In this document: positions 1 to 64,000 of the stretch, one piece after another
Position numbering within the stretch: position 1 is the first letter of the stretch
How the letters are laid out: every line of letters starts with the position of its first letter
IMG/VR virus record: IMGVR_UViG_3300020036_009879
Location: 9,651 to 73,650 of that record
Length of the DNA stretch: 64,000 bases
From: a virus
Lineage: Duplodnaviria; Caudoviricetes
Strand: one strand, 5' to 3'
The notes under the pieces: model-generated
The model's input: only the letters and a program-made list of their open reading frames with translations
Told to the model about the DNA's origin: nothing
The model's database searches: none
Position numbers and translations under genes: made by a program

Positions 1-415
1 ACTTATTTAACTCTAAGGGGGTGTTTATAAGTTTCTGTAGGAGTTGTCTAAAGGTAATTTTACCCCATTCATCTACGATTATTAGGGCTTCATCGATAAA
101 ATTAACACTAATATCACCTCTAATAGTGTTATTTATCACCAAATAACCCTTCTGTAGTAACTTATCTTTCACATAATACCTGGCAGGAAACTTTCTATTT
201 AAAGCTTCAGCCATTAAAACTGGTGAAAAAGTGTTAATATTTAAAGCTATAATGTTTTCACTAACATAAGGCAACGAAAATGTATCAGAATGATTGATTT
301 TTCTTTGGTTTAGAGTACCAATTCTGTTACAAACTTGGTTATATTTTATAGACTCTTCCTTTAAAACTAATTTAACCCACTCATCACCTTTTAAAATCTC
401 TATTCTAGTTCCCAT
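1..415 (-). CDS. Probable tail/structural protein, N-terminal part (runs off the window)
   Basis: Manual translation from ATG at 415 (MGTRIEILKGDEWVKL...HSDTFSLPY...) stays open to base 1; abuts the upstream 417..1445 gene. Confidence 0.6.
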   Translation of the reverse strand, partial: MGTRIEILKGDEWVKLVLKEESIKYNQVCNRIGTLNQRKINHSDTFSLPYVSENIIALNINTFSPVLMAEALNRKFPARYYVKDKLLQKGYLVINNTIRGDISVNFIDEALIIVDEWGKITFRQLLQKLINTPLELNK

Positions 416-416
416 A

Positions 417-1445
417 TTAAGCTGTTTTTTGTGAAGTTTTAGAAATAGACTTAAGATTTACTGAGAAATCTCCTCCAGTTGCCAGGTTATTATATGGTGC
501 TGATGAAGAACTTAGTCTCATTAACTCTAGTTTTCCAGAATTATCAGCAGCATAGTAGATAGCAGGACTAGAATCTATCCCAGAAACAGCTAATAACTCT
601 TTTTGAGATAGTCCTAATGCTTTGAGTTCAATTGTATAAGAAGACTCTATGGATAGGTAGTTAATTTGTACGTATGGGTTTCCATTTTGTCTCTTTGTAG
701 ACTCAAACATAGAAACTTCTAATTCACCTTCATAGCTATTTGAAGAGTTTCTCTTCTCAATATCAAAGCCCCAGAACATCCAACCACCAAATCTAGACTT
801 CCAATATAAAACTCCACCATTAGGGAATTCAATTAAAGGAGAACTTAGTTTAGAGATGTCAGGTTGTACGTTGTTGTTACCTAATCCTGATAAAGCTGCT
901 TTGTAGAAGAAGTAATTACTCCATCTCTTGGCTATTTCAACTGTATCTACTCCATAGTATTCAAATTCAGTTAGAGGCTGTTCAGCTGTAACTGTAGGAC
1001 TAAATTGTCCTAGAGTCCTTCCTCCAATAATAGGTAACTTTTTGATAGTCACTACTTCAGAGCTAGTATCTGTGGAGATATAGAATTCGTAAACATACTT
1101 AGAAACAATCATACTTTCATATGAAGTTTCAATTTCTGATATAGAGGCTACTTTGTAAACTCCAGCCAGGTGTAACTGTTTCATTACTTCAGATAGGTCA
1201 AATGAAATATCTTTTCCAGAGATTAAATCAATCTCTACATACCTTACTAAAGTATCAACTCCAGCTAGAAAAGGTACTCTAACTGTCTTGTCTTGGATAT
1301 CATACCTTGCCACCTCTACATAAAGTTTAGTGGCTAAAGGGTTTGACTCTTGTACATTAATTCTAAGAGGTTCAAAGAGATAACTATAGGTTATTTCACC
1401 TGTACACTCCTGACCTTGAATTTCGGGTGTTATTATTATTGCCAT
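417..1445 (-). CDS. Hypothetical virion (tail-region) protein, 342 aa
   Basis: Long ORF in co-oriented structural cluster; no catalytic motif recognised. Confidence 0.6.
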   Translation of the reverse strand: MAIIITPEIQGQECTGEITYSYLFEPLRINVQESNPLATKLYVEVARYDIQDKTVRVPFLAGVDTLVRYVEIDLISGKDISFDLSEVMKQLHLAGVYKVASISEIETSYESMIVSKYVYEFYISTDTSSEVVTIKKLPIIGGRTLGQFSPTVTAEQPLTEFEYYGVDTVEIAKRWSNYFFYKAALSGLGNNNVQPDISKLSSPLIEFPNGGVLYWKSRFGGWMFWGFDIEKRNSSNSYEGELEVSMFESTKRQNGNPYVQINYLSIESSYTIELKALGLSQKELLAVSGIDSSPAIYYAADNSGKLELMRLSSSSAPYNNLATGGDFSVNLKSISKTSQKTA

Positions 1446-1565
1446 AAGTGTTTATTTATCTTTATCTTTGAAAGTTTCTTAAACCTTGTTTTTTATAATC
1501 AATATATTGATACCAAATCTAAAAGTAACTTTCTTAGAAATTAAATTTGATACCTTGTCTTGGGT

Positions 1566-2027
1566 TTATAAGATATCTTTGAAATTGATTTCTTTATAAA
1601 TCTGGTTTACCTTGTCATTAATTACTACAACTAACTTCTTACCTATTCTTTCTTGGTACTCTTTCATATGAGTCTGTAAAGTTTCTTCTAAGAAACTAGG
1701 TGCATTAGGAACCCAGTTTTTAGTACCATGTAGACCAATACTGTTTTGGATAGCCCAAGCTGTTCCATCTTGTGAAGAGTTTTCAAACTTAATATTCTCT
1801 CTCTTTACCCACTCAAGTATTGATTCAAAGGGAGGTTTCTTTCCAGGTCCACGACCATATCTGGCGAACTGAATGTGTGATGGAGTTAGTAGTATTATTC
1901 TTCTTCTTCCACTATCAACATGAATCTCTCCTTTGGTACTACTGTACTTATCAAGTTCACCTGTAACTACTTGTAAAAACTCTTTTGCTATTTCAAGTAG
2001 TTCATCAAACTCTTCTTTAGCAGACAT
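1566..2027 (-). CDS. Putative tail-completion/neck protein (HK97 gp10-like position)
   Basis: YGRGPGKKPP...WVKR...AWAIQNSIGLHGT pattern typical of phage morphogenesis proteins; gene context. Confidence 0.5.
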   Translation of the reverse strand: MSAKEEFDELLEIAKEFLQVVTGELDKYSSTKGEIHVDSGRRRIILLTPSHIQFARYGRGPGKKPPFESILEWVKRENIKFENSSQDGTAWAIQNSIGLHGTKNWVPNAPSFLEETLQTHMKEYQERIGKKLVVVINDKVNQIYKEINFKDIL

Positions 2028-2511
2028 CGAGTCCAGTTTTCATTTTCCACTTACACAAGACTCCACTATGTTTTCCAGAACCATGCTTAGGGACTAGTTT
2101 ATAGCTACAGTTTGTAATTGGAGCTTTATTAGTTCTTTGAAGTGGAATTAGTCTTTCATACAAATCCTGTATAAAAACTTGAAACAGTTGTCCCATTTCA
2201 ACTGAAGAGTCTTCTAAGTCTACTTTAGCCATAGAAGGGGCCTTCTTCATTAACAAAGCCACTATATTAGACAAAGGGTTATCTAGCATAGAGTTTTCAT
2301 TGAAAGATAATTCAGTATCTATGTCCCAGGAAATTAACATGATTGGTAAATCAGTAGGTCTAGTCTCCACTGTTGGAGTAGAAGGGTTTCCTTTTTCTGA
2401 TTTATGTGTAAGAGAGTTTAACTGAACCTCTAGGTTTTGTTCACTGTTTGTAATAACAGCCTGGATTCCAACAGCTTCTGCTGAATCCTTTATTAGTTGT
2501 ACCATAGTCAA
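2017..2511 (-). CDS. Hypothetical structural protein (possible tail terminator)
   Basis: 164-aa ORF coupled to neighbours; context only. Confidence 0.45.
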   Translation of the reverse strand: MTMVQLIKDSAEAVGIQAVITNSEQNLEVQLNSLTHKSEKGNPSTPTVETRPTDLPIMLISWDIDTELSFNENSMLDNPLSNIVALLMKKAPSMAKVDLEDSSVEMGQLFQVFIQDLYERLIPLQRTNKAPITNCSYKLVPKHGSGKHSGVLCKWKMKTGLDVC

Positions 2512-2595
2512 ATAGGTTATATAAGAAAAGGTTTTGGTAACCTAGTATAAAGACACCAGTACCACCAAAACATTTTCTTACAAAGGTTGTATCAC

Positions 2596-3330
2596 TTATT
2601 GTCCTAAAGATTGATTCTTAGATTTGAATCTAGCTTCAATAATTATTCTCATCTGTTCTTGTACATAAGCTTGTGTAGCTCGACTTAGTGAAAGGGATTT
2701 TACTAAACCGTTTGGAAGCTGAATAGCTCTAAAGTAGTCAAGGTTTAAGTCAGAACAAGTATTCTTAATTGTGTTTAAGACATCAAACTTCTCCATCATC
2801 TTTCCTCCAGCATTATCATAATCCTGGTCATGAACCTGTACTTGTAAGAAGAGTTTATTCCACTTATCTACTGAACTATTTACTGTCCTATCTATCCAAC
2901 CATAAAGTCCTAACATATGAATTAAGTCTGAGTCTGAAACAAGTATTCTAAACTTTTTAAAGTCCTGAGAGTCTGAGTCAAAAGGTTTCTTAGTATGAGA
3001 TTCAAAACAAGATAATGAAATGGTTTCAATAATCAGTTCAGTTATATCTCTTTCACCAGGATTTTGAAAAAGGGTATGTAGTTCAACCATAGCACCAAAA
3101 GCTATTTCATCAATACTTTCTGGTCTCAGGATTTTACAATCAGGGTTTTCTTCAACAGACTTTGGGTCCAGTTTTCTAATCTCCTCTGACTCTTTTTGAA
3201 TCTCTTTTACCAACTTGATGAAGTAGAATGCTTGATACCATCTCACTTTTTTAACTCCTAAGTACTCTCGAAGGATTGTAGTATAATCTACATTTTCTTT
3301 CGAGAGTGGAGTTAGTAATCTAAGTTTCAT
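2596..3330 (-). CDS. Hypothetical protein, 244 aa
   Basis: ORF track; start overlaps stop of upstream gene at 3330. Confidence 0.6.
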   Translation of the reverse strand: MKLRLLTPLSKENVDYTTILREYLGVKKVRWYQAFYFIKLVKEIQKESEEIRKLDPKSVEENPDCKILRPESIDEIAFGAMVELHTLFQNPGERDITELIIETISLSCFESHTKKPFDSDSQDFKKFRILVSDSDLIHMLGLYGWIDRTVNSSVDKWNKLFLQVQVHDQDYDNAGGKMMEKFDVLNTIKNTCSDLNLDYFRAIQLPNGLVKSLSLSRATQAYVQEQMRIIIEARFKSKNQSLGQ

Positions 3331-4109
3331 TACTGTCTTTTTCTTTGTAAAGCAGCTTCCAAGGCATCAGCCTTTCTCAACAAGAAGATTCTAGTACTTG
3401 GAATAGCCTGGTGTAGATTAGCTTGTACGATTTCAATGTTCTCTTGAATCTCTTCTTCAGTAAACAAGGTTTCGTCAATTACTATTTCTTCCACTACTTC
3501 AGCTTCTACCTCGATGTTTTCAATCTCTTCTTGGTCCTCATCTTCTACAACTGGTTCTAGAGACTCAGGTTGTAGTAAAGTTTCAGCATCCAAGATAGCT
3601 TCATACAAATCGTCTTCATCAAGACCTTCAGTTTCAATCCCAAGCTCTTTAGCTCTTTCAATCACCTTCTGTAATCTTTCATCATTCAACAACTCTTCGG
3701 CAGCTTCCACATCTACTTTTTTGAAAAGAGGTTTTCCAGCTTCAGAGATAAGAGTGTCTCCAATACTAAAACCAGCTCCCTCTAAACCTGGAATCAGGTC
3801 AAAGTGTCTTTGTTCAAGTACTGTCTCTCCTTCTTGAAACTGGAATTCAATCACACCCTCTTTCCTTACATCTCCTTCAACAGAGTTTTGTGTTTCAGGG
3901 TTTTTGGTCTCCTCAACTTTTTGATTCTCTTGTGCTTCTTTCAAAGCCTCAATTCCAGCATTGATAAGTACTTCTTTCTTCACACCACCTTTCCAGACAT
4001 GTTCTATTCTTAGGGTGATAAATTCTTCTTTTAAATCAGCAAATGATAATGCTGTTAATTCTTTTTTTAAGTCTTCAAAGTTGATAGACTTGTTTTCAGG
4101 TGTGCTCAT
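3330..4109 (-). CDS. Highly acidic protein with two small helical (LEM/Rho-N-like) motifs
   Basis: Glu-rich; motifs LSFADLKEEF...KKEVLINAG and VIERAKELGIETEGLDEDDLYEAI. Confidence 0.55.
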   Translation of the reverse strand: MSTPENKSINFEDLKKELTALSFADLKEEFITLRIEHVWKGGVKKEVLINAGIEALKEAQENQKVEETKNPETQNSVEGDVRKEGVIEFQFQEGETVLEQRHFDLIPGLEGAGFSIGDTLISEAGKPLFKKVDVEAAEELLNDERLQKVIERAKELGIETEGLDEDDLYEAILDAETLLQPESLEPVVEDEDQEEIENIEVEAEVVEEIVIDETLFTEEEIQENIEIVQANLHQAIPSTRIFLLRKADALEAALQRKRQ

Positions 4110-4136
4110 ATAAATAAAATTTGATTAATACTCTAG

Positions 4137-4172
4137 TCTTTAGTGCTAGGTAGTATGTTATACATAGTATAC
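4137..4172 (-). repeat. Copy of ~30-bp motif AACATACTACCTRGCRCTAAAGA
   Basis: ctttagtgctaggtagtatgttatac matches copies at 8366-8400 and (inverted) 8875-8906. Confidence 0.8.
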
Positions 4173-4182
4173 GTACATAACA

Positions 4183-4206
4183 AAACCCTAATACTAATTA
4201 GGGTTT
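4183..4206 (-). terminator. Intrinsic terminator hairpin
   Basis: aaaccctaat-acta-attagggttt perfect 10-bp stem just downstream of 4227 ORF. Confidence 0.7.
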
Positions 4207-4226
4207 GTAATAGTAGTAGGTTAAGT

Positions 4227-4643
4227 TTATTTCTTAGACCTCTTTTTCTTATTAAGACTTTTACTAAACTCTGTATCGGTAGTGTAAGAAACTTCAGCAG
4301 CCCTTAGTACAGAATCTAGTTCATTCTTGAATGGTTTCACTCTGTTTGTACTACTGGATTTTGATAATGGGTTTTCAACTATCATTATCAAGTCAGCCAT
4401 GTCATGGAAAATTTCAGTACCTTTGATGTAGCCTCTAACTTGAAGTAAGTTAGATTTGACAGCCTTGGCATGTTCTAAATCGGTTTTGTAATTCTCGACT
4501 ATTTGTTTGATTGTTTTAGCTTCTTCTCTAGTTAAGATTACTGGAGCTTCTACAATCTCTTCTTCTTTTCTTACTACTGAAATCTGTTTACCATTAGTGT
4601 CATACAAAGTGGTTGTAGTCTTAGTTTTTGTAACTCTTCTCAT
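4227..4643 (-). CDS. Hypothetical early protein (start revised to MRRVTK)
   Basis: The 5' extension of the ORF track (to 4742) overlaps a conserved promoter, so ATG at 4643 is preferred. Confidence 0.65.
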   Translation of the reverse strand: MRRVTKTKTTTTLYDTNGKQISVVRKEEEIVEAPVILTREEAKTIKQIVENYKTDLEHAKAVKSNLLQVRGYIKGTEIFHDMADLIMIVENPLSKSSSTNRVKPFKNELDSVLRAAEVSYTTDTEFSKSLNKKKRSKK

Positions 4644-4654
4644 ATCGTTAAATG

Positions 4655-4770
4655 TTTTTAAATTAGAGTGTAAATATAATAAAAGTTCTAATAAGAAAAA
4701 ACTTTTATTACAATTATTTTTAAAAACTTTTAATTGAAACAAAAGACTTTAAATAAAGGTTTCTAAGGAA
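4655..4770 (-). promoter_or_regulatory. Early promoter cassette (TATATTTACAC box plus upstream AAGACTTTAAAT...TAAGG element)
   Basis: Matches the repeated promoter family at 5960, 7213, 8020, 9215 etc.; resembles Bacteroidota TAnnTTTG box. Confidence 0.6.
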
Positions 4771-4936
4771 AGCTTTTCTATAGTAATGTACTCTAGTATT
4801 GATTCTTTGAGAACCTTTCGCAATCGTAAATTGGAAGTCTAAGGCCTTGTTTTTTCAGAATTGTATATTGATAACAGGTTTGAGAAATACCTTCTTAGAT
4901 ACTTTCATCTATATGTTGTCACATACGTACATAAGA

Positions 4937-4960
4937 AAACCATCCTTTGGAGAATGGTTT
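4937..4960 (-). terminator. Intrinsic terminator hairpin
   Basis: aaaccat...atggttt stem, followed by T-run on minus strand, downstream of 5001 ORF. Confidence 0.6.
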
Positions 4961-5000
4961 AATGACTTGATGAGTAGTTAAGTTTATCTAGATAAGTTTT

Positions 5001-5747
5001 TCATTGTCCCAACTGTTTGTTTAATCCTTTCTCTGAACCATCTTCTATCCCTTGGGTATAAGCTCTCTTGTCTAGAAGGCTTTGTTTGTTCTTAACTGTT
5101 TTCAAGTTAGTATTCAGGTCAAGGAACTCTTGAACTAAAGTGTCTTTACTAACAATCATTAACTCATAAGATGCTTTCTCTGAAGCTCCCATTGACATAT
5201 TCAAGAAAGACTCTTTGTCAGACTGTAGCTTTTGATTTAGTCCTACCAGGAACCCTGATTGGTATGATGTTGTAAATCTGAATTGTGATAATGCTTTATC
5301 AGATTCTTTGTATCTTCTTTTAGTGATAGCTCTAATCTGAGCTAAGATTGATTGGAATGTCATTACTACAACTTCTCTATCAGTGGTTTCTCCACATACT
5401 TTATAGTACTCTACTTTGTAAGGGGCTACATTGATGTATCTTTCATAGATAATAGCTTTACAGGAGTTGGTTCTAGAGATGATATTGAGTAATCGGATTT
5501 CAAAGCTCTTAGCCTCCATACCATCTTTCCAAGTACTCTCTATTACTGAGAAGTTGATTTCTCCTTTCTCACTTTTAATATCGTCTTGTTCCAAATTGTA
5601 CTTCATCATCAGTCTTTGTGCTGCCTTCATGGCATTTTCAACCTCTGATTCTGTTGCCCCATTTTCTTTTGAGAACTCCATTAGCTTTCTGATTTTCTCG
5701 ATAGCTGATAATTCTTCTTTTGATTTTTGTCCCTCTTGACTTTTCAT
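5001..5747 (-). CDS. DUF2786-like domain protein
   Basis: N-terminal IEKIRKLMEFSKENGATESEVENAMKAAQRLMMKYNL is the DUF2786 pattern; C-terminal SYQSGFLVGL...AYTQGIEDG. Confidence 0.75.
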   Translation of the reverse strand: MKSQEGQKSKEELSAIEKIRKLMEFSKENGATESEVENAMKAAQRLMMKYNLEQDDIKSEKGEINFSVIESTWKDGMEAKSFEIRLLNIISRTNSCKAIIYERYINVAPYKVEYYKVCGETTDREVVVMTFQSILAQIRAITKRRYKESDKALSQFRFTTSYQSGFLVGLNQKLQSDKESFLNMSMGASEKASYELMIVSKDTLVQEFLDLNTNLKTVKNKQSLLDKRAYTQGIEDGSEKGLNKQLGQ

Positions 5748-5766
5748 AACTCTTGATTTTTAAAAT

Positions 5767-5949
5767 TTATTTTCTATCTTTAATTGACTTATTAGTTCTA
5801 ACTAAACCCCATCTTCTAATAGCTTCTAAAGCTTGAGACTTTTTATTAAAACCATCTACACCTTCATTGTTATTATCTACTATCCAGTACCAAAATGCTT
5901 TACCATCTGATGAATACCAACGTTCTATAGTAACAGTTTTAGGTGTCAT
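5767..5949 (-). CDS. Small hypothetical early protein, 60 aa
   Basis: ORF immediately downstream of conserved promoter. Confidence 0.65.
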   Translation of the reverse strand: MTPKTVTIERWYSSDGKAFWYWIVDNNNEGVDGFNKKSQALEAIRRWGLVRTNKSIKDRK

Positions 5950-5959
5950 AATATCTTTC

Positions 5960-6080
5960 TTTTTAATTATAGTATAAATTTAAAGAGAAAGGCTCGAATA
6001 AAAAACCTTTATTACAATTATTTTTTAAAAAGATTTTAGTGTACCAAAACCAAAGACTTTAAATGCTTGGTTTTAAGGAA
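5960..6080 (-). promoter_or_regulatory. Early promoter cassette
   Basis: ttttaattatagtataaatttaa... plus aagactttaaatgcttggttttaagg upstream element. Confidence 0.7.
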
Positions 6081-6236
6081 AGCTTTTCTTTGTCTCCTCC
6101 AAGGGTACAAAGATGGTGTTGAGAACTTTTCTTACAATTAAAGTGTGGTACCTACATTTGGAAAAATCTCTATACTGAATTCTTTGTGAAGAAACTATTT
6201 TGAATTACCTTTAAAATACCTCACATATATACATAG

Positions 6237-6268
6237 AGAAGACTCCTACAGTTAAGTAAGAGTCTTCT
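6237..6268 (-). terminator. Intrinsic terminator hairpin
   Basis: agaagactc...gagtcttct 9-bp inverted repeat downstream of 6288 ORF. Confidence 0.6.
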
Positions 6269-6287
6269 GAAATTTAGTTTGAATGAA

Positions 6288-7004
6288 CTACTTTAGAGTG
6301 ATTGGATTCTCCACTAGATTTAAGTCTAGGGTTTTTAACAACTCTATGTGGTAGTTAGTTGTGAACTTGAATTGAGAAAGAGTCTTGTCAGAAGCTTTGT
6401 AAGCTTCTTTTGTTGCAACTCTAATTCCTCTAACAAGTTCATTGAAAGCAGCTGATAGTAGGTCGATGTCTTCTCTTGTACCAGTAACTTCAAAGTCATT
6501 GATAGTTGAGTTTTTTACCTGTACCACTTTACAGTTGAACTTTTCTTTCAAGATGTTTAGTACGTTACCTTCAAATGATTTGGCTTCAATTCCATCTTTC
6601 CAAGTACCGTTTACAATAACAGTAATTTCTTGAATGGTTTTGTCAAACTCTTCTTCAGTGATAACTTCTTCAACTTTCTCTTGTCTTGTCATCAAGTTGA
6701 TTACTTCTTCATCTTGTTTAGCTTCATCAGTTAAGTAATAGGTTCCTGCTATGTCTCCCTTCTCTTTCTTGGTAACGTTGATTACTCCTTTTTGTTCTAG
6801 TGAAGATATAACTCCACTTCTGGTTTTTCCTTTATAAGGTAAGAATTCATTTACTGAATAATCCCAAACGATTGAGTCTAAATCATTTTCCCAGAAATCT
6901 GATTCTGACATTGTTTTCAAGAACACTTGTTCTTTTTCTGTAAGACTGAACCCTACTACTTCATTTTTTGTAGCATTGGCTACTGTCCCATTTGACTTTT
7001 TCAT
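6288..7004 (-). CDS. Hypothetical early protein; C-terminus paralogous to the 5001..5747 protein (start revised to MKKSNG)
   Basis: Shared WKDG(I/M)EAKSFE and YK(A/E)SDK(T/A)LSQF(K/R)FTT(N/S)Y blocks. Confidence 0.65.
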   Translation of the reverse strand: MKKSNGTVANATKNEVVGFSLTEKEQVFLKTMSESDFWENDLDSIVWDYSVNEFLPYKGKTRSGVISSLEQKGVINVTKKEKGDIAGTYYLTDEAKQDEEVINLMTRQEKVEEVITEEEFDKTIQEITVIVNGTWKDGIEAKSFEGNVLNILKEKFNCKVVQVKNSTINDFEVTGTREDIDLLSAAFNELVRGIRVATKEAYKASDKTLSQFKFTTNYHIELLKTLDLNLVENPITLK

Positions 7005-7020
7005 GACTTTGATTTTTAAA

Positions 7021-7203
7021 TTATTTAACTGAACTAAGTTGGTTGTCTTTGATGTAAGTTTCCAAGGCTTCAATTGTAGTAAAGAACTCGAGACTATTTA
7101 AAGACTCTACTTTAGAACCTAGGTCCTTGTAGACTCTATAATTGAATATCTCTCCTTCTCTGTTTGTTAACTGACCTTCTGACCCTGCTACTAAGACTAC
7201 CAT
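7021..7203 (-). CDS. Small hypothetical early protein
   Basis: ORF directly after promoter 7213-7289. Confidence 0.6.
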   Translation of the reverse strand: MVVLVAGSEGQLTNREGEIFNYRVYKDLGSKVESLNSLEFFTTIEALETYIKDNQLSSVK

Positions 7204-7212
7204 GATTTCTTT

Positions 7213-7289
7213 CTTTTTAATTATAGTATAAATTTAAGGAGAAAGACTCGAATAAAAAACTTTAATTGGAATTATTTTTAAAAGATTTT
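7213..7289 (-). promoter_or_regulatory. Early promoter, 77 bp identical to 8020..8096
   Basis: Exact direct repeat seen in sequence. Confidence 0.8.
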
Positions 7290-7291
7290 TG

Positions 7292-7762
7292 TTACAAGAA
7301 TGATATATAGAAATCATTCATGCTAGAGAACAATTCTTCTGACATACTATGTAGTAATTCAGGTTTTACAATATATAATGCAAACACTTCTGCAAATGCT
7401 TCACTATAGGTTGATAATGGATGTCTACTCCCTGAGTATACTGATATACATTTTGGAGCTAAATCATTACAAATCTCTCTTACTTGTTTAAAGTCAGAAT
7501 CATGTCTAAAATTATCTTCAATTGCATGGCCAAACTCATGTGCTATACAAACTGATTCTAAGTTACTACCTACTAGAGACATAACATTTGGAAACAAAAA
7601 GTTTCCAAAGTTGTTTGGTCTACTAGGTTGGATACCTAAAAACTTTTCAAGACTATTTGAAATATACACTACATTTTTAGTATAACAACCAGCACTATTT
7701 CTAGTGTTCTCTAGTCTTTCAACTGATAGTCCAAAGTGTATATTTAAGTCTTGTAGTGTCAT
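7292..7762 (-). CDS. Zincin-type metallopeptidase (HExxH; lethal-factor-like motif set)
   Basis: IAHEFGHAIE and downstream YSEAFAEVFALY. Confidence 0.6.
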   Translation of the reverse strand: MTLQDLNIHFGLSVERLENTRNSAGCYTKNVVYISNSLEKFLGIQPSRPNNFGNFLFPNVMSLVGSNLESVCIAHEFGHAIEDNFRHDSDFKQVREICNDLAPKCISVYSGSRHPLSTYSEAFAEVFALYIVKPELLHSMSEELFSSMNDFYISFL

Positions 7763-7771
7763 AGCTCTTAT

Positions 7772-7847
7772 CTTTTAATTATAGTATAAATTTAAGAAAA
7801 AGAACTGATATAAAAAACTTTTATTGTAAAAACTTTTAAAAGATTTT
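7772..7847 (-). promoter_or_regulatory. Early promoter
   Basis: cttttaattatagtataaatttaag shared with 5960/7213/8020. Confidence 0.7.
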
Positions 7848-7848
7848 A

Positions 7849-8010
7849 TTACAAGTATTGCATTTGAGAATAAAAATAAACATATCCTTTTCTTGTTAGT
7901 GAAAAGTATTCAAAATATACACCATTTGGAAGAGTAGTTTTTTTGATAACTTCTCCAGCTCCATTTGTTGTAACCTCTCCTAGTTCTTCTAATGTGTAAT
8001 ACTTAGTCAT
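7849..8010 (-). CDS. Small hypothetical protein, 53 aa (below ORF-track cutoff)
   Basis: MTKYYTLEELGEVTTNGAGEVIKKTTLPNGVYFEYFSLTRKGYVYFYSQMQYL; fills the gap between two promoters. Confidence 0.65.
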   Translation of the reverse strand: MTKYYTLEELGEVTTNGAGEVIKKTTLPNGVYFEYFSLTRKGYVYFYSQMQYL

Positions 8011-8019
8011 AATTCCTAT

Positions 8020-8096
8020 CTTTTTAATTATAGTATAAATTTAAGGAGAAAGACTCGAATAAAAAACTTTAATTGGAATTATTTTTAAAAGATTTT
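8020..8096 (-). promoter_or_regulatory. Early promoter, identical to 7213..7289
   Basis: Exact 77-bp direct repeat. Confidence 0.8.
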
Positions 8097-8365
8097 ATTT
8101 TATCAATGATAGTGTGTAACAAAAGGTTTAGTTAAAATGGTATTAGGTATTAAATAATAAGATAAACCTCCTTAGAAACTTTCATACATATATATGATTG
8201 TAGAAACAGAGGTTTGTTTAGTATCAGATATTGGTGAATCTAGTTAAGTTAGGTTTTTAATTCAGTTGAGTATAAACACAATTAAACTTTCAATCTGTGA
8301 TTTCAGTTAAGTTGTAAAATCTCTTAGATAAATACTCAACTTAATATAACTCAGATTCTCTAACT

Positions 8366-8906
8366 TTCTTTAGCGCCAGGTAGTATGTATAACATACTAC
8401 AATATAAGGAAAAATTCTCAGACTATCAACTTTAAAGTGGGTTATTTTAAGACTTTAAATAAAGGTTTGTATGGAAAGACTATTGGCTGGCTCCTATTAG
8501 GGTATCCAGATGTGTAAAAGTTCTTTTCTCAAACCCAAGTTTAAATACCTACATTTGGAAAAATCCCTGTCTTCACAAAACCTAACACAAACAATATTTC
8601 ACTAACCAGCTTTGGTGGACAAAATAAAGTCTTGTGAAAAACAACTTTTTCCAAAGAAGTTTTTACAAAATGAAAATGAATAAAGGTTAATAAGGAATGT
8701 TCTAAAAATAGTTTTCTAAACCAGGGGTTTCAAAAAAGGATTTCTTAAAATCCTTTATCTTAGGTCGTTTTAGAAAAGTCTATCAGTATAAAATTAAGTA
8801 AAAGTTTTCTAAAATAAAAGTTTTTTATTCGAGAAGTTTTTATTATATTTATGCTAAAAAGATTGTTATCAGTACTAGGTATAACATACTACCTGGCGCT
8901 AAAGAA
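8366..8906. repeat. 23-bp perfect inverted repeat pair (8366-8388 / 8884-8906)
   Basis: ttctttagcgccaggtagtatgt and its reverse complement acatactacctggcgctaaagaa; left copy also forms hairpin gtagtatgt-ata-acatactac. Confidence 0.85.
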
Positions 8907-9014
8907 CTCAGACTTAAAACCTTAATTTTAAATCTGAGTATCTAAGACCTAGATTATTTCAACCAATCCTTTGGTACCTAGGGTTTGAGTTAATGGTTCT
9001 AAGAACCTGATTCT

Positions 9015-9203
9015 TTATTCATCTTCCGAGTTATCATCTCTTGAATGCTTTTCTTCTTGAAGGTCTGAGAGACATTCATCAATGTGTTCATTAAAGCCAT
9101 CTATACTCCAAGTGTTAAAATCCTTGTCATTAATACGACTTAGTTTTTGTTTTGTTTCTCTTAAAATCTTTTGTACTAATTCAACTCTTTCTATCTTAGT
9201 CAT
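9015..9203 (-). CDS. Small acidic hypothetical protein (start revised to MTKIER)
   Basis: ORF with promoter-like TATATTTACAC box directly upstream (9215-9260). Confidence 0.6.
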   Translation of the reverse strand: MTKIERVELVQKILRETKQKLSRINDKDFNTWSIDGFNEHIDECLSDLQEEKHSRDDNSEDE

Positions 9204-9395
9204 AACTCTTATATTAATTAAAGTGTAAATATAATTAAAGTAATTCATTAATAAAAGTTTTTTAGTAAGAGATTTTTACTATAATACTTTATTTCTAATA
9301 AACAACTTTTATTGGAGTTATTTTTTGTACTAATATAAAGTAGTATTTGAAAAGCTTTTCTCTGTCTCCTATTAGGGTACTGAGATATACGAAAG

Positions 9396-9619
9396 ATCTT
9401 TTCTTAGAATTAAGCTTTAATACCTTAATTTGGAAAAATCCCTATTGTGAAAAACATTAATGGACTACAATTATTACTCTAAAGCTTTGGTGGGTAAAAA
9501 CTTTTCTTTTCACAAACAACTTTTTCCACAGTTATTTTTTAAAAAGTTTTTCCTAACACAGTTTTGAGGTATCAGATTTTTCCAAATTAAGGTATTAAAG
9601 CTTAATTCTAAGAAAAGAT
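9396..9619. repeat. Perfect 45-bp inverted repeat (9396-9440 / 9575-9619), 134-nt spacer
   Basis: atcttttcttagaattaagctttaataccttaatttggaaaaatc and exact reverse complement. Confidence 0.9.
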
Positions 9620-10740
9620 TTTGTATGGTGGGTTATACCCTAATAGGGTTTCCAACCTAGACTTTATTAGAATCCTTTATATGGTTTCACTTTTAAGTCT
9701 AAAATAAAAGTTTCGAATAAAAAACTTTTTTATTAAAAATTTTTATTTTGGTAAAATCTTCTTTGGAAAAAGTTGTTTTTCTGAAAACTAATTTTAAAGG
9801 TCAGTTTTAAAGAAAAGGTTTGGACAAATGTTAGGTTTATGGAGAGGGTGAATTTTTCCAATCTAACATTATGAGAAGTGTTTTTGTGAAAAGGTTTTGT
9901 CCCTGGGTAGATACCCTTGTAGGAGACAAGAATTATCTTTTCATACAACCAAGCATTTAAAGTCTTTCATTTCGTAAAATTACTTACACTTTAAATACAT
10001 TTTCACTCTAATTTTATTTCAGTACTGTTTCACATAAAACGTGGCCTGAGTATTGGTTTTGCAGGGGTGCTACCATAATCAATTGATTGATGAATAATTA
10101 TAGTAGGAAGTTCTTTTTTCATAAGTTTTTTCTATTAAAGTGTTTCTGAAATAGGGTTTTTCTATCCTCAGATTTATTTAAAAAGAAAAAAAATATATAA
10201 AAAGGGGAGTTTTCTCCACCTCTTTTGTCAAACCTGTGGTAAACCTGTAGTAACTCCTCTGGTTCAAACCTCCTGGCTTTCTTCACTAAAACTAATCCCA
10301 AAGAACTAGAATTCAGAATCACCACTGACTTTCACTTAGTTCTTTTTGAAAATACTAGTAATAAACCTATCTTTTCTTGTAAAACCCTCTTAAAACTATT
10401 ATTAAAACCCGATTTAAAGTTCTATTCAGAACCTCTGAACCTAATAAACATGGGATAAACCCTAAAACTGAAATAATCTATACCTGTTGGTTGTGTCTAT
10501 AGCATTTGAACCATATGAGGTTAAGTTTCAGATTTTGTAGTATATTCAATTTCTTTAGTTTTCTACTACTTCATCTTCTCTCCCTTGTTCTCTATTCTTC
10601 CAGCTTCTTTTTATCTCATTCTTATTTTACTCTAGTCTGTTTTTGAATCTTGTTTTTGAAAATACCGTTTTTGAAACAAGGTTTTTAAGGCCTTGTTTCC
10701 TATTAACGGTCTAAAGGTATTATTATTTTATTTCTCCTTC

Positions 10741-11115
10741 TTAGAGACTTTCTAAATTAAGTAATAACTGGGTTCCTTCAGGTTCTTTAGTCTCTATTAG
10801 AAACTTTTCAATTTCACCTACAATCCATCCAGTTAAATAAGCTTGTGGTTCATCATTTATCTTATCTAGTTGTACTCCACACTTTATAAAAATATCATTT
10901 ACTAAGTGTACTGTTTCATGTGCTATAATAGGCCAATTGACTACTTTCATTGCCACTATATGACTTCCTTCTTTTGTAGTTCTAAATACAACAGCATCAT
11001 AAAGTTTGTCTTTGATTTTTGTTCTATACACTTTATTCACTTTCTTAAAATCATCAGTTAAGATGATGATAAGTTTTCCAAAGTATATAGGAATAGGTAC
11101 TTCTTTTACTTTCAT
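10741..11115 (-). CDS. Small HExxH putative metalloprotease
   Basis: IIAHETVHLVNDIF...DEPQAY. Confidence 0.55.
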   Translation of the reverse strand: MKVKEVPIPIYFGKLIIILTDDFKKVNKVYRTKIKDKLYDAVVFRTTKEGSHIVAMKVVNWPIIAHETVHLVNDIFIKCGVQLDKINDEPQAYLTGWIVGEIEKFLIETKEPEGTQLLLNLESL

Positions 11116-11127
11116 ACTTAAATCTGT

Positions 11128-12393
11128 TTATACAAAACCTTGTTGTCTATGAACCCTTACTGCATTTCTGTTTACAGGTTCTATTGGTCTGTGACTATTA
11201 ACACCATATCTTAATGCTGCTAGTTCATCAGGTTCGTGTGGTAACTTATCGTTCTTGTCTCTACAGAAAGTTTGATAGCTGAAGTATAGTCCTGTTTCTT
11301 TGCTTCCTACTACGACTATTTTCTTATCTTGTACCCTTTTAATGTTTTGTTCTACATTTCCCTTCTGAGCTTTTCTTACACCGTTGTAACCTGCATCTCT
11401 TACTTCATCAATAAGTAGTGGCATTGCTGAATCGGCATAGATTTTAGCAAATTTTGGAATATTAGCATTTTTGAGTTTTTGAATCATCTCTTTCATTTTT
11501 AATTTAGATTGAGAAAAGATTTCTTGTACATAATAAGTTTTATCGTAGTAGGTAATTTTGATTAGTGATGTTTTATCACTACCTCCATAACCAAAGTCTA
11601 GTCCATACCACTCTTCTCCTTTTATATCTCCTAAGCCATCAATTCTATCCCATCCATCATAGATACGTCCTTGAGTTTCAAGTGTCCATTCTGCTAAGAT
11701 AACATTTTTGTAATAGGTTGGATTTTTCAGTTCTAAGTCTCTGTAACGTTTTACTACTGATTCATTCAGATTATCAATATTATCTAAATAAGTACTATGT
11801 AAGTATTCAGTATCTTCTAACCTGTCTAACATTGGAACACCTTCTACAAACCACTCTTTATGTATCCAAGAAGATACAGATGATGTTGGATTGTAAACAA
11901 GAATCACTTTCAAAGGTTTTCCTTTAATCCTGATTGACTCATCCACTTTTGAAAACTCCTCAAAACTCTCCACCTCTTCTGCCTCCTCTACAACTAATGT
12001 AGTGATTCCAGAAAGTGATTTCAATTTTGCTGTTTGTGTTCCTGATGAACGAATACCTTTAAAGCTAATAGTAGCTCCTGTAACTTTATTAACAATAACT
12101 CCATTTCTTTCTACAAAGTCATGTCCTAGTCTTAGTGTCTCTATTGCTGACCTAACATCAGATATAGTTGAGTCTTCAGATGATGACATAGTTTGTCTTA
12201 AGAAGAGTATTTTGTGTTTATATTTGGAGTATGTTTTTAGAACCATTCCTAATGCTACTCCAAATGACTTTCCACTTCCCCTTCCTCCATAGACTTGATA
12301 GTATCTCTTATCAGTTAAGTTATCTTGAAAAAATGGTTCAAAAGTAGGATTAATTACTAATTCTTCTACTTCTTCTATTTCATCTTCTTCCAT
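11128..12393 (-). CDS. terL: Terminase large subunit (PBSX/Terminase_3-like)
   Basis: Walker A YGGRGSGKS, Walker B LVVEEAEE, YNP, HSTYLDN, nuclease GLDFGYG, D-S-A and HEPD motifs. Confidence 0.92.
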   Translation of the reverse strand: MEEDEIEEVEELVINPTFEPFFQDNLTDKRYYQVYGGRGSGKSFGVALGMVLKTYSKYKHKILFLRQTMSSSEDSTISDVRSAIETLRLGHDFVERNGVIVNKVTGATISFKGIRSSGTQTAKLKSLSGITTLVVEEAEEVESFEEFSKVDESIRIKGKPLKVILVYNPTSSVSSWIHKEWFVEGVPMLDRLEDTEYLHSTYLDNIDNLNESVVKRYRDLELKNPTYYKNVILAEWTLETQGRIYDGWDRIDGLGDIKGEEWYGLDFGYGGSDKTSLIKITYYDKTYYVQEIFSQSKLKMKEMIQKLKNANIPKFAKIYADSAMPLLIDEVRDAGYNGVRKAQKGNVEQNIKRVQDKKIVVVGSKETGLYFSYQTFCRDKNDKLPHEPDELAALRYGVNSHRPIEPVNRNAVRVHRQQGFV

Positions 12394-12396
12394 AGG

Positions 12397-12825
12397 CTAT
12401 TTTTTTACTGAAAAAGTTACTCTAACAGGACTTGGGTTTGTTTCACCATTACCTACATCAAACCCTACCTCTGTCTTTACCTTAGCATCTAGACTATCAT
12501 CAAGTTCATTCTTATATGTCTGTACTATGAATTTAGATGCTTGAAAGTTCTGTGGGTGAAGAGGGTTTTCAATAATTTCTTGTATGTTATCTACTGCCAA
12601 ACTAGCTATACTTCTTCTTCTAACTATAAATTCAGCCTTAAGTTCAGGAAAATTTAGGAAAACAGTTTCTAATTCAAATTGAGTAGTACCTGTTGTCTCT
12701 CTTATCTGTTTATAGGTTGTAATATTAGTATTTATTCTTAGTGTTTGTTCTACTAAATACTTTACTTCTAATTGTCTTTCACTAACTTCTCTCTCCCTAG
12801 TTTTGAGCATGAAACTGTTTTTCAT
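12397..12825 (-). CDS. Probable terminase small subunit
   Basis: Position directly upstream of terL; HTH-like N-terminus; 142 aa. Confidence 0.6.
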   Translation of the reverse strand: MKNSFMLKTREREVSERQLEVKYLVEQTLRINTNITTYKQIRETTGTTQFELETVFLNFPELKAEFIVRRRSIASLAVDNIQEIIENPLHPQNFQASKFIVQTYKNELDDSLDAKVKTEVGFDVGNGETNPSPVRVTFSVKK

Positions 12826-12828
12826 TCT

Positions 12829-12996
12829 TTATACTTGTTTGAATTCTTCTTCTACTAACTTTATGAAGTAGGATAAGGTTTTTTTTATAATTGTACTGAT
12901 TACTATAATTAGTACAAGTAACTTATTGATAATTCTAGGGATTGTTAATATGACTAACATAAGAACTATCGTCACGATTGCTTTTGCTATTTTCAT
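12829..12996 (-). CDS. Small hydrophobic (membrane) protein, 55 aa
   Basis: MKIAKAIVTIVLMLVILTIPRIINKLLVLIIVIS...; stop abuts terS start. Confidence 0.5.
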   Translation of the reverse strand: MKIAKAIVTIVLMLVILTIPRIINKLLVLIIVISTIIKKTLSYFIKLVEEEFKQV

Positions 12997-13026
12997 CCTT
13001 TAGTTTTTAAAATTTTGTGGTACTAG

Positions 13027-13098
13027 TAGTATGTGAGAGAATCGAACTCTCCTTACCAGGCTGAAAACCTGGTGTCCTAACCGATAGACGAACATACT
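13027..13098 (-). tRNA. tRNA-Glu(UUC), canonical
   Basis: Acceptor AGTATGT/ACATACT, anticodon arm CCAGG-TTTTCAG-CCTGG, T-arm with TTCGATT loop; no encoded CCA. Confidence 0.9.
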
Positions 13099-13149
13099 TT
13101 GCTACTTACTAACTGGCCTAGTTAGTCAATCCTCTTGTAGCTGATTTTG

Positions 13150-13218
13150 AAAAGGGTATGGGATTCGAACCCATATAAACAGGGGCCAGCTGTTCTATAA
13201 CCATTCTAGCAACCCTTT
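13150..13218 (-). tRNA. tRNA-like gene with U73 (Cys/Gly-like body) and shortened, altered anticodon arm (loop CTGGCCC)
   Basis: Acceptor AAAGGGT/ACCCTTT, T-arm ATGGG-TTCGAAT-CCCAT, D-loop GAATGGTTA; anticodon arm one bp short. Confidence 0.65.
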
Positions 13219-13336
13219 AAATCTATAGTCAATAATAACTTTATTTCGTATTGATTAGTAATTATATTACACTAAAGTATGTACCTATGATTTCAAGGAC
13301 TGAGCGTTAGTATAATGATTTAATATGTCAAAGAAC

Positions 13337-13555
13337 TTATGCTAAAGCTGGAACTTTAGCTGTATCAATGTAGATAGCTTGTACTATTCCTAGTCTTTTT
13401 ACAACGTGAAAAGTTGCTGTTAGAAAAGTGTAGGTTTCATTTTCTACATAATAGTTTTCGTTGTCTTCTTTTACCAGTACTCCTGCTGATACTAGGTCAG
13501 CGTATTGAGTAGCTAAGTTTTGTAGTAAAAATAATTTTAGTGTTGCTGCTGCCAT
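13337..13555 (-). CDS. Hypothetical protein, 72 aa
   Basis: ORF track; between tRNA genes. Confidence 0.55.
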   Translation of the reverse strand: MAAATLKLFLLQNLATQYADLVSAGVLVKEDNENYYVENETYTFLTATFHVVKRLGIVQAIYIDTAKVPALA

Positions 13556-13587
13556 CTCTTGTTTTTGTTTTAGTTAATAATGTTTCG

Positions 13588-13663
13588 GACTGATAGTAAG
13601 ACTCGAACCTACGGCTTCTACTCCTCACAAAGTAGCACTCTAACCAACTGAGTTATATCTGTC
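13588..13663 (-). tRNA. tRNA-His(GUG)-like with G-1:C73 pair and 8-nt anticodon loop
   Basis: G-ACAGATA/TATCAGT-C extended acceptor (A3.A70 mismatch), D-arm ACTC/GAGT, anticodon arm CTACT-TTGTGAGG-AGTAG, T-arm GTAGG-TTCGAGT-CTTAC. Confidence 0.75.
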
Positions 13664-13666
13664 ATA

Positions 13667-13699
13667 TACAAAAGCCTCTGTTAAATAGAGGCTTTTGTA
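13667..13699 (-). terminator. Intrinsic terminator
   Basis: tacaaaagcctct-gttaaat-agaggcttttgta perfect 13-bp stem. Confidence 0.75.
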
Positions 13700-13715
13700 T
13701 TTGTTTGAAAATTAC

Positions 13716-14092
13716 CTAACTAGTATCTGGGATCTTTTTGTATTGTATATTCATTTCCTGACTACACCTTCGTTCTTGTATTCGACAGTAGTCAGTGATT
13801 GAATTTTTCGGCAACAAGGAGTGCATGGTATATAATATAGTTTTCTTAGAAACCAATCCTACATCAATCGATGCTGTGTAAAAAGGTTTTTGAAAATCTA
13901 CATTTTTAACTACAGCTACCTCATTTGAGAAAACTGAAAACATTTGTACTACTTGTAGTTGACTAACCTGAGTAGTAACACCCATAGTTAATTCTACTTT
14001 TTGTTTTTGCTCCAGTTTGGCTGTAGTTTTGGCCGTGACTGCTAAACCATCATCCCGATGATTAAAATGAAGAGCGAACGAATTGACTTCAT
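13716..14092 (-). pseudogene. Signal-peptide-bearing hypothetical protein split by 1-nt deletion near 14044-14046
   Basis: MKSIRSLFILIIGMMV then stop; adding one T gives LAVTAKTTAKLEQKQKVELT in frame with the 13716..13985 ORF. Confidence 0.6.
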
Positions 14093-14119
14093 AATTTTAG
14101 ATATTTTTAGTTATTAATA

Positions 14120-14629
14120 TTAGTTCGATGCCCTAAATTCTTTTCCTCCAAAGGTTCTTATTCTTGGGGTTAAGTTATCAGGTTTTACTTCTTTGTCATT
14201 TGGGGTCTCAGATTCTAGAAACTCAAATACTTCTTTCATAAAGCTTTCTGCAATGGCTGCATGTTCATTTGAAACATTTGCTGTAACAGCTTTATCTGAA
14301 GCTTCTTTGTCGATGATGAAACCACTATCAGTAAATGTTCCAGGAAACATTCTTAATAATCGTGAGTAAGTAAAGTAACATAAAGCTGGAACTACTAACT
14401 CTCTTAAAGCTAAGTCAGCTTCAGAAGGAGCTGGGTCTCTATTAACGGGGTCTATACATCTGTCTACATTTGCCTTCCCTATCAGTCTTTTGAGGTCTAA
14501 TTGTTGAACAACTAGTTCTGCAGCTTGGATTTTAGATGGGTCAATATCAGGTTGAATAGAACAATAGTCAATTAAAGCTTGAGCTATATTAACTACTATT
14601 AGTTTCTGGGTATTGTTTGAGTTATACAT
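14120..14629 (-). CDS. Probable head-tail adaptor/head completion protein
   Basis: Directly downstream of portal; QQLDLKRLIG...LVVPALCYFTYSR pattern. Confidence 0.55.
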   Translation of the reverse strand: MYNSNNTQKLIVVNIAQALIDYCSIQPDIDPSKIQAAELVVQQLDLKRLIGKANVDRCIDPVNRDPAPSEADLALRELVVPALCYFTYSRLLRMFPGTFTDSGFIIDKEASDKAVTANVSNEHAAIAESFMKEVFEFLESETPNDKEVKPDNLTPRIRTFGGKEFRASN

Positions 14630-14632
14630 AGC

Positions 14633-16408
14633 TTATTTTTCTTTAATAGTTACTTCATTACCATTTTTTGAAACTACTTCCCACTTAGTATTAGTCTTAA
14701 ACAATACTTCTTTCTCATGTGACATACCTGAAATTTTAGAAATATCTTTTCCATTTTTATGTTCTTCAATTTTGAATACTACAGAACTGTCTGAAGGTCC
14801 TTGATTCTTAGAACTAAACTTGTTTGCTCTTGACTCGTCTTTTGTTGTTGAAGTAAAACCTTTAAAAGTTAATTCTTCTCCAGGTTTCATAGATTCCAAT
14901 TGACTAGTAGGCATATTCACTCCTCTATACAGTGTACCTTCTTTATCAGTAGGTAGTTTTGAAAGACTGTTATTTAGATTACTGATATACTTTTCATCAA
15001 CACTATTTGTAGTACCATCTCTGATTGCATAGTTCACATCAAAACCTCTTTCTGTAAAACTAATTATAGTCTTTTCTTCAGGAGTACTTCCCTTTTCAGT
15101 TGTATAGTTTTCATTTAAACTAGCTTCATTATAGTCACTTTGACTTACTGAGCTACTTTCTGATGAACCAGAACCAGGGTTTGGCCCACTTCCAGGACCA
15201 CCCATTACTAACTTACTAATTTTCTTAAGAAGTTTTTTCTTACCAGTTCCTTTAGAAACAGGTTTTACTGGAACTGGTTCTTCATCAAGTGTAAGTTTTT
15301 GTAATCTAATCTCTTTGACTGGAAAGACTGAACTTTTTAAAACCCTGTTAACACAACTCTCAATAGTATCTCTACCATTTTGAGTAATTGCATTAAAGAC
15401 AAAATAAGCTTCTTTTAAATCAGCTGAACTAAAACCAGTTTTTTGGTCTGCTCCTGCTAAGATAGGTGGGATAAGATAAGCTCCTGTGATTACTCTGTGA
15501 CATAGTTCGTAGCCTTTAGTACAACTTTCAACTACAGATGTGGAAGCTGATGCTCCACTACCTATTTCTTCAAGTACTGTATGTTCCATCTCTTCAGGGG
15601 ATAGTCCTGTCATTGTAATGATTTTTCCACTTCCTCTAGCTCCTTGGGCATCTTCAATAGATTTCTCTAGAGCTTCCAGGTTTGGGTCTTCTGCACTTAA
15701 CATAGTTTTTAGTACATAGGAATTGATAAAGCCAGTGGCAGTTTCTTTTCTCATTAAAATACTATTTTCTATATCAGCAAGTACAAAATTGATTGGGGCT
15801 TGTAATGTAGGGATAGGGTAACTACTCCCTCCAGCTTCTGAGTGATAGAGTACTTGTCCATTGTAGTTAGCTATTAATCCCTCTTTACTTTTTTTAATCT
15901 GTTCTAGTACGATGTCTGGATTGAATCTATCAATCCACTTTATCTTCCCTTTCGTAACTGTGTTTTTAACTGTTCTAGTGACCACTGCATTGTAGCCAAA
16001 ATCTGAATGGTATCCAAGTTTTGATGCTTTATTCAGTTCGTCAAATTCATTAAACCTTAAGTCAGTAATTCTAATTGGGTCTATTGTAGCCACTTCACCT
16101 TTTAAGTTATAGTTACTGTGAATACCTAAGGCATCAAAGTGAGCATAATCATCAGCTAGTATTGCTACCAATCCTTTTAGAGTCATTCCAGTAGAAGATA
16201 TGATAGTATCTTCACCTTCAAATTTTGACCCTTTATAAAACTTTATAGTTCTATTTACAGCTGATTTGGCTGCTGGTGATTGGTCAATTAGGTTTCTTAA
16301 AGTTTGTGGGAAGCTATTATTAGTCCCCCACTTCATTATTCCTAATGCCGTATCTTGTTTAGTTTCTACTTGTGTAACTTCTCTGTGGTCTTGTAGTTTG
16401 AATCCCAT
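14633..16408 (-). CDS. Portal protein with C-terminal ADP-ribosyltransferase domain
   Basis: N-term KWGTNNSFPQ...DQSP portal-like pattern; GGPGSGPNPGSG linker; ART motifs TLYRG, GFTSTT, HEKEVLF. Confidence 0.75.
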   Translation of the reverse strand: MGFKLQDHREVTQVETKQDTALGIMKWGTNNSFPQTLRNLIDQSPAAKSAVNRTIKFYKGSKFEGEDTIISSTGMTLKGLVAILADDYAHFDALGIHSNYNLKGEVATIDPIRITDLRFNEFDELNKASKLGYHSDFGYNAVVTRTVKNTVTKGKIKWIDRFNPDIVLEQIKKSKEGLIANYNGQVLYHSEAGGSSYPIPTLQAPINFVLADIENSILMRKETATGFINSYVLKTMLSAEDPNLEALEKSIEDAQGARGSGKIITMTGLSPEEMEHTVLEEIGSGASASTSVVESCTKGYELCHRVITGAYLIPPILAGADQKTGFSSADLKEAYFVFNAITQNGRDTIESCVNRVLKSSVFPVKEIRLQKLTLDEEPVPVKPVSKGTGKKKLLKKISKLVMGGPGSGPNPGSGSSESSSVSQSDYNEASLNENYTTEKGSTPEEKTIISFTERGFDVNYAIRDGTTNSVDEKYISNLNNSLSKLPTDKEGTLYRGVNMPTSQLESMKPGEELTFKGFTSTTKDESRANKFSSKNQGPSDSSVVFKIEEHKNGKDISKISGMSHEKEVLFKTNTKWEVVSKNGNEVTIKEK

Positions 16409-16629
16409 AGTGTTTTAAAAATTTAAACTGGGAATTCCAGTTGGTTAATACTTTGCTCTGAGTGAGTGATTGAACCTCTACTGTCTAGAATTAAATTCTT
16501 CCAGGACTCAGTAAGTTTTGAACAATATAAGACTAACTTGTAAAAGTTGACTTGTTCCTGTTCAGAAATTATTCATAACTTAGTTTGAAGATAAGAGGTG
16601 AAAAAAGAAATTTAAAAACCCCGTTTTCT

Positions 16630-16654
16630 TCATATAGTATGGAGCGTGAATTTT
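16630..16654 (-). promoter_or_regulatory. Candidate phage-RNAP promoter AAAATTCACGCTCCATACTATATGA
   Basis: Four copies (16630, 17026, 61678, 62070); CTATAT-GAAG end resembles SP6 CACTATA-GAAG; points at portal gene. Confidence 0.5.
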
Positions 16655-17025
16655 CAGTTTCTAACTTCTTTAAAATCAAGGGTTTAGATTTCAGGGTTTG
16701 AATTGGATTTCAGGCCCGGTTTTACTCTATGAATTAGAGAGTTTTTGTATCACGTACGTACACGTAAGATATATTTTAATATATACTTCGTATATGGGGT
16801 CAAAGCAAGATAAAAGCAAGATAAAAAACCTCTAAGTCAGGAGAGAGAGTTAAAAGATATATTAAAAACAGTACTAAAAACTATATACTGTAGAAAAAAT
16901 CTCTGAACTTTCTCTCCTAACACAGGAAATTCCTGGTCAGTATGAGAGTAGTCAAAACTTTTATTTTTTAAAGTGGAAAAAAGGAAAACAAAAAATACCA
17001 CCGAAAAATCAAAACCGTTGTTCTT

Positions 17026-17050
17026 TCATATAGTATGGACCGTGAATTTT
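17026..17050 (-). promoter_or_regulatory. Second copy of candidate phage-RNAP promoter
   Basis: tcatatagtatggaccgtgaatttt, one mismatch to consensus. Confidence 0.5.
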
Positions 17051-17071
17051 TATCAATGTTTATGGGGTATT

Positions 17072-17362
17072 TCATTTACACCAAGAACCATCTTTTTCTT
17101 TAATAGAAGCAATGTTACAACCAGGGTGTTTACACTTATAGTACTTAGCATCTTTTATATAGTCAGTATTAAGATAAAGAGGGTTATCATAATCAAACTT
17201 ACACTTATGTTTGATAAAACCAGATTTAAAGTCTGACCAAGACTTTTTATCAGTACCCCAAGACAAGAACCAGATAGGGCTAATTAAGATAATTAGTACC
17301 CATGAACAAATAGTTTGTATTACTTTCATAGCTATTAAAATTAGTTCTAAGGTGTCTATCAT
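17072..17362 (-). CDS. Hypothetical membrane protein with Cys/His motif
   Basis: Hydrophobic N-terminus; HKC...CKHPGC. Confidence 0.55.
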   Translation of the reverse strand: MIDTLELILIAMKVIQTICSWVLIILISPIWFLSWGTDKKSWSDFKSGFIKHKCKFDYDNPLYLNTDYIKDAKYYKCKHPGCNIASIKEKDGSWCK

Positions 17363-17435
17363 AGTTTCTAATGGTTAGACACCTTAGGGTGTTATAATTA
17401 TATTCATCAAATAAAATCTATCCTTAGCTACTTGA

Positions 17436-19745
17436 TTAACTGAAGAACCATTCTGAGGACTTAACAAGTTCTAAATCTAATGTCTTACCACTTTTGTTTA
17501 GATTTGGAATAGTAATTCCTTCTAATAGTTTCAAGTTAGGTTTAGTTTTTTCTATCTGTTCTCTTAGTTCAGTGTCTAAGGCTTTTAGAGGTTCACTTTT
17601 CATTAGATTAATGAATTCTTCTTTAGTTAGTTCTAATAACTTATCAACATGATTTGGAAGACAACCAAAAGAGTCATGTATCCAATCAGTATCAACTATA
17701 CCTTCTTGTACTGTCTTTAATAAAACTCTTCTTAGTAATTCAGCATCTAAAGAGTGAACAAAATTAGGACTGATAGCTGATTTCATTTTTCTAGGTGAGA
17801 TTTCATTTAAGTATCTTTTTTTAAGAAGAGTTGTTACTTTTCTTGAACCTGGTAAAAGACAACTAATCTGAGTACCTTGTCCTTCTTTCTTCTTCACATG
17901 TACTACATAGAATCCATCAGAGGTGTTCCAGGTAGTTGGTTTGTTAGACTTAGTAAGGATAGCACTCATCTTATGAATGTATGTTTCAAAAGCCTTCCCT
18001 CCATGTAGAACTCCTACAATAGATTGTCCAATAATTTTAGAGAATAAAGCTGCATTAGATTTAGTTATAAAACTTCTATCAATCTTAAGTTCTCTTAAAA
18101 TGTCCCAAACCAGTTCTGACCTCCCTCCTTCTGTTCCTCCATAGTTTGATACCATTACAGGAGTTTTACAAACTTTTCTACCTTTTTCAGTTAATAGGTC
18201 TCTAAAGAGTTCTAGTTCTTCTTTTCTGTCTACATTAGTACCTTTAAGTAGAGAGTTGGTAATTACTAAAGCTTTCTTTGCAACTAGTAGATAGGCATCT
18301 TGTCTGTCCTGTACCCCTTTTTTAATAGTTGGTGTTACATTAGTAGCTAAACAACCATCAAGGTCATTAGTCATAGCTGATGTAAACTGGCTACCTGAAT
18401 TACAAGCATCTAAGTGGACTCTGCCTTTGAATTCATAGTTTGGATTTTCATAGAATTTTCTAAGTTCTAGTTGATGTGCTAAGAACTGAAAAGGTTCTTC
18501 TGCCTTTCTCCAATCTTCATCAAGTAAGATTTTCCCTCTTTCAACTCTTTCACTGAATGAAATCTTATCTTCTCCAAATAAAGAAGTTAAGTAGGCTAAA
18601 GCCCATTCTACTCCTCTATCAGTTAAAACTTCTCCATCTCTGTATTCTAACATTGCTTTAATAGTGTCAGAACCTTGTGGTGATAAGCCTACTGGTATTG
18701 GATAAACTCGTCCTCTAAAGTCATAGGAGTGAGGGAAGTAGATTTCATCATAGTCTTGGTATAGTTCAGCTATCTCTAATGCTAGTTTGATTGCTCTGTA
18801 CTTACCTACCTCTGATTCATAATCACTTTTCTCAGCTCTATAGATTTCAGCTTCTTTGAAGTAAGTTTGTTTAAGTAGAAGATTCTCTTCTTTCTCCTTT
18901 TCAGACAATTTATCTTCATCTAGGACCCAAATTGATTCATCTATCTGTGGGTACTCAACTTTTACAAAATCTTCAATGTTAGGGAATGAAAGTTCTTCTT
19001 TGATAATTTTCACCATCTCTTTGTTCACCTTCCATGGTACACTTTGTATGTGATTAATTGTCTTGAAGATATTTTCAGAATACTTTTCATAATCTACTTT
19101 CCCTCTAAATCTAACTAGTTGGTACTGATAAGTCTTATAACCTCCTACTAAACCATTTTCATCATCGTAAGACCAATCAACAGGTCTTTCTATCATTGGT
19201 TCTGGAAAGAAAGCATAACAAGAAAGTGTAGTTAATTGTTCTTTAATTTTTGAAGGTAGATTACATTGATAGTGTATTCTGGTCTGTATAACTCCACCCA
19301 CTTTTTCTTTGACTGACTTAGAGGTTAAGAATTGACAATTATCAACTAGTATTTCAATAAACCTCCAAGTAGATTCAAAACTTAATTTTTTGAAAATCTT
19401 CTCCTGGACAGTAACTACATTTGAATATCTAGATACTGTTGAACCTTTTGTAGATATGATTAAGATAGAGGATGTTAATAGTAAAAGTGTTTCAGTAGTT
19501 TTTAGTAGAATCTCTTCTTCACTACAGAAGGTTTCTAGTAATTCATCAATGTAAGTACATCTAAGACTAGAATTAATCCACTTTTGTATAGTAGGTGTTA
19601 ACCTAATAGACTCTTCTAATATAAGCTTTTGTCCTGTTTGTGATTGAGTAACTGTTCTTGAATTCTGGCTTTTAGAGTAGATATCTTTCCAGATTCTATC
19701 TTCACCCTTTAGTTTCATTTGTAGTTCATTAGAAACTTGATTCAT
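17436..19745 (-). CDS. Single-subunit T3/T7-like DNA-directed RNA polymerase
   Basis: DFRGRVYP, motif A HLDACNSGSQF, motif B RKVCKTPVMVSNYGG, PNFVHSLDA, motif C IHDSFG. Confidence 0.93.
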   Translation of the reverse strand: MNQVSNELQMKLKGEDRIWKDIYSKSQNSRTVTQSQTGQKLILEESIRLTPTIQKWINSSLRCTYIDELLETFCSEEEILLKTTETLLLLTSSILIISTKGSTVSRYSNVVTVQEKIFKKLSFESTWRFIEILVDNCQFLTSKSVKEKVGGVIQTRIHYQCNLPSKIKEQLTTLSCYAFFPEPMIERPVDWSYDDENGLVGGYKTYQYQLVRFRGKVDYEKYSENIFKTINHIQSVPWKVNKEMVKIIKEELSFPNIEDFVKVEYPQIDESIWVLDEDKLSEKEKEENLLLKQTYFKEAEIYRAEKSDYESEVGKYRAIKLALEIAELYQDYDEIYFPHSYDFRGRVYPIPVGLSPQGSDTIKAMLEYRDGEVLTDRGVEWALAYLTSLFGEDKISFSERVERGKILLDEDWRKAEEPFQFLAHQLELRKFYENPNYEFKGRVHLDACNSGSQFTSAMTNDLDGCLATNVTPTIKKGVQDRQDAYLLVAKKALVITNSLLKGTNVDRKEELELFRDLLTEKGRKVCKTPVMVSNYGGTEGGRSELVWDILRELKIDRSFITKSNAALFSKIIGQSIVGVLHGGKAFETYIHKMSAILTKSNKPTTWNTSDGFYVVHVKKKEGQGTQISCLLPGSRKVTTLLKKRYLNEISPRKMKSAISPNFVHSLDAELLRRVLLKTVQEGIVDTDWIHDSFGCLPNHVDKLLELTKEEFINLMKSEPLKALDTELREQIEKTKPNLKLLEGITIPNLNKSGKTLDLELVKSSEWFFS

Positions 19746-19958
19746 ATAAATTGATTTGGAGTGTTAGTGTTAAGTTTAAAGGTTTGTTAACCATTATCTC
19801 TTAGTTAAGGTAATTTGATACCTACTTCAAGAGACAATAGTTTAGATACTTTCTTTTACTATCTCAAGATTAGATTAATGATGAAGTAAATTGCTACTGA
19901 AGCTATAAAAGCTTGTTGGTACTTGGTTTTTGACAAAAAGTTTTTCATAATACTAGTT

Positions 19959-20201
19959 TTAAGTTTTTCTTATAAATTTACCACATAGTGGAACAAGTTC
20001 TGTTTTTACTTCAACACCTTTCTTTAATTGTTTTTTGTTAAGAAGGGTAACATCATTCTTAAGAATCTCTATTCTTCTGCCTTGATATCCACAAACTTCT
20101 CTATCAGGTTCTTGGACCTTAGTAGAACCTACATACTTATTTTCAATGAAATAGTCTACTGAGTAGCCTATGTGTTCAAATGTGGTTTGATGGATTGACA
20201 T
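19959..20201 (-). CDS. Small hypothetical early protein
   Basis: ORF directly after promoter 20212-20266. Confidence 0.65.
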   Translation of the reverse strand: MSIHQTTFEHIGYSVDYFIENKYVGSTKVQEPDREVCGYQGRRIEILKNDVTLLNKKQLKKGVEVKTELVPLCGKFIRKT

Positions 20202-20211
20202 AATATTTGTG

Positions 20212-20266
20212 TTTTTAAATTTCTATGGGATAAAATTAAAGTAAAAGAATCTAATAAAAAACTTTT
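20212..20266 (-). promoter_or_regulatory. Promoter cassette (TACTTTAATTTTATCCCATAG core)
   Basis: Same core at 29460, 35245, 39140, 45365, 59380. Confidence 0.7.
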
Positions 20267-22183
20267 TTAGAGTTTATTTTTAAAAAACCTTTGTTCGTAC
20301 TTCTCTAACCAATCTGACTCCCTATGGTCTCCCTCTAACTCTACACCTTCTTCATCTACAGGAATATACCTACCTGAATTGTTTTCATAGGTAAAGGTGG
20401 CTTCTTCCATTGTCTTACCTAAGTTACTTTGTTTTACCTTTAATACCCTAACTAATACTAAGTCAGAAGAGTTATACCCCATTCTATAAACCACTAGTCC
20501 ATGGAAGCTCATTTCAAAGAAAGCAGAAGACCCTTTAACAGAATAGAAGTCTGGAACTTCATACTGTTTAGTCTTTTCATCTTTCTTTATTTTAACGGGA
20601 TGAGCTACTAGGATTACTAGAACATCCATTTGGTGTGAGAAGTGAGTAATCTTTCTTAAAATCTCCTCCACTTTCTCAAACCCATTTAATCTTGACCCTT
20701 TTAAAGATAGCATATTATAAGGGTCTATTACTAGATATCTAATTCCTTCATCATTATTCTCTCTAGACTTTTGTATTTGTCTAGCTGCAATCTTCAGGAG
20801 GTTGGTAATATCTCCACCCTCTTTTGTAGTATCAATGTGTTTAATTTTAGAGGTAACAAAGTTAAGGTGTTTTCTAAACTCTGGAAGATTCTTTTCAGAT
20901 AAGTATGATTTACAAGTAACATCTTTTCCAGACATTCTCCTTACTAACTTAATCACATGTTCTTCAGGAGACTGTTCATATCCAGCAACTAATGTTTCTT
21001 GATTGTAAAGTCTAGCAAGGTCTAAGATACATTGGTCTATCCACTCAGTCTTACCATGTCCTGGAATACCAGTTATAGTTAAGATTCCACTGCCTCTAAA
21101 TCTAAAGATATCAGCAAATGTTTTAAGTGAGATTTCAGCTCCTACTCTGTTTCCTTCTCTAGCTACTTTTAAAACTCTTTCTTCAAAGTTAGAATAGTCA
21201 ACCATTCCTTCAGTATCAGCATCTTCAACTTTTTCTGAACTTTCATTCTCAACTTTCTTCTTAGTTATGTATTCAGAGTAATCATACTCTGGCTCTTCTT
21301 CCCAATCCTCATCATCTTCTTTTGTAGTTTTATAAGGCCAAAGTTGCTGTGGATACTTTTTACAAATTTCAACTAATTCTAAGAATCTTGATTTATTTTC
21401 TCCTGACTTTTTATGGACAGCTTCTGCGTAATCTATCACAAAAGACAAGTCATCCTTAGGGTGATTGAAACCATACTTAGATAAGTCTAACATAGCCATC
21501 TGTAAATAGTGATAGTTATTCGAAGACTTTTGTTCTATGTTTTCAGAGAGAACTATTTGATAGAACTCCTCAGCATCTTCCCAAAGCTTTTTGTTCTTAT
21601 CTAGTTTTTCTAACTCAACTTTTTCAGTTAGCTTTTCTTTCAAATAAACATTAGCAGGAACAGCATTTTCATTTACTAAAATTGAAGGGTCCCAAGTCAT
21701 TAGTAGACAATCAGTAATAGAAAGGTAGTCAATAGTTCCATAAGCTGAAAAGTCTCTAGAGATAAATTTTCCAATCTCTCTATAAGTTTCAGCAGTAACT
21801 ATATCTGGTTCTACATGACATAGTACTTTAAGTCCATTACCACTAGGTCCAACCATTACAGCAAAAACATAATCAAAACTATCCATAATGTCTTGTTTCA
21901 ATTCCTCAAGGTTGTCTTCTGAGTCATCAATATCAATTATGATAATTCCACTAGATAATATGAAGTCTTTAGCTTGTCGGTAATCTCTAAATATTCCATG
22001 TACTGCTACAGCTGGTACTTGTTTTTTAAGTATGTCTTTCCCACTTCTTATCTTTTGTACTAATTCTTTGTACTTTCCTGTTCTAATTTCTTCAATACAA
22101 TTTTCTAGATTGTAGGGTTTTCTAACTACTTCAGTTTCTGTAATATTTTTGAAGTAACTAATCTCACTCTTGAGTAGTTCCAT
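20267..22183 (-). CDS. Primase-helicase (BT4734/VirE-N-like N-terminus + SF4 helicase)
   Basis: IIIIDID and GPSGNGLK in N-term; Walker A GIPGHGKT, VIDPY, LVAHP, VKGSSAF in C-term. Confidence 0.8.
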   Translation of the reverse strand: MELLKSEISYFKNITETEVVRKPYNLENCIEEIRTGKYKELVQKIRSGKDILKKQVPAVAVHGIFRDYRQAKDFILSSGIIIIDIDDSEDNLEELKQDIMDSFDYVFAVMVGPSGNGLKVLCHVEPDIVTAETYREIGKFISRDFSAYGTIDYLSITDCLLMTWDPSILVNENAVPANVYLKEKLTEKVELEKLDKNKKLWEDAEEFYQIVLSENIEQKSSNNYHYLQMAMLDLSKYGFNHPKDDLSFVIDYAEAVHKKSGENKSRFLELVEICKKYPQQLWPYKTTKEDDEDWEEEPEYDYSEYITKKKVENESSEKVEDADTEGMVDYSNFEERVLKVAREGNRVGAEISLKTFADIFRFRGSGILTITGIPGHGKTEWIDQCILDLARLYNQETLVAGYEQSPEEHVIKLVRRMSGKDVTCKSYLSEKNLPEFRKHLNFVTSKIKHIDTTKEGGDITNLLKIAARQIQKSRENNDEGIRYLVIDPYNMLSLKGSRLNGFEKVEEILRKITHFSHQMDVLVILVAHPVKIKKDEKTKQYEVPDFYSVKGSSAFFEMSFHGLVVYRMGYNSSDLVLVRVLKVKQSNLGKTMEEATFTYENNSGRYIPVDEEGVELEGDHRESDWLEKYEQRFFKNKL

Positions 22184-22921
22184 TTATTTTTGTATGTAGG
22201 TTAGTATAAAATCTTTTTCAGTACTATTTTCTCTAGTTCTAAGTAATCGTTTTAAGTCTTTTCCATATCTAGTTTCTTCTCTACCTCTACCCTTTTTACC
22301 TTCTAAGATACTATGAAACATAATAGTATAAGTTTCAGTATCAATGAATGATAAAGATTGTTCATAAGATATTTCATCTCCATGTTTGAGGCCTATTTCA
22401 GAAGCATTAAGGAAAGATTCTCCAATCCTGGTATGATTTACTTCATCAAGGTATTTGATAAACTTAGACATTCTAAAAACGGTTTCTGGAATAAGATGTT
22501 GTCTCATTACAGGCTCATCTTTCCATACAGAGTATCTATTAGAGACTACTCTTTTAATTTCTTCATCTGAATATTTTTCTAAGAGACTATTCAACAATCT
22601 TACTCTTTCTTCTGTAGGTCCAAATTTCCTTTGGTACAGATTATTCATGAATCCTAGTACATCTATGATTACTGGTTTCACTTCAAGTTTTTCTAATGAC
22701 TTGATAGCATTTTCATAACCACTCCAAATAATGAAGCCATCTCTGTGTAAACTGATTAGTTCTTTTTTGTGTTTTAAGAAACTAATTTTAGTCTTAGCTT
22801 TTGCTAATGTGAGCTTTGAGTCTTTTTCTTTAAGAAGGAGAATGGTTATAAGAATTCCTCTTCTGACAAGACATAATCTATCATCTAGTATGTCTGATAT
22901 ACCTTTAATATTAACCTTCAT
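22184..22921 (-). CDS. Replication initiator/helicase-loader-like protein
   Basis: YSDEEIKRVV...WKDEPVMRQHLIPETVFRMSKFIKYLDE resembles conserved phage replisome-organiser C-terminus. Confidence 0.55.
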   Translation of the reverse strand: MKVNIKGISDILDDRLCLVRRGILITILLLKEKDSKLTLAKAKTKISFLKHKKELISLHRDGFIIWSGYENAIKSLEKLEVKPVIIDVLGFMNNLYQRKFGPTEERVRLLNSLLEKYSDEEIKRVVSNRYSVWKDEPVMRQHLIPETVFRMSKFIKYLDEVNHTRIGESFLNASEIGLKHGDEISYEQSLSFIDTETYTIMFHSILEGKKGRGREETRYGKDLKRLLRTRENSTEKDFILTYIQK

Positions 22922-22992
22922 AGTTTATTTTTAAGGGATAAAGATAATGAATAAATATTGTTTAAAAAACTTTTATTCAAGTTATTTTATAA

Positions 22993-23018
22993 AAACCACT
23001 CTAATTAAAGAGTGGTTT
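22993..23018 (-). terminator. Intrinsic terminator
   Basis: aaaccactct-aattaa-agagtggttt. Confidence 0.7.
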
Positions 23019-23023
23019 AGATA

Positions 23024-23524
23024 CTACATTTCTCTAGTATTCTGACTAACATCAGGTATTACTAGTTCTTGTTCTTTTTGACTAACATCATTATCACTGA
23101 TATAAGCATTATCTAATTCTTCTTCAGTAACTTCTCTTTGTTTTAAAAAGTTTAAAGTAGACTCATTCCTAGATAAACGTAAGTCAAATCTAGGAGGAAC
23201 ATGATGTTCTTTGAGACCTTCTTTATAACACTTTAGTGAAATGTTTGTCACATATGGAGCCTTAATAGCTAAAAAGAATGAACCCATTTTAGGAACCTGT
23301 ACCCTATTACCAAGTAAAACTTGTTCATACATAATATCCATTAAGTCATCTACTACTTCTTTTACATTATCATAAACAAATCCAGTTCTTTGAGAAACGA
23401 GTTTTGCTAGACTAGCATTAGTTAAGTAGGTTTTTGGCTTCCTTTTAGCAAGAGGTTTTAAAACCCTCTTTTTACGGAGGGTTTCTTCAATCTTATCTGG
23501 TGTCCAGATGGAGTCTTTTTTCAT
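23024..23524 (-). CDS. HU/IHF-family DNA-binding protein
   Basis: LAKLVSQRTG...VKEVVDDLMDIMYEQVLLGNRVQVPKMGSF. Confidence 0.75.
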   Translation of the reverse strand: MKKDSIWTPDKIEETLRKKRVLKPLAKRKPKTYLTNASLAKLVSQRTGFVYDNVKEVVDDLMDIMYEQVLLGNRVQVPKMGSFFLAIKAPYVTNISLKCYKEGLKEHHVPPRFDLRLSRNESTLNFLKQREVTEEELDNAYISDNDVSQKEQELVIPDVSQNTREM

Positions 23525-24124
23525 TATTCTATATAGTATTCAAAATTAGTATTATTTTTACTCTTACCTTTTAACTTATCACTAAGTCCACCTGAATCAT
23601 GACTTATTGATTCTGCTGCTAATTTAACTGAATCAAAGATTTCTTTTGTTTCAGTATTAATAACTTTCTTCCAGGTCTTTTTATTCCTTAGTAATCTTTC
23701 TTTTTTTGTTAAACTATCCCATACTCTTTTAATACTATTTTTATTTCTAAGTTTTTGTTCTTCTTTTTGTTCTTCAGTTAGATTTAGTTTATGTCTTAGT
23801 TGACCTTCACTATTCCTTTTTCTTGTCTCTTTAGAATGAACTCCACTTTTATCACTAGTTTCAGTAAGTTTCAAATTAAGTCCGTTAGGTCCTAAGACAT
23901 CATAAAAGTCTTGATAGTGCCTTTCTCTTTCGTTTAAAAGTGAGATTTCACATTCTTCAAGAATTTCAAAAGTATGATTTTCAAAACCGTGTTTCAAAAA
24001 AGAACTTCTTAAGTTTGCCTATATGACAATCAATTCTGTGTTGTTTCCAACGAAACTTAATATCAACACTCTGACCGATATAAATTTTACTAGTCGGAGA
24101 TATGATTTTGTAAATTCCAATCGT
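23524..24124 (-). pseudogene. GIY-YIG homing endonuclease pseudogene (ACG in place of ATG, +1 frameshift near 24000)
   Basis: Upstream frame reads IGIYKIISPTSKIYIGQSVD, nearly identical to 60458..61165, then shifts into the 23524..23997 ORF. Confidence 0.8.
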
Positions 24125-24125
24125 T

Positions 24126-27100
24126 TTAACTACAAGCTGAGTATCCACAAGAAGAACACTTAAGACAACCTTCTGTCATAATGATTTTTTTCTCTTTACA
24201 CTCTGGACACTCAATTCCACCTTCTTTAGAATAGCTTTGTAAAACTTTAGCTATCACTTGATGAAATGAGTTAATTGTAGCGAACTTGAATATTGTTTCA
24301 GCAACGAATCCAGGTTCAACTCTGTGTCTAAGAAGTGAACTTAACATCCTAGTAGAATTCTGTTCATTCTCAATCATATAGTCACTAAGACTTTGAACTA
24401 GAACTTCTCCACCTGTTGACATTAAAGTATAGACCCCTTTACCCTGTTTGACTATTACAGCTTGTTTGAGTTTCTTGGATAACTTGTTCTCTCCACTGTT
24501 TGGAATAGCAAATACTTCATAAGGTCTATCATCTAACTTACCAATAAAGATAGCAAAATCATTACCTCTAGAGGTTTTAAAGAAGACATCACATTCAAGT
24601 TCAGAAGGTCTCTTAGTTGAATGGTTATACTCAAACTCCTCTTTCTTATTTAAGACAGAAGTAGTAGAAAGTACATTTCCTCTAGAATTATCTCTATAAA
24701 CAGTTACTCCTTTACAACCTGAATCAAAAGCCATCTGATAGACATCTTTCACCATCTGTTCAGTTACAGATTCTGGCATATTTACAGTTACAGAAATAGA
24801 GTGGTCTACCCATTTTTGAATAAACCCTTGCATCCTAACTTTCTCTACATAATCAACATCTGTTGAGGTGGCACCAAAATAAGGAGACTTTTCAAAAATC
24901 TCTTTTAGTTCACTCTCTTTCAAGGCAGCTAAAATAGATTCAGCTTTTTCAAAAAGAATACCTGTTGCACCAGCATAAAAATCAATGAAAGTTCTTTGGA
25001 AGACTGGAAACTCAACCCACTTGTCTCCAACTTCATCAACATAGTCAAACTCTAGTTCACCAGTAACCTTTTTCTTTCTAAAGTACCAAGGGTAAAACAT
25101 TGGTTCAACTCCACTAGTAGTTCGTGTAAGAAGTGATACTGAACCAGCTGGTGCTATTGTCAATATAGCAATATTACGTCTACCAATTGATTTGGCTCTA
25201 TCAATTAACTCTTGTGTCATTAGTTCATTTTCTTCTAAACTAAATAGTCTAGTTAAGAAACCACTAGATTCAATATCTCTATTATTCCAAAGTGGGAAAG
25301 CTCCTCTTTCTTCTGCTAATTCAATAGAGGCTTCATAGGCTGTAGTAGCTAATAATTGATGTAGTTTTTCAGCAAATTCTGTACCTCCTGATGTACCATA
25401 CTTGATACCAAGTGCTGCCATCATATCACCTTCACCTGTAACTCCTAGTCCTGTTCTTCTTCCTTCTACAGCTTTTTTACGAATCTTTAACCAAAGTTCT
25501 TTTTCTACTTGTTGGTAAGTTTCTTCAAATCTCTTCTCTTCAATCTCCTCTAAGATAGCATCAATTTTTTCAATTTCAAGGTCTACAACATCATCCATTA
25601 ATCTCATTGCAAACCCTACATGTTTGGTAAACAATGTATCTTCGAACATTGAATTAGACTGAAATTTATTTGAAACATATCCATACAAGTTTAAAAGAAG
25701 TAGTCTACAAGAATCAAACGGAGGTAAAGGAATTTCACCACAATTGGCTGATTTAATTGAAGAACCCAATCTCTCTTTCTTGGCAGTCCACCCATCAAAG
25801 TTTCCTACAAAGTAGTTATGGTACTGTTCTACTACCCCATTATAAACATCTTCTATTCCATCTTCTACAATAGATTTTACTGTAAACAAAGGAAGTTTTC
25901 CAAAGATTTCAGAATCACGGTTTAGTAAACCAGAACCTTTAGAAGTTTTGTACCTAGAAACAGTACGTAATTGGTCTCCTTTTTTAAGTTGGTCTAATTC
26001 TACTTTCAAACCACTCTTTAGATAGAACTGGTGTTTTTCTGTAGCTCTAACGAACTCTCCATCTGAGAAAGTTACTTTAAAGATTCTTTGTTTTTCAGCA
26101 ACAACAGTTGGAGCTGTCATCTTTTTGATAACAATCACCTTACTTTCACTTTCACTGTAAACTAATACGTCTTTACCTTCTTCAGCTAATTCACGGAAAG
26201 ATACATACCCTCTACCATCAGCTACAGCAACTAAAGTGTCTCCTGTGAAACAAGGGTTAGTTCCTTTTTCTTCCCAATCGGCGCCATAGAATCTACAAGG
26301 AGACTCATTAATGATTTGGTCCCAAAACAAGATACCTGGTTCAGCTGACTTCCAAGCATTGTGACAAAGTTTGTCCCAAATTCTTTGAGGGTCTACTTTT
26401 TTGTAATAGGTTTTTTGACCATTGATTGTCTTACCAGGATAGAGTTTATCGTATTCAAATAGGCTCTCTAAAGTAATTTCACCGTTAGAGTCTTGAAGAA
26501 TGTCAAGATAATCTTCAGTTAAAATTTCATCAAGAGTTTTGTCAATAGGGAATGTTTGATAGAAGTCTTTCTTCTCCATAATACACTTCATGAACTCCTT
26601 GGTAATTTTTACAGAAACATTAGCTCCTGTAACTGAACCTGGAGTCATCTTCTTGTCAATAAACTTCTCAGAATCTGGGTGATGAATACTTACTGATAAC
26701 ATAAGTGCTCCACGTCTCCCATCTTGTTGAACTTCTCTAGTAGAGTTTGAATAACGGTCCATGTATAAAGACATACCACAAGACTGTCCTAAGGGAACAT
26801 TTCCAGCCATAGCTCCTGATGGTCTTAAGTGTGAAAGGTCTTGACCTACTCCACCTCTTCTTTTCATTAACTGAACTTGTTCTTCATCAGCCTTCATAAT
26901 TCCTCCATAAGAATCAGGATGGTTTCCAATCAAGAAACAATTTGAAATACTCGTGTTTGTAAATGGGTTTCCTATTCCAGCCATTGGAGAACCTTGCGGA
27001 ACTATATAGTTGAAATCTTTTAGTAATTGATAAATCTCTTCTTCAGAAAGAGGGTTTGGGTACCTAGACTCAATTCTAGCAAACTCTTTTGCTATCCTTC

Positions 27101-27284
27101 TATGCATCATATCAGGATTCAATTCATAGTATTCAGTAACTTCACCAATTTTTTTCTTCAAAGAGTATTTGTCAATCCAAACTACTGTAGCTAAAGTATC
27201 TCCTCCAAAATACTCTAGTGTTGACTTTTCAACTTCCTCTCTAAGATAAACTGTTCTTTCATGTGAGTCTTTTACAATCTTCAT
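24126..27284 (-). CDS. nrdJ: Class II (B12-dependent) ribonucleotide reductase with intein
   Basis: SNCF, RRGA, NP/CGE catalytic site, RRTGLG, TIAPAGS, SVTVN, GVTVYRD; C-terminal zinc ribbon. Confidence 0.9.
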   Translation of the reverse strand: MKIVKDSHERTVYLREEVEKSTLEYFGGDTLATVVWIDKYSLKKKIGEVTEYYELNPDMMHRRIAKEFARIESRYPNPLSEEEIYQLLKDFNYIVPQGSPMAGIGNPFTNTSISNCFLIGNHPDSYGGIMKADEEQVQLMKRRGGVGQDLSHLRPSGAMAGNVPLGQSCGMSLYMDRYSNSTREVQQDGRRGALMLSVSIHHPDSEKFIDKKMTPGSVTGANVSVKITKEFMKCIMEKKDFYQTFPIDKTLDEILTEDYLDILQDSNGEITLESLFEYDKLYPGKTINGQKTYYKKVDPQRIWDKLCHNAWKSAEPGILFWDQIINESPCRFYGADWEEKGTNPCFTGDTLVAVADGRGYVSFRELAEEGKDVLVYSESESKVIVIKKMTAPTVVAEKQRIFKVTFSDGEFVRATEKHQFYLKSGLKVELDQLKKGDQLRTVSRYKTSKGSGLLNRDSEIFGKLPLFTVKSIVEDGIEDVYNGVVEQYHNYFVGNFDGWTAKKERLGSSIKSANCGEIPLPPFDSCRLLLLNLYGYVSNKFQSNSMFEDTLFTKHVGFAMRLMDDVVDLEIEKIDAILEEIEEKRFEETYQQVEKELWLKIRKKAVEGRRTGLGVTGEGDMMAALGIKYGTSGGTEFAEKLHQLLATTAYEASIELAEERGAFPLWNNRDIESSGFLTRLFSLEENELMTQELIDRAKSIGRRNIAILTIAPAGSVSLLTRTTSGVEPMFYPWYFRKKKVTGELEFDYVDEVGDKWVEFPVFQRTFIDFYAGATGILFEKAESILAALKESELKEIFEKSPYFGATSTDVDYVEKVRMQGFIQKWVDHSISVTVNMPESVTEQMVKDVYQMAFDSGCKGVTVYRDNSRGNVLSTTSVLNKKEEFEYNHSTKRPSELECDVFFKTSRGNDFAIFIGKLDDRPYEVFAIPNSGENKLSKKLKQAVIVKQGKGVYTLMSTGGEVLVQSLSDYMIENEQNSTRMLSSLLRHRVEPGFVAETIFKFATINSFHQVIAKVLQSYSKEGGIECPECKEKKIIMTEGCLKCSSCGYSACS
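25743..26252 (-). mobile_element. Mini-intein (170 aa) in RNR at NP/CGE
   Basis: Begins CFTGDT, block B RATEKHQF, ends SAN followed by Cys; no endonuclease domain. Confidence 0.9.
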
Positions 27285-27356
27285 TCTTATTTATTTATTT
27301 GGGTTATTATTCATACATAGAACTGCCTTAGTTATCTAGGTAGCTAAGATAGTTAA

Positions 27357-27686
27357 TTACTTGTGTAATTTATTATTATAGTGTTTATTATTGTGGTACT
27401 TACTGTACTTCCCTTTTCTTTTTCCTGATTGATAGTCAAAAGATTTTTGTATCTCTGGAATGTCTACTATCTTAAGGTTTCTTTCAGAGTTTTCACCTAA
27501 TATAATAGCTACCTTTTTAACACTTTGTCTAGGACCTTCTTCAACTGACTTTGATATCATTTCAATAAATTCAAATATAGCTGATAAACTCTTACCTTGT
27601 CTTGGGTGTTGAAGTAATACTACCTCTCCTTCAGAAATTTCATCTAAACTCCTTTTAAGTCCACCTAATAAATTTTTTTGTTCCAT
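27357..27686 (-). CDS. Hypothetical protein (start revised to MEQKNL)
   Basis: 5' extension in ORF track overlaps a tRNA gene. Confidence 0.55.
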   Translation of the reverse strand: MEQKNLLGGLKRSLDEISEGEVVLLQHPRQGKSLSAIFEFIEMISKSVEEGPRQSVKKVAIILGENSERNLKIVDIPEIQKSFDYQSGKRKGKYSKYHNNKHYNNKLHK

Positions 27687-27706
27687 ATTATAGGTCATTA
27701 ATTTTG

Positions 27707-27780
27707 TTACTGAGACAGGACTCGAACCTGTGCTTACCATCATTAAAATGATGAGCTCTAGCCAACTGAGCTACCCAGCA
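27707..27780 (-). tRNA. tRNA-Lys(UUU)-like with 6-nt anticodon loop
   Basis: TGCTGGG/CTCAGTA acceptor, GCTC/GAGC D-stem, CATCA-TTTTAA-TGATG, ACAGG-TTCGAGT-CCTGT. Confidence 0.75.
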
Positions 27781-27835
27781 CCTTAGATTTTAATCTTTCT
27801 CCTCCCTTAAAATCTAATAAATGTGGAGGTATTAC

Positions 27836-28762
27836 TTACTCTTCTTCTCTGGTTTCTTCTTCACAGTCTCCAAAAACTTTGTCTATAAGACTATTCAAGT
27901 AAGAACTTGTGAAAGATTCAGGATTTACTCCTCTGATAATTTCAATCAAAGTTGAGAAATAGGCAACATCAACTCCAATCAATTGCTCTTCTAATACTTC
28001 AACGTTTTTTAAATCAAGCTCACTAATTTGGAACATAATTTTGAGAATCTCTCCTGCATTAATTGTCCAACCTCTATTCAAGAATTTCTTCATTCTGATG
28101 ATAGAGGTAAGTGGATATAGACTACCTTGGTATTTCAAAGTTTTAGTCAAAATTGATTCTAAAGCATCAACGTTTGTAACTAACCCTTCTTGAAAAGTGA
28201 AGTAGTTAGTGGCGTGGATAAAGTCAAAGGTTTTGTGAATCTGTTCAGAGTTACCATGAAATCTAAGAACGATTTGTAAATCATCAGTAAGTGAAATAGC
28301 ATTCTGTGATAAGAAGGCAACTTGGAATTTAGCTGGTTCTTTACCTTCTTCACATAAAAGGTCTACTTTTCTACCTTGTGACTCAATATCTAGTTTAACC
28401 TGGTCTTCTTTTAAAGTCAATAATCTAACTAGAAGTTCAGGAGAATAGGGTTCATCAGAATCTTTTAGATAAGGTTGTGATGGGTGATATTTTGGAAAAC
28501 GGTTTTTGATGTATTCGTCTTTCTTTCTACCATCAAGAACAATTCCTGGACAATAGTATTTTGCTAATTTAATTAAGACATCCATATCTTGAATATAGAC
28601 ATCATAATCATTAACAGGTTGTCCTTGGAATAGTGATGTGATTGAACCACCTGATACAAGAATGTTTTTTCTAACTTCTTGTCTTAAGACTATGTCTTCA
28701 ATTGTACTTAACCAACCATCTAGTTTTCTTACAATTACTTTTTTAATCGTTTTTCTTTGCAT
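27836..28762 (-). CDS. Putative nucleotidyltransferase (poly(A) polymerase/CCA head-like)
   Basis: VSGGSITSL...VNDYDVY and TFDF motifs. Confidence 0.55.
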   Translation of the reverse strand: MQRKTIKKVIVRKLDGWLSTIEDIVLRQEVRKNILVSGGSITSLFQGQPVNDYDVYIQDMDVLIKLAKYYCPGIVLDGRKKDEYIKNRFPKYHPSQPYLKDSDEPYSPELLVRLLTLKEDQVKLDIESQGRKVDLLCEEGKEPAKFQVAFLSQNAISLTDDLQIVLRFHGNSEQIHKTFDFIHATNYFTFQEGLVTNVDALESILTKTLKYQGSLYPLTSIIRMKKFLNRGWTINAGEILKIMFQISELDLKNVEVLEEQLIGVDVAYFSTLIEIIRGVNPESFTSSYLNSLIDKVFGDCEEETREEE

Positions 28763-28773
28763 GACTCTTTGTT

Positions 28774-28941
28774 TTACTTGTTATTTTTACTAGCTAATCT
28801 TTTAGCTTGTTGATAATATTTTTCATCAACTTCTGTTGTTTCTCCTTTTTCAGTTTCTACAAAAGATTTGAATCCATTGTGAGTCTTATAGATAGTACGT
28901 CCATCTTTAAGTTTTAGTATTTGTTCTTTCTTAGTACTCAT
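28774..28941 (-). CDS. Small hypothetical protein, 55 aa
   Basis: MSTKKEQILKLKDGRTIYKTHNGFKSF...; start overlaps stop of upstream gene. Confidence 0.55.
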   Translation of the reverse strand: MSTKKEQILKLKDGRTIYKTHNGFKSFVETEKGETTEVDEKYYQQAKRLASKNNK

Positions 28942-29189
28942 GATTGTTGTTTGTTTTTAAAGTAAGTGTCAATAGCTTCAATCTCAACATGATGGTTGGT
29001 ATATCTCTTTTTTAGTTCAGTATCTACTTCTTCAATTACTGAATTGATAAGCTGAATTGTTTCTTTTGATGAGATACTTTGATGGTCACAAGTAAAAAGT
29101 AGAGTAAGAATTGCATACTTATTTTTTACTAAATCTTTTTCACTTGGAAAGAACCAAGCTAGGAGTCTAAAATAGTTTTTTCTAAACAT
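28938..29189 (-). CDS. Hypothetical protein
   Basis: ORF track; coupled. Confidence 0.6.
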   Translation of the reverse strand: MFRKNYFRLLAWFFPSEKDLVKNKYAILTLLFTCDHQSISSKETIQLINSVIEEVDTELKKRYTNHHVEIEAIDTYFKNKQQS

Positions 29190-29191
29190 GA

Positions 29192-29422
29192 TTATTCAGA
29201 TGCTGATTCTACTTCTTCAATTGCAGTTTCAACAGAACCAACAGCATCACCTAAGATACCTGCTAATTCTTCAAATCTTTGTCCTCTTTCAGACTGTTGT
29301 AATCCTTCTGAAAGATTATCAAAACACTCTTGTTCTTGTTCTTGGATACTTTCTATTATTGATTTTGCATCCTCTAATAACTGAATAGCTTTTGCTAATT
29401 CTTTTCTTTTATCTGCATTCAT
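29192..29422 (-). CDS. Small helical hypothetical protein
   Basis: First gene after promoter cassette. Confidence 0.65.
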   Translation of the reverse strand: MNADKRKELAKAIQLLEDAKSIIESIQEQEQECFDNLSEGLQQSERGQRFEELAGILGDAVGSVETAIEEVESASE

Positions 29423-29445
29423 AACTTTAAATTTTTACGTGAATA

Positions 29446-29633
29446 ATTGTTTTAAATTTCTATGGGATAAAATTAAAGTATTTCTACCTATAAAAAAACT
29501 TTTATTACAATTATTTTTAAAAAAGTTTTAAGACCTTAAAACAATAGTTCTAAGGCCTTAAAATTTTCCATCAATATAAGAATACCTGAAGGTAGGTCAA
29601 AGGTGTTAAGACACCCTGATGTGGTTTCTAGAA
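29446..29633 (-). promoter_or_regulatory. ~185-bp repeated promoter/stem-loop cassette
   Basis: Near-identical to 35232, 39128, 45348; contains inverted repeat ttttaagacctta...taaggccttaaaa. Confidence 0.85.
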
Positions 29634-29646
29634 ACCACTTACAGGA

Positions 29647-29829
29647 TTAGGCTTTCATTCTATCTAATAATCTTTGTTTGATTTTTTGAGAATCAATCAA
29701 TTCTTCTTTTGTAATATGGTTTGATAAAAACAAAGCTTTAGTATCTTTACACTGGTAATACTTATCAGCTTTAGGACACTGTGGGGTAGGTACTAGTTTC
29801 ATTTCCCTATCTGTGAATGGACTTTTCAT
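29647..29829 (-). CDS. Small hypothetical protein
   Basis: ORF track; coupled to RNase H. Confidence 0.55.
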   Translation of the reverse strand: MKSPFTDREMKLVPTPQCPKADKYYQCKDTKALFLSNHITKEELIDSQKIKQRLLDRMKA

Positions 29830-30377
29830 TAAAACAGTTTTAAAAATGAAATATCAGGTACCCTGGTCTTATGACGTTTATAGTTAGCTAGATGGTCTAC
29901 TACTAAATTCCCTCTCACGTGTAAGTCATTACGTAACTGTTCTTTCTTAACTGGGTCCTTCTCTTTCTCAACTTGATGGGATTTGATATGTTTCAGTTCA
30001 ATTTGTAAATACCTTCTTTTTTGTAAACCCTCATGTATCAAAATCCAGAGTTGTTTATTAGCTACTTCTCCTGATGTGTTAGTCCAATTATTACTTCTCC
30101 ATTTCTCTAAACGGTTTTCAGTAAAAGTCTTTACTACATACTCAGAATCAGAATACACAATCAACTTAATTGGTTCTTGAGAATTTACTGGCATCTTCCT
30201 AATGGCATACAGTAATGCCAATACTTCCATTTCCCCTATCTTTCCCTTTGTAAAGCCTAATGAATAAGCCTTCTTTTGTCCAAACAGATTTGGGAAGTAA
30301 GTAGCAAAACCTGAGTACCCTTTCATATCTCCTGCAACAGAAGCTGAGCCATCTGTATATACTAAAATTTCTTTCAT
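29829..30377 (-). CDS. rnhA: Ribonuclease HI
   Basis: VYTDGS, E-x-x-A, YSDSEY, W...VAN..LW, HIKSH, GNLVVD. Confidence 0.88.
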   Translation of the reverse strand: MKEILVYTDGSASVAGDMKGYSGFATYFPNLFGQKKAYSLGFTKGKIGEMEVLALLYAIRKMPVNSQEPIKLIVYSDSEYVVKTFTENRLEKWRSNNWTNTSGEVANKQLWILIHEGLQKRRYLQIELKHIKSHQVEKEKDPVKKEQLRNDLHVRGNLVVDHLANYKRHKTRVPDISFLKLF

Positions 30378-30526
30378 TGGAAAAGTTTTTTTGAAAAATT
30401 AGTAATGAAAGACTCTATTCTGTCTCTGATAGAGTTCTCTCTAAATATGGTTTCAAAAAGTAATCTAATTGAAACAGACATACAAATTACTGCTAATAAA
30501 ACTAGTATTATAAGTATTAGATTCAT
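30374..30526 (-). CDS. Small membrane protein, 50 aa
   Basis: MNLILIILVLLAVICMSV...; TGA overlaps RNase H ATG. Confidence 0.55.
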   Translation of the reverse strand: MNLILIILVLLAVICMSVSIRLLFETIFRENSIRDRIESFITNFSKKLFQ

Positions 30527-30529
30527 AGG

Positions 30530-32227
30530 TTATTTTGGTTGGTTAATTTCTTCTAGTAGCATTTTTAGAACCATTTTCATACCACTTTGTTCTTTCTCTA
30601 AATCAAGTCCTTGGTTAGCTGCTGAAGTCATAATTTCTTTATCTTCCAGCATTTTCCACATCTGTTTGTCGATAGTTTCATCTGAGAGCATGAAATTGAT
30701 ATTAGGTGGTTCTTCTTGACCTGACCTATCAATTCTAGCAACAAACTGTTCAATATCTGAAGGCCTCCAAGGTAGTTCAATTACTAACATATTAGAACAA
30801 ACTGTTTGTAACCCATCTACACCAGTACCTGCTGAAGCTTGATTGGCAAATAAGAAAGGTTCATCATTAGAAATCCAGTCTTTGATAATCTTCTGTTTCT
30901 TAATAGCTGATACTCCACCAGCTAATAACTTGCTATTGAACTTCTCAGATAAGTACTCTAACGGTTCTCTATGGATTCCAAATATTACTAGTTTCTCTTT
31001 ACTTACTTTCCAGTCTCTAAGATATTGTTCAATAGCTTTCATCTTGCCTTCTACTGAAAGTTTTCTTAAGACACCAAGTGAAACTAATGCCTCTGCCCCC
31101 ATTGCTTTTTCAGCAGCTTCTTCTCCTTTAGTTTCATGTAAGTACTGTATTAAGTTTTCACTGGCTCTTTTAATTTCACTAGTATTTGTAATAGGTACTT
31201 TCAAGATAGTTTGGATAGCTAGAGGAAGTTCAGCAAGTACGTCTTTCTTTTCTCTCCTTAAGTAACAAACTTCTCTCAATTTTTGATTAAGTTCAAGTAA
31301 GTTAGTGGCACCAGAACATTCCCATCCAAATTTACTCTTGAAACCATTACAGTATCTTTGTATGTATTCTTCCCAATTGTTTGCTATTAAATGTTCTTTT
31401 TTAAGGATAACTAATAAATTCCATAGTTCAGAAGGTTTTGACATTGTTACTGTACCAGTCAGTAGTTGTATGATACAATTTAGCTTTTTAGTAATAAGTC
31501 TAACTGCCTTTGACCTCTGTGCTGACTCTTCCTTCATATAGTGGGCCTCATCTCCTATGAACATTTTCCACTTGATGAGAAGTAGTTCTTCATATTTGAC
31601 TGTAATTCCCTTGCCCTTCTTTTTACCTAGAATATCATAGTTGATAATTACTACATCTGTATCCCAAATTCTTGGTCTTTTTTTAGTTACTTCTGATTCA
31701 ATTACTGAAATAGTTCTATGTGGTCCTACTATTTCAGCCCATTTCTCAGCCCAATTATATTTAACTGATGCTGGACAAACTACTAGACAGGGGAATGAAT
31801 TTGTATATTCAGCATAAATAATAGCTTCAAAAGTCTTACCTATACCTACAGCATCTCCATTGATTACACTTCCTTTTTCTATACCATAACCTAAGCTTTC
31901 TACTTGATAGTTTCTGGGCTTGTAAGTAAAGTTTATTTCATTTAATGTCTCTTCTAGTTCTTCAACTCTTTCTTTTTCAAGAGAGTAGTCATACTTCTGT
32001 ATCCCTGTATTGTCTACAGGTTTATTCTTAAAATCCCACTCTACTAAGAATGGAATAATTCTAGGCTTACTCCAAACATCAACAGGTATAATCCAGATTT
32101 TTAAAACTGGGTTATACCTGGCGTTGTAACTTACTTCTTTGATTGACTTAATAATAAGTTCATCTTTAAAGTCAAAATCTAGGATAAGCTGCTTATTGAT
32201 TGTATCAATCCTGTAAGTGTTTTTCAT
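30530..32227 (-). CDS. SNF2/HARP-like SF2 helicase
   Basis: GDAVGIGKT, VVCPASVKYNW, DEAH, LTGT, GVDGLQ, QFVARIDRSGQ. Confidence 0.88.
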   Translation of the reverse strand: MKNTYRIDTINKQLILDFDFKDELIIKSIKEVSYNARYNPVLKIWIIPVDVWSKPRIIPFLVEWDFKNKPVDNTGIQKYDYSLEKERVEELEETLNEINFTYKPRNYQVESLGYGIEKGSVINGDAVGIGKTFEAIIYAEYTNSFPCLVVCPASVKYNWAEKWAEIVGPHRTISVIESEVTKKRPRIWDTDVVIINYDILGKKKGKGITVKYEELLLIKWKMFIGDEAHYMKEESAQRSKAVRLITKKLNCIIQLLTGTVTMSKPSELWNLLVILKKEHLIANNWEEYIQRYCNGFKSKFGWECSGATNLLELNQKLREVCYLRREKKDVLAELPLAIQTILKVPITNTSEIKRASENLIQYLHETKGEEAAEKAMGAEALVSLGVLRKLSVEGKMKAIEQYLRDWKVSKEKLVIFGIHREPLEYLSEKFNSKLLAGGVSAIKKQKIIKDWISNDEPFLFANQASAGTGVDGLQTVCSNMLVIELPWRPSDIEQFVARIDRSGQEEPPNINFMLSDETIDKQMWKMLEDKEIMTSAANQGLDLEKEQSGMKMVLKMLLEEINQPK

Positions 32228-32502
32228 TACTTCATTTTTTCTTCTGAGAGAACTATCTCTTCTGTTTCTAAATCCTGGCTCTTTAGAATGATAACATTCA
32301 TAAATCTTAGTCTTCGTCTATCACCATAGCTCTGAAGTCTTACAGTTTCTAGTTCTCTAAAACTATCATAGCTAATAGTAGCATATTTTGGATAGAAGCC
32401 ATCATTTCTTTTTCTGTACTCGTAGATGTTAATTTCTAACTCTTCTACAATTCTTATTTTATTTGCCATCTTCGTCTTTATTTTGATTATGATGTGCTCC
32501 AT
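32227..32502 (-). CDS. Hypothetical protein
   Basis: ORF track. Confidence 0.5.
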   Translation of the reverse strand: MEHIIIKIKTKMANKIRIVEELEINIYEYRKRNDGFYPKYATISYDSFRELETVRLQSYGDRRRLRFMNVIILKSQDLETEEIVLSEEKMK

Positions 32503-32567
32503 AGTTAAAGAGCATTACAAAAATATTAAAGACTAGAATAAAGATTAAAATTATTTTCCACATAGTT

Positions 32568-32789
32568 TTAGATATTTGACTTGTTTCTAAATTGAGTTAC
32601 TGTCTTTGATTTGATAGGTTTAGTACTTGAATACTTAACTTGTTTGCCTCCACTCTTTTTGTTCTTCACTTTCTTTGTAGAGTTTCTTTTCTGTGGGTTA
32701 GTTGTAACTACACAAGACCTTTTTAAGTCTTTCTGCATTTGAGCTGTAGCTATTATAAGTCCCCCTAGTATTAGTCTAATATTACTCAT
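32568..32789 (-). CDS. Small basic hypothetical protein
   Basis: ORF track. Confidence 0.5.
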   Translation of the reverse strand: MSNIRLILGGLIIATAQMQKDLKRSCVVTTNPQKRNSTKKVKNKKSGGKQVKYSSTKPIKSKTVTQFRNKSNI

Positions 32790-32790
32790 A

Positions 32791-33162
32791 CTACCATCTG
32801 TAATTTGGTCCTCTCATTCTTATAGGAGAATCTACTATACACTGATTTTGTCCAAATCTTTCTAGAAATCTATGAACTTCTTCTACAGTTTGATTATCAA
32901 ATCTATAAAACTTTACAATATTCTCTACTCCTCTTTTTCTCATTACAAGTACAATAGAAGGGTCTTTAATATTAATATCAGCAACTACAGTGAAGTCTTT
33001 ATTGATAAACTTTACATGTTCAATTATCTCTCTATAGTCTCTATGGATATGAAACATTCTTTCAGACTGATGTTTAAGTTGTGTTTTTAGCTGTTCATTT
33101 TCACGTTTTAGTTCAGTGATACCTAGAACTTCTTGAATCCAAATTTTTAGTCTACTTTTCAT
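32791..33162 (-). CDS. Hypothetical protein
   Basis: ORF track; overlaps ligase stop. Confidence 0.6.
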   Translation of the reverse strand: MKSRLKIWIQEVLGITELKRENEQLKTQLKHQSERMFHIHRDYREIIEHVKFINKDFTVVADINIKDPSIVLVMRKRGVENIVKFYRFDNQTVEEVHRFLERFGQNQCIVDSPIRMRGPNYRW

Positions 33163-34231
33163 CTCTCCAGTTTTTAAAGAAAGCGTGTCTTGGGAAATCT
33201 TTCACTGGAACCATTGCTGTGTAAGTAAAATGTCTACCAATGTAGTTTTCTTTGTTAATAAGTAGTTCTCTCTTAGCTTCATTATCAAACCCATTTAAAC
33301 CAACAATGAACTCACCAAGGTTAGTTCCATCTTCTTTTGTATAAGATACTAGAAACCCTTTTGCTAAACCTGATAGTTCACGGTCATCTTTCTTTTTAGA
33401 GGTTTCTGAGTAACCGAGTTTGTCAACAGTGGTTTCAATACCTTCTTTGATAGAAGTTCCTTCTAATACATTTAGAACTACAGCATCGTATTCTAGGGCA
33501 TCATCTTTCATTTTTAGAAGAGTTCCTTGTGTAAGACTGTTTCTTCCAAACTTGTATTCATGATTTCTATGAGTAAGTACTAATCCTTCATAACCTTCTT
33601 CTAAAGCTTCTTCATACAAATCTTGTAGTCTTTCTTTTGAGACAACCATATATGGAGGAGTCATTTCAATATAGATATTTTTAATCAATCCAGACTCTTT
33701 CATTCTTTTTCTGATTTCTGACATTCTTTCTTCATAACCTACTAAGTCAGTTCTATCAAGAACAAGTCCATCAAAAATGTGGATTTGTAGTTCAAGGTGA
33801 AAGTTAGTTAAAAAATCAATACTTAGACTATCATAGTCTTTTCTGAATTTTTCTGGGTCTTTTCTAAAAGCTTTAACTAATTCAGTATGATAATCAATAG
33901 ACTCAACATTCTCCTTAGTAAAGAATCTAAAGATTGAATTGAACTTGATTCCATGCATATAGAATTCTCCATCAACAGCAATGTTAAGTCTTTTCAGCTC
34001 TATTGCTATATCCTGAAATCTTTCAATCACTAATTTACTTCCTGGAACTTTTAAAGCTCTTGAAAGAACCAATCCATCAAGTAATTGTAGTCTAACTCCA
34101 TCTTTTTTCTTGTTGATGTAGTACTGGTCATAATCTCCGTTTTTCATAATGACTTTGTCTAAATCAAATGAACCATCTTTAGGGTTATTAGGAATCAGGT
34201 TTGGACGGAAAACTTTTAAAAGTGTACTCAT
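33152..34231 (-). CDS. ATP-dependent DNA ligase
   Basis: KKDGVR adenylation motif, VDGEFY, FDG, YEGLVL, LLKMK. Confidence 0.88.
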   Translation of the reverse strand: MSTLLKVFRPNLIPNNPKDGSFDLDKVIMKNGDYDQYYINKKKDGVRLQLLDGLVLSRALKVPGSKLVIERFQDIAIELKRLNIAVDGEFYMHGIKFNSIFRFFTKENVESIDYHTELVKAFRKDPEKFRKDYDSLSIDFLTNFHLELQIHIFDGLVLDRTDLVGYEERMSEIRKRMKESGLIKNIYIEMTPPYMVVSKERLQDLYEEALEEGYEGLVLTHRNHEYKFGRNSLTQGTLLKMKDDALEYDAVVLNVLEGTSIKEGIETTVDKLGYSETSKKKDDRELSGLAKGFLVSYTKEDGTNLGEFIVGLNGFDNEAKRELLINKENYIGRHFTYTAMVPVKDFPRHAFFKNWRDEK

Positions 34232-34232
34232 A

Positions 34233-34397
34233 CTATTCTTTGTTATATTTTTTCTTTAGCTTATTATTAGATGCTCTTTCATCTTTTTCACCCTTAGAAT
34301 AAAAGTCAGATTTATTTAGTCTGTGTCCTGTAATAGGGTGAATACTATGATTCCAAAACTGTTTAAGTTGTCCAGGTGTTACTTTAATTTGTTTCAT
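34233..34397 (-). CDS. Small basic hypothetical protein, 54 aa
   Basis: Manual translation fills the gap between neighbours. Confidence 0.5.
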   Translation of the reverse strand: MKQIKVTPGQLKQFWNHSIHPITGHRLNKSDFYSKGEKDERASNNKLKKKYNKE

Positions 34398-34398
34398 T

Positions 34399-35228
34399 TT
34401 AGATTACTTTTACTCTCTGTATAATAGTTTGTTTTACTCCTTTATATTCTTCATGTTTGATAGTAGCTTTAATTTTTGTAAACCCTTCTTCATTAAAACA
34501 AGGAGAAGTAGTTCCTTTGTAGATGTACTCATTACCTTCTAAGTCATTATAGGTAACTATACTTACATATCCATACATTGAATCATATCCAGCTCTTCTA
34601 ACTTCTTTAAGTTCTAGGCCTACTCTTTCTTTTTCAGTATGAAGGAAGAAACTATTTTGAACTTTAATTTTGTAGTCATAGTCTCTTTTTGTGATATAAC
34701 TTAAATTAACATTAAGTATCCACTCCCCTAGTCTATCATCCCATTTATCACCTACGTGTTTGAATTTAACAATTTCACCTAGTTCAATTAATCTTCTTCT
34801 AGCAAGAACTCTTCTTCTAAGTGGTTTTGAAGTGTTAAATTCTTTTGGGTGTCCAATAGCTCCTGGTCCTGAAAGTACTCTATTTAGTTGCCAAACATCA
34901 TCAGTCTCTAGAATATTTACCATCTGTAATTTTCCAAAAGGGAATACAGTATAAGGGAACATCATTCTTTCAGTTTTAGTAAAAGATGATGTTTGTCCTC
35001 TTAGACTTTCATCAATCTCTGGCTTAAGTTTATATTTTTTTTAAACTTTATAATAGCTTCACTTTCTGACTTTGAAAGATTTTGTATATATGTATACTTC
35101 CAGTCTGTATAGACGTGAGTTCTTACATTATTTATTACTTCAAATCTTCTAATTTCAGTTAGACTCCATAAAGTAAAGTACTCTGTTGCAAATCCAATTA
35201 GCTTTGTATTTTTAGCTTCTACTGACAT
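34399..35228 (-). pseudogene. One ~276-aa gene split by a frameshift in an A8 run (35035-35042)
   Basis: One extra A joins ...AIIKFKK to KYKLKPEIDESLRGQTSSFTKTERMMFPY, bridging both ORF-track fragments with no stop. Confidence 0.65.
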
Positions 35229-35231
35229 AAT

Positions 35232-35399
35232 AATTGTTTTTTAAATTTCTATGGGATAAAATTAAAGTATTTTCTCCTTATAAAAAACTTTTATTACAAT
35301 TATTTTTAAAAAGTTTTAAGACCTTAAAATAATGGTTCTAAGGCCTTAAAAAATTCAAGCAATATAAGAATACCTGAAGGTAGGTCAAAGGTGTTAAAA
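35232..35399 (-). promoter_or_regulatory. Repeated promoter/stem-loop cassette
   Basis: Near-identical to 29446 and 39128. Confidence 0.85.
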
Positions 35400-35411
35400 C
35401 CGTTTCAAAAC

Positions 35412-35999
35412 CTAAGCTACATACCTTCTATAACGATAAACACAGATTAAAAAACTATCTGTCTTATTATCATCAATATTTTTAGAACGAGGTGTTCTTT
35501 TGAAATCTAGTGTAGGAGCTAAGTCCTGAGCTACTATGGCTGATGTTGCCTTGGTGTCATGTACCATCGTCTTGCCTGTTGATGAAGGTACTTTCACTTT
35601 TTCATAACCTTGGTAGATATAAGACTGCCACTTTTGAGGTCTTACTAGTTCAATCTCTGCTTTCAACATTATGAGTAACATCATTTGGAGTCCTGCTGTG
35701 TGTCCGAAATTAAAGTTGTTTTCTGCTGACCAACCTTGTCTCCCTCCAACTTCTTCTATGGCAGCTATAAACTGACAGTTTGGATACTTCTTGTGTATTT
35801 CAAAAACCAGTCCTCTAAACCCTTCAGTGTGAAACTCTGTTTTCATTTCAGGTTTTCCTGATTTCAATATAGTACCAGTTTCTATTTTGTGTTCTGGCAT
35901 TGAGTAAAAATCATACTCATCAACTGTTGGGTCATAAATAGTAATAAACCCTGACTTACCAGGGTCTACTCCTAAAAAAATTTTTTTCTTTTCACTCAT
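35412..35999 (-). CDS. RuvC-like Holliday junction resolvase
   Basis: LGVDPGKSG, AIEEV, F.FG, VRPQKWQ, DNKTDS. Confidence 0.75.
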   Translation of the reverse strand: MSEKKKIFLGVDPGKSGFITIYDPTVDEYDFYSMPEHKIETGTILKSGKPEMKTEFHTEGFRGLVFEIHKKYPNCQFIAAIEEVGGRQGWSAENNFNFGHTAGLQMMLLIMLKAEIELVRPQKWQSYIYQGYEKVKVPSSTGKTMVHDTKATSAIVAQDLAPTLDFKRTPRSKNIDDNKTDSFLICVYRYRRYVA

Positions 36000-36006
36000 T
36001 TATTTA

Positions 36007-38199
36007 TTATTTAATGTATGAAATCCCGTTTTCTTTAACTAGTGTTAAAACATCACTACTTTCTTTAAGTGCAATGTGAGTAATAAGTAGAACAGGAATT
36101 GATAACAATTTAGCTGATTCAATAAGACTTACTATACCAGCTGAGTCTACACCTTCAAACACCTCATCAATAGCTAAGAAATCTAGTCCTCCATAAGGGT
36201 GAGTTTCATTTATCATGAAACGATTAGCTAAGATTGAACTAAATAGTAGACGTCCTCTTTCTCCTCCACTGAAGGATGAAAAAGTCCTTTCAATATTACG
36301 TATAATAATAGCATTAATCTCCTCTTTGATAGTTCCATCAGCTTTTACTTTGAATCCTTCAATTTTAACTACAAGGTCTGAGTTCATTCCTTGTAAGTAT
36401 CTATTACAATGGTACTCCATTACTCCTAATGATTTATTAGCTAAGTACATTCTAAACTGTTTAAAGTTTTGAATCCAAAGCTTTTTATTAGTAAGTTCTG
36501 TTTCTTTTTGTAACAGATTTAACTGGTGTGTTGAAAGTTGTTTTTTGTACATTACTAAGTCATCTTCAAGCTTTTTGATTAGTTCAGTATTAATAGACAC
36601 TTCAAGAGTCTTTTTACTTTCTTCGATTAGAGTAATCTCTTTTTCTTTTAGCTTGATTTCACTCTTAACATTTTTGACTTGAACATCTACTTGTTTTAAC
36701 TCTTCTTCAAGTGTAACAATATCAGCTATTCTCTTCTTTTCAGTTAGTTCAAGACTCTTTAGTTTCAAGTTCTCACTATCAAGTTTTGTTTGGATTTCAT
36801 TTAGACTTTTGGTACACTGGTTTAAAGATACTGAAAGTTTATTCTTATCTTCATTTGACTGTTTCTCTTCACTATTGATTGAAGAAATGTTAGTCTCTAG
36901 CTCCTGAATAGTTTTTGAAACTGAATCAATGAATCCTTGTTGTTCTTCTACAGAAATAAAAGACTTTTCTTTTAGTTCTAGTGCCCCCTTTTTCTTAGTT
37001 TTCAAAGTTTCAAGGTCACCATCTAAGATGAATTCATGTTGACAATTAGGACAAACTATAGCTCCACCAAGCTTTACCTCTAATCCTTGTATAAAAGTAA
37101 GTACCTTAGTATACAAAGTATCTTTCTCTTTTTTAGCTACCTTCAGTAATTCTAACTTTTCCTTTTCAGTTAACTTATCTTTTTCAAGTAAGTCTCTTTT
37201 TGATTTGAAGTCAATATCTTTAAACTTATCTAGCAAATCTTTTGCTGACTGTACAGATTTTGAACTAATCTGTAGTTCTGTACTTATCTTTTGGATACTG
37301 GTTTCAATCTCAACTTTCTTAGTAGAGTTAGCTTTTTCTTCTAACTTGAGTTCATCAATACGCTTTTGAGTAATAGGTTTAGAAGATTCTTTAGTTTTAA
37401 TACTGTTCTCAAGAGTAACAATACTAAGTCTAACTTCCTCAATCTCTTCATCTAACTCTTCAGTTTTTTCTTCTAACTCTAACTCTAAATCTCTCTCTTG
37501 TTCAGTTTTTAAGTTTTCTTCTGTCAACTCAATCTTACCTACAACAGTTCCAGCTAGTGTTCTGAGTCCACTTATCTGTTCATCAAGTTCAGTAGTATCA
37601 ATCTCTTCAAGTCCTTGTACTATACTAGCATCTGAAAATCGATTAATAAGAGCAACCTTCTCAGTATTAGAAGATTTGAAAAAGGATTTGAAACGGGTAT
37701 TGTTAATAATGAAGTAATTAAATAAGTCTTCTTTTGAAATAGCAAACCAGTCTGAGATTTTGTTCTTCCCATCATTTACACTAGAAAAACTAACAGGTTC
37801 CCAACTTTCAGAGCCATACTTTTGAATCTTGAGTCTTAGAGTATTTGAATCTTTAAGATTGATAGACCAGTCTATATGTAGTCTTTCTTTACGATAGTCA
37901 CAACTGGCGAATAATTGTATATTGGCTTGTTTTTTACCATACGTTATGAGTTCAGAGTCATTTACTCCTCTACTATTTGAAGCTGTGATACACTGTTCTA
38001 TTCCTGTTTGTAAACCAGATTTTCCTGTACCATTAGTTTCTTGTTCGTCATCAGTTAAGTTTATTCCTTGTACAAGTAAAGGTTTAGCTTCAAATGAATA
38101 GTCAAGTTCATCAAAACTTAAAAAGTCTTTTAATATTAGTCTGTCTAGTCTCATAGTTATAAATTTAAGTACACTATACTTAGTAAAAAAACTATCCAA
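36007..38199 (-). CDS. SbcC/Rad50-like recombination ATPase
   Basis: NGTGKS, coiled coil with CPNC hook, FSGGE, LAIDEVF, LITH. Confidence 0.88.
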   Translation of the reverse strand: MDSFFTKYSVLKFITMRLDRLILKDFLSFDELDYSFEAKPLLVQGINLTDDEQETNGTGKSGLQTGIEQCITASNSRGVNDSELITYGKKQANIQLFASCDYRKERLHIDWSINLKDSNTLRLKIQKYGSESWEPVSFSSVNDGKNKISDWFAISKEDLFNYFIINNTRFKSFFKSSNTEKVALINRFSDASIVQGLEEIDTTELDEQISGLRTLAGTVVGKIELTEENLKTEQERDLELELEEKTEELDEEIEEVRLSIVTLENSIKTKESSKPITQKRIDELKLEEKANSTKKVEIETSIQKISTELQISSKSVQSAKDLLDKFKDIDFKSKRDLLEKDKLTEKEKLELLKVAKKEKDTLYTKVLTFIQGLEVKLGGAIVCPNCQHEFILDGDLETLKTKKKGALELKEKSFISVEEQQGFIDSVSKTIQELETNISSINSEEKQSNEDKNKLSVSLNQCTKSLNEIQTKLDSENLKLKSLELTEKKRIADIVTLEEELKQVDVQVKNVKSEIKLKEKEITLIEESKKTLEVSINTELIKKLEDDLVMYKKQLSTHQLNLLQKETELTNKKLWIQNFKQFRMYLANKSLGVMEYHCNRYLQGMNSDLVVKIEGFKVKADGTIKEEINAIIIRNIERTFSSFSGGERGRLLFSSILANRFMINETHPYGGLDFLAIDEVFEGVDSAGIVSLIESAKLLSIPVLLITHIALKESSDVLTLVKENGISYIK

Positions 38200-38357
38200 T
38201 ATAGATTGTAGAGTAGTAAAGTAGTATAATTAATTGAACCTATTTTACTACACCAAGAATCATCTGACTTAATAGTGTCCTTCAAAACTAATAATAGAAC
38301 TAACCCTATTAAAGGAAAGAAGAAGGCTATTTTAAGTATTATTGGAATTGTTTTCAT
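38157..38357 (-). CDS. Small membrane protein
   Basis: Two hydrophobic segments. Confidence 0.5.
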   Translation of the reverse strand: MKTIPIILKIAFFFPLIGLVLLLVLKDTIKSDDSWCSKIGSINYTTLLLYNLYWIVFLLSIVYLNL

Positions 38358-38363
38358 AATTAC

Positions 38364-38666
38364 TTAGTTAAAGTTTATTGCAGAACAAGCTGTATCACCA
38401 ATATTAATACTAGTATACTTTGTGTATGATACTGAGTAAGTTTGACCATCACTCAAAGTAACATAAAGTCTAGAAGGAGAGTAGTTTTTATCAACTCTTT
38501 TTCCAGTGACTGTAGGACAACTATACTCTTCAGAATCAGGGCTACAGCTAAACAAAGTACTTAGAAGTACTATTAATAAAACAGAAATACAAACAGTGTT
38601 TTTTACTGTTTCAATTCCTTTATCATTCTTTGCAAAGAAGATAGCTAATATGAATAATTTTTTCAT
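38364..38666 (-). CDS. Putative lipoprotein
   Basis: Hydrophobic stretch ending LLSTLFS-C. Confidence 0.5.
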   Translation of the reverse strand: MKKLFILAIFFAKNDKGIETVKNTVCISVLLIVLLSTLFSCSPDSEEYSCPTVTGKRVDKNYSPSRLYVTLSDGQTYSVSYTKYTSINIGDTACSAINFN

Positions 38667-38692
38667 AATATTTGATTTAAGTTAATGTTTTG

Positions 38693-38781
38693 TGGAGACG
38701 GCAGGAATCGAACCTGCAACCTTCAACTAGACTCCTCTGATTAGGCCTTAGTTGATGCTCTACCTATCGAGCTCCATCCCC
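38693..38781 (-). tRNA. tRNA-like RNA with Ala identity (G3.U70, A73) and 23-nt expanded anticodon loop
   Basis: GGGGATG/CGTCTCC-A, GCTC/GAGC D-stem, TCAAC/GTTGA stem with 16 extra nt, GCAGG-TTCGATT-CCTGC. Confidence 0.75.
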
Positions 38782-38787
38782 TTATTG

Positions 38788-39126
38788 TTATTGTTTTATT
38801 AAATATTTGAATAGTTTTGTATCTTCATCTTCTCTAACTTCAGCTATACAAATTGCTATTTGATATAGTCCAATTTGTCTTCTTCTACGAATATCATTAG
38901 TATTAGTCATTTCAAAAATTAATGTATTAATAGTATTATTTTCTAGAACTATTACATTACCATCAAAGTCTTCTGTAGCATATAATAATACTTGAGGAAT
39001 ATTATTATCATATCTACTAATAATATTTATATCTCTATAACCTGTTGTTATATTTACAAAATCCTTACGAATATTAATAAGTTCATTTAGAAAATTTATA
39101 GTAAAATATTTAATTTGAGTTTTCAT
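38788..39126 (-). CDS. Hypothetical Ile/Asn-rich protein (cassette cargo)
   Basis: First gene after promoter cassette; visibly more AT-rich than neighbours. Confidence 0.6.
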   Translation of the reverse strand: MKTQIKYFTINFLNELINIRKDFVNITTGYRDINIISRYDNNIPQVLLYATEDFDGNVIVLENNTINTLIFEMTNTNDIRRRRQIGLYQIAICIAEVREDEDTKLFKYLIKQ

Positions 39127-39127
39127 A

Positions 39128-39314
39128 ATAATTGTTTTTAAATTTCTATGGGATAAAATTAAAGTATTTTCTCCTTATAAAAAACTTTTATTCCAATTAT
39201 TTTTAAAAAAGTTTTAAGACCTTAAAACAATGGTTCTAAGGCCTTAAAATTTTACATCGGTATAAGAATACCAGAAGGTGACTAGAATAGGTTAAAATAC
39301 CTTGATGTGGTTTC
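39128..39314 (-). promoter_or_regulatory. Repeated promoter/stem-loop cassette
   Basis: Near-identical to 45348..45537. Confidence 0.85.
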
Positions 39315-40325
39315 TTATGAAAGGTTTTTCAAATCTTCTTTCATTTCATCTACAATGTCTGGATTTTCATTTAAAACAACTCTCAAAGCTTTGATTCCAT
39401 TAGCTAAGTTAGTACCTTTATAAGAAAACCAGGCACCTTTCTTAATGACTATTTCATTAAAGATTAAGACTTCCATAAGTCCTGTTAAAGTATCAACTCC
39501 AACTCCATAAATGATATCATTTTGAATCCACTTAAATGGAGGAATAATCTTATTCTTCACAACTGTAATATGTTGTTTGAAACCAACTACCTCTTCACCT
39601 TCTTTCAATTGACCCTTGTTTTTAATCTCAAGTCTTTGGGTAGCATAGAATTTCAAAGCTTTACCTCCAGGAGTAATAGTAGGGGGACCATACATTGTAA
39701 TAGTGTCTCTTAACTGATTTGTAAAGATGATGGTACACCCAACTGTAGAAGCTGACCCTGAAACCATTTTCATAGCCTGACCCATCATTCTTGCCTGTAA
39801 ACCCATCTTGGTTTCTCCAGCCTCTCCATCAAGTTCAGCTTTTGGAATCATAGCAGCAACTGAATCAATAATAACTAAGTCAATTTCTTGAGTTGAAATG
39901 AATGCTCTAAGAGTTTCAATAGCCTGTTCACCATATGAGGGTTGTGAGATAATTAGATTATCTGTGTCTACCCCAATACTTCTTGCATACTCCAAGTTTA
40001 GAGCATGTTCTGAATCTATAAAAGCTGCTATTCCTCCAGCACGTTGTACTTGTACAATAGCTTCTAAACAAAGCCCTGTTTTACCACACCCAGATTCAGC
40101 AAAGATTTCAATAATTTTACCAACACCATAACCACCTCCAAGTGCAGCATCTAAGTCAGGACGACCAGAACTAATAGTGTCTACTTCAGTTCCAGATTCA
40201 CCCATTAACATTGCTACTTTTTCACCATACCTTTTATCTAAAGCTGCAAAAACATCAGTAATAGATTTAGGGAGTTTATTTACTGTCATATTAAGATTGT
40301 TTATCTTTATTTGTAAAATACTCAT
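39315..40325 (-). CDS. recA: RecA/UvsX recombinase
   Basis: AESGCGKT, FIDSEHAL, SQPSYGEQA, IIDSVAAM, GLQARMM, IFTNQLR, GGKALKFYA. Confidence 0.93.
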   Translation of the reverse strand: MSILQIKINNLNMTVNKLPKSITDVFAALDKRYGEKVAMLMGESGTEVDTISSGRPDLDAALGGGYGVGKIIEIFAESGCGKTGLCLEAIVQVQRAGGIAAFIDSEHALNLEYARSIGVDTDNLIISQPSYGEQAIETLRAFISTQEIDLVIIDSVAAMIPKAELDGEAGETKMGLQARMMGQAMKMVSGSASTVGCTIIFTNQLRDTITMYGPPTITPGGKALKFYATQRLEIKNKGQLKEGEEVVGFKQHITVVKNKIIPPFKWIQNDIIYGVGVDTLTGLMEVLIFNEIVIKKGAWFSYKGTNLANGIKALRVVLNENPDIVDEMKEDLKNLS

Positions 40326-41325
40326 TCAGTAAGATAAGACCTTCTTCATGTGAGTACTCTTTTTCTTCACAAAACTGTTGAAAGTTTAGAAAGATTTGTT
40401 CCTTATCAAACTTTTTGATAAGTACAGGTAATTCTACTTCTTCTATTGAATACTTTTTCTCAAACTTTAATTTAACATCAATACCAGTATCTTTGAACTG
40501 TTCTTTATCCAAAGCTTTTAGACGTGACTCAGAACCTACAAACTCAAAACGAATAGTATCAGGACTATCTCTATGTATAGAAATAAGTTCTTTGATTTCT
40601 TCATTACTAAGTTCATCAATGTTCAAAGTAAGTTTATTAAACTTCTTAAAAACTCCCTGGACTATTTTATAAGACAAATCATCATAAATGATTGAAAACC
40701 CTTTTAAAGAATCTTCACCAAAACTAGACTGTCTTAGAGATGGTAAGTGGACTATGTTTCTAGAAATTTCATGTGTATTATGATAATGTCCTAAATAAGT
40801 CTTTTTCCACTTCTTTAAACTAGTTTTTGTAATAGAGGTTTTTTCACTAGTTTTTCCAAGATGAGACGAACCTTGCATCTCAAAGTGACTAATTAAAATG
40901 TCTCCACCTTCTGACTCCTCTATCATTGGTACTAACATAGAGTCATCAAAGAAAGGTAAAAGTGTTACTTTAACACCTTCAATTTCAATATTAGTGACTT
41001 CAGTATATAGTTCAACTCCAGGATGATGACTAAAAACATCAAGAAAAGATGTATATGAAAAATAGCTAGTTCGGTCATGGTTTCCAGGTATAAGAATATG
41101 TCTAATTCCTACACTATGAATAAGTTCAAGAATTTTATTAGCTGTATTTAGTACATTCTCAGTTTGGTTAGTTCTTGAATGAAAAAAGTCACCTGCAAAA
41201 ACTAGTGTATTTAACTTATTTTCAACCATGTAGGTAACTATATGGTTGGCTGAAGCTAAGACAGCATCTTCATTTCCTACTCCTAAGTGTATATCATTCC
41301 AGATAACAAATTTAGCTTTCTTCAT
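40291..41325 (-). CDS. SbcD/Mre11-like metallophosphoesterase nuclease
   Basis: NDIHLG, AGDFFH, PGNHD, SHFE, GHYH. Confidence 0.85.
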   Translation of the reverse strand: MKKAKFVIWNDIHLGVGNEDAVLASANHIVTYMVENKLNTLVFAGDFFHSRTNQTENVLNTANKILELIHSVGIRHILIPGNHDRTSYFSYTSFLDVFSHHPGVELYTEVTNIEIEGVKVTLLPFFDDSMLVPMIEESEGGDILISHFEMQGSSHLGKTSEKTSITKTSLKKWKKTYLGHYHNTHEISRNIVHLPSLRQSSFGEDSLKGFSIIYDDLSYKIVQGVFKKFNKLTLNIDELSNEEIKELISIHRDSPDTIRFEFVGSESRLKALDKEQFKDTGIDVKLKFEKKYSIEEVELPVLIKKFDKEQIFLNFQQFCEEKEYSHEEGLILLNEYFTNKDKQS

Positions 41326-41440
41326 AACTCTTTACTTTATAATTAATTAGTATTTGGTAGATTTGATGAGGTAGTTGAATTCTATAGATTTCAGCTAGTT
41401 CTTTTATCAAGTTTTCTTTATATTCAAGATAAGAAAGTTC

Positions 41441-41857
41441 TTACTCTTCTCTACTGTCCCCATCTTCTTGGTACCTTACATTTTCCAAAATTCTTGACTG
41501 TAAGATATGAGAAGAATTATCAAGTACTTCTAGAATGTTATTCTCAGCAAAAGAAAGTGAGATACGAAGATTATTGTCTCCAATTCTTAACATCCCAAAG
41601 TTTTCACCTACCCTATAGGTAAATGAAGAGTCAATCTTGTTCCCAAACATTTTCTTGATAACAACTAAAGCTCTTAGTCTAAGAGTTTGTCGTATAGTAC
41701 ATTCACTATCAATAGTGATTGGAGGGTCAATATCAACCTTCATTGAAAAGTGTCTACGTTTATCTACGTAAGACTTTCTACTATGAGGGTCTGGGAATTT
41801 AAAGTCTATTTCAACTACTAATCTTTCTTTTCTTTCTACTTTGTGATTTTTTATCAT
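41441..41857 (-). CDS. Hypothetical protein
   Basis: ORF track. Confidence 0.55.
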   Translation of the reverse strand: MIKNHKVERKERLVVEIDFKFPDPHSRKSYVDKRRHFSMKVDIDPPITIDSECTIRQTLRLRALVVIKKMFGNKIDSSFTYRVGENFGMLRIGDNNLRISLSFAENNILEVLDNSSHILQSRILENVRYQEDGDSREE

Positions 41858-41869
41858 AACTTTTGATTT

Positions 41870-41899
41870 AAAAGAGCCTATTTCAAAGTAGGCTCTTTT
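41870..41899 (-). terminator. Intrinsic terminator
   Basis: aaaagagccta-tttcaaag-taggctctttt. Confidence 0.7.
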
Positions 41900-41919
41900 G
41901 ATTTTTTTACTTCAGTTTA

Positions 41920-42828
41920 CTAGTCTTCCATAAGTTTGTTCAACTCTTCATCTAGTTCGTTCTCATTAAGAGCTCCTTCTTCTTCTTCTTCAGAATCTTG
42001 GAAAGGTAGTTCTTCTTCTTCTAGAGCCAGATTGTACCATTTTACTAGTTCATCTTTTTCAAGAGTTGGGAGTTCTTGTCCTGGATAGTTTTCAGCTATG
42101 TAAGCTCTCAAGACTTTTTTCATCCCTAATGGAGTTACTAGAGTTTCAGAAGATGGTTCAGCTGCAGTTGTCTCTGATTTTACTTCTTTCTTTTCCTCTT
42201 TCTTTGGCTCCTCAACCTTCTTTCCAGCTGGTTTGTCTTCTTCAGACTCTTCCTTTACCTCAGCTTTAATGTTTGGAATAACATTAGCTTCAACTTCAGC
42301 TACGAACCAGTCATTTAGGTCTTCAAAGAATCTTTTGATAGCTTTCTTATCAGCTTTTTTGAACCATTCAGCATCCTTAGTTGGAGCATCGGCAATTTTC
42401 AAATCTAGTTTTGCTCCATCTTGTTTGAAAGAGATTCCTTGAGCTCTTTTTTTATCTTCTCCGATGAAGTCATAAGGTTTCAGGAAAATAGTTTTTTCAA
42501 GGTCCATGTTTAGAAGAGCTTTCATCATATCTTGACTATATCTATTGTTAGTAGAGATAGAAATAATATAAAGTTCTTCACTAGCTTTGAAAGTAACATT
42601 AATACTTTCACCATACTCAGCGTGTGTTCTAAATTCTACTTTAGACACTTTACCAGTCAAATCAGCATATCTAGCACCTTTTCGAGTACCAGTAGTCTTA
42701 TCTGCTTTTTCATAATCTTGGGTAGCATAGTCTGGGTGTGACTGGTCTGCTTTTCTGTCCCAAATGTAACCTCCTGCAACTGATAAAAATGTTGCACCAC
42801 CTTCTTGTACTTTTCCTAATCCTGACAT
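41920..42828 (-). CDS. Possible ssDNA-binding protein (acidic C-terminal tail)
   Basis: Beta-rich N-terminus, acidic tail EEEEGALNENELDEELNKLMED; recombination context. Confidence 0.4.
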   Translation of the reverse strand: MSGLGKVQEGGATFLSVAGGYIWDRKADQSHPDYATQDYEKADKTTGTRKGARYADLTGKVSKVEFRTHAEYGESINVTFKASEELYIISISTNNRYSQDMMKALLNMDLEKTIFLKPYDFIGEDKKRAQGISFKQDGAKLDLKIADAPTKDAEWFKKADKKAIKRFFEDLNDWFVAEVEANVIPNIKAEVKEESEEDKPAGKKVEEPKKEEKKEVKSETTAAEPSSETLVTPLGMKKVLRAYIAENYPGQELPTLEKDELVKWYNLALEEEELPFQDSEEEEEGALNENELDEELNKLMED

Positions 42829-42902
42829 AATAAAAATTTTTGTTTATAATACTTAGTTTTTTAAGGACTTCATTTAATAATAGATGCCTTGGGTCTATTA
42901 GT

Positions 42903-43460
42903 TTATTTTATGGAACCGGCTTTAGCTCCTTTAGAAATTAGAATTCCATTAACCTTCCCTTCAATAAGTCCATCAACAAACTCTTCTGGAGTTGTATTTG
43001 AAATAAAGCCATTTAGCTTCTTACTCTTATCTTGGATAGCCCAGTAAAGAGCATCTAGAGAATTGAAATTTCTTTCAGCTCTAATAATCTCTCTTTTTAG
43101 TTCAATCCATTCAGGTTCTGACTCATAACAAGTCTCTAAGGCTTTTTCAGTAAGTTTTACTGAAACTTCTTCACCATCTACTTTTATGATATAACTACCT
43201 CCTGACTTAGAAGACTGTTTACGTAGATTTGAACGATAGTTGTTTTCATAGATTCTACAATCAAGCTTTAGTCCAGCTAGATTAGATTCTACTTCTGCTT
43301 TCATTAGACCAACTCTATTGACAGCAGCAGTTACTGTTACAGCTTCTCCAAAAATGTTACTAGTGTCAATTTTAGTTAGACTGTCTACATTGACAACATC
43401 TTCAATATCATCATGTTTTAAAGTAATAGGACGGTCTCCTATGTGAATAACGTATTCCAT
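42903..43460 (-). CDS. Helical protein, possible recombination mediator (UvsY-like)
   Basis: Coiled-coil character and context only. Confidence 0.35.
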   Translation of the reverse strand: MEYVIHIGDRPITLKHDDIEDVVNVDSLTKIDTSNIFGEAVTVTAAVNRVGLMKAEVESNLAGLKLDCRIYENNYRSNLRKQSSKSGGSYIIKVDGEEVSVKLTEKALETCYESEPEWIELKREIIRAERNFNSLDALYWAIQDKSKKLNGFISNTTPEEFVDGLIEGKVNGILISKGAKAGSIK

Positions 43461-43477
43461 ATATTTGTTTTTAGTAA

Positions 43478-43819
43478 TTACTTTTTGATAAAGATTAGTT
43501 CTACTTCCTTCATTATAGTTAAAAGTAGAGTTTCATCAATTTGTTTTTCTTTTTTGTATATCTCCCACTTCTCTTTTGATACTAGGTTTGGAAATTTTTC
43601 AAGATTACAACTCTTAGTAGCATAAGACTTTTCAATAGCTGAACAAGTACAGATTTCACACTTTCCAAATGGGATACAAGAATCTCTACATACCCAAATT
43701 CTGTAGAAAACCTGTTCTCTAGTATACTGAGGCAGTACTCTAATTTTATCTAAGTAGTATCTTGAATACCCTTGGAAAAAACTTTTGATGTTACTAAGAG
43801 TTATTTGTTCTAGTTTCAT
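43478..43819 (-). CDS. Hypothetical Cys-rich protein
   Basis: CRDSC...GKCEICTC...KSC. Confidence 0.55.
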   Translation of the reverse strand: MKLEQITLSNIKSFFQGYSRYYLDKIRVLPQYTREQVFYRIWVCRDSCIPFGKCEICTCSAIEKSYATKSCNLEKFPNLVSKEKWEIYKKEKQIDETLLLTIMKEVELIFIKK

Positions 43820-44763
43820 TATACAGCTATTTCAAGTTTCTTTGATAGTGGTTCAATCTTGAATGGAATATCAATGATGAAATCTTCTAAAGTAACATTG
43901 TAGAAATCTTTGTTTACAGGTAATGAAATTTTGATTGGTTCTGTTTGAGGAGTTCTTTTCAAAAGTTCATCAATAGCAAAAAGGTGTCTATCATAAACAT
44001 GTAAGTTTTGTACATTGTACTTGAACTTTCTAAGAATATGGTTTTTACCTGTATGAAATGATAAGTGAGAACAAACTGCCATCCCTAACATTACATATTG
44101 CATAGGATTAATTGAAGCAGTAACTACAAAATCTTGACTTCTTTGATTTAAAGTTAAGTCAATAGCTATCTCTCCATTTAAAAGTTCTGAACAGCTCCAA
44201 AGAGTTTCATAGGCACAAGGTACAAGGGCTTTTGGGTCTTCAACCATCTGTTGCTCTTGCCATAAACTCATAATGTGTCTTCTTGAAAATCTATCATTTT
44301 CTAGTTTTCTGAGAAGGTTATTCATTAGGTTGTACCTTTTCACTGTATGACCATAAGTTCGACCTATAGAATGAAGTTTAAAGAACCCTTCTTTGTTAAG
44401 AACTGTATCAACGATAAATGGTTCCCACCAAGGTTGAATTAATGGATTCATCTCTTCAACTACATTAGTCTGTTTTTGATAGATAGCTTCCATATCATAC
44501 CAACCACCTTTGATGGCTGTAGGCCTTAAACTGACAATTGGCAATTCTCCTTTGTCAATTCTGTAATCAAAACTCTTTTGAGTAATGAATTTACTGAAAG
44601 CTGGTACCCCATCACTCCAACTTGGTCTGGGGTTATAGTCCCATTCTCCGTGGTCTCTTACTTCTCTTAAAGTTTCAAGAAAGTATTGGTCTGCTTTTGA
44701 TATTTTTTTCATAACTATTTTTTTAGTGTCATAAGGACAAGTGATACAATTGAAGAAGTACAA
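43819..44763 (-). CDS. thyA: Thymidylate synthase
   Basis: SRRHIMSLW, ALVPC, LNQRSQD, NLHVYDRH. Confidence 0.88.
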   Translation of the reverse strand: MYFFNCITCPYDTKKIVMKKISKADQYFLETLREVRDHGEWDYNPRPSWSDGVPAFSKFITQKSFDYRIDKGELPIVSLRPTAIKGGWYDMEAIYQKQTNVVEEMNPLIQPWWEPFIVDTVLNKEGFFKLHSIGRTYGHTVKRYNLMNNLLRKLENDRFSRRHIMSLWQEQQMVEDPKALVPCAYETLWSCSELLNGEIAIDLTLNQRSQDFVVTASINPMQYVMLGMAVCSHLSFHTGKNHILRKFKYNVQNLHVYDRHLFAIDELLKRTPQTEPIKISLPVNKDFYNVTLEDFIIDIPFKIEPLSKKLEIAV

Positions 44764-44895
44764 ATAATAAGTCCTAAGATAGGTCTATCAAAAGAAATTT
44801 TTAGTGGACTAGTTGAGATTGAAATTTTAGCTATAAACATACATAAAATAATTATGTAGACTAGGGCTAAAATAAAATTAGGTTTTTTTAACATA

Positions 44896-45081
44896 CTATT
44901 GCTTTTTTAGTTTTTCAGTTGCTACCTCTACACATCTAAAAGTTTTTTGCTTTTCAATATGTGTAACTTGTACAAGAAATTTTTTACCTCTATTTTTTAG
45001 AGCTGTTCCTTTATAATTTTTATTTTCAAAAGAGACCCATTTTACTGAGTCTCCTTCTTCTATCTCTACTTCTATTGACAT
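44896..45081 (-). CDS. Small hypothetical protein
   Basis: ORF track. Confidence 0.55.
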   Translation of the reverse strand: MSIEVEIEEGDSVKWVSFENKNYKGTALKNRGKKFLVQVTHIEKQKTFRCVEVATEKLKKQ

Positions 45082-45347
45082 TAGAATTGAATTTTTTTAA
45101 TTTGTAGATAGTGAAGAAGTTTCAGTAGTTTTATTAAACTATTATAAGACTTGACTTCTTCAAACTCTTTTTTAATATCAACTATTAGAATTTCAGAAAA
45201 ATGAAAATCTGTTTGACCATTAGGGTATAAAGGATTAACTCCAACTAAACCTACTGAATCATTCATTAGTTCTTTCACTTCAAAAGTTAAACCATTAAGT
45301 TTTGAGTATTGACTATGTTTGTTACTGATATTAATAATAGCTTTCAT
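45081..45347 (-). CDS. Hypothetical protein (cassette cargo)
   Basis: First gene after promoter cassette. Confidence 0.6.
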   Translation of the reverse strand: MKAIINISNKHSQYSKLNGLTFEVKELMNDSVGLVGVNPLYPNGQTDFHFSEILIVDIKKEFEEVKSYNSLIKLLKLLHYLQIKKIQF

Positions 45348-45537
45348 AATAATTGGTTTTTTAAATTTCTATGGGATAAAATTAAAGTAAAAGAATGGAA
45401 TAAAAAACTTTTATTACAATTATTTTTAAAAAAGTTTTAAGACCTTAAAACAATGGTTCTAAGGCCTTAAAATTTTCCATCAGTATAAGAATACCACAGG
45501 TGGTGTAAAATAGGTTAAAATACCTTGATGTGGTTTC
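45348..45537 (-). promoter_or_regulatory. Repeated promoter/stem-loop cassette
   Basis: Near-identical to 39128 and 29446. Confidence 0.85.
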
Positions 45538-46449
45538 TTATGAAGTTTTTCTTTCCATTCTTAAGAATGAATAATCAAATTGATGTTTATCATCTTTTGG
45601 ATAGTCTTCTCTTGAGATAATTTTGAAATCTCCCATAAACTGTTCAGCTGATGGAAACATAGTTCTTTCTCCTACTACATTACCAATGTTAGTGTTAACA
45701 ATAGTAAGGTCAAGTTCATCTATGACAGACATTGCTTGTTGATAAATTTCTCCACCACCTATAATGTAAGAAACTCCAGAGGGACAAAGTTCAATAGCTT
45801 CTTGTAGTGAGTGTACAATTAAGATATTACCATTTCTTAGTATCCCTTTGAGATAATCTCTATCTCTTGTGATAACTACATGACATCTGTTAGGTAAGAT
45901 TCCTGGTAAAGATTCAAAAGTCTTTCTACCCATAATAATATGGTGTCCTGTAGTAAGTTCTTTGAAACGTTTAAGGTCATTAGGCAGGTTCCAAGGAATT
46001 CTGTCATCAATAGCAAGTACTCCATTATTTGAGATAGCAGCTATTGAAATGAGTTTTCTTTCAGGTTTTTCAATAATTTTTTTGATATTCGGTTTTGAGT
46101 ATCCAGGCCCCTTTAGAACTTTTCCATCTTCACGATAGATAGGTTTTCCATCTTCTCCTAACTTACTCATATTAGAGCGTTGGATTTCATCAAAAACTTC
46201 TTCAATCTTGTGTTGAAGTCCATGTTCAAGAATAGTACCACAAAGAATATACATCATATCACCAAGTGCATCTGCAATACCTACAATATCATTAGTAAGG
46301 GTTGCTAATTGGTACTCTTCATTCTCCTCTCTCATTAGTTCATAACGAAGATTTTTTCTGTCTTGGGAGATATCAGCAATTGGTTGTTCACTAACTGGAG
46401 CCCTGAAAGTTTTGTGGAATAGTTTTACTCCTTCTAATTGTTTTTTCAT
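45538..46449 (-). CDS. Fusion: MazG/PRA-PH-like NTP pyrophosphohydrolase + dihydrofolate reductase
   Basis: EENEEY...ADALGDMMY...VFDEIQRSNMSK...GKVLK, then IAAISNNG..IPWNLPNDLKRFKELTTGHHIIMGRKTFESL...IIGGGEIY. Confidence 0.85.
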   Translation of the reverse strand: MKKQLEGVKLFHKTFRAPVSEQPIADISQDRKNLRYELMREENEEYQLATLTNDIVGIADALGDMMYILCGTILEHGLQHKIEEVFDEIQRSNMSKLGEDGKPIYREDGKVLKGPGYSKPNIKKIIEKPERKLISIAAISNNGVLAIDDRIPWNLPNDLKRFKELTTGHHIIMGRKTFESLPGILPNRCHVVITRDRDYLKGILRNGNILIVHSLQEAIELCPSGVSYIIGGGEIYQQAMSVIDELDLTIVNTNIGNVVGERTMFPSAEQFMGDFKIISREDYPKDDKHQFDYSFLRMERKTS

Positions 46450-46456
46450 AATATAG

Positions 46457-49015
46457 TTAAAGTATTTTTAATTGTGAATTTTTATTTAAAGTGAACTGAT
46501 TGGACTTGCTGTAAGTTTCATCATATTGGATAGAACCACTGAAGATTATTAATGATTTTTCAGACCCTACTAGTAACTTTTCAAAACGAGTAAACTCTTC
46601 TGACCAGATGAGTAGTTTGAATTGTTTATAGTTACTTTCAAGTGTTAGTCTAGCATACTTTCCTTTAACTGACTTACCTACCCTTACTTCAACTACATAA
46701 CCTCCAAAAGAACGAAATACACTATAGTCTTGTCTTTGGTTAAATTCAAGTGGTGAACAAAACTGAGTGTCAATACCTTCATCTTCAGCTATTTTTTTGT
46801 AATCAATTATAGCTAAACCTGTTAGTTCTTTCTGTTTTTTTAACCACCACCAGGTTTCAGTTAAGTTTCCAATAGTGTATGGGTCAGTAGCTAAATTGGA
46901 AGGTTTTACTTTCTTGAGAGTTCTGAAAAACTTAACTAGTCTGTCTCTCTCTTGAAAATCTTCTCCTAGTTCATGAAGTATGTCAAAGGCTCCTGATGAA
47001 ATCAAAGCTTCATAAGTCTGTTTCTTTACCTTTGAACCAGTAAAAGAGTGTCTTTCAATAAAGTCTTCAAGTGAACTATAGAAACCATTCTTTCTTCTCT
47101 CTTCAATAATCTGAAAAGCTGTATCTTCTCCAATCCCTTTAATAGAACCAATCCCCCAAAAAATATTACTAGATTCTTGTTCTGAAATCATACTAATCTC
47201 TGACTTATTAATATCAGGAGGTTTAATTCCAATCTTTTTGGCCTGGATAATTTCAGATAAGTAATTAAGTGTCTCTTTTTCATTAGCATAGTCTAAGGCT
47301 ACTGTCCAAAACTCTATTGGAAAAAAGACTTTTAAGAATTGTGATATATAGCTCGTTAATGCATAGGCTGTAGAGTGACTATTAGATGTAACTATTCCAG
47401 ATTCCATTGTAAGTGTATGAAAAGGGTCTTCCATCTCAACATCATATACATCATCTGTCTTTTGATAATCAATTGATTCAATCTCAACCAGTTCAGTATA
47501 AACTCCTTTAGGTTTTTCATTAACAGATTCCATACAATAGTCTCTAGTATAGAAGATTTTGTCAGTTTTGATGTCTATCTCTTCTAACATCTTTTCACCA
47601 TTAGAAGTGGGGAACTTATGATTCAGGGTAGTAGAGATTGATTTACCATTTTTTAGTGTCATCTTATAAATCTCTCTTTTTCCTTGATAGTAGATGTCTA
47701 TTATCTTGTTTTTCATTAGTTCACCTTTACTATTTAGTGAAGAAGAATTTCCATACCCCCTTCTTTTGTATCTAAGATGTTTCCTATAGAGTTCATTAGT
47801 AGTCTTTTTACCAGTAAATGGAGGGTTGTTTTTCAACTCATACATCTCTTTAATAGTAAGACATTTTACATCTCTTCTTTTTCCAGGTTGGAAGATTTTC
47901 TCATCTCCTGAAATACACTTATTGAAAGAATACCTAGCAAAGAATACCATAGAGTCCCAAGTTTCATTAAAACTCTCTAAAGGACAACCTCTTTCAAGAA
48001 ACCCTTTTCTAGCACGGTCTTTCCAAGCTAGTAATACATCAAGTTTTAACTTACCCATTGCTCTACGGATATCATCTGATTCAACCATTGAAAGTCCAGC
48101 TATCTTTTGAAAAACTTCCATAATCTGCTCTTGGTAAATCAGGAGTCCATAAGTATCTTTTGTTATCTCTTCAGTACCCCATAGGTAGGTAGGTTTTCTA
48201 CCTTCATTTTTACACTTAACATAAATCTCATGATAATGATTATCCATAGGTCCTGGCCTAAAGATAGCTACAGCTGCAATTAAGTCACCCATAGTTTGTG
48301 GTTTCAGTTTTTTAGAGTAGTCAGTTAGACCATCTGAACCAAACTGAAATACATCTCCATTCCAACCATTACTAAAATATCTATAAACCTCTGACTTAAA
48401 AGGGAGGTTGTAGATATCAGGTACTTCTTTATTGTTTGACTGAATCAAGTTTAAGATATCTTGAAACTTATCTAACTGTTTAATTCCTAAGATGTCTTCT
48501 TTTAAGAATCCAGCATTATCCATATCATCTCCACCCCATTCTGAAACTACCATTCCTTGTTGCATTCTTGTAGGTACCCATTCATTAGAAGACATAACTT
48601 CTGGAAAAATGATTACAGCACAAGGATGTATTGATTTAGTTCTTGGTTGATTCAGTAAGGTAGGTAACATGTATATATAGTCTGAGTTACTTTTAATGAA
48701 CTGTTTTAACTTAGGTTCTGTCATTGACCTTTTAATCAAGTCTAAGTAAGTTAAATCACCATCGGAAACTATTGATGATATGAGATTAGCTTCAGCAAAG
48801 TCTACAGATGCTAACCTAGCAAAATCTTTTAAAATACTCTTTAGTTTCATAGTAGTAAAGGTACCTACAGATGCTACTTGAGTTACTCCAAAACGGTTTT
48901 CAATATAGCGTTTTACTTTGCCTCTATCTCTACCAGGAAAATCACTATCTATATCAGGCAAACTCCCTTGTTGTAACTTTAGTCCTGTTTTTTCTACTAC
49001 TTTAACTACTTTCAT
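46457..49015 (-). CDS. dnaE: DNA polymerase III alpha, C-terminal half, with cis mini-intein
   Basis: LPDIDSDF, HPCAVII, KEDILG, IFRPGP, LIYQEQ, FNK/SHSTAY, GIGSIKGIG, OB fold. Confidence 0.9.
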   Translation of the reverse strand: MKVVKVVEKTGLKLQQGSLPDIDSDFPGRDRGKVKRYIENRFGVTQVASVGTFTTMKLKSILKDFARLASVDFAEANLISSIVSDGDLTYLDLIKRSMTEPKLKQFIKSNSDYIYMLPTLLNQPRTKSIHPCAVIIFPEVMSSNEWVPTRMQQGMVVSEWGGDDMDNAGFLKEDILGIKQLDKFQDILNLIQSNNKEVPDIYNLPFKSEVYRYFSNGWNGDVFQFGSDGLTDYSKKLKPQTMGDLIAAVAIFRPGPMDNHYHEIYVKCKNEGRKPTYLWGTEEITKDTYGLLIYQEQIMEVFQKIAGLSMVESDDIRRAMGKLKLDVLLAWKDRARKGFLERGCPLESFNETWDSMVFFARYSFNKCISGDEKIFQPGKRRDVKCLTIKEMYELKNNPPFTGKKTTNELYRKHLRYKRRGYGNSSSLNSKGELMKNKIIDIYYQGKREIYKMTLKNGKSISTTLNHKFPTSNGEKMLEEIDIKTDKIFYTRDYCMESVNEKPKGVYTELVEIESIDYQKTDDVYDVEMEDPFHTLTMESGIVTSNSHSTAYALTSYISQFLKVFFPIEFWTVALDYANEKETLNYLSEIIQAKKIGIKPPDINKSEISMISEQESSNIFWGIGSIKGIGEDTAFQIIEERRKNGFYSSLEDFIERHSFTGSKVKKQTYEALISSGAFDILHELGEDFQERDRLVKFFRTLKKVKPSNLATDPYTIGNLTETWWWLKKQKELTGLAIIDYKKIAEDEGIDTQFCSPLEFNQRQDYSVFRSFGGYVVEVRVGKSVKGKYARLTLESNYKQFKLLIWSEEFTRFEKLLVGSEKSLIIFSGSIQYDETYSKSNQFTLNKNSQLKIL
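47381..47917 (-). mobile_element. Mini-intein (179 aa) in DnaE between FNK and SHSTAY
   Basis: Begins CISGDE, block B STTLNHKF, VYDVEM, ends TSN followed by Ser. Confidence 0.9.
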
Positions 49016-49631
49016 CTTGACTCTTTTTAAGTTTATCTTCTTTTCTCTTTTTCCATGCTGACTTCATATTCTGTCTAGTTTCTTCAGAAAGACTTTTACC
49101 TTTAAGGGCTTTTGAAATTTTATCTTTAGAAACTTGTGACATTATCTTACTTGTTTGACTTCTAGAGTTTACTTCTCTTTGTTCCACAGTCATTATTCTA
49201 CCCTTATTAGCTAAAGATACTTTTTCTCTAGACTCCTTTGAAAATACTTTTCCTAAATGTTTTAGTCCAATCTTTTTCTTATGTTCTTTAGATAAAGTTT
49301 TACCTGTTTGAACCTCTGAAATCTTCTTTCTAGTTTCTAATGATAAATATCCTGACTTATCATTAGTTTCAGTAAGTTTCAAGTTTAGTCCATTAGGACC
49401 TAAAACATCATAAAAGTCTTGATAGTGTCTTTCTCTTTCATTTAAAAGTGAAATTTCACATTCTTCAAGAATTTCAAAAGTGTGGTTTTCAAAACCGTGT
49501 TTTGAAAAAGAGGATTTTAGTTTGCCTGGAGCTGGGTCAGTTCTATGTTCTCTAAATCTCCTTTTAACATCTACTGATTGGCCTATGTAAACTTTGTTAG
49601 TTGGAGAAGTGAATTTGTAAATCCCAATCAT
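49002..49631 (-). CDS. GIY-YIG homing endonuclease with NUMOD3-like repeats
   Basis: IGIYKF...VYIGQS...R; repeated S.E.(R/K)KKIS motifs. Confidence 0.9.
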   Translation of the reverse strand: MIGIYKFTSPTNKVYIGQSVDVKRRFREHRTDPAPGKLKSSFSKHGFENHTFEILEECEISLLNERERHYQDFYDVLGPNGLNLKLTETNDKSGYLSLETRKKISEVQTGKTLSKEHKKKIGLKHLGKVFSKESREKVSLANKGRIMTVEQREVNSRSQTSKIMSQVSKDKISKALKGKSLSEETRQNMKSAWKKRKEDKLKKSQDESS

Positions 49632-49632
49632 A

Positions 49633-49842
49633 CTAATTTAAGTTTTCAAAATTTATTTTATGTCCAGTTTCTTCATCTACAGTACTAATTAATTGTCCTG
49701 TAACTGTCAGATACCCTAAACCTGTATTGTTAATCTGTTCTTCAGCTAACTGAAAAGTTGGGGCTTCTATAATTGGGCCTACCCAAGTTTTGATGATACC
49801 ATCTCTTGGGTCTATTGCTACTAAGTTGGTTGTGAATTTCAT
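49633..49842 (-). CDS. Small hypothetical protein between dnaE halves
   Basis: ORF with 1-2 nt spacing to neighbours. Confidence 0.6.
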   Translation of the reverse strand: MKFTTNLVAIDPRDGIIKTWVGPIIEAPTFQLAEEQINNTGLGYLTVTGQLISTVDEETGHKINFENLN

Positions 49843-49844
49843 AT

Positions 49845-51389
49845 TTAGTATTTAATTATGTCATCACCCTCTTCCACTTCATGAACTTGTACAACTTTTT
49901 CAACTTCATTTCTTAGTACTCTTACTAAAGTACCTTCTGCTAATTCAACAGTTGAACCATCTTCAAGTTGGAATGAAAATAGTGGTCTCTCTTCCCAATT
50001 TCCCATCCTTCCTGAGTTCAAAAATCTTTCAAACAGTAAGTCAAAATCTAAAGGGTCTACTTTAATGATACCAAGTAGATAGGCTATAAGTGAGCCACCG
50101 GCACTACCTCTACCAATTCCAGTTAAGATATTCTCTCTTTTAGCAAACTGAATAATATCATATAGTGAGAGAAAGTAGTCAATTACATCTCCTTTACGTA
50201 GTACATCAATTTCAACCTTTAGTCTATCAATATACTTTTGAGTATCTTTGATTTTCTTTTCTTTAAAGCCTTTTTTAACTAAGTGTAAAAATAACTCTTC
50301 ACTTGAACCAAATTCTTCTTCTTCTTCAGGAGTCATCTTATATTTTGGAAGATGTCTTGTATTGGTATCGTATGAGAAGTTACAGTTTTCAGCAACTATT
50401 TGTTCATTAGAAACTGAATCTTTAAATAGTTTTATCCAACCTTTTGAGTTTTTAGTAAACATATTAATTAGTTCACTAGCATATTGGTCTTTAGACTTAA
50501 AGTACTGATTGTCACTTTTATCATCATAAGACTTAGACAAATCCCAAAGAACCTCACGTGTTCTAAAATCAGATTTTTCTAAATAGTAAGCATCAGTAAT
50601 ACTAATTGGTTCAATATCTTTACTTAAAATGAACTTTTCAAGATTATTGATATACCAAGTATCTTTTTCTTCATTTAAGAAGTTAACTGTATCAAGTTGG
50701 AAGAAATCAGACACTTTTGGATAGTCTGAAAAGTCAGTAGATTTAGGGTCTGTAATAATATACAACCCTTCTCTGTTCAATTCTAAAAACTCTTCTTCAA
50801 TGTAATGTTTCCCATCTATATTTAAAATAGTATTAAATTTCAAAAGGTTTAACCATCCTTGAAAATCTCTACAGTATAACTTAATACTAAAAGACTTATT
50901 TTTAGAATTTATTACTGGAATTTCCATTCCCATAATAGACTTAATACCAGCTTTTTTACACTCTCCTTGAAATACAATAGCTCCACTAAGTGATGATTTT
51001 TCACAAATAGCTAAAGTCTTAACTTCAAGAAACTTAGCTTTCTTAACCCAATCTTTATATATACTAGTACCATTCATTAGTTCATAACCTGAATGTATCC
51101 CTAAGAAAGATTTAGTAGGTAATTTTTGTACAGATTTACCTACATATTTTAGTTCAGTAAGTGTTGGTTCTTCTTCAAATTTTTGAGTATACCATCTCCC
51201 TCCAAATTCATAAACGTAACTTTTTACGTCTTCACTATCATAGTCTTTAGGGAGTATTATTTCAAATACATTAGTATCATCTGTTACTATATAGTAGTAG
51301 TTATTATTAATAAATAATAGTCCATCTTCTATATTGAAAGAGAGTAACATCTCTTTTAAGTAAGACTCTAGTTTTTCAATTTGTTTCAT
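49845..51389 (-). CDS. dnaE: DNA polymerase III alpha, N-terminal (PHP) half with Hint-like tail
   Basis: GIHSGY PHP start, DAYY, YIDRLKVE, DYFL, GIGRGSAGGSLIAYLLGI, DLLFERFLN. Confidence 0.9.
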   Translation of the reverse strand: MKQIEKLESYLKEMLLSFNIEDGLLFINNNYYYIVTDDTNVFEIILPKDYDSEDVKSYVYEFGGRWYTQKFEEEPTLTELKYVGKSVQKLPTKSFLGIHSGYELMNGTSIYKDWVKKAKFLEVKTLAICEKSSLSGAIVFQGECKKAGIKSIMGMEIPVINSKNKSFSIKLYCRDFQGWLNLLKFNTILNIDGKHYIEEEFLELNREGLYIITDPKSTDFSDYPKVSDFFQLDTVNFLNEEKDTWYINNLEKFILSKDIEPISITDAYYLEKSDFRTREVLWDLSKSYDDKSDNQYFKSKDQYASELINMFTKNSKGWIKLFKDSVSNEQIVAENCNFSYDTNTRHLPKYKMTPEEEEEFGSSEELFLHLVKKGFKEKKIKDTQKYIDRLKVEIDVLRKGDVIDYFLSLYDIIQFAKRENILTGIGRGSAGGSLIAYLLGIIKVDPLDFDLLFERFLNSGRMGNWEERPLFSFQLEDGSTVELAEGTLVRVLRNEVEKVVQVHEVEEGDDIIKY

Positions 51390-51460
51390 ATCTTTTAAAT
51401 AAGGGTAAAATTAATGTAAAAGTCTGTATTAAAAAACTTTTAGAGAATAAATTTTATAAG

Positions 51461-51487
51461 AAACACCCGTTTTTAAAACGGGTGTTT
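51461..51487 (-). terminator. Intrinsic terminator
   Basis: aaacacccgtttt-t-aaaacgggtgttt. Confidence 0.75.
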
Positions 51488-51516
51488 TAGGTATTGTTTT
51501 TTAAAATCGGTATCTT

Positions 51517-52320
51517 CTATAGAGATGTTCTTTTTTCTTCCTGAGAACCTTTCAAAGATAGTGTCTCAGTTACGTACTTAACAGTCTCTTCCCAACCGTC
51601 TTTGTATTCAATAGGGTCTACTAAACCAAGATTTAAGAAAGCTTCTACACGTTCAACATCTGAACCTGTTCTTCCATCAGCTTTTCCATCAGGAGTTGGT
51701 TCATAAGAAGTAGAAGTAAGCTTCATTACATCATCAAAGCTAATACCCATTTTCTGAGTAGACTGGTAGCCTTTCCATAGAACATCAGTTTTGTTTAAAT
51801 CTACAAAAGGGGTAATATAGGTTACCAGTTCACTATCCCAGTTTGAAATAGCAAAAGCGTGACGTAGAGAATCAATTGATTCTTGTCTACAGTCAGGGTA
51901 GATTGCATGGTCTCCACTGTGTACTCCTAATGCTATCTCTACTTCTTCTTTTTCTTCAGCAGTTGCCATTGATAAAGCTACAGCAAAAAGGATTGAACTA
52001 AAGATTACATTTCTATTTGGAACTACAGTAGCCTTCATACTCTCTGATTCATAGTGACCCTTTGGAACTGAGTTTCCAGAACTTAATAAAGAAGAACTTA
52101 GAAGACTTCCAACTGAAGTTAAGTCAACTTTATTGAAAGAAATAGGATACCTTAAACCTTTCATATGATTTACAAATTGTTCAGCTCTTTCTAGTTCAAC
52201 TTTGTGTCGTTGTCCATAGTCAAAACTTACTGTTTTTAATTCATACCCTTGTGCTAAAAGGTGTAATGCTAAGCAGGTGGAATCCATACCTCCACTCAAG
52301 CTCAAAACTGCTTTTTTCAT
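51517..52320 (-). CDS. queC: 7-cyano-7-deazaguanine synthase
   Basis: LSGGMDS, FDYGQRH, VVPNRN, YPDCR. Confidence 0.9.
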   Translation of the reverse strand: MKKAVLSLSGGMDSTCLALHLLAQGYELKTVSFDYGQRHKVELERAEQFVNHMKGLRYPISFNKVDLTSVGSLLSSSLLSSGNSVPKGHYESESMKATVVPNRNVIFSSILFAVALSMATAEEKEEVEIALGVHSGDHAIYPDCRQESIDSLRHAFAISNWDSELVTYITPFVDLNKTDVLWKGYQSTQKMGISFDDVMKLTSTSYEPTPDGKADGRTGSDVERVEAFLNLGLVDPIEYKDGWEETVKYVTETLSLKGSQEEKRTSL

Positions 52321-52322
52321 AC

Positions 52323-52838
52323 TTACTCTTCTTTAAGTTTTTCTTCTTTTTTTGATTTCTTTCCAACAATAACTTCTTCAACAGGTGAAACTTCCTCTAG
52401 AACTGAATCTGAAGACCCAAACCCATTTTTACCTCTTTCTCCTGGGGAATGAGCCTCTTGCCAACCAACAGTACAATCAATCATTCTATGAACAATCATT
52501 TGAGCTACAGCATAACCTTTTGGTAGAGTGTGTGACTCTTTTGAACTATTGAATAACTTAACTCCAAACTCTCCTCTGTAAGAATTATCAATAATTCCAA
52601 AGTGGGGGTCTACTTCTTTTTTGAAAGCAAGTCCTGAACGTCCTTCAATCTTAAACCAGAATCCAGGGGTAATGTAACCTACTTCTATTCCTACTTGTAC
52701 AACAGCTGATTCACCTGGTGGAATTGTTACTTCTTCAATTGAGAAGATATCAAAACCAGCATCTCCAGTTAACTTATCACTATAAGTTCTTTTTGGAAGA
52801 ATAGCATCTTCATGAGTTTTAACGAAATTTATTACCAT
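52323..52838 (-). CDS. dut: dUTPase (trimeric type)
   Basis: DAGFDI, EGRSGL, GIIDNSYRGE, AQMI, RGKNGFGSS. Confidence 0.9.
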   Translation of the reverse strand: MVINFVKTHEDAILPKRTYSDKLTGDAGFDIFSIEEVTIPPGESAVVQVGIEVGYITPGFWFKIEGRSGLAFKKEVDPHFGIIDNSYRGEFGVKLFNSSKESHTLPKGYAVAQMIVHRMIDCTVGWQEAHSPGERGKNGFGSSDSVLEEVSPVEEVIVGKKSKKEEKLKEE

Positions 52839-52839
52839 C

Positions 52840-53403
52840 TTATTTAATAGGTTTTAAATTAGGGAGATGTCTTATGAGAGTCTCCATTCTCTCTTCTACT
52901 GTTCCTGATAGATAGACTAACTGATTTTCATCTATGAGCTTTAATTCTACATGTTTGAATAAAAAGTTTACCATTTTATCTTGAATATCTCTTTGAATTA
53001 CAGGGTCAAACCACATACCTGTTCTTACACTATCTTCTTGAAGAGGAAATTCAATTGGAAGGATAAAGACTTTCTCTATATACTTACACTGTTTTTTAAA
53101 AGCTATCTCTAAGTCTGTAGTACAAACAGTTGGGTCAACTACTTGTGAATAGATAATTTGGTCTATTAGTGACCTTGTAGCTATTCCTCCTCTTACTTTA
53201 TGTGAGAAGATATTTAGAGAAAGTTCAACTTCATTGTGTATGATTTGCTTTTTCTTTTGGTCGAAGTCAAATCCACTTTTCTTCAACCCTTTTTCTAGAG
53301 GTCTTGATAACCCTTCCATTGTTACAAAAGAAGGGTTTAGTTTCAAGATTTCATCTACTAGAGTTGACTTACCTGTACCATGTGAACCTAAAAAGTAATT
53401 CAT
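52840..53403 (-). CDS. P-loop nucleoside monophosphate kinase-like protein
   Basis: GSHGTGKST, RSLID, DSVR. Confidence 0.7.
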   Translation of the reverse strand: MNYFLGSHGTGKSTLVDEILKLNPSFVTMEGLSRPLEKGLKKSGFDFDQKKKQIIHNEVELSLNIFSHKVRGGIATRSLIDQIIYSQVVDPTVCTTDLEIAFKKQCKYIEKVFILPIEFPLQEDSVRTGMWFDPVIQRDIQDKMVNFLFKHVELKLIDENQLVYLSGTVEERMETLIRHLPNLKPIK

Positions 53404-53404
53404 A

Positions 53405-54235
53405 CTACTGTTGGATTAGTTTAGGAAGTTGGATTAAAGTTTCTGGTGCAAGCTCTCTATGGGTGAATCTGATAGGGTTAATATCAATCCCACCTCTTCT
53501 TGTATACTGACAAAGTACAAGTAGCTTTTTAGGTTTTAGTAACTCAAAAAGGTCATTGTAAATCATCTCACAAGTAGGTTCATGAAAAGCTTGGTGTGTA
53601 CGTATTGAAACAATGTACTCAAGTAAACTTTCATAGGTAACTTCTTTTTCTCCTGGTTCATAAGAAATAAAAACCCTTCCCCAGTCTGGTTGATTTGTTA
53701 TCTCACAGTTACTTCTAAGTAAATTAGAGTATAGTTCTACAATGTCCACTCTCCCTGGTTTAGCTTCTTTTGTCTTTAGTAACTTAGGGTTGTATTCATA
53801 CTCTTTGATAACTAAGTCTTTTACAAACTCTTCAAGTTTTCTAGCACCAAAGTAGATAGAAGGGTCTCTAAACCCTTTTATTTCAATAACCTCTACAAAC
53901 CCTTCAGCTACACCAGTAAGGTCTCTTGAAATAATTTCAATAAGAGTCTCTTTGTCTTCAATAACTGTATTATTGAAAGAGTTTAGGTATAGTTTTAGTG
54001 ACTTAGATTCAAAGATGTTTTTTGAATCAGCTGGATTACTAATTCTTAAAACTAAGAAACAAGGTAAGCCATTTGGTTTCAAGAATGAAACTTCAAAAGC
54101 TGTCCAGATATCAGCACCATTCATTGGAGCTGTTAAACTTTTTCTTCTTGGACTTCTTGGAAACCCTTCCAATAGGGTCTTGTCATACTTATCAGTATAA
54201 CTAGTAGTACTTCCTAATGCCTTTAATACACCCAT
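53405..54235 (-). CDS. queF: preQ0 reductase (bimodular QueF)
   Basis: ADIWTAFE, ESKSLKLYLNSF, SNCEITNQPDW (catalytic C and D), FHE, YTRRGGIDINP. Confidence 0.9.
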   Translation of the reverse strand: MGVLKALGSTTSYTDKYDKTLLEGFPRSPRRKSLTAPMNGADIWTAFEVSFLKPNGLPCFLVLRISNPADSKNIFESKSLKLYLNSFNNTVIEDKETLIEIISRDLTGVAEGFVEVIEIKGFRDPSIYFGARKLEEFVKDLVIKEYEYNPKLLKTKEAKPGRVDIVELYSNLLRSNCEITNQPDWGRVFISYEPGEKEVTYESLLEYIVSIRTHQAFHEPTCEMIYNDLFELLKPKKLLVLCQYTRRGGIDINPIRFTHRELAPETLIQLPKLIQQ

Positions 54236-55017
54236 TCGTTAATAGTATACTGTTTAAAAAAGTTAATATTATAGTTGATGATTTCTTCAGATTCTTCAGT
54301 AATTGAAATATCTAAGTTATCAGCCAACTTTAGTTTTGGTTTTGGTTGGTTACTACCATATTGAGTAAATCTACTCCCTATAATACCATGTAAGATGGGA
54401 GAAGAAGTATCAATACTAGTGATAAATCGTTTTTCTTCTTCAGTGTATAGAAGAAGTTCTTGTGGATTCTGTATCCCTAAAAAGTGTATTTCTAGTTCAC
54501 TTAGTATAGTTTTTCCTAATTTTCCTAATAGATATTTGAAAAATTGGAATCTAATAATACTATAGTCTGAATCTTTGATACAGTCAAAGGGAATGGCAAT
54601 GTAGTAGATACTAGCACTTGTATATGTTAGAATACACTGATAGAGTTCTCTAAATGAATTACCTTGAACAACTCCTATTGGAGTTATCCCTAACTCTCTC
54701 AACTCATCACGAAACTGACTATAGAAATCAATTGAATCTTTGAGAGTAGTTTCTTGGTCATGTACTGTATCTGGTAAAATCAAGTGAGATGGCTTAAGTT
54801 CTCTTGCAACTGAAATTAATTCTTCAAAAGGAATAGAAGCTCCTAGTTCAAAGGCTGAATTATCAAGAATAGAAAAATCACTTCTCTTCAACTCTTTTTT
54901 GTAAAACTCCCTATACTCAGAATCTTGTTTAATCAAGTGTCCAAGTACATATGGATAATCATTAAAAACCCTACTTTTTTCAAATAGAGTCTTGGGTACT
55001 TCATGAGATACTTTCAT
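54223..55017 (-). CDS. TGT-fold protein, candidate 7-deazaguanine transglycosylase (DpdA-like)
   Basis: ILDNSAFELG, ILPD, GVVQG, IHFLG, SIDTSSP; embedded in que cluster. Confidence 0.6.
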   Translation of the reverse strand: MKVSHEVPKTLFEKSRVFNDYPYVLGHLIKQDSEYREFYKKELKRSDFSILDNSAFELGASIPFEELISVARELKPSHLILPDTVHDQETTLKDSIDFYSQFRDELRELGITPIGVVQGNSFRELYQCILTYTSASIYYIAIPFDCIKDSDYSIIRFQFFKYLLGKLGKTILSELEIHFLGIQNPQELLLYTEEEKRFITSIDTSSPILHGIIGSRFTQYGSNQPKPKLKLADNLDISITEESEEIINYNINFFKQYTINEWVY

Positions 55018-55019
55018 CT

Positions 55020-55640
55020 TTAGGGTCTACTACTGTTAATAATTGAATAAAACTCAGCCCTGGCTGATGGTTCAGTTTCAAAAGAACCACTAAGGGTAGC
55101 TGTATCCATTTGAGAATCATCATTCACACCACGGATTTTACAACAAAGGTGTTCACAACTAATGTAAACAGCTACTCCTTTATTATCAGGGAAAGTTTCA
55201 TTTACAAAATCGTGAATCTGTTGTGTTAATTGTTCTTGTAGTTGAGGTCTTCTAGAGTAGTACTCTACAATACGGTTCAATTTTGATAAACCTGCCACTA
55301 CTTTACCTGGAATATAGGCAATGTATGCCTTACCAATAAAGGGTTGTAAATGGTGTGAACATAAACTCTTTACTTCAATTCTCTTTTGTACCACCATACC
55401 AGCATACTTAGAGGTATTTTCAAAAGTAGTGATTCGAGGAGGTTCATCATAAGAGCCTGTAGTAGTCTCATTTATATACATCTTAGCTACCCTCTTTGGA
55501 GTCTCTCTCATGTTTGGGTCATTCTTCCAATCATACCCTAGTGCAGTTAGAAAGTCACCAAGAGCTTTTTCAGCAGCTGGTAACCTATCTTGTTTGTTAT
55601 CGTCTCCTTTGAAACTTTGTCCAGAAATAATCTTACTCAT
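55020..55640 (-). CDS. folE: GTP cyclohydrolase I
   Basis: ETPKRVAKMY, SLCSHH, GLSKLNR, RPQLQE, HLCCKIRGV. Confidence 0.93.
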   Translation of the reverse strand: MSKIISGQSFKGDDNKQDRLPAAEKALGDFLTALGYDWKNDPNMRETPKRVAKMYINETTTGSYDEPPRITTFENTSKYAGMVVQKRIEVKSLCSHHLQPFIGKAYIAYIPGKVVAGLSKLNRIVEYYSRRPQLQEQLTQQIHDFVNETFPDNKGVAVYISCEHLCCKIRGVNDDSQMDTATLSGSFETEPSARAEFYSIINSSRP

Positions 55641-55645
55641 AGTTA

Positions 55646-55948
55646 TTAATTAAATTGTCTAAATTCCTTGTCTAGTTTTTCAAGTAGAGAAAGTATTCTC
55701 CTAGTCACTTCTAAAACTTCTTCTAAACTATCACACTTAGCTTGTGATTTATTCACATACCCTGATAAAGCTTGTACAATTTTAGGGTAGTAGTATGGTT
55801 CAGTAAATTCATACTTCTCAAGTACTCCATTTCTTTTTCCTTCACGAGTTTCATGAAATGTTAAAACAATTCCACTATCTCCATCAGAGGTAATGTACCA
55901 CTTATCGTCTAATACGATTTTATTACTTTTAGTAAAAACTCTATTCAT
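55646..55948 (-). CDS. Hypothetical protein in que cluster
   Basis: ORF track. Confidence 0.6.
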   Translation of the reverse strand: MNRVFTKSNKIVLDDKWYITSDGDSGIVLTFHETREGKRNGVLEKYEFTEPYYYPKIVQALSGYVNKSQAKCDSLEEVLEVTRRILSLLEKLDKEFRQFN

Positions 55949-55964
55949 CTTTTAAAATTTAGTA

Positions 55965-56732
55965 TTAGACTCCTTTTTTATTATCATAGACTAAGATATG
56001 AAGCCTATCAGTATACTTTACTCCTAATGAAAGACACCTTTCATACAACCACTGTCTTTTAGATTCAAGCTGTTCTCTAGTAAGTCCTTCTGGCATGAAG
56101 TACACATTTTGAAGTGAAGCTCCAATCTGTTCTACAAGTCCTAAAGCTTCTTCAATTTGTTCTTCATCTGAAATTACAAACTTAAGTTGGTAGCTATAGT
56201 TCTTAATCCACTTTTTAAGAGAAACTATATTTCTGTAGTTTTTCACGTGTAAGTCTTGGTCTTTTTGTTGTATCTTTCTACCAAGTTCTTTGATGAAAGT
56301 TCCAGGAACAGGGATTGAGTCTACTAGTTTTGGAGAAATAGAGACTAAATTTAATTCATCATCTAAGTCATCAATATAAATAGAACCATTAGTCTCTACT
56401 TCTACTGATAAACCTTCTTCTCTACAAACTCTAACAATAGATTTGAATAAAGTAGAACTAAGTAAAGGTTCTCCACCAGTTACCATTGCGTGTTTAATTT
56501 GTGGATTTAGTCTAATCACTTTTCTAATTTGAGATAGTGACCACTTCTTCTCTTTTTTGTCTCCAGAGTTCCAAGAAGTTTCCCATGCATCACAAATAGA
56601 ATTTAGTCCAAATTGACAAAGGATGTTACACCCATTAGTTCTAATTAAAATCATAGGAGTCCCTACTGAACTACCTTCACCTTGTATTACTGGTACACAT
56701 TCTAAAATGTTTAACTCTTTCTCTTCATCCAT
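55965..56732 (-). CDS. queE: 7-carboxy-7-deazaguanine synthase (radical SAM)
   Basis: IQGEG, GCNILC...CD, TGGEP, VETNG, ISPK, RLH. Confidence 0.9.
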   Translation of the reverse strand: MDEEKELNILECVPVIQGEGSSVGTPMILIRTNGCNILCQFGLNSICDAWETSWNSGDKKEKKWSLSQIRKVIRLNPQIKHAMVTGGEPLLSSTLFKSIVRVCREEGLSVEVETNGSIYIDDLDDELNLVSISPKLVDSIPVPGTFIKELGRKIQQKDQDLHVKNYRNIVSLKKWIKNYSYQLKFVISDEEQIEEALGLVEQIGASLQNVYFMPEGLTREQLESKRQWLYERCLSLGVKYTDRLHILVYDNKKGV

Positions 56733-57029
56733 TTATTCTTGATTTAATTGTTGTTTTATAAATTCTATCCCACTTAATGAGATTACTGTTTTGAGGTTTT
56801 TTCTAGGGTTCATTAAAGTTCTCTCAACAGTACTCTTTTTTATCTCAAAGTATCCTGCTTCAATATATTTTTTGTAAGGTAAATTATTTCCTTCTTGTAA
56901 AATTCTCTTTTTACGAAGTAGTTGAAAAAGCTGGTTTCTACCAATTGTTTTTCCATCAACTTTGAACTTACAGATTTCAGCTACTGCCTTCATGTCTACA
57001 TATTCAGCAGAAAAATTTTTCGTACCCAT
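56733..57029 (-). CDS. Phage antirepressor KilAC-like domain protein
   Basis: IGRNQLFQLLRKKRIL...NLPYKKYIEAGYFEIK...G..FI. Confidence 0.7.
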   Translation of the reverse strand: MGTKNFSAEYVDMKAVAEICKFKVDGKTIGRNQLFQLLRKKRILQEGNNLPYKKYIEAGYFEIKKSTVERTLMNPRKNLKTVISLSGIEFIKQQLNQE

Positions 57030-57031
57030 AG

Positions 57032-57304
57032 CTATAGATAATCAGCAAGATTTTCAACCCATTCTGAATCACTTAGATTTTTATGAAGTCTCTCTAAATT
57101 ATTGAAAAGCTCTTCTTGGTTCTTACCTGATACCATTTGACTCTCAGGATTAGGTATATTAGCATAAGCTTCTAAAGCTTCAAAAGGAGATGTAAATTGA
57201 ATCTCTCTAACTACTTTAATACTTGGTGGAGAGTAGCTGTATTCACATAGATATAGAATACCTAAAGTATCAGCTTTAATTTCTTGATTTAAAAATGTAT
57301 TCAT
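57032..57304 (-). CDS. Hypothetical protein
   Basis: ORF track. Confidence 0.55.
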   Translation of the reverse strand: MNTFLNQEIKADTLGILYLCEYSYSPPSIKVVREIQFTSPFEALEAYANIPNPESQMVSGKNQEELFNNLERLHKNLSDSEWVENLADYL

Positions 57305-57309
57305 AATTT

Positions 57310-57655
57310 CATAACTTTATTGGTTTGTGTTTTACACCTAAAACTATATTATACCGGACTTTTATTTCAGTCGTGTATCCCATATAGAAACTGGTGTTCT
57401 CAACATCTTGAAAAGGGATTGAGTTTTTTGGTTGCATTTATTTAGTATTTAGTCACGTTTCTTTTTATAACAGAAGTACTCTTCTGTAACTATATCATCT
57501 AAATAGTATTGCCATACGAACGTAACGTTTATTTATTGGTAGCCTTCAAACGTACAAACTTATACTACCTGTTTCAAAGTCTAGTACTTAGCTAACAAGA
57601 AATCTTCACCCATCTCTGGAGGAGTTTTCACTCACTGTCTCTTGGCTAGTTGCTA
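57310..57655 (-). ncRNA. Candidate structured RNA (~345 nt)
   Basis: GAGT-GAAA-ACTC and TCCA-GAGA-TGGG tetraloop hairpins in an enclosing stem; possible pseudoknot; ACAGAAG/CTTCTGT hairpin. Confidence 0.35.
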
Positions 57656-57660
57656 CTAGA

Positions 57661-58254
57661 CTAGTGTGTCACAACTACTTCTGGGTTTTCAAACTTAGTA
57701 CCAAGAATTAGCTGGTCCCACATATTTGGGTCACTCCATTCAGCTTTGATTTCATCAGAGAAGATAATGTCTTCTAACCCGAACTCAGAGGCAAACATTG
57801 AAGCTACATCAAACAAATCAGCCTCAGCCCAACCTGTAACAGTTTCAGCTACTCTAACACTTTTTAGTCTAAGATTTTCATCTTCACCGTTTCTGAAAAT
57901 AGTGTTTTTCAAAATTTTATCAATAACGAAGGCAAACATTACTGAATACCCCTCAGCACTTGGAGAAATCGGCATAGTAACTACTCTGTCACTATGTTTA
58001 TTGATAAAACTTTGTACCTCCTCTGTTTCTCTATCCCACATTGAGTAAGCATGGTCAAATGAGTCTAAAAAGTCTTTAATAGTTTTCTTAAATAAACCAA
58101 AATCATAGACCATACAGCCATTATCTAGTTTATCAGCCTCTAAAAAAACTTCTACTACGTAACTATGTCCATGAATAGATTTCTTACATCTATCAGAAGA
58201 ACAATTTCTTACAACATGTGCCCCTTCAAACTTAAATAATTTTCTAATTACCAT
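57661..58254 (-). CDS. queD: 6-carboxy-5,6,7,8-tetrahydropterin synthase
   Basis: FEGAH...C...IHGHSY, VYDF, FDH, PSAE, VAET. Confidence 0.88.
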   Translation of the reverse strand: MVIRKLFKFEGAHVVRNCSSDRCKKSIHGHSYVVEVFLEADKLDNGCMVYDFGLFKKTIKDFLDSFDHAYSMWDRETEEVQSFINKHSDRVVTMPISPSAEGYSVMFAFVIDKILKNTIFRNGEDENLRLKSVRVAETVTGWAEADLFDVASMFASEFGLEDIIFSDEIKAEWSDPNMWDQLILGTKFENPEVVVTH

Positions 58255-58319
58255 ATCTTTGGTTTTAAAAAAAGACTTAATAAATGAATACTAAGTTCTT
58301 GTGATAATTACTAAATTGA

Positions 58320-59060
58320 CTACTCTTCTGGAGAAATTTCTTCTTCAGACTCTTCACCTTCGTAAATATTGTCTAAATTTTCCTCTTCTTCAGGAGCTAA
58401 TTCTTCTTCAGCTGTGTCTGGGTCGTAATCTAAGTCTCCAGGAACTGGTTTGTCTTCAGGTTTAAAGGTTTTTTCAGCCTTTGCAACTGACTCTTTTTTA
58501 GGACGTACAAAGATTTCTTCACCTTCGTATCTCCATTTATGTTTACCAGCTGACTTAGCCCAACCATTCAAAGCATCTTTTAGATAAGCTTCTGATGTCC
58601 CTACAGCTGCAGCAGCTTCAGCAACAGTCTGGTGTACTGCTATAACAATTGTTCCTGTCTCAAGGTCAAGTTGTTCAATTGGTCTCTCAGGAGCTGCTTT
58701 TCGGCCTCTTTTTCCTGGTTCTTTCTTTTCACCAACTACAGTGTGTCCTTCTCCTGTAGTTTCTCCTACCTTTGGAGCTGGTGTTTCTTTTTTAAGAGCT
58801 ACTGGAGCTGCTGTCTTTGGTGCTGCCGTTCCAGCTGTTTTTGCAGCTTCTTCTGCTGCCTTTCTTTTTTCTGCTAATGTTGCCATTTTTTCAATTTTTA
58901 AGGGTTTGTGATTTATTTTACTATTATATTCTCGATATTCAATTTCTCCTAAACAGGAAGTACATATTCCTGTTTTACTATCAGGAGTTTCACTACTATT
59001 AGTGAAATCTGACATTAACTTAAGTTGTGTACACTCTGTACACTTTTTTCTTACTCTCAT
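58320..59060 (-). CDS. Charged protein with NUMOD1-like HTH and N-terminal CxxC pairs
   Basis: RPIEQLDLETG...TVAEAAAAVG...GKHKWRY; Ala/Lys-rich then acidic tail; a second start at MATLAE is possible. Confidence 0.6.
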   Translation of the reverse strand: MRVRKKCTECTQLKLMSDFTNSSETPDSKTGICTSCLGEIEYREYNSKINHKPLKIEKMATLAEKRKAAEEAAKTAGTAAPKTAAPVALKKETPAPKVGETTGEGHTVVGEKKEPGKRGRKAAPERPIEQLDLETGTIVIAVHQTVAEAAAAVGTSEAYLKDALNGWAKSAGKHKWRYEGEEIFVRPKKESVAKAEKTFKPEDKPVPGDLDYDPDTAEEELAPEEEENLDNIYEGEESEEEISPEE

Positions 59061-59070
59061 AACTATTTAT

Positions 59071-59361
59071 TTATAGACTAACTTCTTGACTATATGTATT
59101 TTTAAGTGCTAGATGTTTAACTTCATCGTAATTTATTCTACGTCCTAGTGAGAACTCTGATGGAAATTTTAAGTTCTCATCTTTTCCATCAAATATTAAA
59201 ACTTTTAACCCTTGATTAACTTTAAGAATTACTTCACCCATTGCTGTGATAATATCACATCCACTGTAAGTTGATTCTCTTTTTCCAGTTTCAGAATTAA
59301 AAGATATAACTGTATATCTATTTTTTTTAAAAATTTCTAGTACATTTGCTTGAGTTCTCAT
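59071..59361 (-). CDS. Hypothetical protein (cassette cargo)
   Basis: First gene after promoter cassette. Confidence 0.6.
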   Translation of the reverse strand: MRTQANVLEIFKKNRYTVISFNSETGKRESTYSGCDIITAMGEVILKVNQGLKVLIFDGKDENLKFPSEFSLGRRINYDEVKHLALKNTYSQEVSL

Positions 59362-59362
59362 G

Positions 59363-59480
59363 ATAATTGGTTTTTTAAATTTCTATGGGATAAAATTAAA
59401 GTATTTCTATCTAATAAAAAACTTTTATTACAATTATTTTTAAAAAGTTTTAAGACCTTGAAACTTGGTTTCTAAACCAT
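59363..59480 (-). promoter_or_regulatory. Repeated promoter cassette (shorter copy)
   Basis: ctatgggataaaattaaagta...aaaagttttaagacc. Confidence 0.8.
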
Positions 59481-59566
59481 TATCTTTTTAAATCAATATA
59501 AATATACCTGAATCCATATAACTTTTAAACTACCCATCTTAAAATTAGTTCTGAAACCTTCTAAGA

Positions 59567-60457
59567 TTAATAATTAAAATCTAATTTCCTTCTGACATAA
59601 ACTGTAGCTTGTCCACCATTTTCATTCCTCATACTTTTTAATAGTTCAATTAAAAGTTTAGCATTAGCTATCGTATCAGGAAGTGCCCTATGAGCCTCTT
59701 TCAAAGTTAGTCCTAATTCATTAGCACATACTCCTAAAGAGAAACTAGATAAACTAGACCATCTAAGTCTAACCCATTCTAAAGTATCTATTATAAAAGT
59801 ATTTACTAATTTGTAAAATTCATAACCTGAGTCAGTGAACAGTTTATCAATGTAAGGTAAGTCAAATCCTTTAATGTTGTGTCCACTAATGATTGGCTTA
59901 TAAGTCCCTACTGTATGTGATGTGATAAGATTTTTGAATCTATTACAAGCTTCCTGTGGTTCAATCCCTTCTTTAAGTAATTGTTCTATTGTGATATGAG
60001 TTACTTCTAGAGCTTGTGGATTATAACAACTGTTAAAGTAGATTTCAACTATATCAGAATGAACTGTCTCTTTTAGTTCAAGATACTGTTCATAAGTGAA
60101 TAGTCTACTCTTTACTTTTTGTTCTTCTAGATACTGGTTGAAAGAGTCTATATCAGTCATTAGTATTTCAAGAGATTTTAAAGTAACTTCTCTATCTTTA
60201 TATAATAGTGACTTTACTCTTCCTTCTTCTCCAGGAACAGCTAATTCATTGAATAGTCTTTTAGCTTCTTTATTTGATTCTTCTAATACACTTCTTAAAT
60301 CTAGATAAGGTCTAAGCATTACTGAAAATTCTTCTATGATTTGTAGTGATTCAGAATCTACTACTACTCCAGCTATTTCAGTAATTGAATTTGTTTTATA
60401 AGACAAGCCTCCAGTTTCTAAGTCAAACACCAAAAATTTTTTTAAAGGTGAGTCCAT
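59567..60457 (-). CDS. DEDDh 3'-5' exonuclease (DnaQ-like)
   Basis: FDLETGG, GHNIKGFD, IDTL, AHRALPD. Confidence 0.88.
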   Translation of the reverse strand: MDSPLKKFLVFDLETGGLSYKTNSITEIAGVVVDSESLQIIEEFSVMLRPYLDLRSVLEESNKEAKRLFNELAVPGEEGRVKSLLYKDREVTLKSLEILMTDIDSFNQYLEEQKVKSRLFTYEQYLELKETVHSDIVEIYFNSCYNPQALEVTHITIEQLLKEGIEPQEACNRFKNLITSHTVGTYKPIISGHNIKGFDLPYIDKLFTDSGYEFYKLVNTFIIDTLEWVRLRWSSLSSFSLGVCANELGLTLKEAHRALPDTIANAKLLIELLKSMRNENGGQATVYVRRKLDFNY

Positions 60458-61165
60458 TTAATTAGTTTTATAGTCTTTTAAAAAGACAAAGTTAGTATTA
60501 TTTTTAATTTGACCGTTTAGTTTGAAAGATAGTAGTTCAGGTTTCATCAGAATTGATTCAGCAGCTAGTTTGATAGAACTAAAAACTTCACTTGTAACTG
60601 TATTAACAACACTTTTAGCTCTATTACCCTGTATTAACTTATTTCCTTTGTTTGACTTAGAAATCTTATTTTTCCAGTCTTGAGTATAAACATTTAGTCT
60701 TTTACTAGCCAATACTTCTTCTGAATATACCTTACCTTTCTGTGTCTTACTTATCTTCTCTTTACTTTCTAAAGAATGTTTAAAACCAGTACTTTTTACT
60801 GAACACTTCTTTTTTGTCTCATCAGAATGTTTCTTACCTGTATTAAAGGTCCTTAGTTTTTCTTTTGTTTCATTAGAGTGAACTAGTTTCTTATCACTAG
60901 TATTAGTTAAAATTAGATTTAATCCATTAGGTCCTAAAACATCATAAAAATCTTGCCAATAACGTTCTCTTTCATTTAAGAGTTCTATTGAACATTCTTC
61001 AAGAATTTCAAAGGTGTGGTTATCAAAACCGTGTTTCTTAATAGAGTTCTTAAGTTTGCCTATATGACAATCAACTCTGTGTTGTTTCCAACGAAACTTA
61101 ATATCAACACTCTGACCGATATAGATTTTACCAGTCGGAGATATGATTTTGTAAATCCCAATCAT
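60458..61165 (-). CDS. GIY-YIG homing endonuclease
   Basis: IGIYKI...IYIGQS; NUMOD3-like HS.ETK repeats; NUMOD1-like end. Confidence 0.9.
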   Translation of the reverse strand: MIGIYKIISPTGKIYIGQSVDIKFRWKQHRVDCHIGKLKNSIKKHGFDNHTFEILEECSIELLNERERYWQDFYDVLGPNGLNLILTNTSDKKLVHSNETKEKLRTFNTGKKHSDETKKKCSVKSTGFKHSLESKEKISKTQKGKVYSEEVLASKRLNVYTQDWKNKISKSNKGNKLIQGNRAKSVVNTVTSEVFSSIKLAAESILMKPELLSFKLNGQIKNNTNFVFLKDYKTN

Positions 61166-61184
61166 AAAGAAATTTTTTACAGAT

Positions 61185-61646
61185 TTATTTTAGAAAGTTT
61201 GGAAATTTTTTACGATTAATTTCGTAAATTTTCATTGTCTTCTTATCACCAAAATCCCATTGTATGTGATGTACTAAACATAAGTGATTGATATTCTCAG
61301 TATTATGTCTAAGTTCTGGATAAATTGATTTTGGTAGTATGTGACTGTACCTCCATCTGGCTATTACTTTTCCTGAACTATCTTTAAACTCAGTTGGTAG
61401 ACTAGCTTGACATTCTTCACATTCATGATTTGAGAGACTAAAGCACTCTAAATAGAATTCTTCATCTTTGTCAATTTTATCCTGTGTTGTAGTCTTAGTA
61501 GTTTCTACTAAGTTTCTATAACTAGGAATTACATTAGGTACTTTTGGTGTCTTTCTACTTTCTAGTCTCAGTTCATTACATCTTTGACAAAGATTAAAGT
61601 GTTTATTCACTATCTCTACATCTTTTTCACATTTTTGACAAGCCAT
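61185..61646 (-). CDS. HNH/NinG-like zinc-binding nuclease
   Basis: CEEC...SHILPKSIYPELRHNTENINHLCLVHH. Confidence 0.6.
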   Translation of the reverse strand: MACQKCEKDVEIVNKHFNLCQRCNELRLESRKTPKVPNVIPSYRNLVETTKTTTQDKIDKDEEFYLECFSLSNHECEECQASLPTEFKDSSGKVIARWRYSHILPKSIYPELRHNTENINHLCLVHHIQWDFGDKKTMKIYEINRKKFPNFLK

Positions 61647-61658
61647 ATTTTATTTAAT

Positions 61659-62094
61659 TTTAAAAACCCCGTTTTCTTCATATAGTATGGAGCGTGAATT
61701 TTCAGTTTCTAACTTCTTTAAAATCAAGGATTTAGATTTCAGGGTTTGAATTGGATTTCAGGCCCGGTTTTACTCTATGAATTAGAGAGTTTTTATATCA
61801 CGTACGTACACGTAAGATATATTTTAATATATACTTCGTATATGGGGTCAAAGCAAGATAAAAGCAAGATAAAAAACCTCTAAGTCAGGAGAGAGAGTTA
61901 AAAGATATATTAAAAACAGTATTAAAAACTATATACTGTAGAAAAAATCTCTGAACTTTCTCTCCTAACACAGGAAATTCCTGGTCAGTATGAGAGTAGT
62001 CAAAATCTTTACTTTAAAAGGGGTGAAAGAGAAAACAAAAAACCCAAAAAATCAAAAACCGTTGATTCTTCATATAGTATGGAGCGTGAATTTT
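61659..62094. repeat. ~440-bp direct repeat copy B, with candidate phage-RNAP promoters at 61678-61702 and 62070-62094
   Basis: Matches 16611..17050. Confidence 0.95.
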
Positions 62095-62232
62095 CATCCA
62101 AATTTTTTAAAATTAAAAATTGGATGAATTCTCCTGTCTTAGGGGTCAAATATGGTTTCTAAGACCTTGTTCTTAAAAATCTATATAACTATACCAAAAA
62201 ATAAAAAACAAGGCTTTTAAACCTTGTTTCTA

Positions 62233-62754
62233 TTAGTTCATTATTCTATGTTTTATCTCTGCAGTAGCTAATTTTTTATGATAGCCCTTAATATAGTAAA
62301 GAGGACCATTATACAGTTTTGCTACTGTTGTCCAGTCCCTAATAGATAAGGCTCTAAAAAGAGTTTTATTAGAACGTATGAAAGCTAATCCAGCCCAAAC
62401 CTGATTCTGTTCACTCTCTTTCATAAAATCTACAAAACTACCTACAGAACTAAAACCACAAGCTTTAAAATGAAGGCCTAAGACTTGCATACACCCCCAA
62501 GAGGTAGATTGCATTGCTTTGTCCGGATTCTTTGAAAAAGCTAGATTGAATGCCTTCCATTCTTTTTCTTGAGATTCAACTCCATTATTGATAAGTAGTT
62601 TAGTAAACTTCTTAAACCATCCAGGCTCAAATTGAATTTTAATCTTCTTGGTCTCTGAGTCAAAACCTTCTCCACTGGACTCTACTTCTACAAAAGCTTT
62701 TATAGATGATATTTCAATACCAAATTCTTCAGATAGTTTTTTATAGTTTACCAT
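62233..62754 (-). CDS. Endolysin, N-acetylmuramidase (DUF3380-like)
   Basis: AFVEVESSG, FEP, STSWGCMQVLG, A.LYNG. Confidence 0.85.
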   Translation of the reverse strand: MVNYKKLSEEFGIEISSIKAFVEVESSGEGFDSETKKIKIQFEPGWFKKFTKLLINNGVESQEKEWKAFNLAFSKNPDKAMQSTSWGCMQVLGLHFKACGFSSVGSFVDFMKESEQNQVWAGLAFIRSNKTLFRALSIRDWTTVAKLYNGPLYYIKGYHKKLATAEIKHRIMN

Positions 62755-62759
62755 TTTAT

Positions 62760-63200
62760 TTAGAATTTAAAGATTGAATAAGAGATGCCAACGCCTATGA
62801 ATGATTGGAAGCTAGGTTCTTTCTGTATAGATAAGCCATAAGCTGCTACTGGACCTATAGACCAATGCTTTTCACTTTTTTTAATAGCTTTTTCTATTTC
62901 AAGATTTTTTTCTTCTTCACTTTTTTTGGCTAATTTTTCTTGTGAAAGAATTACTTCATTCAGTCTCTGAATTTCTTTTTTATAGTCTGACTTTATGATT
63001 GAGTCTTTTTTAGTTATTAGTTCTACTCTACTATTAAGTTCTTTTAGAGTTGAAGTATAGTTTTTTAGACTCTCTCCTTGTTTCAAACCTTTATAAAGTT
63101 CTAACGACTGCTCTCTAGTAAGAGTTAGAGTACTTATAGTTTGACAGATACTTATATATGGAGTCAGAACTAGAATTGCTATTATTAATAATTTTTTCAT
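62760..63200 (-). CDS. Spanin-like lysis protein
   Basis: Signal sequence, coiled coil, C-terminal beta strands; lysis context. Confidence 0.5.
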   Translation of the reverse strand: MKKLLIIAILVLTPYISICQTISTLTLTREQSLELYKGLKQGESLKNYTSTLKELNSRVELITKKDSIIKSDYKKEIQRLNEVILSQEKLAKKSEEEKNLEIEKAIKKSEKHWSIGPVAAYGLSIQKEPSFQSFIGVGISYSIFKF

Positions 63201-63486
63201 CTTCTTTTATTTTTTTCTCTGACTTCTTTTTGTCAGAATAGTACTTTTTAATTTCTTTGGTCTGATTTAATTCAGACTTAGAACTAACCTTCTTTAAGCT
63301 ATCAATTTTAAAGTAGTTCAATTTTATTTCAGATTGAATTTTCTTTTTTTCATTTGATACTTTAACTAGCTTTTTATCTATTACAGTTTCAGTTCTAATA
63401 TACCTATTATAAACTAAGCTCCCTAGATAAAATAACCCTATCAAAAAGACTATAATTGATAGGGTTTTTAAAATTCTTTGGGTCAC
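63115..63486 (-). CDS. Membrane-anchored coiled-coil protein (spanin-like)
   Basis: N-terminal TM; overlaps downstream gene. Confidence 0.5.
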   Translation of the reverse strand: MTQRILKTLSIIVFLIGLFYLGSLVYNRYIRTETVIDKKLVKVSNEKKKIQSEIKLNYFKIDSLKKVSSKSELNQTKEIKKYYSDKKKSEKKIKEDEKIINNSNSSSDSIYKYLSNYKYSNSY

Positions 63487-63489
63487 TTA

Positions 63490-63729
63490 CTATTTTTGTA
63501 TTTTGTCAATAGAGTTTTTAGCTCTAGCTTTAGTTAAAATAACTTTTGTAGAAGTTATTCTTAAAATAGCGTTAAGTACTGTTGTAACAACAGCTACTAC
63601 TGATAAGAATCCTGGAATATTTGTTACTCCAATAGCTTGTAAAAAATTAGCGTCAATCATTGGTAGAACCAATAGTATTATAGCTACGATGTTTAGTAAG
63701 ATTACCTTACTTTGGTACCATTTTTTCAT
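63490..63729 (-). CDS. Holin-like protein
   Basis: KWYQSK start, two TM segments, basic C-terminus. Confidence 0.6.
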   Translation of the reverse strand: MKKWYQSKVILLNIVAIILLVLPMIDANFLQAIGVTNIPGFLSVVAVVTTVLNAILRITSTKVILTKARAKNSIDKIQK

Positions 63730-63755
63730 TTTTTTGTTTTTAAAATTAATACTTA

Positions 63756-64000
63756 TTAAGACTTTAAGAGAGATTTAATCTTTCTTAAAATTCCTTCATT
63801 TAAAATTTCTATTACTTTGTCAAGAAGAATAAAGACTCTTCCCTTCTTTTCGAATCTAACTAATTCATTTTCACCAATTGATTGAATTTCGATAAGAACT
63901 ACATAAATTAGAAGAGTGAACTTAATGTAAAGTAGAGCAGAGGAGTAGAGAATAAAACCTTGAAGTCTTAATGCTTCAAGTTCTAAACTATAGATAAACC
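63756..64000 (-). CDS. Holin-like membrane protein, C-terminal part (runs off the window)
   Basis: Manual translation ...LIYVVLIEIQSIGENE... with E-x-x-S-I-x-E-N motif. Confidence 0.5.
   Translation of the reverse strand, partial: FIYSLELEALRLQGFILYSSALLYIKFTLLIYVVLIEIQSIGENELVRFEKKGRVFILLDKVIEILNEGILRKIKSLLKS

Follow-up and report, generated by a model that had tools for sequence, protein, structure and literature searches.

Phage tRNA-shaped genes with a conserved upper half and remodelled anticodon arms

The window, the whole 64,000-nucleotide stretch analysed here, belongs to a 74-kb flavobacterial-type phage that is a relative of Cellulophaga phiST and Tenacibaculum Larrie. Five tRNA-shaped genes, all on the minus strand, were located in it by both ARAGORN and Infernal (Rfam RF00005), which agree on the genes (Table 1). 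All five exceed the RF00005 gathering threshold (42.9–56.3 bits against a cut-off of 29) and display a cloverleaf with acceptor, D and T arms and the G18G19/T-loop elements, while CCA is encoded by none. A 5-bp anticodon stem with a 7-nt loop, U33 and a purine at position 37 is found in tRNA-Glu alone, the sole normal gene, as a preliminary description of this DNA had stated. Re-reading of the sequence likewise upheld its figures of 15, 18, 16 and 33 nt for the remaining anticodon arms and the presence of the identity elements G-1:C73, G3.U70 (accompanied by A73) and U73. The genes sit in same-strand operons, 8–32 nt ahead of the next ORF, and two of them directly follow stable hairpins. They occupy two recombination-prone slots, one after a 72-aa ORF and one after a gene labelled Gad2, and one strain-specific insert. 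The tRNA content differs widely between related phages: the majority lack tRNA genes altogether and one gives 24 matches, mostly canonical, which marks the window genes as accessory; they are genuine tRNA-derived genes. No tmRNA was detected in the window at E<=1 (Rfam) or in the genome with ARAGORN, and a permuted tmRNA (RF04321) is present in the relative G002. Metagenome scans for further orthologues returned no match, the small ORFs nearby had none in Pfam or PHROG, and no partner enzyme was found beside the tRNA-like genes.

Table 1 Positions of the tRNA-shaped genes and associated features in the window.
Feature	Position	Strand	Remarks
tRNA-Glu(UUC), canonical, internal control	13027..13098	-	56.3 bits; 5-bp stem, 7-nt loop
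U73 compact tRNA-like RNA	13150..13218	-	42.9 bits; orthologues in G001, L082
Conserved block immediately 5' of the U73 RNA	13219..13262	-	common to G001, L082, L001
72-aa ORF marking the tRNA slot at the boundary of structural and terminase genes in all relatives	13337..13555	-	
His-type tRNA, G-1:C73, GUG, 8-nt anticodon loop	13588..13663	-	49.9 bits
16-bp hairpin ending 3 nt before the His-type G-1	13666..13700	-	
Conserved small gene, one-base deletion in T run 14044-14046	13716..14092	-	homopolymer error evidence
Lys(UUU)-type tRNA, 6-nt loop, T run 27745-27748	27707..27780	-	47.8 bits
Almost invariant ~50-nt structured element preceding the Lys-site tRNA(-like) RNA	27781..27832	-	seven lineages
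308-aa gene upstream of the Lys site	27836..28762	-	PHROG 4400, unknown function
A8 run; A9 needed for the frame of conserved gene 34399-35228	35035..35042	-	
1.1-kb strain-specific insert, RecA-like/SbcC-like gene interval	38200..39314	-	missing from G001
Ala-type tRNA-like RNA, G3.U70, A73, G8	38693..38781	-	50.3 bits

The U73 RNA combines a 4-bp anticodon stem with the 7-nt loop CUGGCCC, thus forming the 15-nt arm, and also displays C37, a mismatch at 13:22 of the D stem and a variable region of 4 nt. The position flanking the short stem reads A-U, U-A and G.A in the three phages and thus behaves as a 26:44 pair, not a fifth stem pair. Across these phages 93.7% of the cells are paired and seven pairs are altered on both sides in a compensatory manner, a count matched by 0 of 500 shuffles, with slid controls reaching at most 2. 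The anticodon differs between phages, GGC or GAU, and the loop is conserved as CUGRYCC. Given the 4-bp stem, C37 and the differing anticodons, the role of this RNA is likely to be non-decoding. The block directly upstream is a possible promoter or leader with no repeat elsewhere in the window, and its single copy rules out a repeated phage promoter. That the U73 loop pairs with the spacer downstream was also rejected, as the GGCCAG motif of the window is without counterpart in G001.

The His-type arm consists of 5 bp and the 8-nt loop UUGUGAGG, 18 nt in total. A homopolymer indel had been suspected here and is not borne out, since G001, an independent contig, also has an 8-nt loop, with a G-to-A substitution; in L082 the loop lacks 3 nt and measures 5 nt. 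The window and G001 both carry the tRNA-His set of G-1:C73 and GUG, whose two parts are lost jointly in L082, where GUG becomes UGU and G-1:C73 becomes A-1:U73. Pairing stands at 95.5%, with three compensatory pairs including the G-C to A-U change at -1:73. The co-change of this pair with the anticodon points to a charged, possibly decoding tRNA, which would fit better than an inert mimic. In both the U73 and the His-type RNA the anticodon stem is the same in all three phages while the T stem varies, which suggests that something reads the arm itself. The exact His-type arm pattern occurs, among the viral contigs, in G001 only, and a hairpin of other sequence occupies the place of the window hairpin upstream of the tRNA in both G001 and L082.

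The Lys-type arm, 5 bp and the 6-nt loop UUUUAA (16 nt), contains a T4 run where the G001 orthologue, a canonical tRNA-Lys with a normal 7-nt loop, has T5. The caution raised earlier over homopolymer indels proved justified, as two conserved genes of this assembly carry one-base deletions in T or A runs (Table 1), and there is therefore about an even chance that the 6-nt loop of the window is an artefact. The structured element ahead of the tRNA, whose helix covaries from CCUCC/GGAGG to CUUCC/GGAAG, is shared by seven lineages, and the RNA behind it differs by lineage; a single copy in the window rules it out as a repeated phage promoter. Two independent samples display a swapped arm with the 6-nt loop CCAACA (39.5 bits), while G002 and L088 retain the acceptor and T arms only, and G.U pairs in their acceptors are upgraded to A-U. 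The acceptor/T minihelix is thus conserved independently of the anticodon arm at this site, and a non-decoding role for the Lys-site family in the relatives appears well supported. In L087 the RNA is shortened to a stump, an indication that it can be lost. Homologues of the 308-aa gene upstream carry a precomputed Pfam label, PF26128 (Gad2), that was not reproduced by our own hmmscan.

The Ala-type arm, 5 bp and a 23-nt loop (33 nt), folds as an extended irregular arm. In its sequence the RNA bears the marks of a putative AlaRS substrate, G3.U70 and A73 in the acceptor GGGGAUG/CGUCUCC. The insert that contains it also holds a promoter/terminator cassette and ORFs of 112, 100 and 66 aa. No homologue of the RNA was recovered by pattern scans of viral and genome contigs or by BLAST against cultured phages, so any selection on it is putative, and no tRNA lies alongside the homologues of the 112-aa ORF next to it. 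A non-decoding role is plausible. An antisense target of the loop was sought and no second copy or complement exists within the window. Kinship of the insert with the repeated terminator cassette was also rejected: the two have just one 8-mer in common, a level reached by 3–4% of shuffles or random windows.

The orthologous sites in relatives, compared over 3 to 7 lineages, thus display anticodon arms altered in length, swapped or replaced, on bodies that are kept and whose stems stay paired through compensatory changes. This agrees with the earlier argument against random decay, and makes it very unlikely that the genes are functionless tRNA pseudogenes. The L087 stump, the widely varying tRNA content and an Ala-type insert that is possibly a disruption would suit such decay, which would be expected in all arms and which leaves unaccounted for the 94–96% of pairs kept through compensatory changes. 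Assembly artefacts as a general explanation are barely credible: the two homopolymer deletions in conserved genes and the T4 run of the Lys loop, T5 in G001, speak for them, but contigs of independent origin also have the 8-nt loop and 4-bp stem, the 16-nt insertion cannot be a homopolymer error and a different 6-nt loop occupies the same Lys site in two samples. No more probable is a His-type tRNA that reads a four-base codon, UCAC or CAYN, with a +1 frameshift. In its favour, the base added to the loop is 3' of the anticodon, the arrangement of SufB2 (PMC7803779), and ARAGORN reads the anticodon as GUGA, but both frame breaks of the phage need -1, not +1, and fall in homopolymers; a scan of all +1 ORF junctions gave ordinary gene overlaps only, none depending on TCAC or CAYN.

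The His-type and Lys tRNAs may be charged, working decoders of CAY and AAR whose odd loops resist host loop-directed nucleases or modification enzymes and which replace depleted host tRNAs. The joint conservation of G-1:C73 and GUG, both switched in L082, the triplet reading of natural tRNAs with 8-nt loops (yeast mitochondrial tRNA-Thr1, from tRNA-His; PMC3113583), the standing of Glu, Lys and His as classic anticodon-nuclease targets that phage tRNAs are proposed to evade (PMC10264068, PMC11555353) and the adjoining Gad2-labelled gene all argue for it. It is nevertheless rather unlikely: the published cases are substitutions and not altered loop sizes, and it leaves unexplained why the U73 RNA has C37 and a 4-bp stem, why the Ala loop measures 23 nt and why some relatives keep the upper half only. 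Unlikely too is that the anticodon arm is an exchangeable functional module and that the RNAs are effectors dedicated to a non-decoding task (decoys against tRNA-directed immunity, for instance), as opposed to processing signals or remnants; the 4-bp-stem U73 RNA with CUGRYCC, the long-arm Ala-acceptor RNA and the Lys-site variants by the Gad2-labelled gene fall within this reading. Dedicated non-decoding mimics, acting as decoys or sponges for tRNA-targeting defences or as Ala or His carriers in a non-ribosomal reaction, are distinctly unlikely. The invariant anticodon stems, the conserved CUGRYCC, an Ala-type RNA with G3.U70/A73 and the presence in G002 of several RNAs readable as Ala-type acceptors together with the permuted tmRNA are consistent with them, but no adjacent partner enzyme was found, the loops (CCAACA, AGGAA) resemble neither one another nor known nuclease targets and the Ala-type RNA is an orphan. 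The preliminary proposal of non-decoding mimics stands in part, for the Lys-site family of the relatives and with less assurance for the U73 and Ala-type RNAs; the His-type tRNA fits it less well.

Most of the tRNA-shaped genes probably serve something other than ordinary decoding. Decoy, aminoacyl carrier and RNase P/Z signal are not distinguishable here, and the upper-half-only relatives favour the processing signal. The best explanation, held tentatively, is that the upper half is kept for RNase P/Z-type handling of operon transcripts, possibly also for charging, and that decoding is dispensable. Structures, conservation, covariation, arm turnover and synteny form its basis, from which expression, processing and charging of the RNAs are inferred. 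Selection would maintain the acceptor stem, the T arm and the D/T elbow and not a canonical anticodon arm; RNase P, RNase Z and the CCA-adding enzyme of the host would read the elbow and acceptor and excise the tRNA-like RNAs, with the excision shaping the ends of the flanking mRNAs. Decoding would be optional: Glu, the Lys tRNA of a relative and perhaps the His-type tRNA, whose 8-nt loop is bulged, would have retained it, and the U73 and Ala-type RNAs would have lost it. The proposed confinement of changes to the anticodon arm would arise because decoding is optional while the upper half is kept.

In mitochondrial transcripts tRNAs act as punctuation, and tRNA-like processing signals are also represented by mascRNA (RF01684). 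The phage genes resemble these in being tRNA-shaped elements between ORFs of which only the upper half recognised by RNase P/Z would be needed, and we know of no description of tRNA-like punctuation in phage operons. Recognition of the tRNA-like domain of tmRNA and of minihelices by AlaRS is established; the Ala-type RNA shares with that domain the acceptor starting GGGG, G3.U70, A73, the T arm and an unusable anticodon, but has a full D arm and is without a tag reading frame, pseudoknots or an Rfam tmRNA match. Anticodon-loop changes in phage tRNAs have been suggested to protect them from the anticodon nucleases of the host (van den Berg 2023, PMC10264068; Azam 2024, PMC11555353). The tRNAs concerned are similarly of nuclease-targeted types (Lys, Glu, His) with atypical anticodon loops, and the window phage also has an anti-defence-labelled neighbour gene. 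In contrast, the published changes exchange bases in functional tRNAs whose loops stay at 7 nt, whereas here loop and stem lengths vary, arms are swapped and some RNAs appear unable to decode. Yeast mitochondrial tRNA-Thr1(UAG), derived from tRNA-His, also combines a His-type body with an anticodon loop of 8 nt (Su 2011, PMC3113583), and an anticodon-loop indel coupled to gain or loss of G-1 is paralleled by the phage states GUG/G-1:C73 and UGU/A-1:U73. The yeast case is a mitochondrial recoding with a co-evolved ThrRS, while in the phage charging and decoding are putative and the additional base is 3' of the anticodon. SufB2 (PMC7803779) shares this position and the 8-nt loop, but the phage genes are without matching +1 sites. 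Irregular natural tRNAs (Krahn 2020, PMC7609411) resemble the phage RNAs in their non-canonical stem or loop sizes with L-shape elements retained; among them anticodon stems reach 6 bp (Pyl, Sec, mt-Ser) and are otherwise constant at 5 bp. A conserved 4-bp stem with C37 is not among the examples of that review.

The tRNA genes of phages are usually read as codon-usage helpers and, lately, as substitutes for tRNAs that host immunity has destroyed. The comparative record assembled here points to a different selective regime, in which the upper half persists while the arm used for decoding can be dispensed with or re-engineered. As processing signals, the RNAs would be functional elements that phage annotation pipelines discard when they drop 'pseudo-tRNAs'; as decoys or altered decoders, they would exemplify RNA-level counter-defence in a compact form open to testing. 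In the joint change of its -1:73 pair and anticodon, the His-type tRNA would provide a parallel, in a bacterial virus, to the tRNA-His to tRNA-Thr switch of yeast mitochondria.

Five tRNA-shaped genes are recognised in the window by ARAGORN and Rfam. The Glu gene is canonical, and the anticodon arms of the other four measure 15 (U73 RNA), 18 (His-type), 16 (Lys-type) and 33 nt (Ala-type), exactly the lengths given in the preliminary description when read from the sequence. The D/T-loop elements are intact, the reported identity elements G-1:C73, U73 and G3.U70/A73 are all found, and CCA is encoded in none of the five genes. The remodelling of these arms is real and exceeds chance; the four arms are as originally described, with the upper half (acceptor stem, T arm and D/T elbow) kept, although one case, Lys, is possibly an artefact. 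The preliminary interpretation is supported in part. The window, with 32% G+C, runs from base 9651 to base 73650 within a 73,650-bp virus record. All of its genes lie on the minus strand and include a T7-type RNA polymerase, portal, terminase, ribonucleotide reductase and a split DNA polymerase. Among cultured phages, Tenacibaculum phage Larrie and Cellulophaga phages phiST, phi19:2 and phi13:1 come closest (RNA polymerase identity 47-49%), and the closest uncultured relative is G001 (74.5 kb), with ~70-77% DNA identity over most aligned segments.

The upper half appears to be kept while the anticodon arm behaves as a variable module, and the clearest evidence is the series at the Lys site, where an almost invariant ~50-nt element is followed by a tRNA or tRNA-like RNA in seven lineages. 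The element, single-copy in the window and without an Rfam match, comprises two interleaved helices, one of which covaries (CCUCC/GGAGG to CUUCC/GGAAG), and is a possible pseudoknot. Homologues of the protein encoded upstream are labelled PF26128 (Gad2, anti-Gabija) in precomputed Pfam annotation, a label not reproduced by our own hmmscan, which returned no family.

Features of the window and of its relatives (G and L handles, relatives' contigs and sequences)
Feature	Source	Position	Description
tRNA-Glu	window	13027-13098 (-)	canonical
U73 RNA	window	13150-13218 (-)	
His-type RNA	window	13588-13663 (-)	
Lys-type RNA	window	27707-27780 (-)	6-nt loop behind element
Ala-type RNA	window	38693-38781 (-)	
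Lys-site element	window	27781-27832 (-)	~50 nt
Gene upstream of Lys site	window	27836-28762 (-)	308 aa
Lys site	G001		normal tRNA-Lys behind element
Lys site	L089, L090 (two samples)		same acceptor, D and T arms; different 5-bp stem; 6-nt loop CCAACA; 39.5 bits
Lys site	G002, L088		acceptor and T arms only, around unrelated middle
Lys site	L087		stump behind element
Frame break	window	14044-14046	gene 13716-14092; T3 instead of T4
Frame break	window	35035-35042	gene 34399-35228; A8, A9 needed
tRNA-Cys(GCA) in U73-RNA slot	L001	9639-9720	
tRNA-Cys(GCA) in U73-RNA slot	L084	3476-3557	
tRNA-Cys(GCA) in U73-RNA slot	L086	1370-1455	
Permuted tmRNA	G002 (L077)	1805-2153	contig 43804-44152
Left-end tRNA block	G004 (L075)	476-2476	contig positions
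Repeated cassette	window	29551, 35339, 39237, 45460 (-)	before orphan genes
DNA polymerase, two ORFs	window	46457-51389 (-)	
ORF splitting DNA polymerase	window	49002-49631	209 aa
Paralogues of 209-aa ORF	window	~60900-61165; 23891-24118	
Ribonucleotide reductase large subunit	window	24126-27284 (-)	1052 aa
QueC, QueF, FolE, radical-SAM QueE-like, PTPS/QueD-like	window	51517-58254 (-)	Pfam-confirmed

The earlier caution about homopolymer indels was borne out. Comparison of relatives' ORFs against the genome revealed two frame breaks in conserved genes, each a one-base homopolymer deletion and both probably assembly errors; slippage could occur at the A8 run. The Lys loop could be the same type of error, since it differs from G001 by T4 versus T5, but the variety behind the Lys-site element makes a genuine 6-nt loop more likely, bringing its odds to about even. 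Homopolymer error cannot account for the other three anomalies, because the His-type loop is also 8 nt in G001, with a substitution, the 4-bp U73 stem recurs in two contigs and the Ala-type arm has 16 extra bases.

The U73 RNA has orthologues in G001 and Logan contig L082, and the three sequences display 93.7% pairing with seven pairs changed on both sides, a result reached by 0 of 500 shuffles. The position flanking the anticodon stem (A-U, U-A or G.A) behaves like a 26:44 pair, so the stem is 4 bp and the arm 15 nt, as first read. A review of irregular tRNAs describes the 5-bp anticodon stem as otherwise constant, with 6-bp stems as the only exceptions (PMC7609411). The stem is invariant among orthologues. 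The window's loop reads CUGGCCC and that of G001 and L082 CUGAUCC; C37 is kept across three phages and the 'anticodon' varies. The RNA resembles tRNA-Cys in its U73, its 13:22 mismatch and its variable region of 4 nt. In more distant relatives the same slot, after a 72-aa ORF, holds a tRNA-Cys(GCA) of 82-86 nt that shares U73 and the 13:22 mismatch and has a long variable arm inserted.

The three His-type sequences show 95.5% pairing, three compensatory pairs and an invariant anticodon stem. In the window and G001 they carry G-1:C73, GUG and 8-nt loops differing in the last base. L082 has A-1:U73 and lacks exactly three loop bases, so that its arm can be drawn with a loop of 5 nt or, alternatively, with a stem of 4 bp and UUUGUAA, the canonical Thr-type loop. 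This coupled change resembles the yeast mitochondrial switch from tRNA-His to tRNA-Thr1, whose 8-nt loop decodes triplets (PMC3113583), and the joint change of anticodon and -1:73 pair argues that the family may be charged. Stopping 3 nt short of the gene is a 16-bp hairpin, and G001 and L082 have hairpins of other sequence at the corresponding place. Four-base decoding receives no support: scanning every +1 ORF junction turned up nothing but normal overlaps between genes. The His-type loop also contains U33-G34-U35, the motif read by tRNA-guanine transglycosylases.

The Ala-type RNA lies inside a 1.1-kb insert between RecA-like and SbcC-like genes that are adjacent in G001. Two further pairs lengthen the stem into the 23-nt 'loop', the rest of which folds irregularly, and G8 replaces U8. 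No homologues were found by pattern scans of viral and genome contigs or by BLAST against cultured phages. Relative G002 carries tRNA-like RNAs, readable with Ala-type acceptors and with short or long middle arms, that flank a circularly permuted (two-piece) tmRNA (Rfam RF04321, 73.3 bits; ARAGORN tag ENVINLFGNDVKVAA*); the window has no tmRNA. A cassette spanning ~130 bp or more is repeated in the window; its terminator-like hairpin includes TAAGGCCTTA. TAAGGCCT is present at 12 sites where 1.3 would be expected, and one of these sites is within the Ala-type arm.

Relative G004 (complete, 75.7 kb, terminal repeats) has 24 RF00005 matches, 22 of them in its left-end block. ARAGORN recognises 18 of these 22 as tRNAs, each with an anticodon of the usual three bases and a normal tRNA-His among them; tRNAs are absent from most other relatives. 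The ORF splitting the DNA polymerase looks like a homing-endonuclease-type insertion, and relatives' homologues of the reductase large subunit are labelled intein (PF14890). The Que gene set probably serves 7-deazaguanine DNA modification; the 264-aa ORF previously called TGT-like has no Pfam match.

That these RNAs are altered decoders, or decoys, is kept alive by two facts: the U73 and His-type RNAs have invariant anticodon stems, and the His-type identity elements change in concert. Published work on phage tRNAs and anticodon nucleases describes substitutions, not changes in arm size (PMC10264068, PMC11555353). Selection on the upper half while the arm is expendable, the position of the genes 8-32 nt before the next ORF with hairpins directly upstream, and the missing CCA point, tentatively and at somewhat below even probability, to tRNA-shaped handling signals. 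The upper half would be read by RNase P, RNase Z and the CCA-adding enzyme, and the RNAs would be cut out of operon transcripts by host tRNA enzymes, with decoding an optional extra.

Follow-up and report, generated by a model that had tools for sequence, protein, structure and literature searches.

A single uninterrupted gene in the window (the whole stretch of DNA analysed, 64,000 nucleotides) encodes a phage portal protein that continues in frame, through a flexible linker, into an ADP-ribosyltransferase (ART) domain. The reading favoured here, with a probability of roughly 0.6, is that this ART is a head-packaged cargo held on the sole portal of the phage, probably cut free and injected with the DNA, in the manner of T4 Alt and the MuF-ARTs. 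The architecture itself is not new to the literature, this being a further case of the anticipated effector–portal fusion, as already noted by Iyer et al. in 2017 (PMC5512222) and 2022 (PMC9503650).

The 591-residue protein has three parts, in which portal and ART are separated by a linker of approximately residues 376-422 (Table 1). The ORF list, the profiles, and the folds agree on a portal, a GGPGSG linker, and a complete R-S-ExE ART in one frame, as the original prediction had it, and the strings quoted in its support (KGTGKKKLLKK, MGGPGSGPNPGSGSSESSS, TLYRG, GFTSTT, and HEKEVLF) are all present in the ORF. The 73.65 kb virus record has this one portal gene, the sole match in its own genome, and no ART other than the domain that the gene carries. 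The source is an uncultured marine phage. The fusion is also in frame in four other independent assemblies (P0002/L004, P0004/L006, P0005/L007, and L009), with 59-75% overall identity, which excludes mis-assembly or sequencing error in the record. In the comparison of the window with L004, the ART has a dN/dS of 0.10 and the portal one of 0.11; both halves of the protein are under purifying selection.

Table 1. Features of the portal-ART gene and of genes associated with it.
Feature	Position	Strand	Evidence
Whole portal-ART gene	14633..16408	-	ORF list: 591 codons plus stop, ATG start, uninterrupted
Portal domain, residues 1-375, small HK97/GTA-like type	15284..16408	-	PHROG 11226, fold search
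Flexible linker, residues 376-422	15143..15283	-	pLDDT <50 in both models over 380-400 and 402-417
Linker basic patch K390-K392...K395-K396, encoded by AAGAAAAAA	15233-15241	-	
Junction tag M402-GGPGSGPNP	15176..15205	-	Alignments A1, A4; identity matrix
ART domain, residues 423-591, R-S-ExE (C3/VIP2/Alt-like) clade	14636..15142	-	Pfam, AF2, Foldseek
Catalytic Arg495 (in LYRG)	14924..14926	-	Invariant in alignment A3
S520-T521-T522 (STS motif)	14843..14851	-	S520 invariant in alignment A3
E565-K-E567, ExE of ARTT loop	14708..14716	-	Both Glu invariant in A3; align with Vis and Tre1 ExE
Next gene, 169-aa virion structural protein (DUF6712)	14120..14629	-	PHROG 21325, E 8.5e-41; Pfam PF20459
Terminase large subunit (TerL)	11128..12393	-	PHROG 2 and 3717
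ClpP-type head protease (PF00574) fused to InPase cargo domain, 606-aa virion protein	G000:C1:3423-5243		

The portal domain is of the Cbastvirus type, matching PHROG 11226 ('portal protein') over its whole length with an E value of 2.6e-112, and shares 60-63% identity with proteins annotated as portals in Cellulophaga phage phiST and Tenacibaculum phage Larrie. The annotation is 'structural protein' for the homologues in one phiST record (KC821604.1), phi13:1, and phi19:2. It had been stated beforehand that the fusion reading would depend on the N-terminal part being recognised as a portal by structure search. Indeed, the PDB matches found by Foldseek with the AF2 model are portal or head-to-tail neck structures in 31 out of 31 listed, over alignments of 332-432 columns, and those listed include HFTV1 (8qsy, E 2e-5), GTA (6te8), HK97 (8fql), and lambda. 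The portal had been put at about 400 residues; the homology stands, but the length does not, as the domain ends at about residue 375 and residues 376-422 form a low-confidence, probably disordered linker. The last long helix of the portal, residues 328-358, is read as the crown helix, on the side of the capsid interior. In portals generally the C-terminal crown faces inward, and as confidence in the portal model is only moderate (pLDDT 61, TM 0.4-0.5), it is from this general knowledge that an inward-facing C-terminus is derived.

The ART domain matches Pfam PF03496 (ADPrib_exo_Tox) over residues 437-579 at 39.9 bits (cut-off 23.4) and PF01129 at 26.3 (cut-off 22.3), and its sequence matches in the PDB are the Vis toxin (E 9e-9) and Tre1. 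The assignments of both domains, portal and ART, lie far beyond chance. The AF2 model (pLDDT 86.8, pTM 0.80) has the ART fold, with N-terminal helices and a split beta-sandwich, for which the top Foldseek matches are Vis (4xzk, E 1.6e-12), then Tre1 (6dre), C3bot, ExoS/T, VIP2, and HopU1. In an alignment of 14 ART sequences (A3), residues R495, S520, E565, and E567 are intact in the portal-borne domain, which on its sequence is catalytically complete. The closest solved structures, Vis of Vibrio splendidus (4xzj/4xzk) and Tre1 of Serratia proteamaculans (6dre), have the same set of R, S-T-S, and E-x-E residues, but these toxins are secreted or delivered through a T6SS and differ in their delivery domains, and the identity of 23-25% is too low for target specificity to be transferred. 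Both modify arginine, with FtsZ as the target of Tre1, and the residues present suggest that the portal-borne domain is likewise an arginine-type mono-ADP-ribosyltransferase. The profile of PHROG 832, 'RNA polymerase ADP-ribosylase', is matched weakly (E 1.5e-5). An antidote or immunity gene was looked for in the virus record, and neither ARH (PF03747) nor Macro (PF01661) is present.

Between the two domains, the linker passes from a Pro/Val stretch through the basic patch and a short amphipathic LLKKISKLV into a Gly/Ser/Pro-rich part. GGPGSG is invariant in all 7 of the ART cassettes of the phage clade aligned in A4, and in the alignments and the identity matrix the junction tag is the point where the histories of portal and ART part. 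In all six frames of the genome, GGPGSG-like motifs were found in the portal-ART copy and the TerL P-loop only, so that no match to a cleavage site in capsid or scaffold proteins is possible. There is no mention of this junction motif in phages in the literature searched. A scan of viral contigs for the pattern MGGPGSG was rejected as evidence for the tag, since about half of its matches are adenylate-kinase-type P-loops (GGPGSGKS), by chance or irrelevant, and the raw counts are unusable for this purpose.

Many free-standing relatives of the ART begin with MGGRSGQ or MGGPGSG, and Met402 accordingly looks to be a start codon inherited from a module that formerly stood alone. The position previously given for this codon (15203-15205) is correct. 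The internal start suggested there is not borne out by its context, which scores 2.7 when true starts have a median of 10.5 and a lower quartile of 8.1, and which stands at the 63rd percentile among in-frame internal ATGs; these scores are from a matrix built from 63 genes of this genome, in which Bacteroidetes-type initiation is poorly modelled.

A comparison of portals in related phages for presence or exchange of the C-terminal domain had been proposed, and it places the ART in one clade only, within which it is swapped. All of the ART-bearing portals are in this clade of 9 rows (support 95/95) in a tree of 47 portals. The portals of L004 and L009 are 95% identical and their ARTs 45%, with 89% and 44% for the window and L005. 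ART types with no more than 44-45% identity thus sit on sister portals, and on these alignments the cassette is swapped from one portal backbone to another at the junction, within one marine Cbastvirus-like clade.

The fusion is in frame at five of the eight distinct ART-bearing loci. In L003 there is a stop codon in the linker and in L005 a frameshift in the linker poly-A run, in each case cutting the ART off from the portal. Relatives carry A7 to A9 runs at the Lys tract of the linker, where AAGAAAAAA of the window has an A6 run only. Programmed frameshifting in L005 and readthrough in L003 were considered and are kept only within the tentative reading of a slippage switch given below, as there is one instance of each, in single-run assemblies, where recoding is inseparable from mutation or sequencing error. 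In L054 the same tagged ART stands alone as a gene of its own, placed two genes downstream from the portal, and this together with the split forms indicates that tethering to the portal is not obligatory. L011 is a member of the ART clade with no cassette, and plain portals of 381-396 aa are the commonest form among the 47 relatives compared. The ART module is, to judge from these forms, accessory and losable without harm to the portal. A metagenome scan with the ART alignment for split as against fused forms returned one distant match only. Cultured members of the group are found on Cellulophaga and Tenacibaculum, and the ART is in none of the cultured ones found here.

Outside the clade, the nearest ARTs are on MuF head proteins (P0121, P0122), at 35-40% identity, and ARTs are also found on the unrelated PF06381 (Phage_portal_3) family of portals (P0141, P0156, P0136), so that tethering of this type of ART to head proteins is recurrent. 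The metagenomic PF06381 fusions likewise have a portal, a linker, and one or two ARTs; they differ in the unrelated portal family, in a longer linker, and in a tag of the form [WF]xE..H[PK]R..G.F in place of GGPGSG.

The portal-ART gene lies between a T7-like phage RNA polymerase and the terminase, with TerL 2.2 kb downstream on the same strand, in the packaging module. The DUF6712 gene adjoins the portal in all relatives (synteny, 45 loci) and is the far edge of the variable slot. A scan for σ70 promoters around the gene gave 13 sites, with 12.4 expected in shuffles, and a scan for terminator-like sequences gave 5, with 1.8 expected.

If the ART is head cargo, each of the 12 portal subunits would bring one copy into the prohead; as the portal crown points into the capsid, this would need no separate packaging signal. 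The ClpP-type head-maturation protease would cut in or near the junction, and the freed 20 kDa ART would leave with the DNA and ADP-ribosylate at least one host protein in the first minutes of infection, in host take-over or counter-defence. That the ART is inside the capsid, that it is cleaved at the junction and ejected with the DNA, that it is arginine-specific, and that it has a host target are inferences. The earlier proposal, that a portal-held ART is cleaved or co-ejected, fits with the domain being C-terminal, with the ClpP-type protease in the genome, and with the predictions of PMC9503650 and PMC5512222, while host RNA polymerase or defence proteins as its targets are guesses. Against the cargo reading, a folded 20 kDa domain would have to unfold to get through the portal channel, and twelve of them would crowd the crown.

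It is possible, and put forward tentatively, that the junction (the amphipathic stretch and GGPGSG-[PR]-x-P) is a portable head-cargo tag, serving both as a protease or loading site and as the recombination joint for cargo alleles. In this clade the Lys/poly-A tract upstream may in addition be a slippage switch, which would toggle the portal-ART fusion or fix plain and ART-bearing subunits at a sub-stoichiometric ratio within the dodecamer.

The alternative raised in PMC9503650, that such an enzyme does its work in the cell that makes it, without injection, is unlikely here. The ART would be made late with the portal, fused or freed, and would modify host or phage proteins at head assembly, possibly blunting a portal- or terminase-sensing defence, with the virion copy incidental. 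The location of the gene in the packaging module is in keeping with this, the lack of an ARH or Macro antidote in the record would be acceptable in a doomed cell, and the broken and free-standing forms show that attachment to the portal is unnecessary. It is hard, however, to explain in this way why similar ARTs are repeatedly found on capsid-interior proteins, namely two unrelated portal families and MuF, and the conserved tag and linker would be left without a role. A further reading is that the fusion is neutral, with the ART a selfish mobile cassette that is normally a free protein, possibly made from the Met402 start, or that was joined to the portal by recent loss of a stop codon. The conservation of Met402 would support this, since free-standing relatives start exactly there, as would the free-standing ART of L054 in the same clade, the commonness of plain portals, and the lack of a cassette in L011. 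Five independent lineages nevertheless keep the frame open over a freely diverging linker, the start context of Met402 is poor, and a portal-ART arose independently in the PF06381 family; neutrality is a distinctly improbable account of the fusion. That adjacent portal and ART genes were merged artificially through a missed stop or indel has next to no likelihood. The stop in L003 and the poly-A frameshift in L005, both at the junction, speak for it, but the same in-frame junction is present in the four other assemblies, from different samples and with different nucleotide sequences, and there is no long homopolymer at the junction in the window.

The reading of the ART as injected head cargo is consistent with what has been proposed for other phages. 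Effector domains on MuF and portal proteins are described in PMC5512222 with the same prediction as in PMC9503650, and in both the delivery of portal-fused effectors into the host with the DNA is a prediction. As in the systems of Iyer et al., there is here a conflict enzyme on the C-terminus of a head-assembly protein in a terminase-portal module, predicted to be packaged and injected, and the InPase domain on the head protease of this phage is one of the domains of their polyvalent proteins. In contrast to those systems, the protein here bears one effector domain and lacks MuF. Their papers are comparative-genomic surveys with the emphasis on myoviruses and MuF, and are without the Cbastvirus-type portal, the swapping of alleles at the junction, and the split forms.

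The MuF polymorphic toxins of temperate phages, such as the MuF-ART of E. faecalis EFV (Jamet et al. 2017, PMC5576092), similarly join a conserved head protein to a C-terminal toxin domain that varies and is often an ART, with polymorphism through recombination. The carrier of the MuF toxins contacts the portal, whereas here the carrier is the portal, giving 12 copies as against 1-2. There was no match to a MuF domain in the protein and PF04233 is absent from the genome record, PF06152 and MuF3/4 being outside this search. In contrast to the prophage-associated MuF toxins, the ART is in a phage group with cultured lytic members and a T7-like RNA polymerase, and with no immunity gene found.

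T4 Alt is also an R-S-ExE ART, specific for arginine, which rides in the head, is injected, targets host proteins as infection begins, and is trimmed by the head protease. Alt is, however, a separate 76 kDa protein, loaded through an N-terminal capsid-targeting sequence, whereas loading here would be by covalent fusion to the portal, and the sequence similarity between the two is marginal.

Head-packaged ARTs are regarded as a weapon with which phages strike first, and what is known of them by experiment comes almost wholly from T4 Alt. With the ART on the portal, its address is fixed at the crown, its copy number is at most 12, and a natural allelic series exists on near-identical portals, which makes the portal-borne ART a clean system. 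It could address the loading and release of folded enzymes and their threading out of the capsid, the targets of the ART alleles in marine Flavobacteriia, and the junction as a protease or loading signal. For annotation, the warning is that metagenomic phage portals of excessive length are genuine fusions, and that a short ART ORF following a portal may be a split form of a portal-ART.

The fusion described in the original prediction was located in a single uninterrupted reading frame, with all of the quoted strings present and Met402 encoded by 15203–15205. The interpretation is supported in part, in that a portal joined to an ADP-ribosyltransferase (ART) stands, and the use of Met402 as a present internal start is not supported, as its start context is poor. 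In addition to the assignments in the table, the protein has a PF01129 match above its own cut-off, and positions 340–505 of the 513 in PHROG 595 ('head maturation protease') align to residues 403–587, which are the linker and the ART. A search of the entire record of this uncultured virus (73,650 bp, 91% complete by CheckV, with the window being bases 9651–73650) identified one portal and one ART, both in this gene.

Features of the portal-ART gene and location of a 606-aa virion protein of the same phage
Feature	Location	Strand	Description
Portal-ART ORF	14633..16408	-	Uninterrupted, 591 aa, ATG start (ORF list)
Portal domain	residues 1–375		PHROG 11226 'portal protein', E 2.6e-112
ART domain	profile match at residues 437–579		Pfam PF03496 ADPrib_exo_Tox, 39.9 bits, cut-off 23.4
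606-aa virion protein	G000:C1:3423-5243 (= L051:3423-5243)	-	Close beyond the edge of the window, upstream of its coordinate 1

There are 259 relatives of the portal amongst 5.8 billion proteins searched, most being 381–410 aa and without an extension, and some, at 430–472 aa, having a C-terminal extension of another, uncharacterised kind. Apart from the protein of the window itself, three are full-length portal-ART proteins (P0002, P0004, P0005; 582–602 aa, 59–72% identity) and a fifth in-frame form, L009, is present in IMG/VR. All in-frame forms retain the MGGPGSG junction and the catalytic residues. The recurrence of the in-frame fusion in four other assemblies excludes an assembly artefact. 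With dS close to saturation, the dN/dS values are qualitative: between the window and locus L004 the ART gives 0.10 and the portal 0.11, and between loci L005 and L009 the values are 0.15 and 0.14, respectively.

The portal half shares 60–63% identity with portals annotated in Tenacibaculum phage Larrie and in the Cellulophaga phages phiST, phi13:1, and phi19:2 (genus Cbastvirus), with which the window also shares the order T7-like RNA polymerase, portal, 169-aa virion protein, large terminase. Although the AlphaFold model of residues 1–400 is of moderate confidence (pLDDT 61), all 31 of the PDB matches listed by Foldseek are portal or head-to-tail neck structures, HFTV1, GTA, HK97, lambda, and G20c among them, over 332–432 aligned columns; the portal assignment, which a structure search could have overturned, therefore stands. 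A different C-terminal extension of ~60–80 aa is present on 17 of 47 Cbastvirus-type portals, including L002 (the 454-aa portal of Larrie), L021, L024, and L037, and on proteins P0056, P0091, P0065, P0049, and P0075. It has the conserved motif G[KR]Q.Q.LQR..RK[FY]NKG....QA..L..FG.....[IV].WL and no match in a Pfam search.

Exact copies of CTATATGAAGAAAAC, previously put forward as a candidate phage RNA polymerase promoter core, are at 16623–16637 (-) and 61671–61685 (-), one of them preceding the ATG of the portal by 215 nt; 0.63 matches are expected by chance and at least two were found in 8 of 100 shuffles. Outside the window, a ~190-aa virion structural protein (PHROG 19979) is present as a tandem array of three paralogues at G000:C1:1-2297 (-) of the record, and the first of these has an extra tail-fibre-like C-terminus.

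Among proteins of solved structure, the ART is closest in sequence to Vis toxin (E 9e-9) and Tre1. The model of residues 402–591 is confident (pLDDT 86.8, pTM 0.80), with the initial ~20 residues disordered, and its Foldseek matches are Vis, Tre1, C3, ExoS/T, VIP2, and HopU1. An alignment of 14 relatives shows R495, S520, E565, and E567 to be invariant. Both the ExE motif and the nearest structures point to arginine as the probable acceptor of this predicted transferase; identity to these structures is 23–25%, too low to carry over a target. Searches of the virus record for ARH (PF03747), Macro (PF01661), and MuF (PF04233) genes found none.

In a comparison of 47 portal loci by tblastn and a tree, every ART locus falls within one clade of nine (support 95/95), in which eight carry the ART. 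The comparison of related portals that had been proposed thus finds the domain in one clade only and exchanged between portals, the histories of portal and ART being in conflict within it. Portals 95% identical in L004 and L009 carry ARTs that are 45% identical, and those of the window and L005, its closest portal relative, are 89% identical with ARTs at 44%, while L005 and L009 share ARTs at 78% on portals at 70%. The histories break at the junction, where ~10 residues of amphipathic pattern (LLKKISKLV, RLTNLV, EKLKNVCNII) precede M-GGPGSG-[PR]-x-P. Exchange at this point is the behavior of a polymorphic-toxin C-terminus.

The two halves are not always joined. In L003 there is an in-frame TAA in the linker, 20 codons past MGGPGSG, after which the ART resumes in the same frame without an ATG. 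In L005 a poly-A run of A7, compared with A9 in the same context in L007, places the ART in the +1 frame. Both cut-off ARTs keep all of the catalytic residues, and these interruptions, one of each kind, may reflect mutation, sequencing error, or slippage-based expression. A-runs at the junction (A9 in L006 and L007, A7 in L004, AAGAAAAAA in the window) arise by default from a lysine patch in a 32% G+C genome. L054 has a plain portal of 388 aa, and behind its 169-aa virion protein gene is a separate gene for a 248-aa protein, in which a leader of 38 residues is combined with the same IIMGGPGSGPNPG junction and an ART. The ART is thus commonly attached to the portal, but need not be.

With residues 396–591 as the query, an exhaustive HMMER search found 1416 relatives at E <= 1e-3. 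Many are free-standing, of 166–212 aa, and begin MGGRSGQ or MGGPGSG, and for this reason the conserved Met402 is best read, from sequence, as a start inherited from a formerly separate gene. The ART is also carried by MuF head proteins (P0121, and P0122 at 35% identity) and by the unrelated portal family PF06381 (P0141, P0156, and P0136, the last with two ARTs). Among the best 151 relatives, 15 have a GGPGSG-type tag before the ART and 15 have another, [WF]xE..H[PK]R..G.F, including the three Pfam-confirmed PF06381 portal fusions. This second tag precedes ART modules on longer proteins, such as P0136, P0141, P0156, P0232, P0242, and P0258. In P0212, L.LGGPGSGNFGHAGRP occurs four times, at apparent domain boundaries.

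Other contexts were seen. P0123 (1636 aa), P0129 (1564 aa), and P0131 (801 aa), among the best relatives of the ART, have 3–5 tandem ART domains each (PF03496/PF01129 repeated). On the short metagenomic contigs L052, L056, and L057, free-standing ART genes of the MGGRSGQ type immediately follow a gene of PHROG 940 ('nuclease'), a different, non-portal context, and in L056 the ART gene also precedes a ParB-like gene. Five unrelated IMG/VR contigs (L062, L132, L072, L075, L150) each have 2–5 small basic ORFs of ~60–90 aa starting MGGPGSGRKKGS, resembling a multi-copy family whose members share the tag at their very N-terminus. Of the MGGPGSG pattern matches, about half are unrelated P-loop kinases, and a literature search found no mention of GGPGSG in phages.

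The C-terminal crown helices of solved portals point to the capsid interior, and phage T4 packages, trims, and injects its Alt protein. On this basis we infer that up to twelve ARTs would be carried inside the head, probably released at the junction, and ejected together with the DNA, and that they would modify host proteins early in infection. Alternatively, the ART may act only in the producing cell, or the fusion may be functionally neutral and the ART a selfish cassette. Were the ART carried in the head, the agent freeing it could be the ClpP-type head-maturation protease (PF00574, residues 206–341) of the 606-aa virion protein, which also has a PF18823 InPase domain (residues 18–154) and a ~260-aa tail. 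The InPase domain was defined in phage polyvalent proteins (PMC5512222), and this is thus a second enzyme on a head-assembly protein of the same phage.

We know of no experimental study of any portal fusion. Effector domains on portal proteins had been noted by Iyer et al. (2022, PMC9503650). PBECR, 2H, and InPase domains have been reported fused to MuF or portal proteins (Iyer et al. 2017, PMC5512222), as have MuF polymorphic toxins, 14% of which are ARTs (Jamet et al. 2017, PMC5576092); the portal-effector architecture is therefore of a known, computationally predicted kind. The present case adds a compact representative that lacks MuF, from a group of marine phages in which cultured relatives exist. 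It also shows clearly that alleles are swapped at a conserved junction, and that fused, split, and free forms occur naturally. Its value is mainly as a tractable system and for its junction tag, which is still undescribed.

Follow-up and report, generated by a model that had tools for sequence, protein, structure and literature searches.

How does a phage keep its only replicative DNA polymerase working when the gene is broken beside the active site? In the 64,000-nt stretch of marine phage DNA analysed here (the window), the sole replicative DNA polymerase gene is dnaE, and it lies in two pieces; the genome, which is 91% complete, contains a single dnaE and no PolA. All parts of the locus are on the minus strand. 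The N-half (49845–51389, 514 aa plus stop) encodes the PHP domain and the first part of the palm (Pfam PHP, 4.3e-15; DNA_pol3_alpha, 5.5e-27), ends its polymerase sequence with FERFLNSGR and continues into a 53-aa acidic tail (residues 462–514; 49848–50006). The C-half (46457–49015, 852 aa plus stop) opens with a 17-aa basic head (residues 1–17, MKVVKVVEKTG followed by LKLQQG; 48965–49015), passes directly into the catalytic strand SLPDIDSDF (48938–48964), and supplies the rest of the palm, the thumb, the fingers and the HhH region (DNA_pol3_alpha, 1.8e-26; finger, 8e-36; HHH_6, 5.7e-20). Between the halves, the ORF list contains a 69-aa ORF (49633–49842) and a gene for a 209-aa GIY-YIG/NUMOD3 endonuclease (49002–49631; Pfam, PHROG), as the first-pass annotation had described, together with the 53-aa tail and the 17-aa head. 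From N-half to C-half, successive ORFs are separated by a 2-nt gap, a 1-nt gap and a 14-nt overlap, the last between the endonuclease gene and the start of the C-half.

The break itself is exact. Positions 4–98 of the Pfam DNA_pol3_alpha profile fall in the N-half (to residue 461) and positions 97–260 in the C-half (from residue 15), which bears out the earlier claim that dnaE is broken between FERFLNSGR and SLPDIDSDF, and the profile runs on across the break once tail and head are set aside. Over both pieces DnaE is complete, with PHP, DNA_pol3_alpha, DNA_pol3_finger and HHH_6 domains and an intact PDIDSDF motif, and the cut falls 3–5 residues away from the catalytic aspartates.

Cellulophaga phage phiST, Tenacibaculum phage Larrie and more than 20 metagenomic relatives share this break, with the tail and the head in place. 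The junction in phiST and Larrie consists of a stop codon, 1–2 nt and ATG, and three metagenomic relatives (L004, L006 and L008) have a 4-nt gap; none of these phages carries an endonuclease between the halves. Tail and head are kept in all relatives examined, with dN/dS of 0.12–0.35 and pN far below pS, and are thus under purifying selection; because of this retention and the deficit of pN, the extensions are not chance read-through. Comparison of these loci shows the split to be ancestral, and the two extensions with it. When a tail profile was run against 1.84 billion representatives, the tail on dnaE was restricted to the C-terminus of split N-halves, and no unsplit dnaE carrying it was found. 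Bacteroides phages have longer dnaE extensions (tail 75–77 aa, head 33 aa; hereafter long forms), and the short tail is homologous to their tails (hhalign E 1e-11).

What separates the halves in the window is more variable. The GIY-YIG gene (Pfam GIY-YIG, 2.6e-7; NUMOD3, 8.7e-9; PHROG 314 'homing endonuclease', 1e-30) has two paralogues elsewhere in the window and is just 53% identical to the endonuclease in the gap of L005 and L007. The 69-aa ORF has no homologue in any related locus and no Pfam or PHROG family; in the Atlas it fell among small clusters of phage hypothetical proteins and nothing else, and in the junction alignment its start codon context is that of the C-half in relatives. 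Because most split relatives have a gap of 1–4 nt without an endonuclease, the cassette of these two genes is a later, sporadic insert, and the idea that the endonuclease caused the fracture does not stand: the split is older than the GIY-YIG gene. Other gaps have taken up two small ORFs (L010), another ORF (L016), a methylase with an HNH gene (MT835494) or a Dda-like helicase (Bacteroides phage BS-TP1), which shows that the gap between the halves is a recurrent landing site for mobile genes.

We then asked whether the two halves could be joined covalently. The residues expected of a splicing intein are missing: intein position 1 is taken by Met-Gly after ...GR in all short forms and by Ala or Gly in all 22 of the 22 long forms, the block B TxxH position reads AEGT in short forms and DKDAEF in long forms, and the head ends in QQG, VNG or VDG, without a terminal His-Asn. 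The absence of Cys/Ser1, TxxH and terminal Asn noted in the first-pass annotation therefore holds for the window, which has AEGT and then QQG before Ser+1, and likewise for its relatives. The Ser or Thr that follows the head in most relatives would suit an unusual form of trans-splicing, but one relative (P0038) has Lys at this +1 position, and the tail and head of the window, free of Cys, add up to 70 aa (53 + 17) against about 120 aa or more in a complete Hint domain, with structure matches that span intein residues ~47–96 only (Npu numbering). Taken with the missing position-1 nucleophile, block B Thr/His and terminal His-Asn, these features make covalent joining extremely improbable. No active intein was found at the break site among the 22 long-form tails or in a search for the pattern FERFLNPERC, which had no match in viral contigs and matched six unsplit bacterial DnaE, where the Cys is an ordinary residue; the Cys of MT835494 occupies a site equal to this ordinary extein residue.

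Further downstream, the C-half carries a 179-aa mini-intein of its own (FNK/CISGDE...TLNH...IVTSN/SHS; 47381–47917, minus strand; Pfam Intein_splicing, 3.6e-4) that has Cys1, TxxH and a terminal Asn followed by Ser, looks intact, and is missing from phiST, Larrie, L006 and L008. It provides an internal contrast to the apparently dead remnant at the break.

Removal at the RNA level was also considered. GIY-YIG genes often reside in group I introns, and the halves of L037, one of the long-form relatives, share one frame with a single TAA between them, as might be expected if an intron carrying the endonuclease were excised, or if frameshifting or read-through occurred, and the extensions were absent from the mature protein; a scan of viral contigs for further in-frame-TAA alleles gave only the contig already known. 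Against this, the relatives' halves lie 1–4 nt apart in differing frame offsets, both extensions are under purifying selection at the protein level, and 840 nt of close-packed ORFs lie between the halves in the window. We regard this explanation as hardly credible. A group I intron was rejected as a candidate, its conserved core not having been found and Rfam giving no match at E <=10 over 46000–52000.

Hint-fold similarity of the tail had been set as a test beforehand, and the outcome was positive by Foldseek, VIA and a scan of the PDB. AF2 modelled the tail with five strands at a pLDDT of 78.6. All Foldseek matches to this model with an rmsd below 2.1 Å were inteins (TM 0.58–0.68, rmsd 1.4–2.0 Å, E-values above 1), the remaining matches having an rmsd above 5 Å. 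In VIA, inteins filled all 20 of the matches listed (Z of at least 2.0), and the tail aligned to Npu IntN 47–96 and PolII mini-intein 68–119. An unbiased scan of 48,161 PDB chains placed Hint domains in all of the best 17 positions (Z 3.0–5.7), and the closest clusters in ESM features were Hint types (0.82–0.89). The register was constant, covering the segment right before the canonical split/endonuclease insertion site of inteins, and by the structure matches the tail has the Hint beta-strand topology of a partial domain. Its predicted fold therefore resembles an N-intein's second half and stops at the canonical split site. For a piece this small the Z scores are low in absolute terms (<=5.7), and the case rests on the matches being exclusively Hint, not on the score; the AF2 model may itself echo intein-like sequence patterns.

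Searches by sequence were less telling. No Hint family in Pfam or PHROG matched the 53-aa tail, whose one PHROG match, 13169 'DNA polymerase', is a family that includes the tail itself. PDB sequence-profile searches gave nothing significant for the tail (a P-type ATPase A-domain hairpin at E 0.018 and two inteins at E 0.6–1). Aligned by hhalign to the window's own inteins, the short tail and head together gave a weak match covering both Hint lobes (P ~0.008, reached by 0–1 of 100 column shuffles). The insignificant sequence-only searches with the short tail (Pfam, PDB profiles), the modest Z of at most 5.7 and the lack of a known active intein at the break would all suit a small beta module of non-intein origin, for example DNA brought in at the split, whose likeness to Hint is convergent. 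We consider this improbable, as the top matches of 48,161 chains are exclusively Hint, in one register that ends at the canonical split site, and the long forms, at ~110 aa in total, are of near-full Hint size and match inteins independently, if weakly, in Pfam and hhalign. The long tails align to an intein alignment with P 4.4e-5 (hhalign) and gave three sub-threshold matches to Pfam Intein_splicing (E 0.009–0.06), at profile positions ~38–94 each time. When the long form was modelled as a read-through, confidence was low (pLDDT 50.5), yet 50 of 50 matches to the model were Hint, with Z up to 8.3, and these continue into the head strand beyond the split site.

The pattern of the head, MK.xKI...G.KL..G, is kept in at least 15 C-halves, and the head corresponds to a C-intein's opening strand together with a stub of its last one. 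In the read-through model of L037, itself of low confidence, the strand of the head lines up with Npu 103–114, and the 33-aa heads of the long forms bridge the 17-aa head to the IntC layout. Net charges are opposite, −8 for the tail and +3 for the head in the window, and range across relatives from −3 to −9 for the tail and from 0 to +6 for the head.

Probably, then, the polymerase is made as two polypeptides that are held together by non-splicing Hint remnants, the tail and the head. Within the palm, the cut separates the helix that ends in FERFLNSGR(M) from SLPDIDSDF, the strand bearing the catalytic aspartates. A Hint domain would formerly have occupied this site as a split intein and would later have been stripped of the N-terminal lobe, the block F/G strand and all catalytic residues, leaving a 53-aa acidic tail (the second half of the N-intein) and a 17-aa basic head (the first strand of the C-intein and a stub). 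No peptide bond would form between the halves. Instead, the tail, predicted to be folded by itself, would most likely capture the head strand through charge and beta-sheet completion, in the manner of real split-intein fragments, and this capture would bring Arg461 next to Ser18, so that the palm could close round the active site. The gap of 1–4 nt is located where inteins have their endonuclease domains, a place where selfish genes land repeatedly, and in the window it has taken in the 69-aa ORF and the GIY-YIG homing endonuclease. The intein ancestry is one that we infer from fold and layout only; that tail and head bind each other, and that polymerase assembly needs such binding, is inferred too.

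The extensions could also be Hint-derived and yet have been selected for something other than holding the halves together, a task that the large palm interface would perform. They might set the catalytic strand in place, promote a higher-order assembly or interact with a different replisome protein, comparable to the tails of Aeh1 NrdA, whose fragments without tails kept the heterodimer and lost ~2000-fold in activity (PMC3045599); the break 3–5 residues from the catalytic aspartates fits such roles, and judging by the Aeh1 tails 'clasp' may misdescribe the remnant's role. What has been retained, however, is the portion through which split-intein fragments capture one another (PMC11766414), and the charges of tail and head are opposite, the same way round as in IntN and IntC. 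We therefore rate a different selected role as unlikely, though a serious contender.

In its fullest form, the preferred reading of a non-splicing remnant between two polypeptides is a dead split intein, shrunk to 53 + 17 residues and long kept for heterodimerisation, as a dedicated module without catalysis through which the polymerase active site is rebuilt. The gap would be a safe harbour in which homing endonucleases settle, in some relatives in company with a 6–9-nt stop-containing insert in the catalytic motif that would need a ribosomal hop; this whole we put forward tentatively, as a possibility that falls a little short of even. Inteins are usually seen as parasites that either splice or get lost. 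The present case suggests a third fate, in which the association half stays on as a structural component of an essential enzyme, following the gene split and outlasting both the splicing chemistry and the endonuclease. If true, it would explain how phages tolerate a fragmented polymerase active site, and would offer a natural minimal split-Hint affinity pair (53 + 17 residues), perhaps able to bind without reacting and a possible protein-assembly tag. New here are the ancestral split with its extensions, the purifying selection on them together with their opposite charges, and the Hint-like fold of the tail.

Several known systems share features with this locus. In T4 gene 39/mobA/gene 60, too, a mobile endonuclease splits a replication enzyme, and gp39 and gp60 have been noted to bear tail-like extensions (PMC3045599). 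Three relatives of the window have a short stop-containing insert early in the downstream piece, comparable to T4 gene 60; these inserts measure 6–9 nt against 50 nt in T4, their bypass is putative, and the window has no insert.

The cyanobacterial split DnaE intein (Npu/Ssp) interrupts the same host protein, but at a site near FNKSH, far downstream of the break described here, and the Npu intein, a complete one, splices, whereas the window remnant has neither the N-terminal lobe nor the catalytic strand. IntN is said, in work by Shah et al. from 2013, to divide into a folded and a disordered lobe. In the 'capture and collapse' of Npu/Ssp, an anionic part of IntN and the cationic IntC first associate by charge (reviewed in PMC11766414), and the window charges are likewise opposite.

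The gene layout matches that of fractured genes, in which split intein halves surround a free-standing homing endonuclease, including three DnaE loci (Dassa et al. 2009, PMC2677866). There, as in the window, an extein-N with an IntN-like tail, an endonuclease (GIY-YIG in some) and an IntC-like head with extein-C are tightly packed on one strand, and the window has its free-standing homing endonuclease between the pieces at 49002–49631. Those inteins have six Hint motifs and five catalytic residues in 88–105 + ~35–40 aa and are expected to splice (PMC2677866), whereas the window has 53 + 17 aa with zero catalytic residues, and most of its relatives have no endonuclease.

The closest precedent for the extensions is provided by the tails of the Aeh1 NrdA-a/NrdA-b 'genes in pieces'. 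There too, an essential replication-related enzyme is split beside its active site, and the window shares the opposite-charge extensions at the break, without counterpart in the unsplit protein. The Aeh1 tails are unneeded for association of the two fragments and needed for higher-order assembly and activity, and their authors raised the possibility that a degenerate split intein had left them behind (Crona et al. 2011, PMC3045599). Their function was shown biochemically, and that of the window tail is a prediction from sequence and models. If our reading is true, the window would give concrete, testable support to this 2011 hypothesis on a fragmented ribonucleotide reductase, as the first example of tails traceable to dead split inteins by sequence and fold. 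Whereas the Aeh1 tails come from one phage and have no detectable similarity to anything, the window tail has a recognisable Hint half-fold, and the module is kept across a phage genus, is longer in Bacteroides phages and persists without the endonuclease.

The window carries dnaE in two pieces on the minus strand, an N-half of 514 aa (49845–51389) and a C-half of 852 aa (46457–49015), between which lie a 69-aa ORF (ORF69, 49633–49842, minus strand) and a GIY-YIG/NUMOD3 gene encoding 209 aa (49002–49631, minus strand), the four ORFs being tightly packed with a 2-nt gap, a 1-nt gap and then a 14-nt overlap. The Pfam DNA_pol3_alpha domain covers profile positions 4–98 on the N-half up to residue 461 (...FERFLNSGR), and positions 97–260 on the C-half from residue 15, with SLPDIDSDF beginning at residue 18, showing that dnaE is cut cleanly within the palm domain, with the catalytic aspartates three to five residues further on. 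Two extensions at the break have no counterpart in unsplit DnaE: a tail ending the N-half (residues 462–514; 49848–50006, minus strand) and a head starting the C-half (residues 1–17; 48965–49015, minus strand). The ORFs, the Pfam matches and the coordinates of the extensions agree in every detail with the split dnaE locus described in the first-pass annotation. Since the 73.65-kb genome record, which is 91% complete, contains neither a second dnaE nor PolA, the two-piece DnaE would have to work.

The closest GenBank phages, members of the genus Cbastvirus with about 50% protein identity, are Tenacibaculum phage Larrie and the Cellulophaga phages phiST, phi13:1 and phi19:2. Their dnaE is annotated as a pair of genes whose break falls at the residue seen in the window; the tail (...EGDxIIKY) and head (MKxxxI....PKLVNG/TLPDID) are likewise shared, and a stop codon and 1–2 nt are all that separates the pair. 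Metagenomic contigs L004, L006 and L008/L009 show the same split arrangement with a 4-nt gap, the L004 tail being 91% identical to that of the window. The gap is filled in only some relatives: L005 and L007 carry a GIY-YIG gene there, L010 two small ORFs and L016 an unrelated ORF. The endonuclease in the window's gap is just 53% identical to the one in the L005/L007 gap, and no nearer to it than to its own two paralogues in the window, which argues that the gap was probably invaded more than once. These paralogues, both on the minus strand (about 60482–61165 and about 23533–24121), are 52–55% identical to the gap copy; the alignment of the copy near 24 kb falls into two segments, and this copy may contain a frameshift. 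Alignment of the window with L004 places the insertion point of ORF69 and the GIY-YIG gene exactly at the C-half start codon, with ORF69 occupying the original ATG context and the C-half restarting at a second ATGAAA. This position, together with the empty gap in relatives, indicates from sequence comparison that the endonuclease did not fracture dnaE, having instead moved into an already existing fracture.

An in-frame TAA lies within the C-half catalytic motif of all three relatives that have a gap insert and a readable C-half start (L005, L007 and L010); the window is free of it. The alleles read LPDI-stop-VDSDF with a 6-nt insert (L005:8226–8255 and L007:3207–3236, the latter the same contig as L034) or LPDI-stop-EVDTDF with a 9-nt insert (L010:3383–3415). 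Just upstream of the TAA, a perfect 9-bp hairpin (GUCGGGAAG...CUUCCCGAC) is common to the three alleles; it ends at the Asp codon directly before the Ile-stop and is absent from the window and L004. This layout is reminiscent of the T4 mobA/gene 60 cassette (bioRxiv 2022.08.31.505936), and the alleles may represent a short hop of the ribosome tied to endonuclease immunity in that style, with the peptidyl-tRNA-Ile perhaps hopping over the TAA onto GUC, the sole in-frame rescue that we could discern. Alternatively, the three alleles may be defective copies.

On its own, the 53-aa tail gave no significant match in sequence searches, and in protein-language-model features the tail lay nearest to the PT-HINT, Hint, Hint_2 and Intein_splicing clusters, with scores (0.82–0.89) that serve as a lead only. 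An AlphaFold2 model of the tail, built from an eight-sequence alignment, contained five strands (mean pLDDT 78.6). All good-geometry Foldseek matches of this model in the PDB were inteins (TM 0.58–0.68, rmsd 1.4–2.0 Å over 40–42 residues, identity up to 38%), every non-intein match having an rmsd above 5 Å; the Foldseek E-values exceeded 1 because the query is short. VIA structure comparison listed 20 matches at Z of 2.0 or more, all of them inteins, placing the tail on residues 68–119 of 170-aa mini-inteins and on residues 47–96 of Npu DnaE IntN. When 48,161 chains were scanned independently of Foldseek, 45 reached Z 2, and the top 17 were Hint domains in the same register. The Hint fold suspected at first pass was thus recovered by three structural comparisons, and such Hint-exclusive matches in one register point to the tail as the equivalent of an N-intein's second half. 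On this model, the end of the tail coincides with the natural split point of split inteins, which is also the insertion point of endonuclease domains.

A longer version of both extensions occurs in Bacteroides phage BS-TP1, faecal phage contig MT835494 and metagenomic contigs L037–L039, all with dnaE broken at this residue; here a tail of 75–92 aa and a head of 31–33 aa sum to about 110–120 aa, close to the size of a minimal intein, and long tails of 74–77 aa were found on 22 additional N-half clusters. By hhalign, the long tails are clear homologues of the short ones (probability 97%, E 1e-11). A profile of the long tail and head matched the aligned sequences of seven bona fide inteins found in these phages (P 4.4e-5) over 49 columns in the block B region, with DKDAEF at the TxxH position. 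Three different long tails gave sub-threshold matches to Pfam Intein_splicing (E 0.009–0.06), all at profile positions about 38–94, and the only PDB sequence match was the Pab PolC intein. The dnaE halves of L037 lie in one frame with TAA-GAT-ATG alone between them (L037:2235–2243); one stop codon makes this gene two-piece. A read-through model of L037, with the stop read as Gly, was of low confidence (pLDDT 50.5), and all 50 of its listed matches were Hint domains (Z up to 8.3), which continue past the split site into the strand of the head (for instance, residues 52–114 of Npu). From these matches across the split site in a low-confidence model, the best reading of the head is that of a C-intein's first strand, and the LKLQQG that follows this strand in the short form would be a stub of the last strand. 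BS-TP1 carries a Dda-like helicase gene between its dnaE halves (PQ571274, 4758–6083 and 6100–7698), and its C-half spans the record start and is unannotated in GenBank. In MT835494 (7201–7330) the head ORF stops and the C-half resumes in another frame (...GGHSALP-stop, then ...ADIDVDY), which reflects a frameshift or, in this record marked UNVERIFIED, a sequencing error.

In a tail-profile search of 1.84 billion representative proteins, the dnaE-linked tail appeared only at the C-terminus of split N-halves, and no unsplit dnaE bearing the insert, as the first-pass annotation had proposed looking for, was found; apart from P0017, described below, the other matches comprised repeat proteins and a few short fragments that lack a dnaE context. 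A head of one common pattern starts the C-half in all 15 of 15 clusters. Across nine pairwise comparisons, tail and head showed pN of 0.05–0.35 against pS of 0.33–0.80 (dN/dS 0.12–0.35), a constraint somewhat weaker than that on the catalytic blocks to either side. The tail is acidic (net charge −3 to −9 among relatives, −8 in the window) and the head basic (0 to +6 among relatives, +3 in the window). Judged by these patterns, tail and head are functional protein. P0017, an 89-aa protein matched in the tail-profile search (L011:340–735), has a tail-like domain fused to a non-DnaE N-terminus, and about 75 nt 3′ of its gene an ORF begins MSKIVKIKSLGEVPVFN, resembling the start of a C-intein; on this contig of only 735 nt, the two may form a tail/head pair in another host gene.

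The remnant lacks an intein nucleophile at position 1: short forms have Met-Gly there, and 22 of 22 long forms have Ala or Gly. It has neither a Thr/His pair nor a terminal His-Asn, Cys is absent from both extensions in the window, and position +1 is Lys in one relative. This survey bears out the earlier remark that splicing residues are missing, and the residues indicate that no splicing occurs at the dnaE break. RNA-level repair of the split was also excluded, because no Rfam family matched at E of 10 or less across 46000–52000, the dnaE halves of relatives are only 1–4 nt apart with differing frame offsets, and the extensions are selected as protein. An apparently live intein is shown in the same genome by a 179-aa mini-intein in the C-half at FNK/SHS (47381–47917, minus strand), with intact-looking Cys1, TLNH and SN/S, which is found in L004, L005, L007 and L010 and absent from phiST, Larrie, L006 and L008. 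Its site lies three residues from the cyanobacterial split-intein site. L010 has an extra, contiguous intein in the N-half (GIGRG/C...VVHN/SAGGS; approximately L010:2300–2690, residues about 453–580), also seen in P0020, so that as many as three Hint-type insertions, each at its own site, occur in the dnaE of this phage group. The intein with which the tail was originally compared is a 170-aa mini-intein (CFTGDT...IKSAN/C) in the class II ribonucleotide reductase gene of the window (about 25700–26210, minus strand).

In split inteins, an anionic IntN region and the cationic IntC associate first and then co-fold (PMC11766414). The dnaE remnant resembles real split inteins in that the retained piece is the association part, with the same charge polarity, which leads us to propose that the tail would capture the head through charge and strand addition, keeping Arg461 beside Ser18 so that the palm could close. 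By analogy, the tails of Aeh1 NrdA, which are essential for activity and not required for fragment-fragment binding (PMC3045599), suggest caution in reading the dnaE tail and head as a clasp. Fractured genes in which active split inteins lie on either side of a free-standing endonuclease are already known (PMC2677866), as is the split NrdA with its essential, oppositely charged tails, which its authors speculated to be dead split-intein remnants, having found no similarity to anything (PMC3045599). In contrast to the NrdA tails, the dnaE remnant is traceable by fold; it is conserved in two phage groups and two size classes and persists without an endonuclease.
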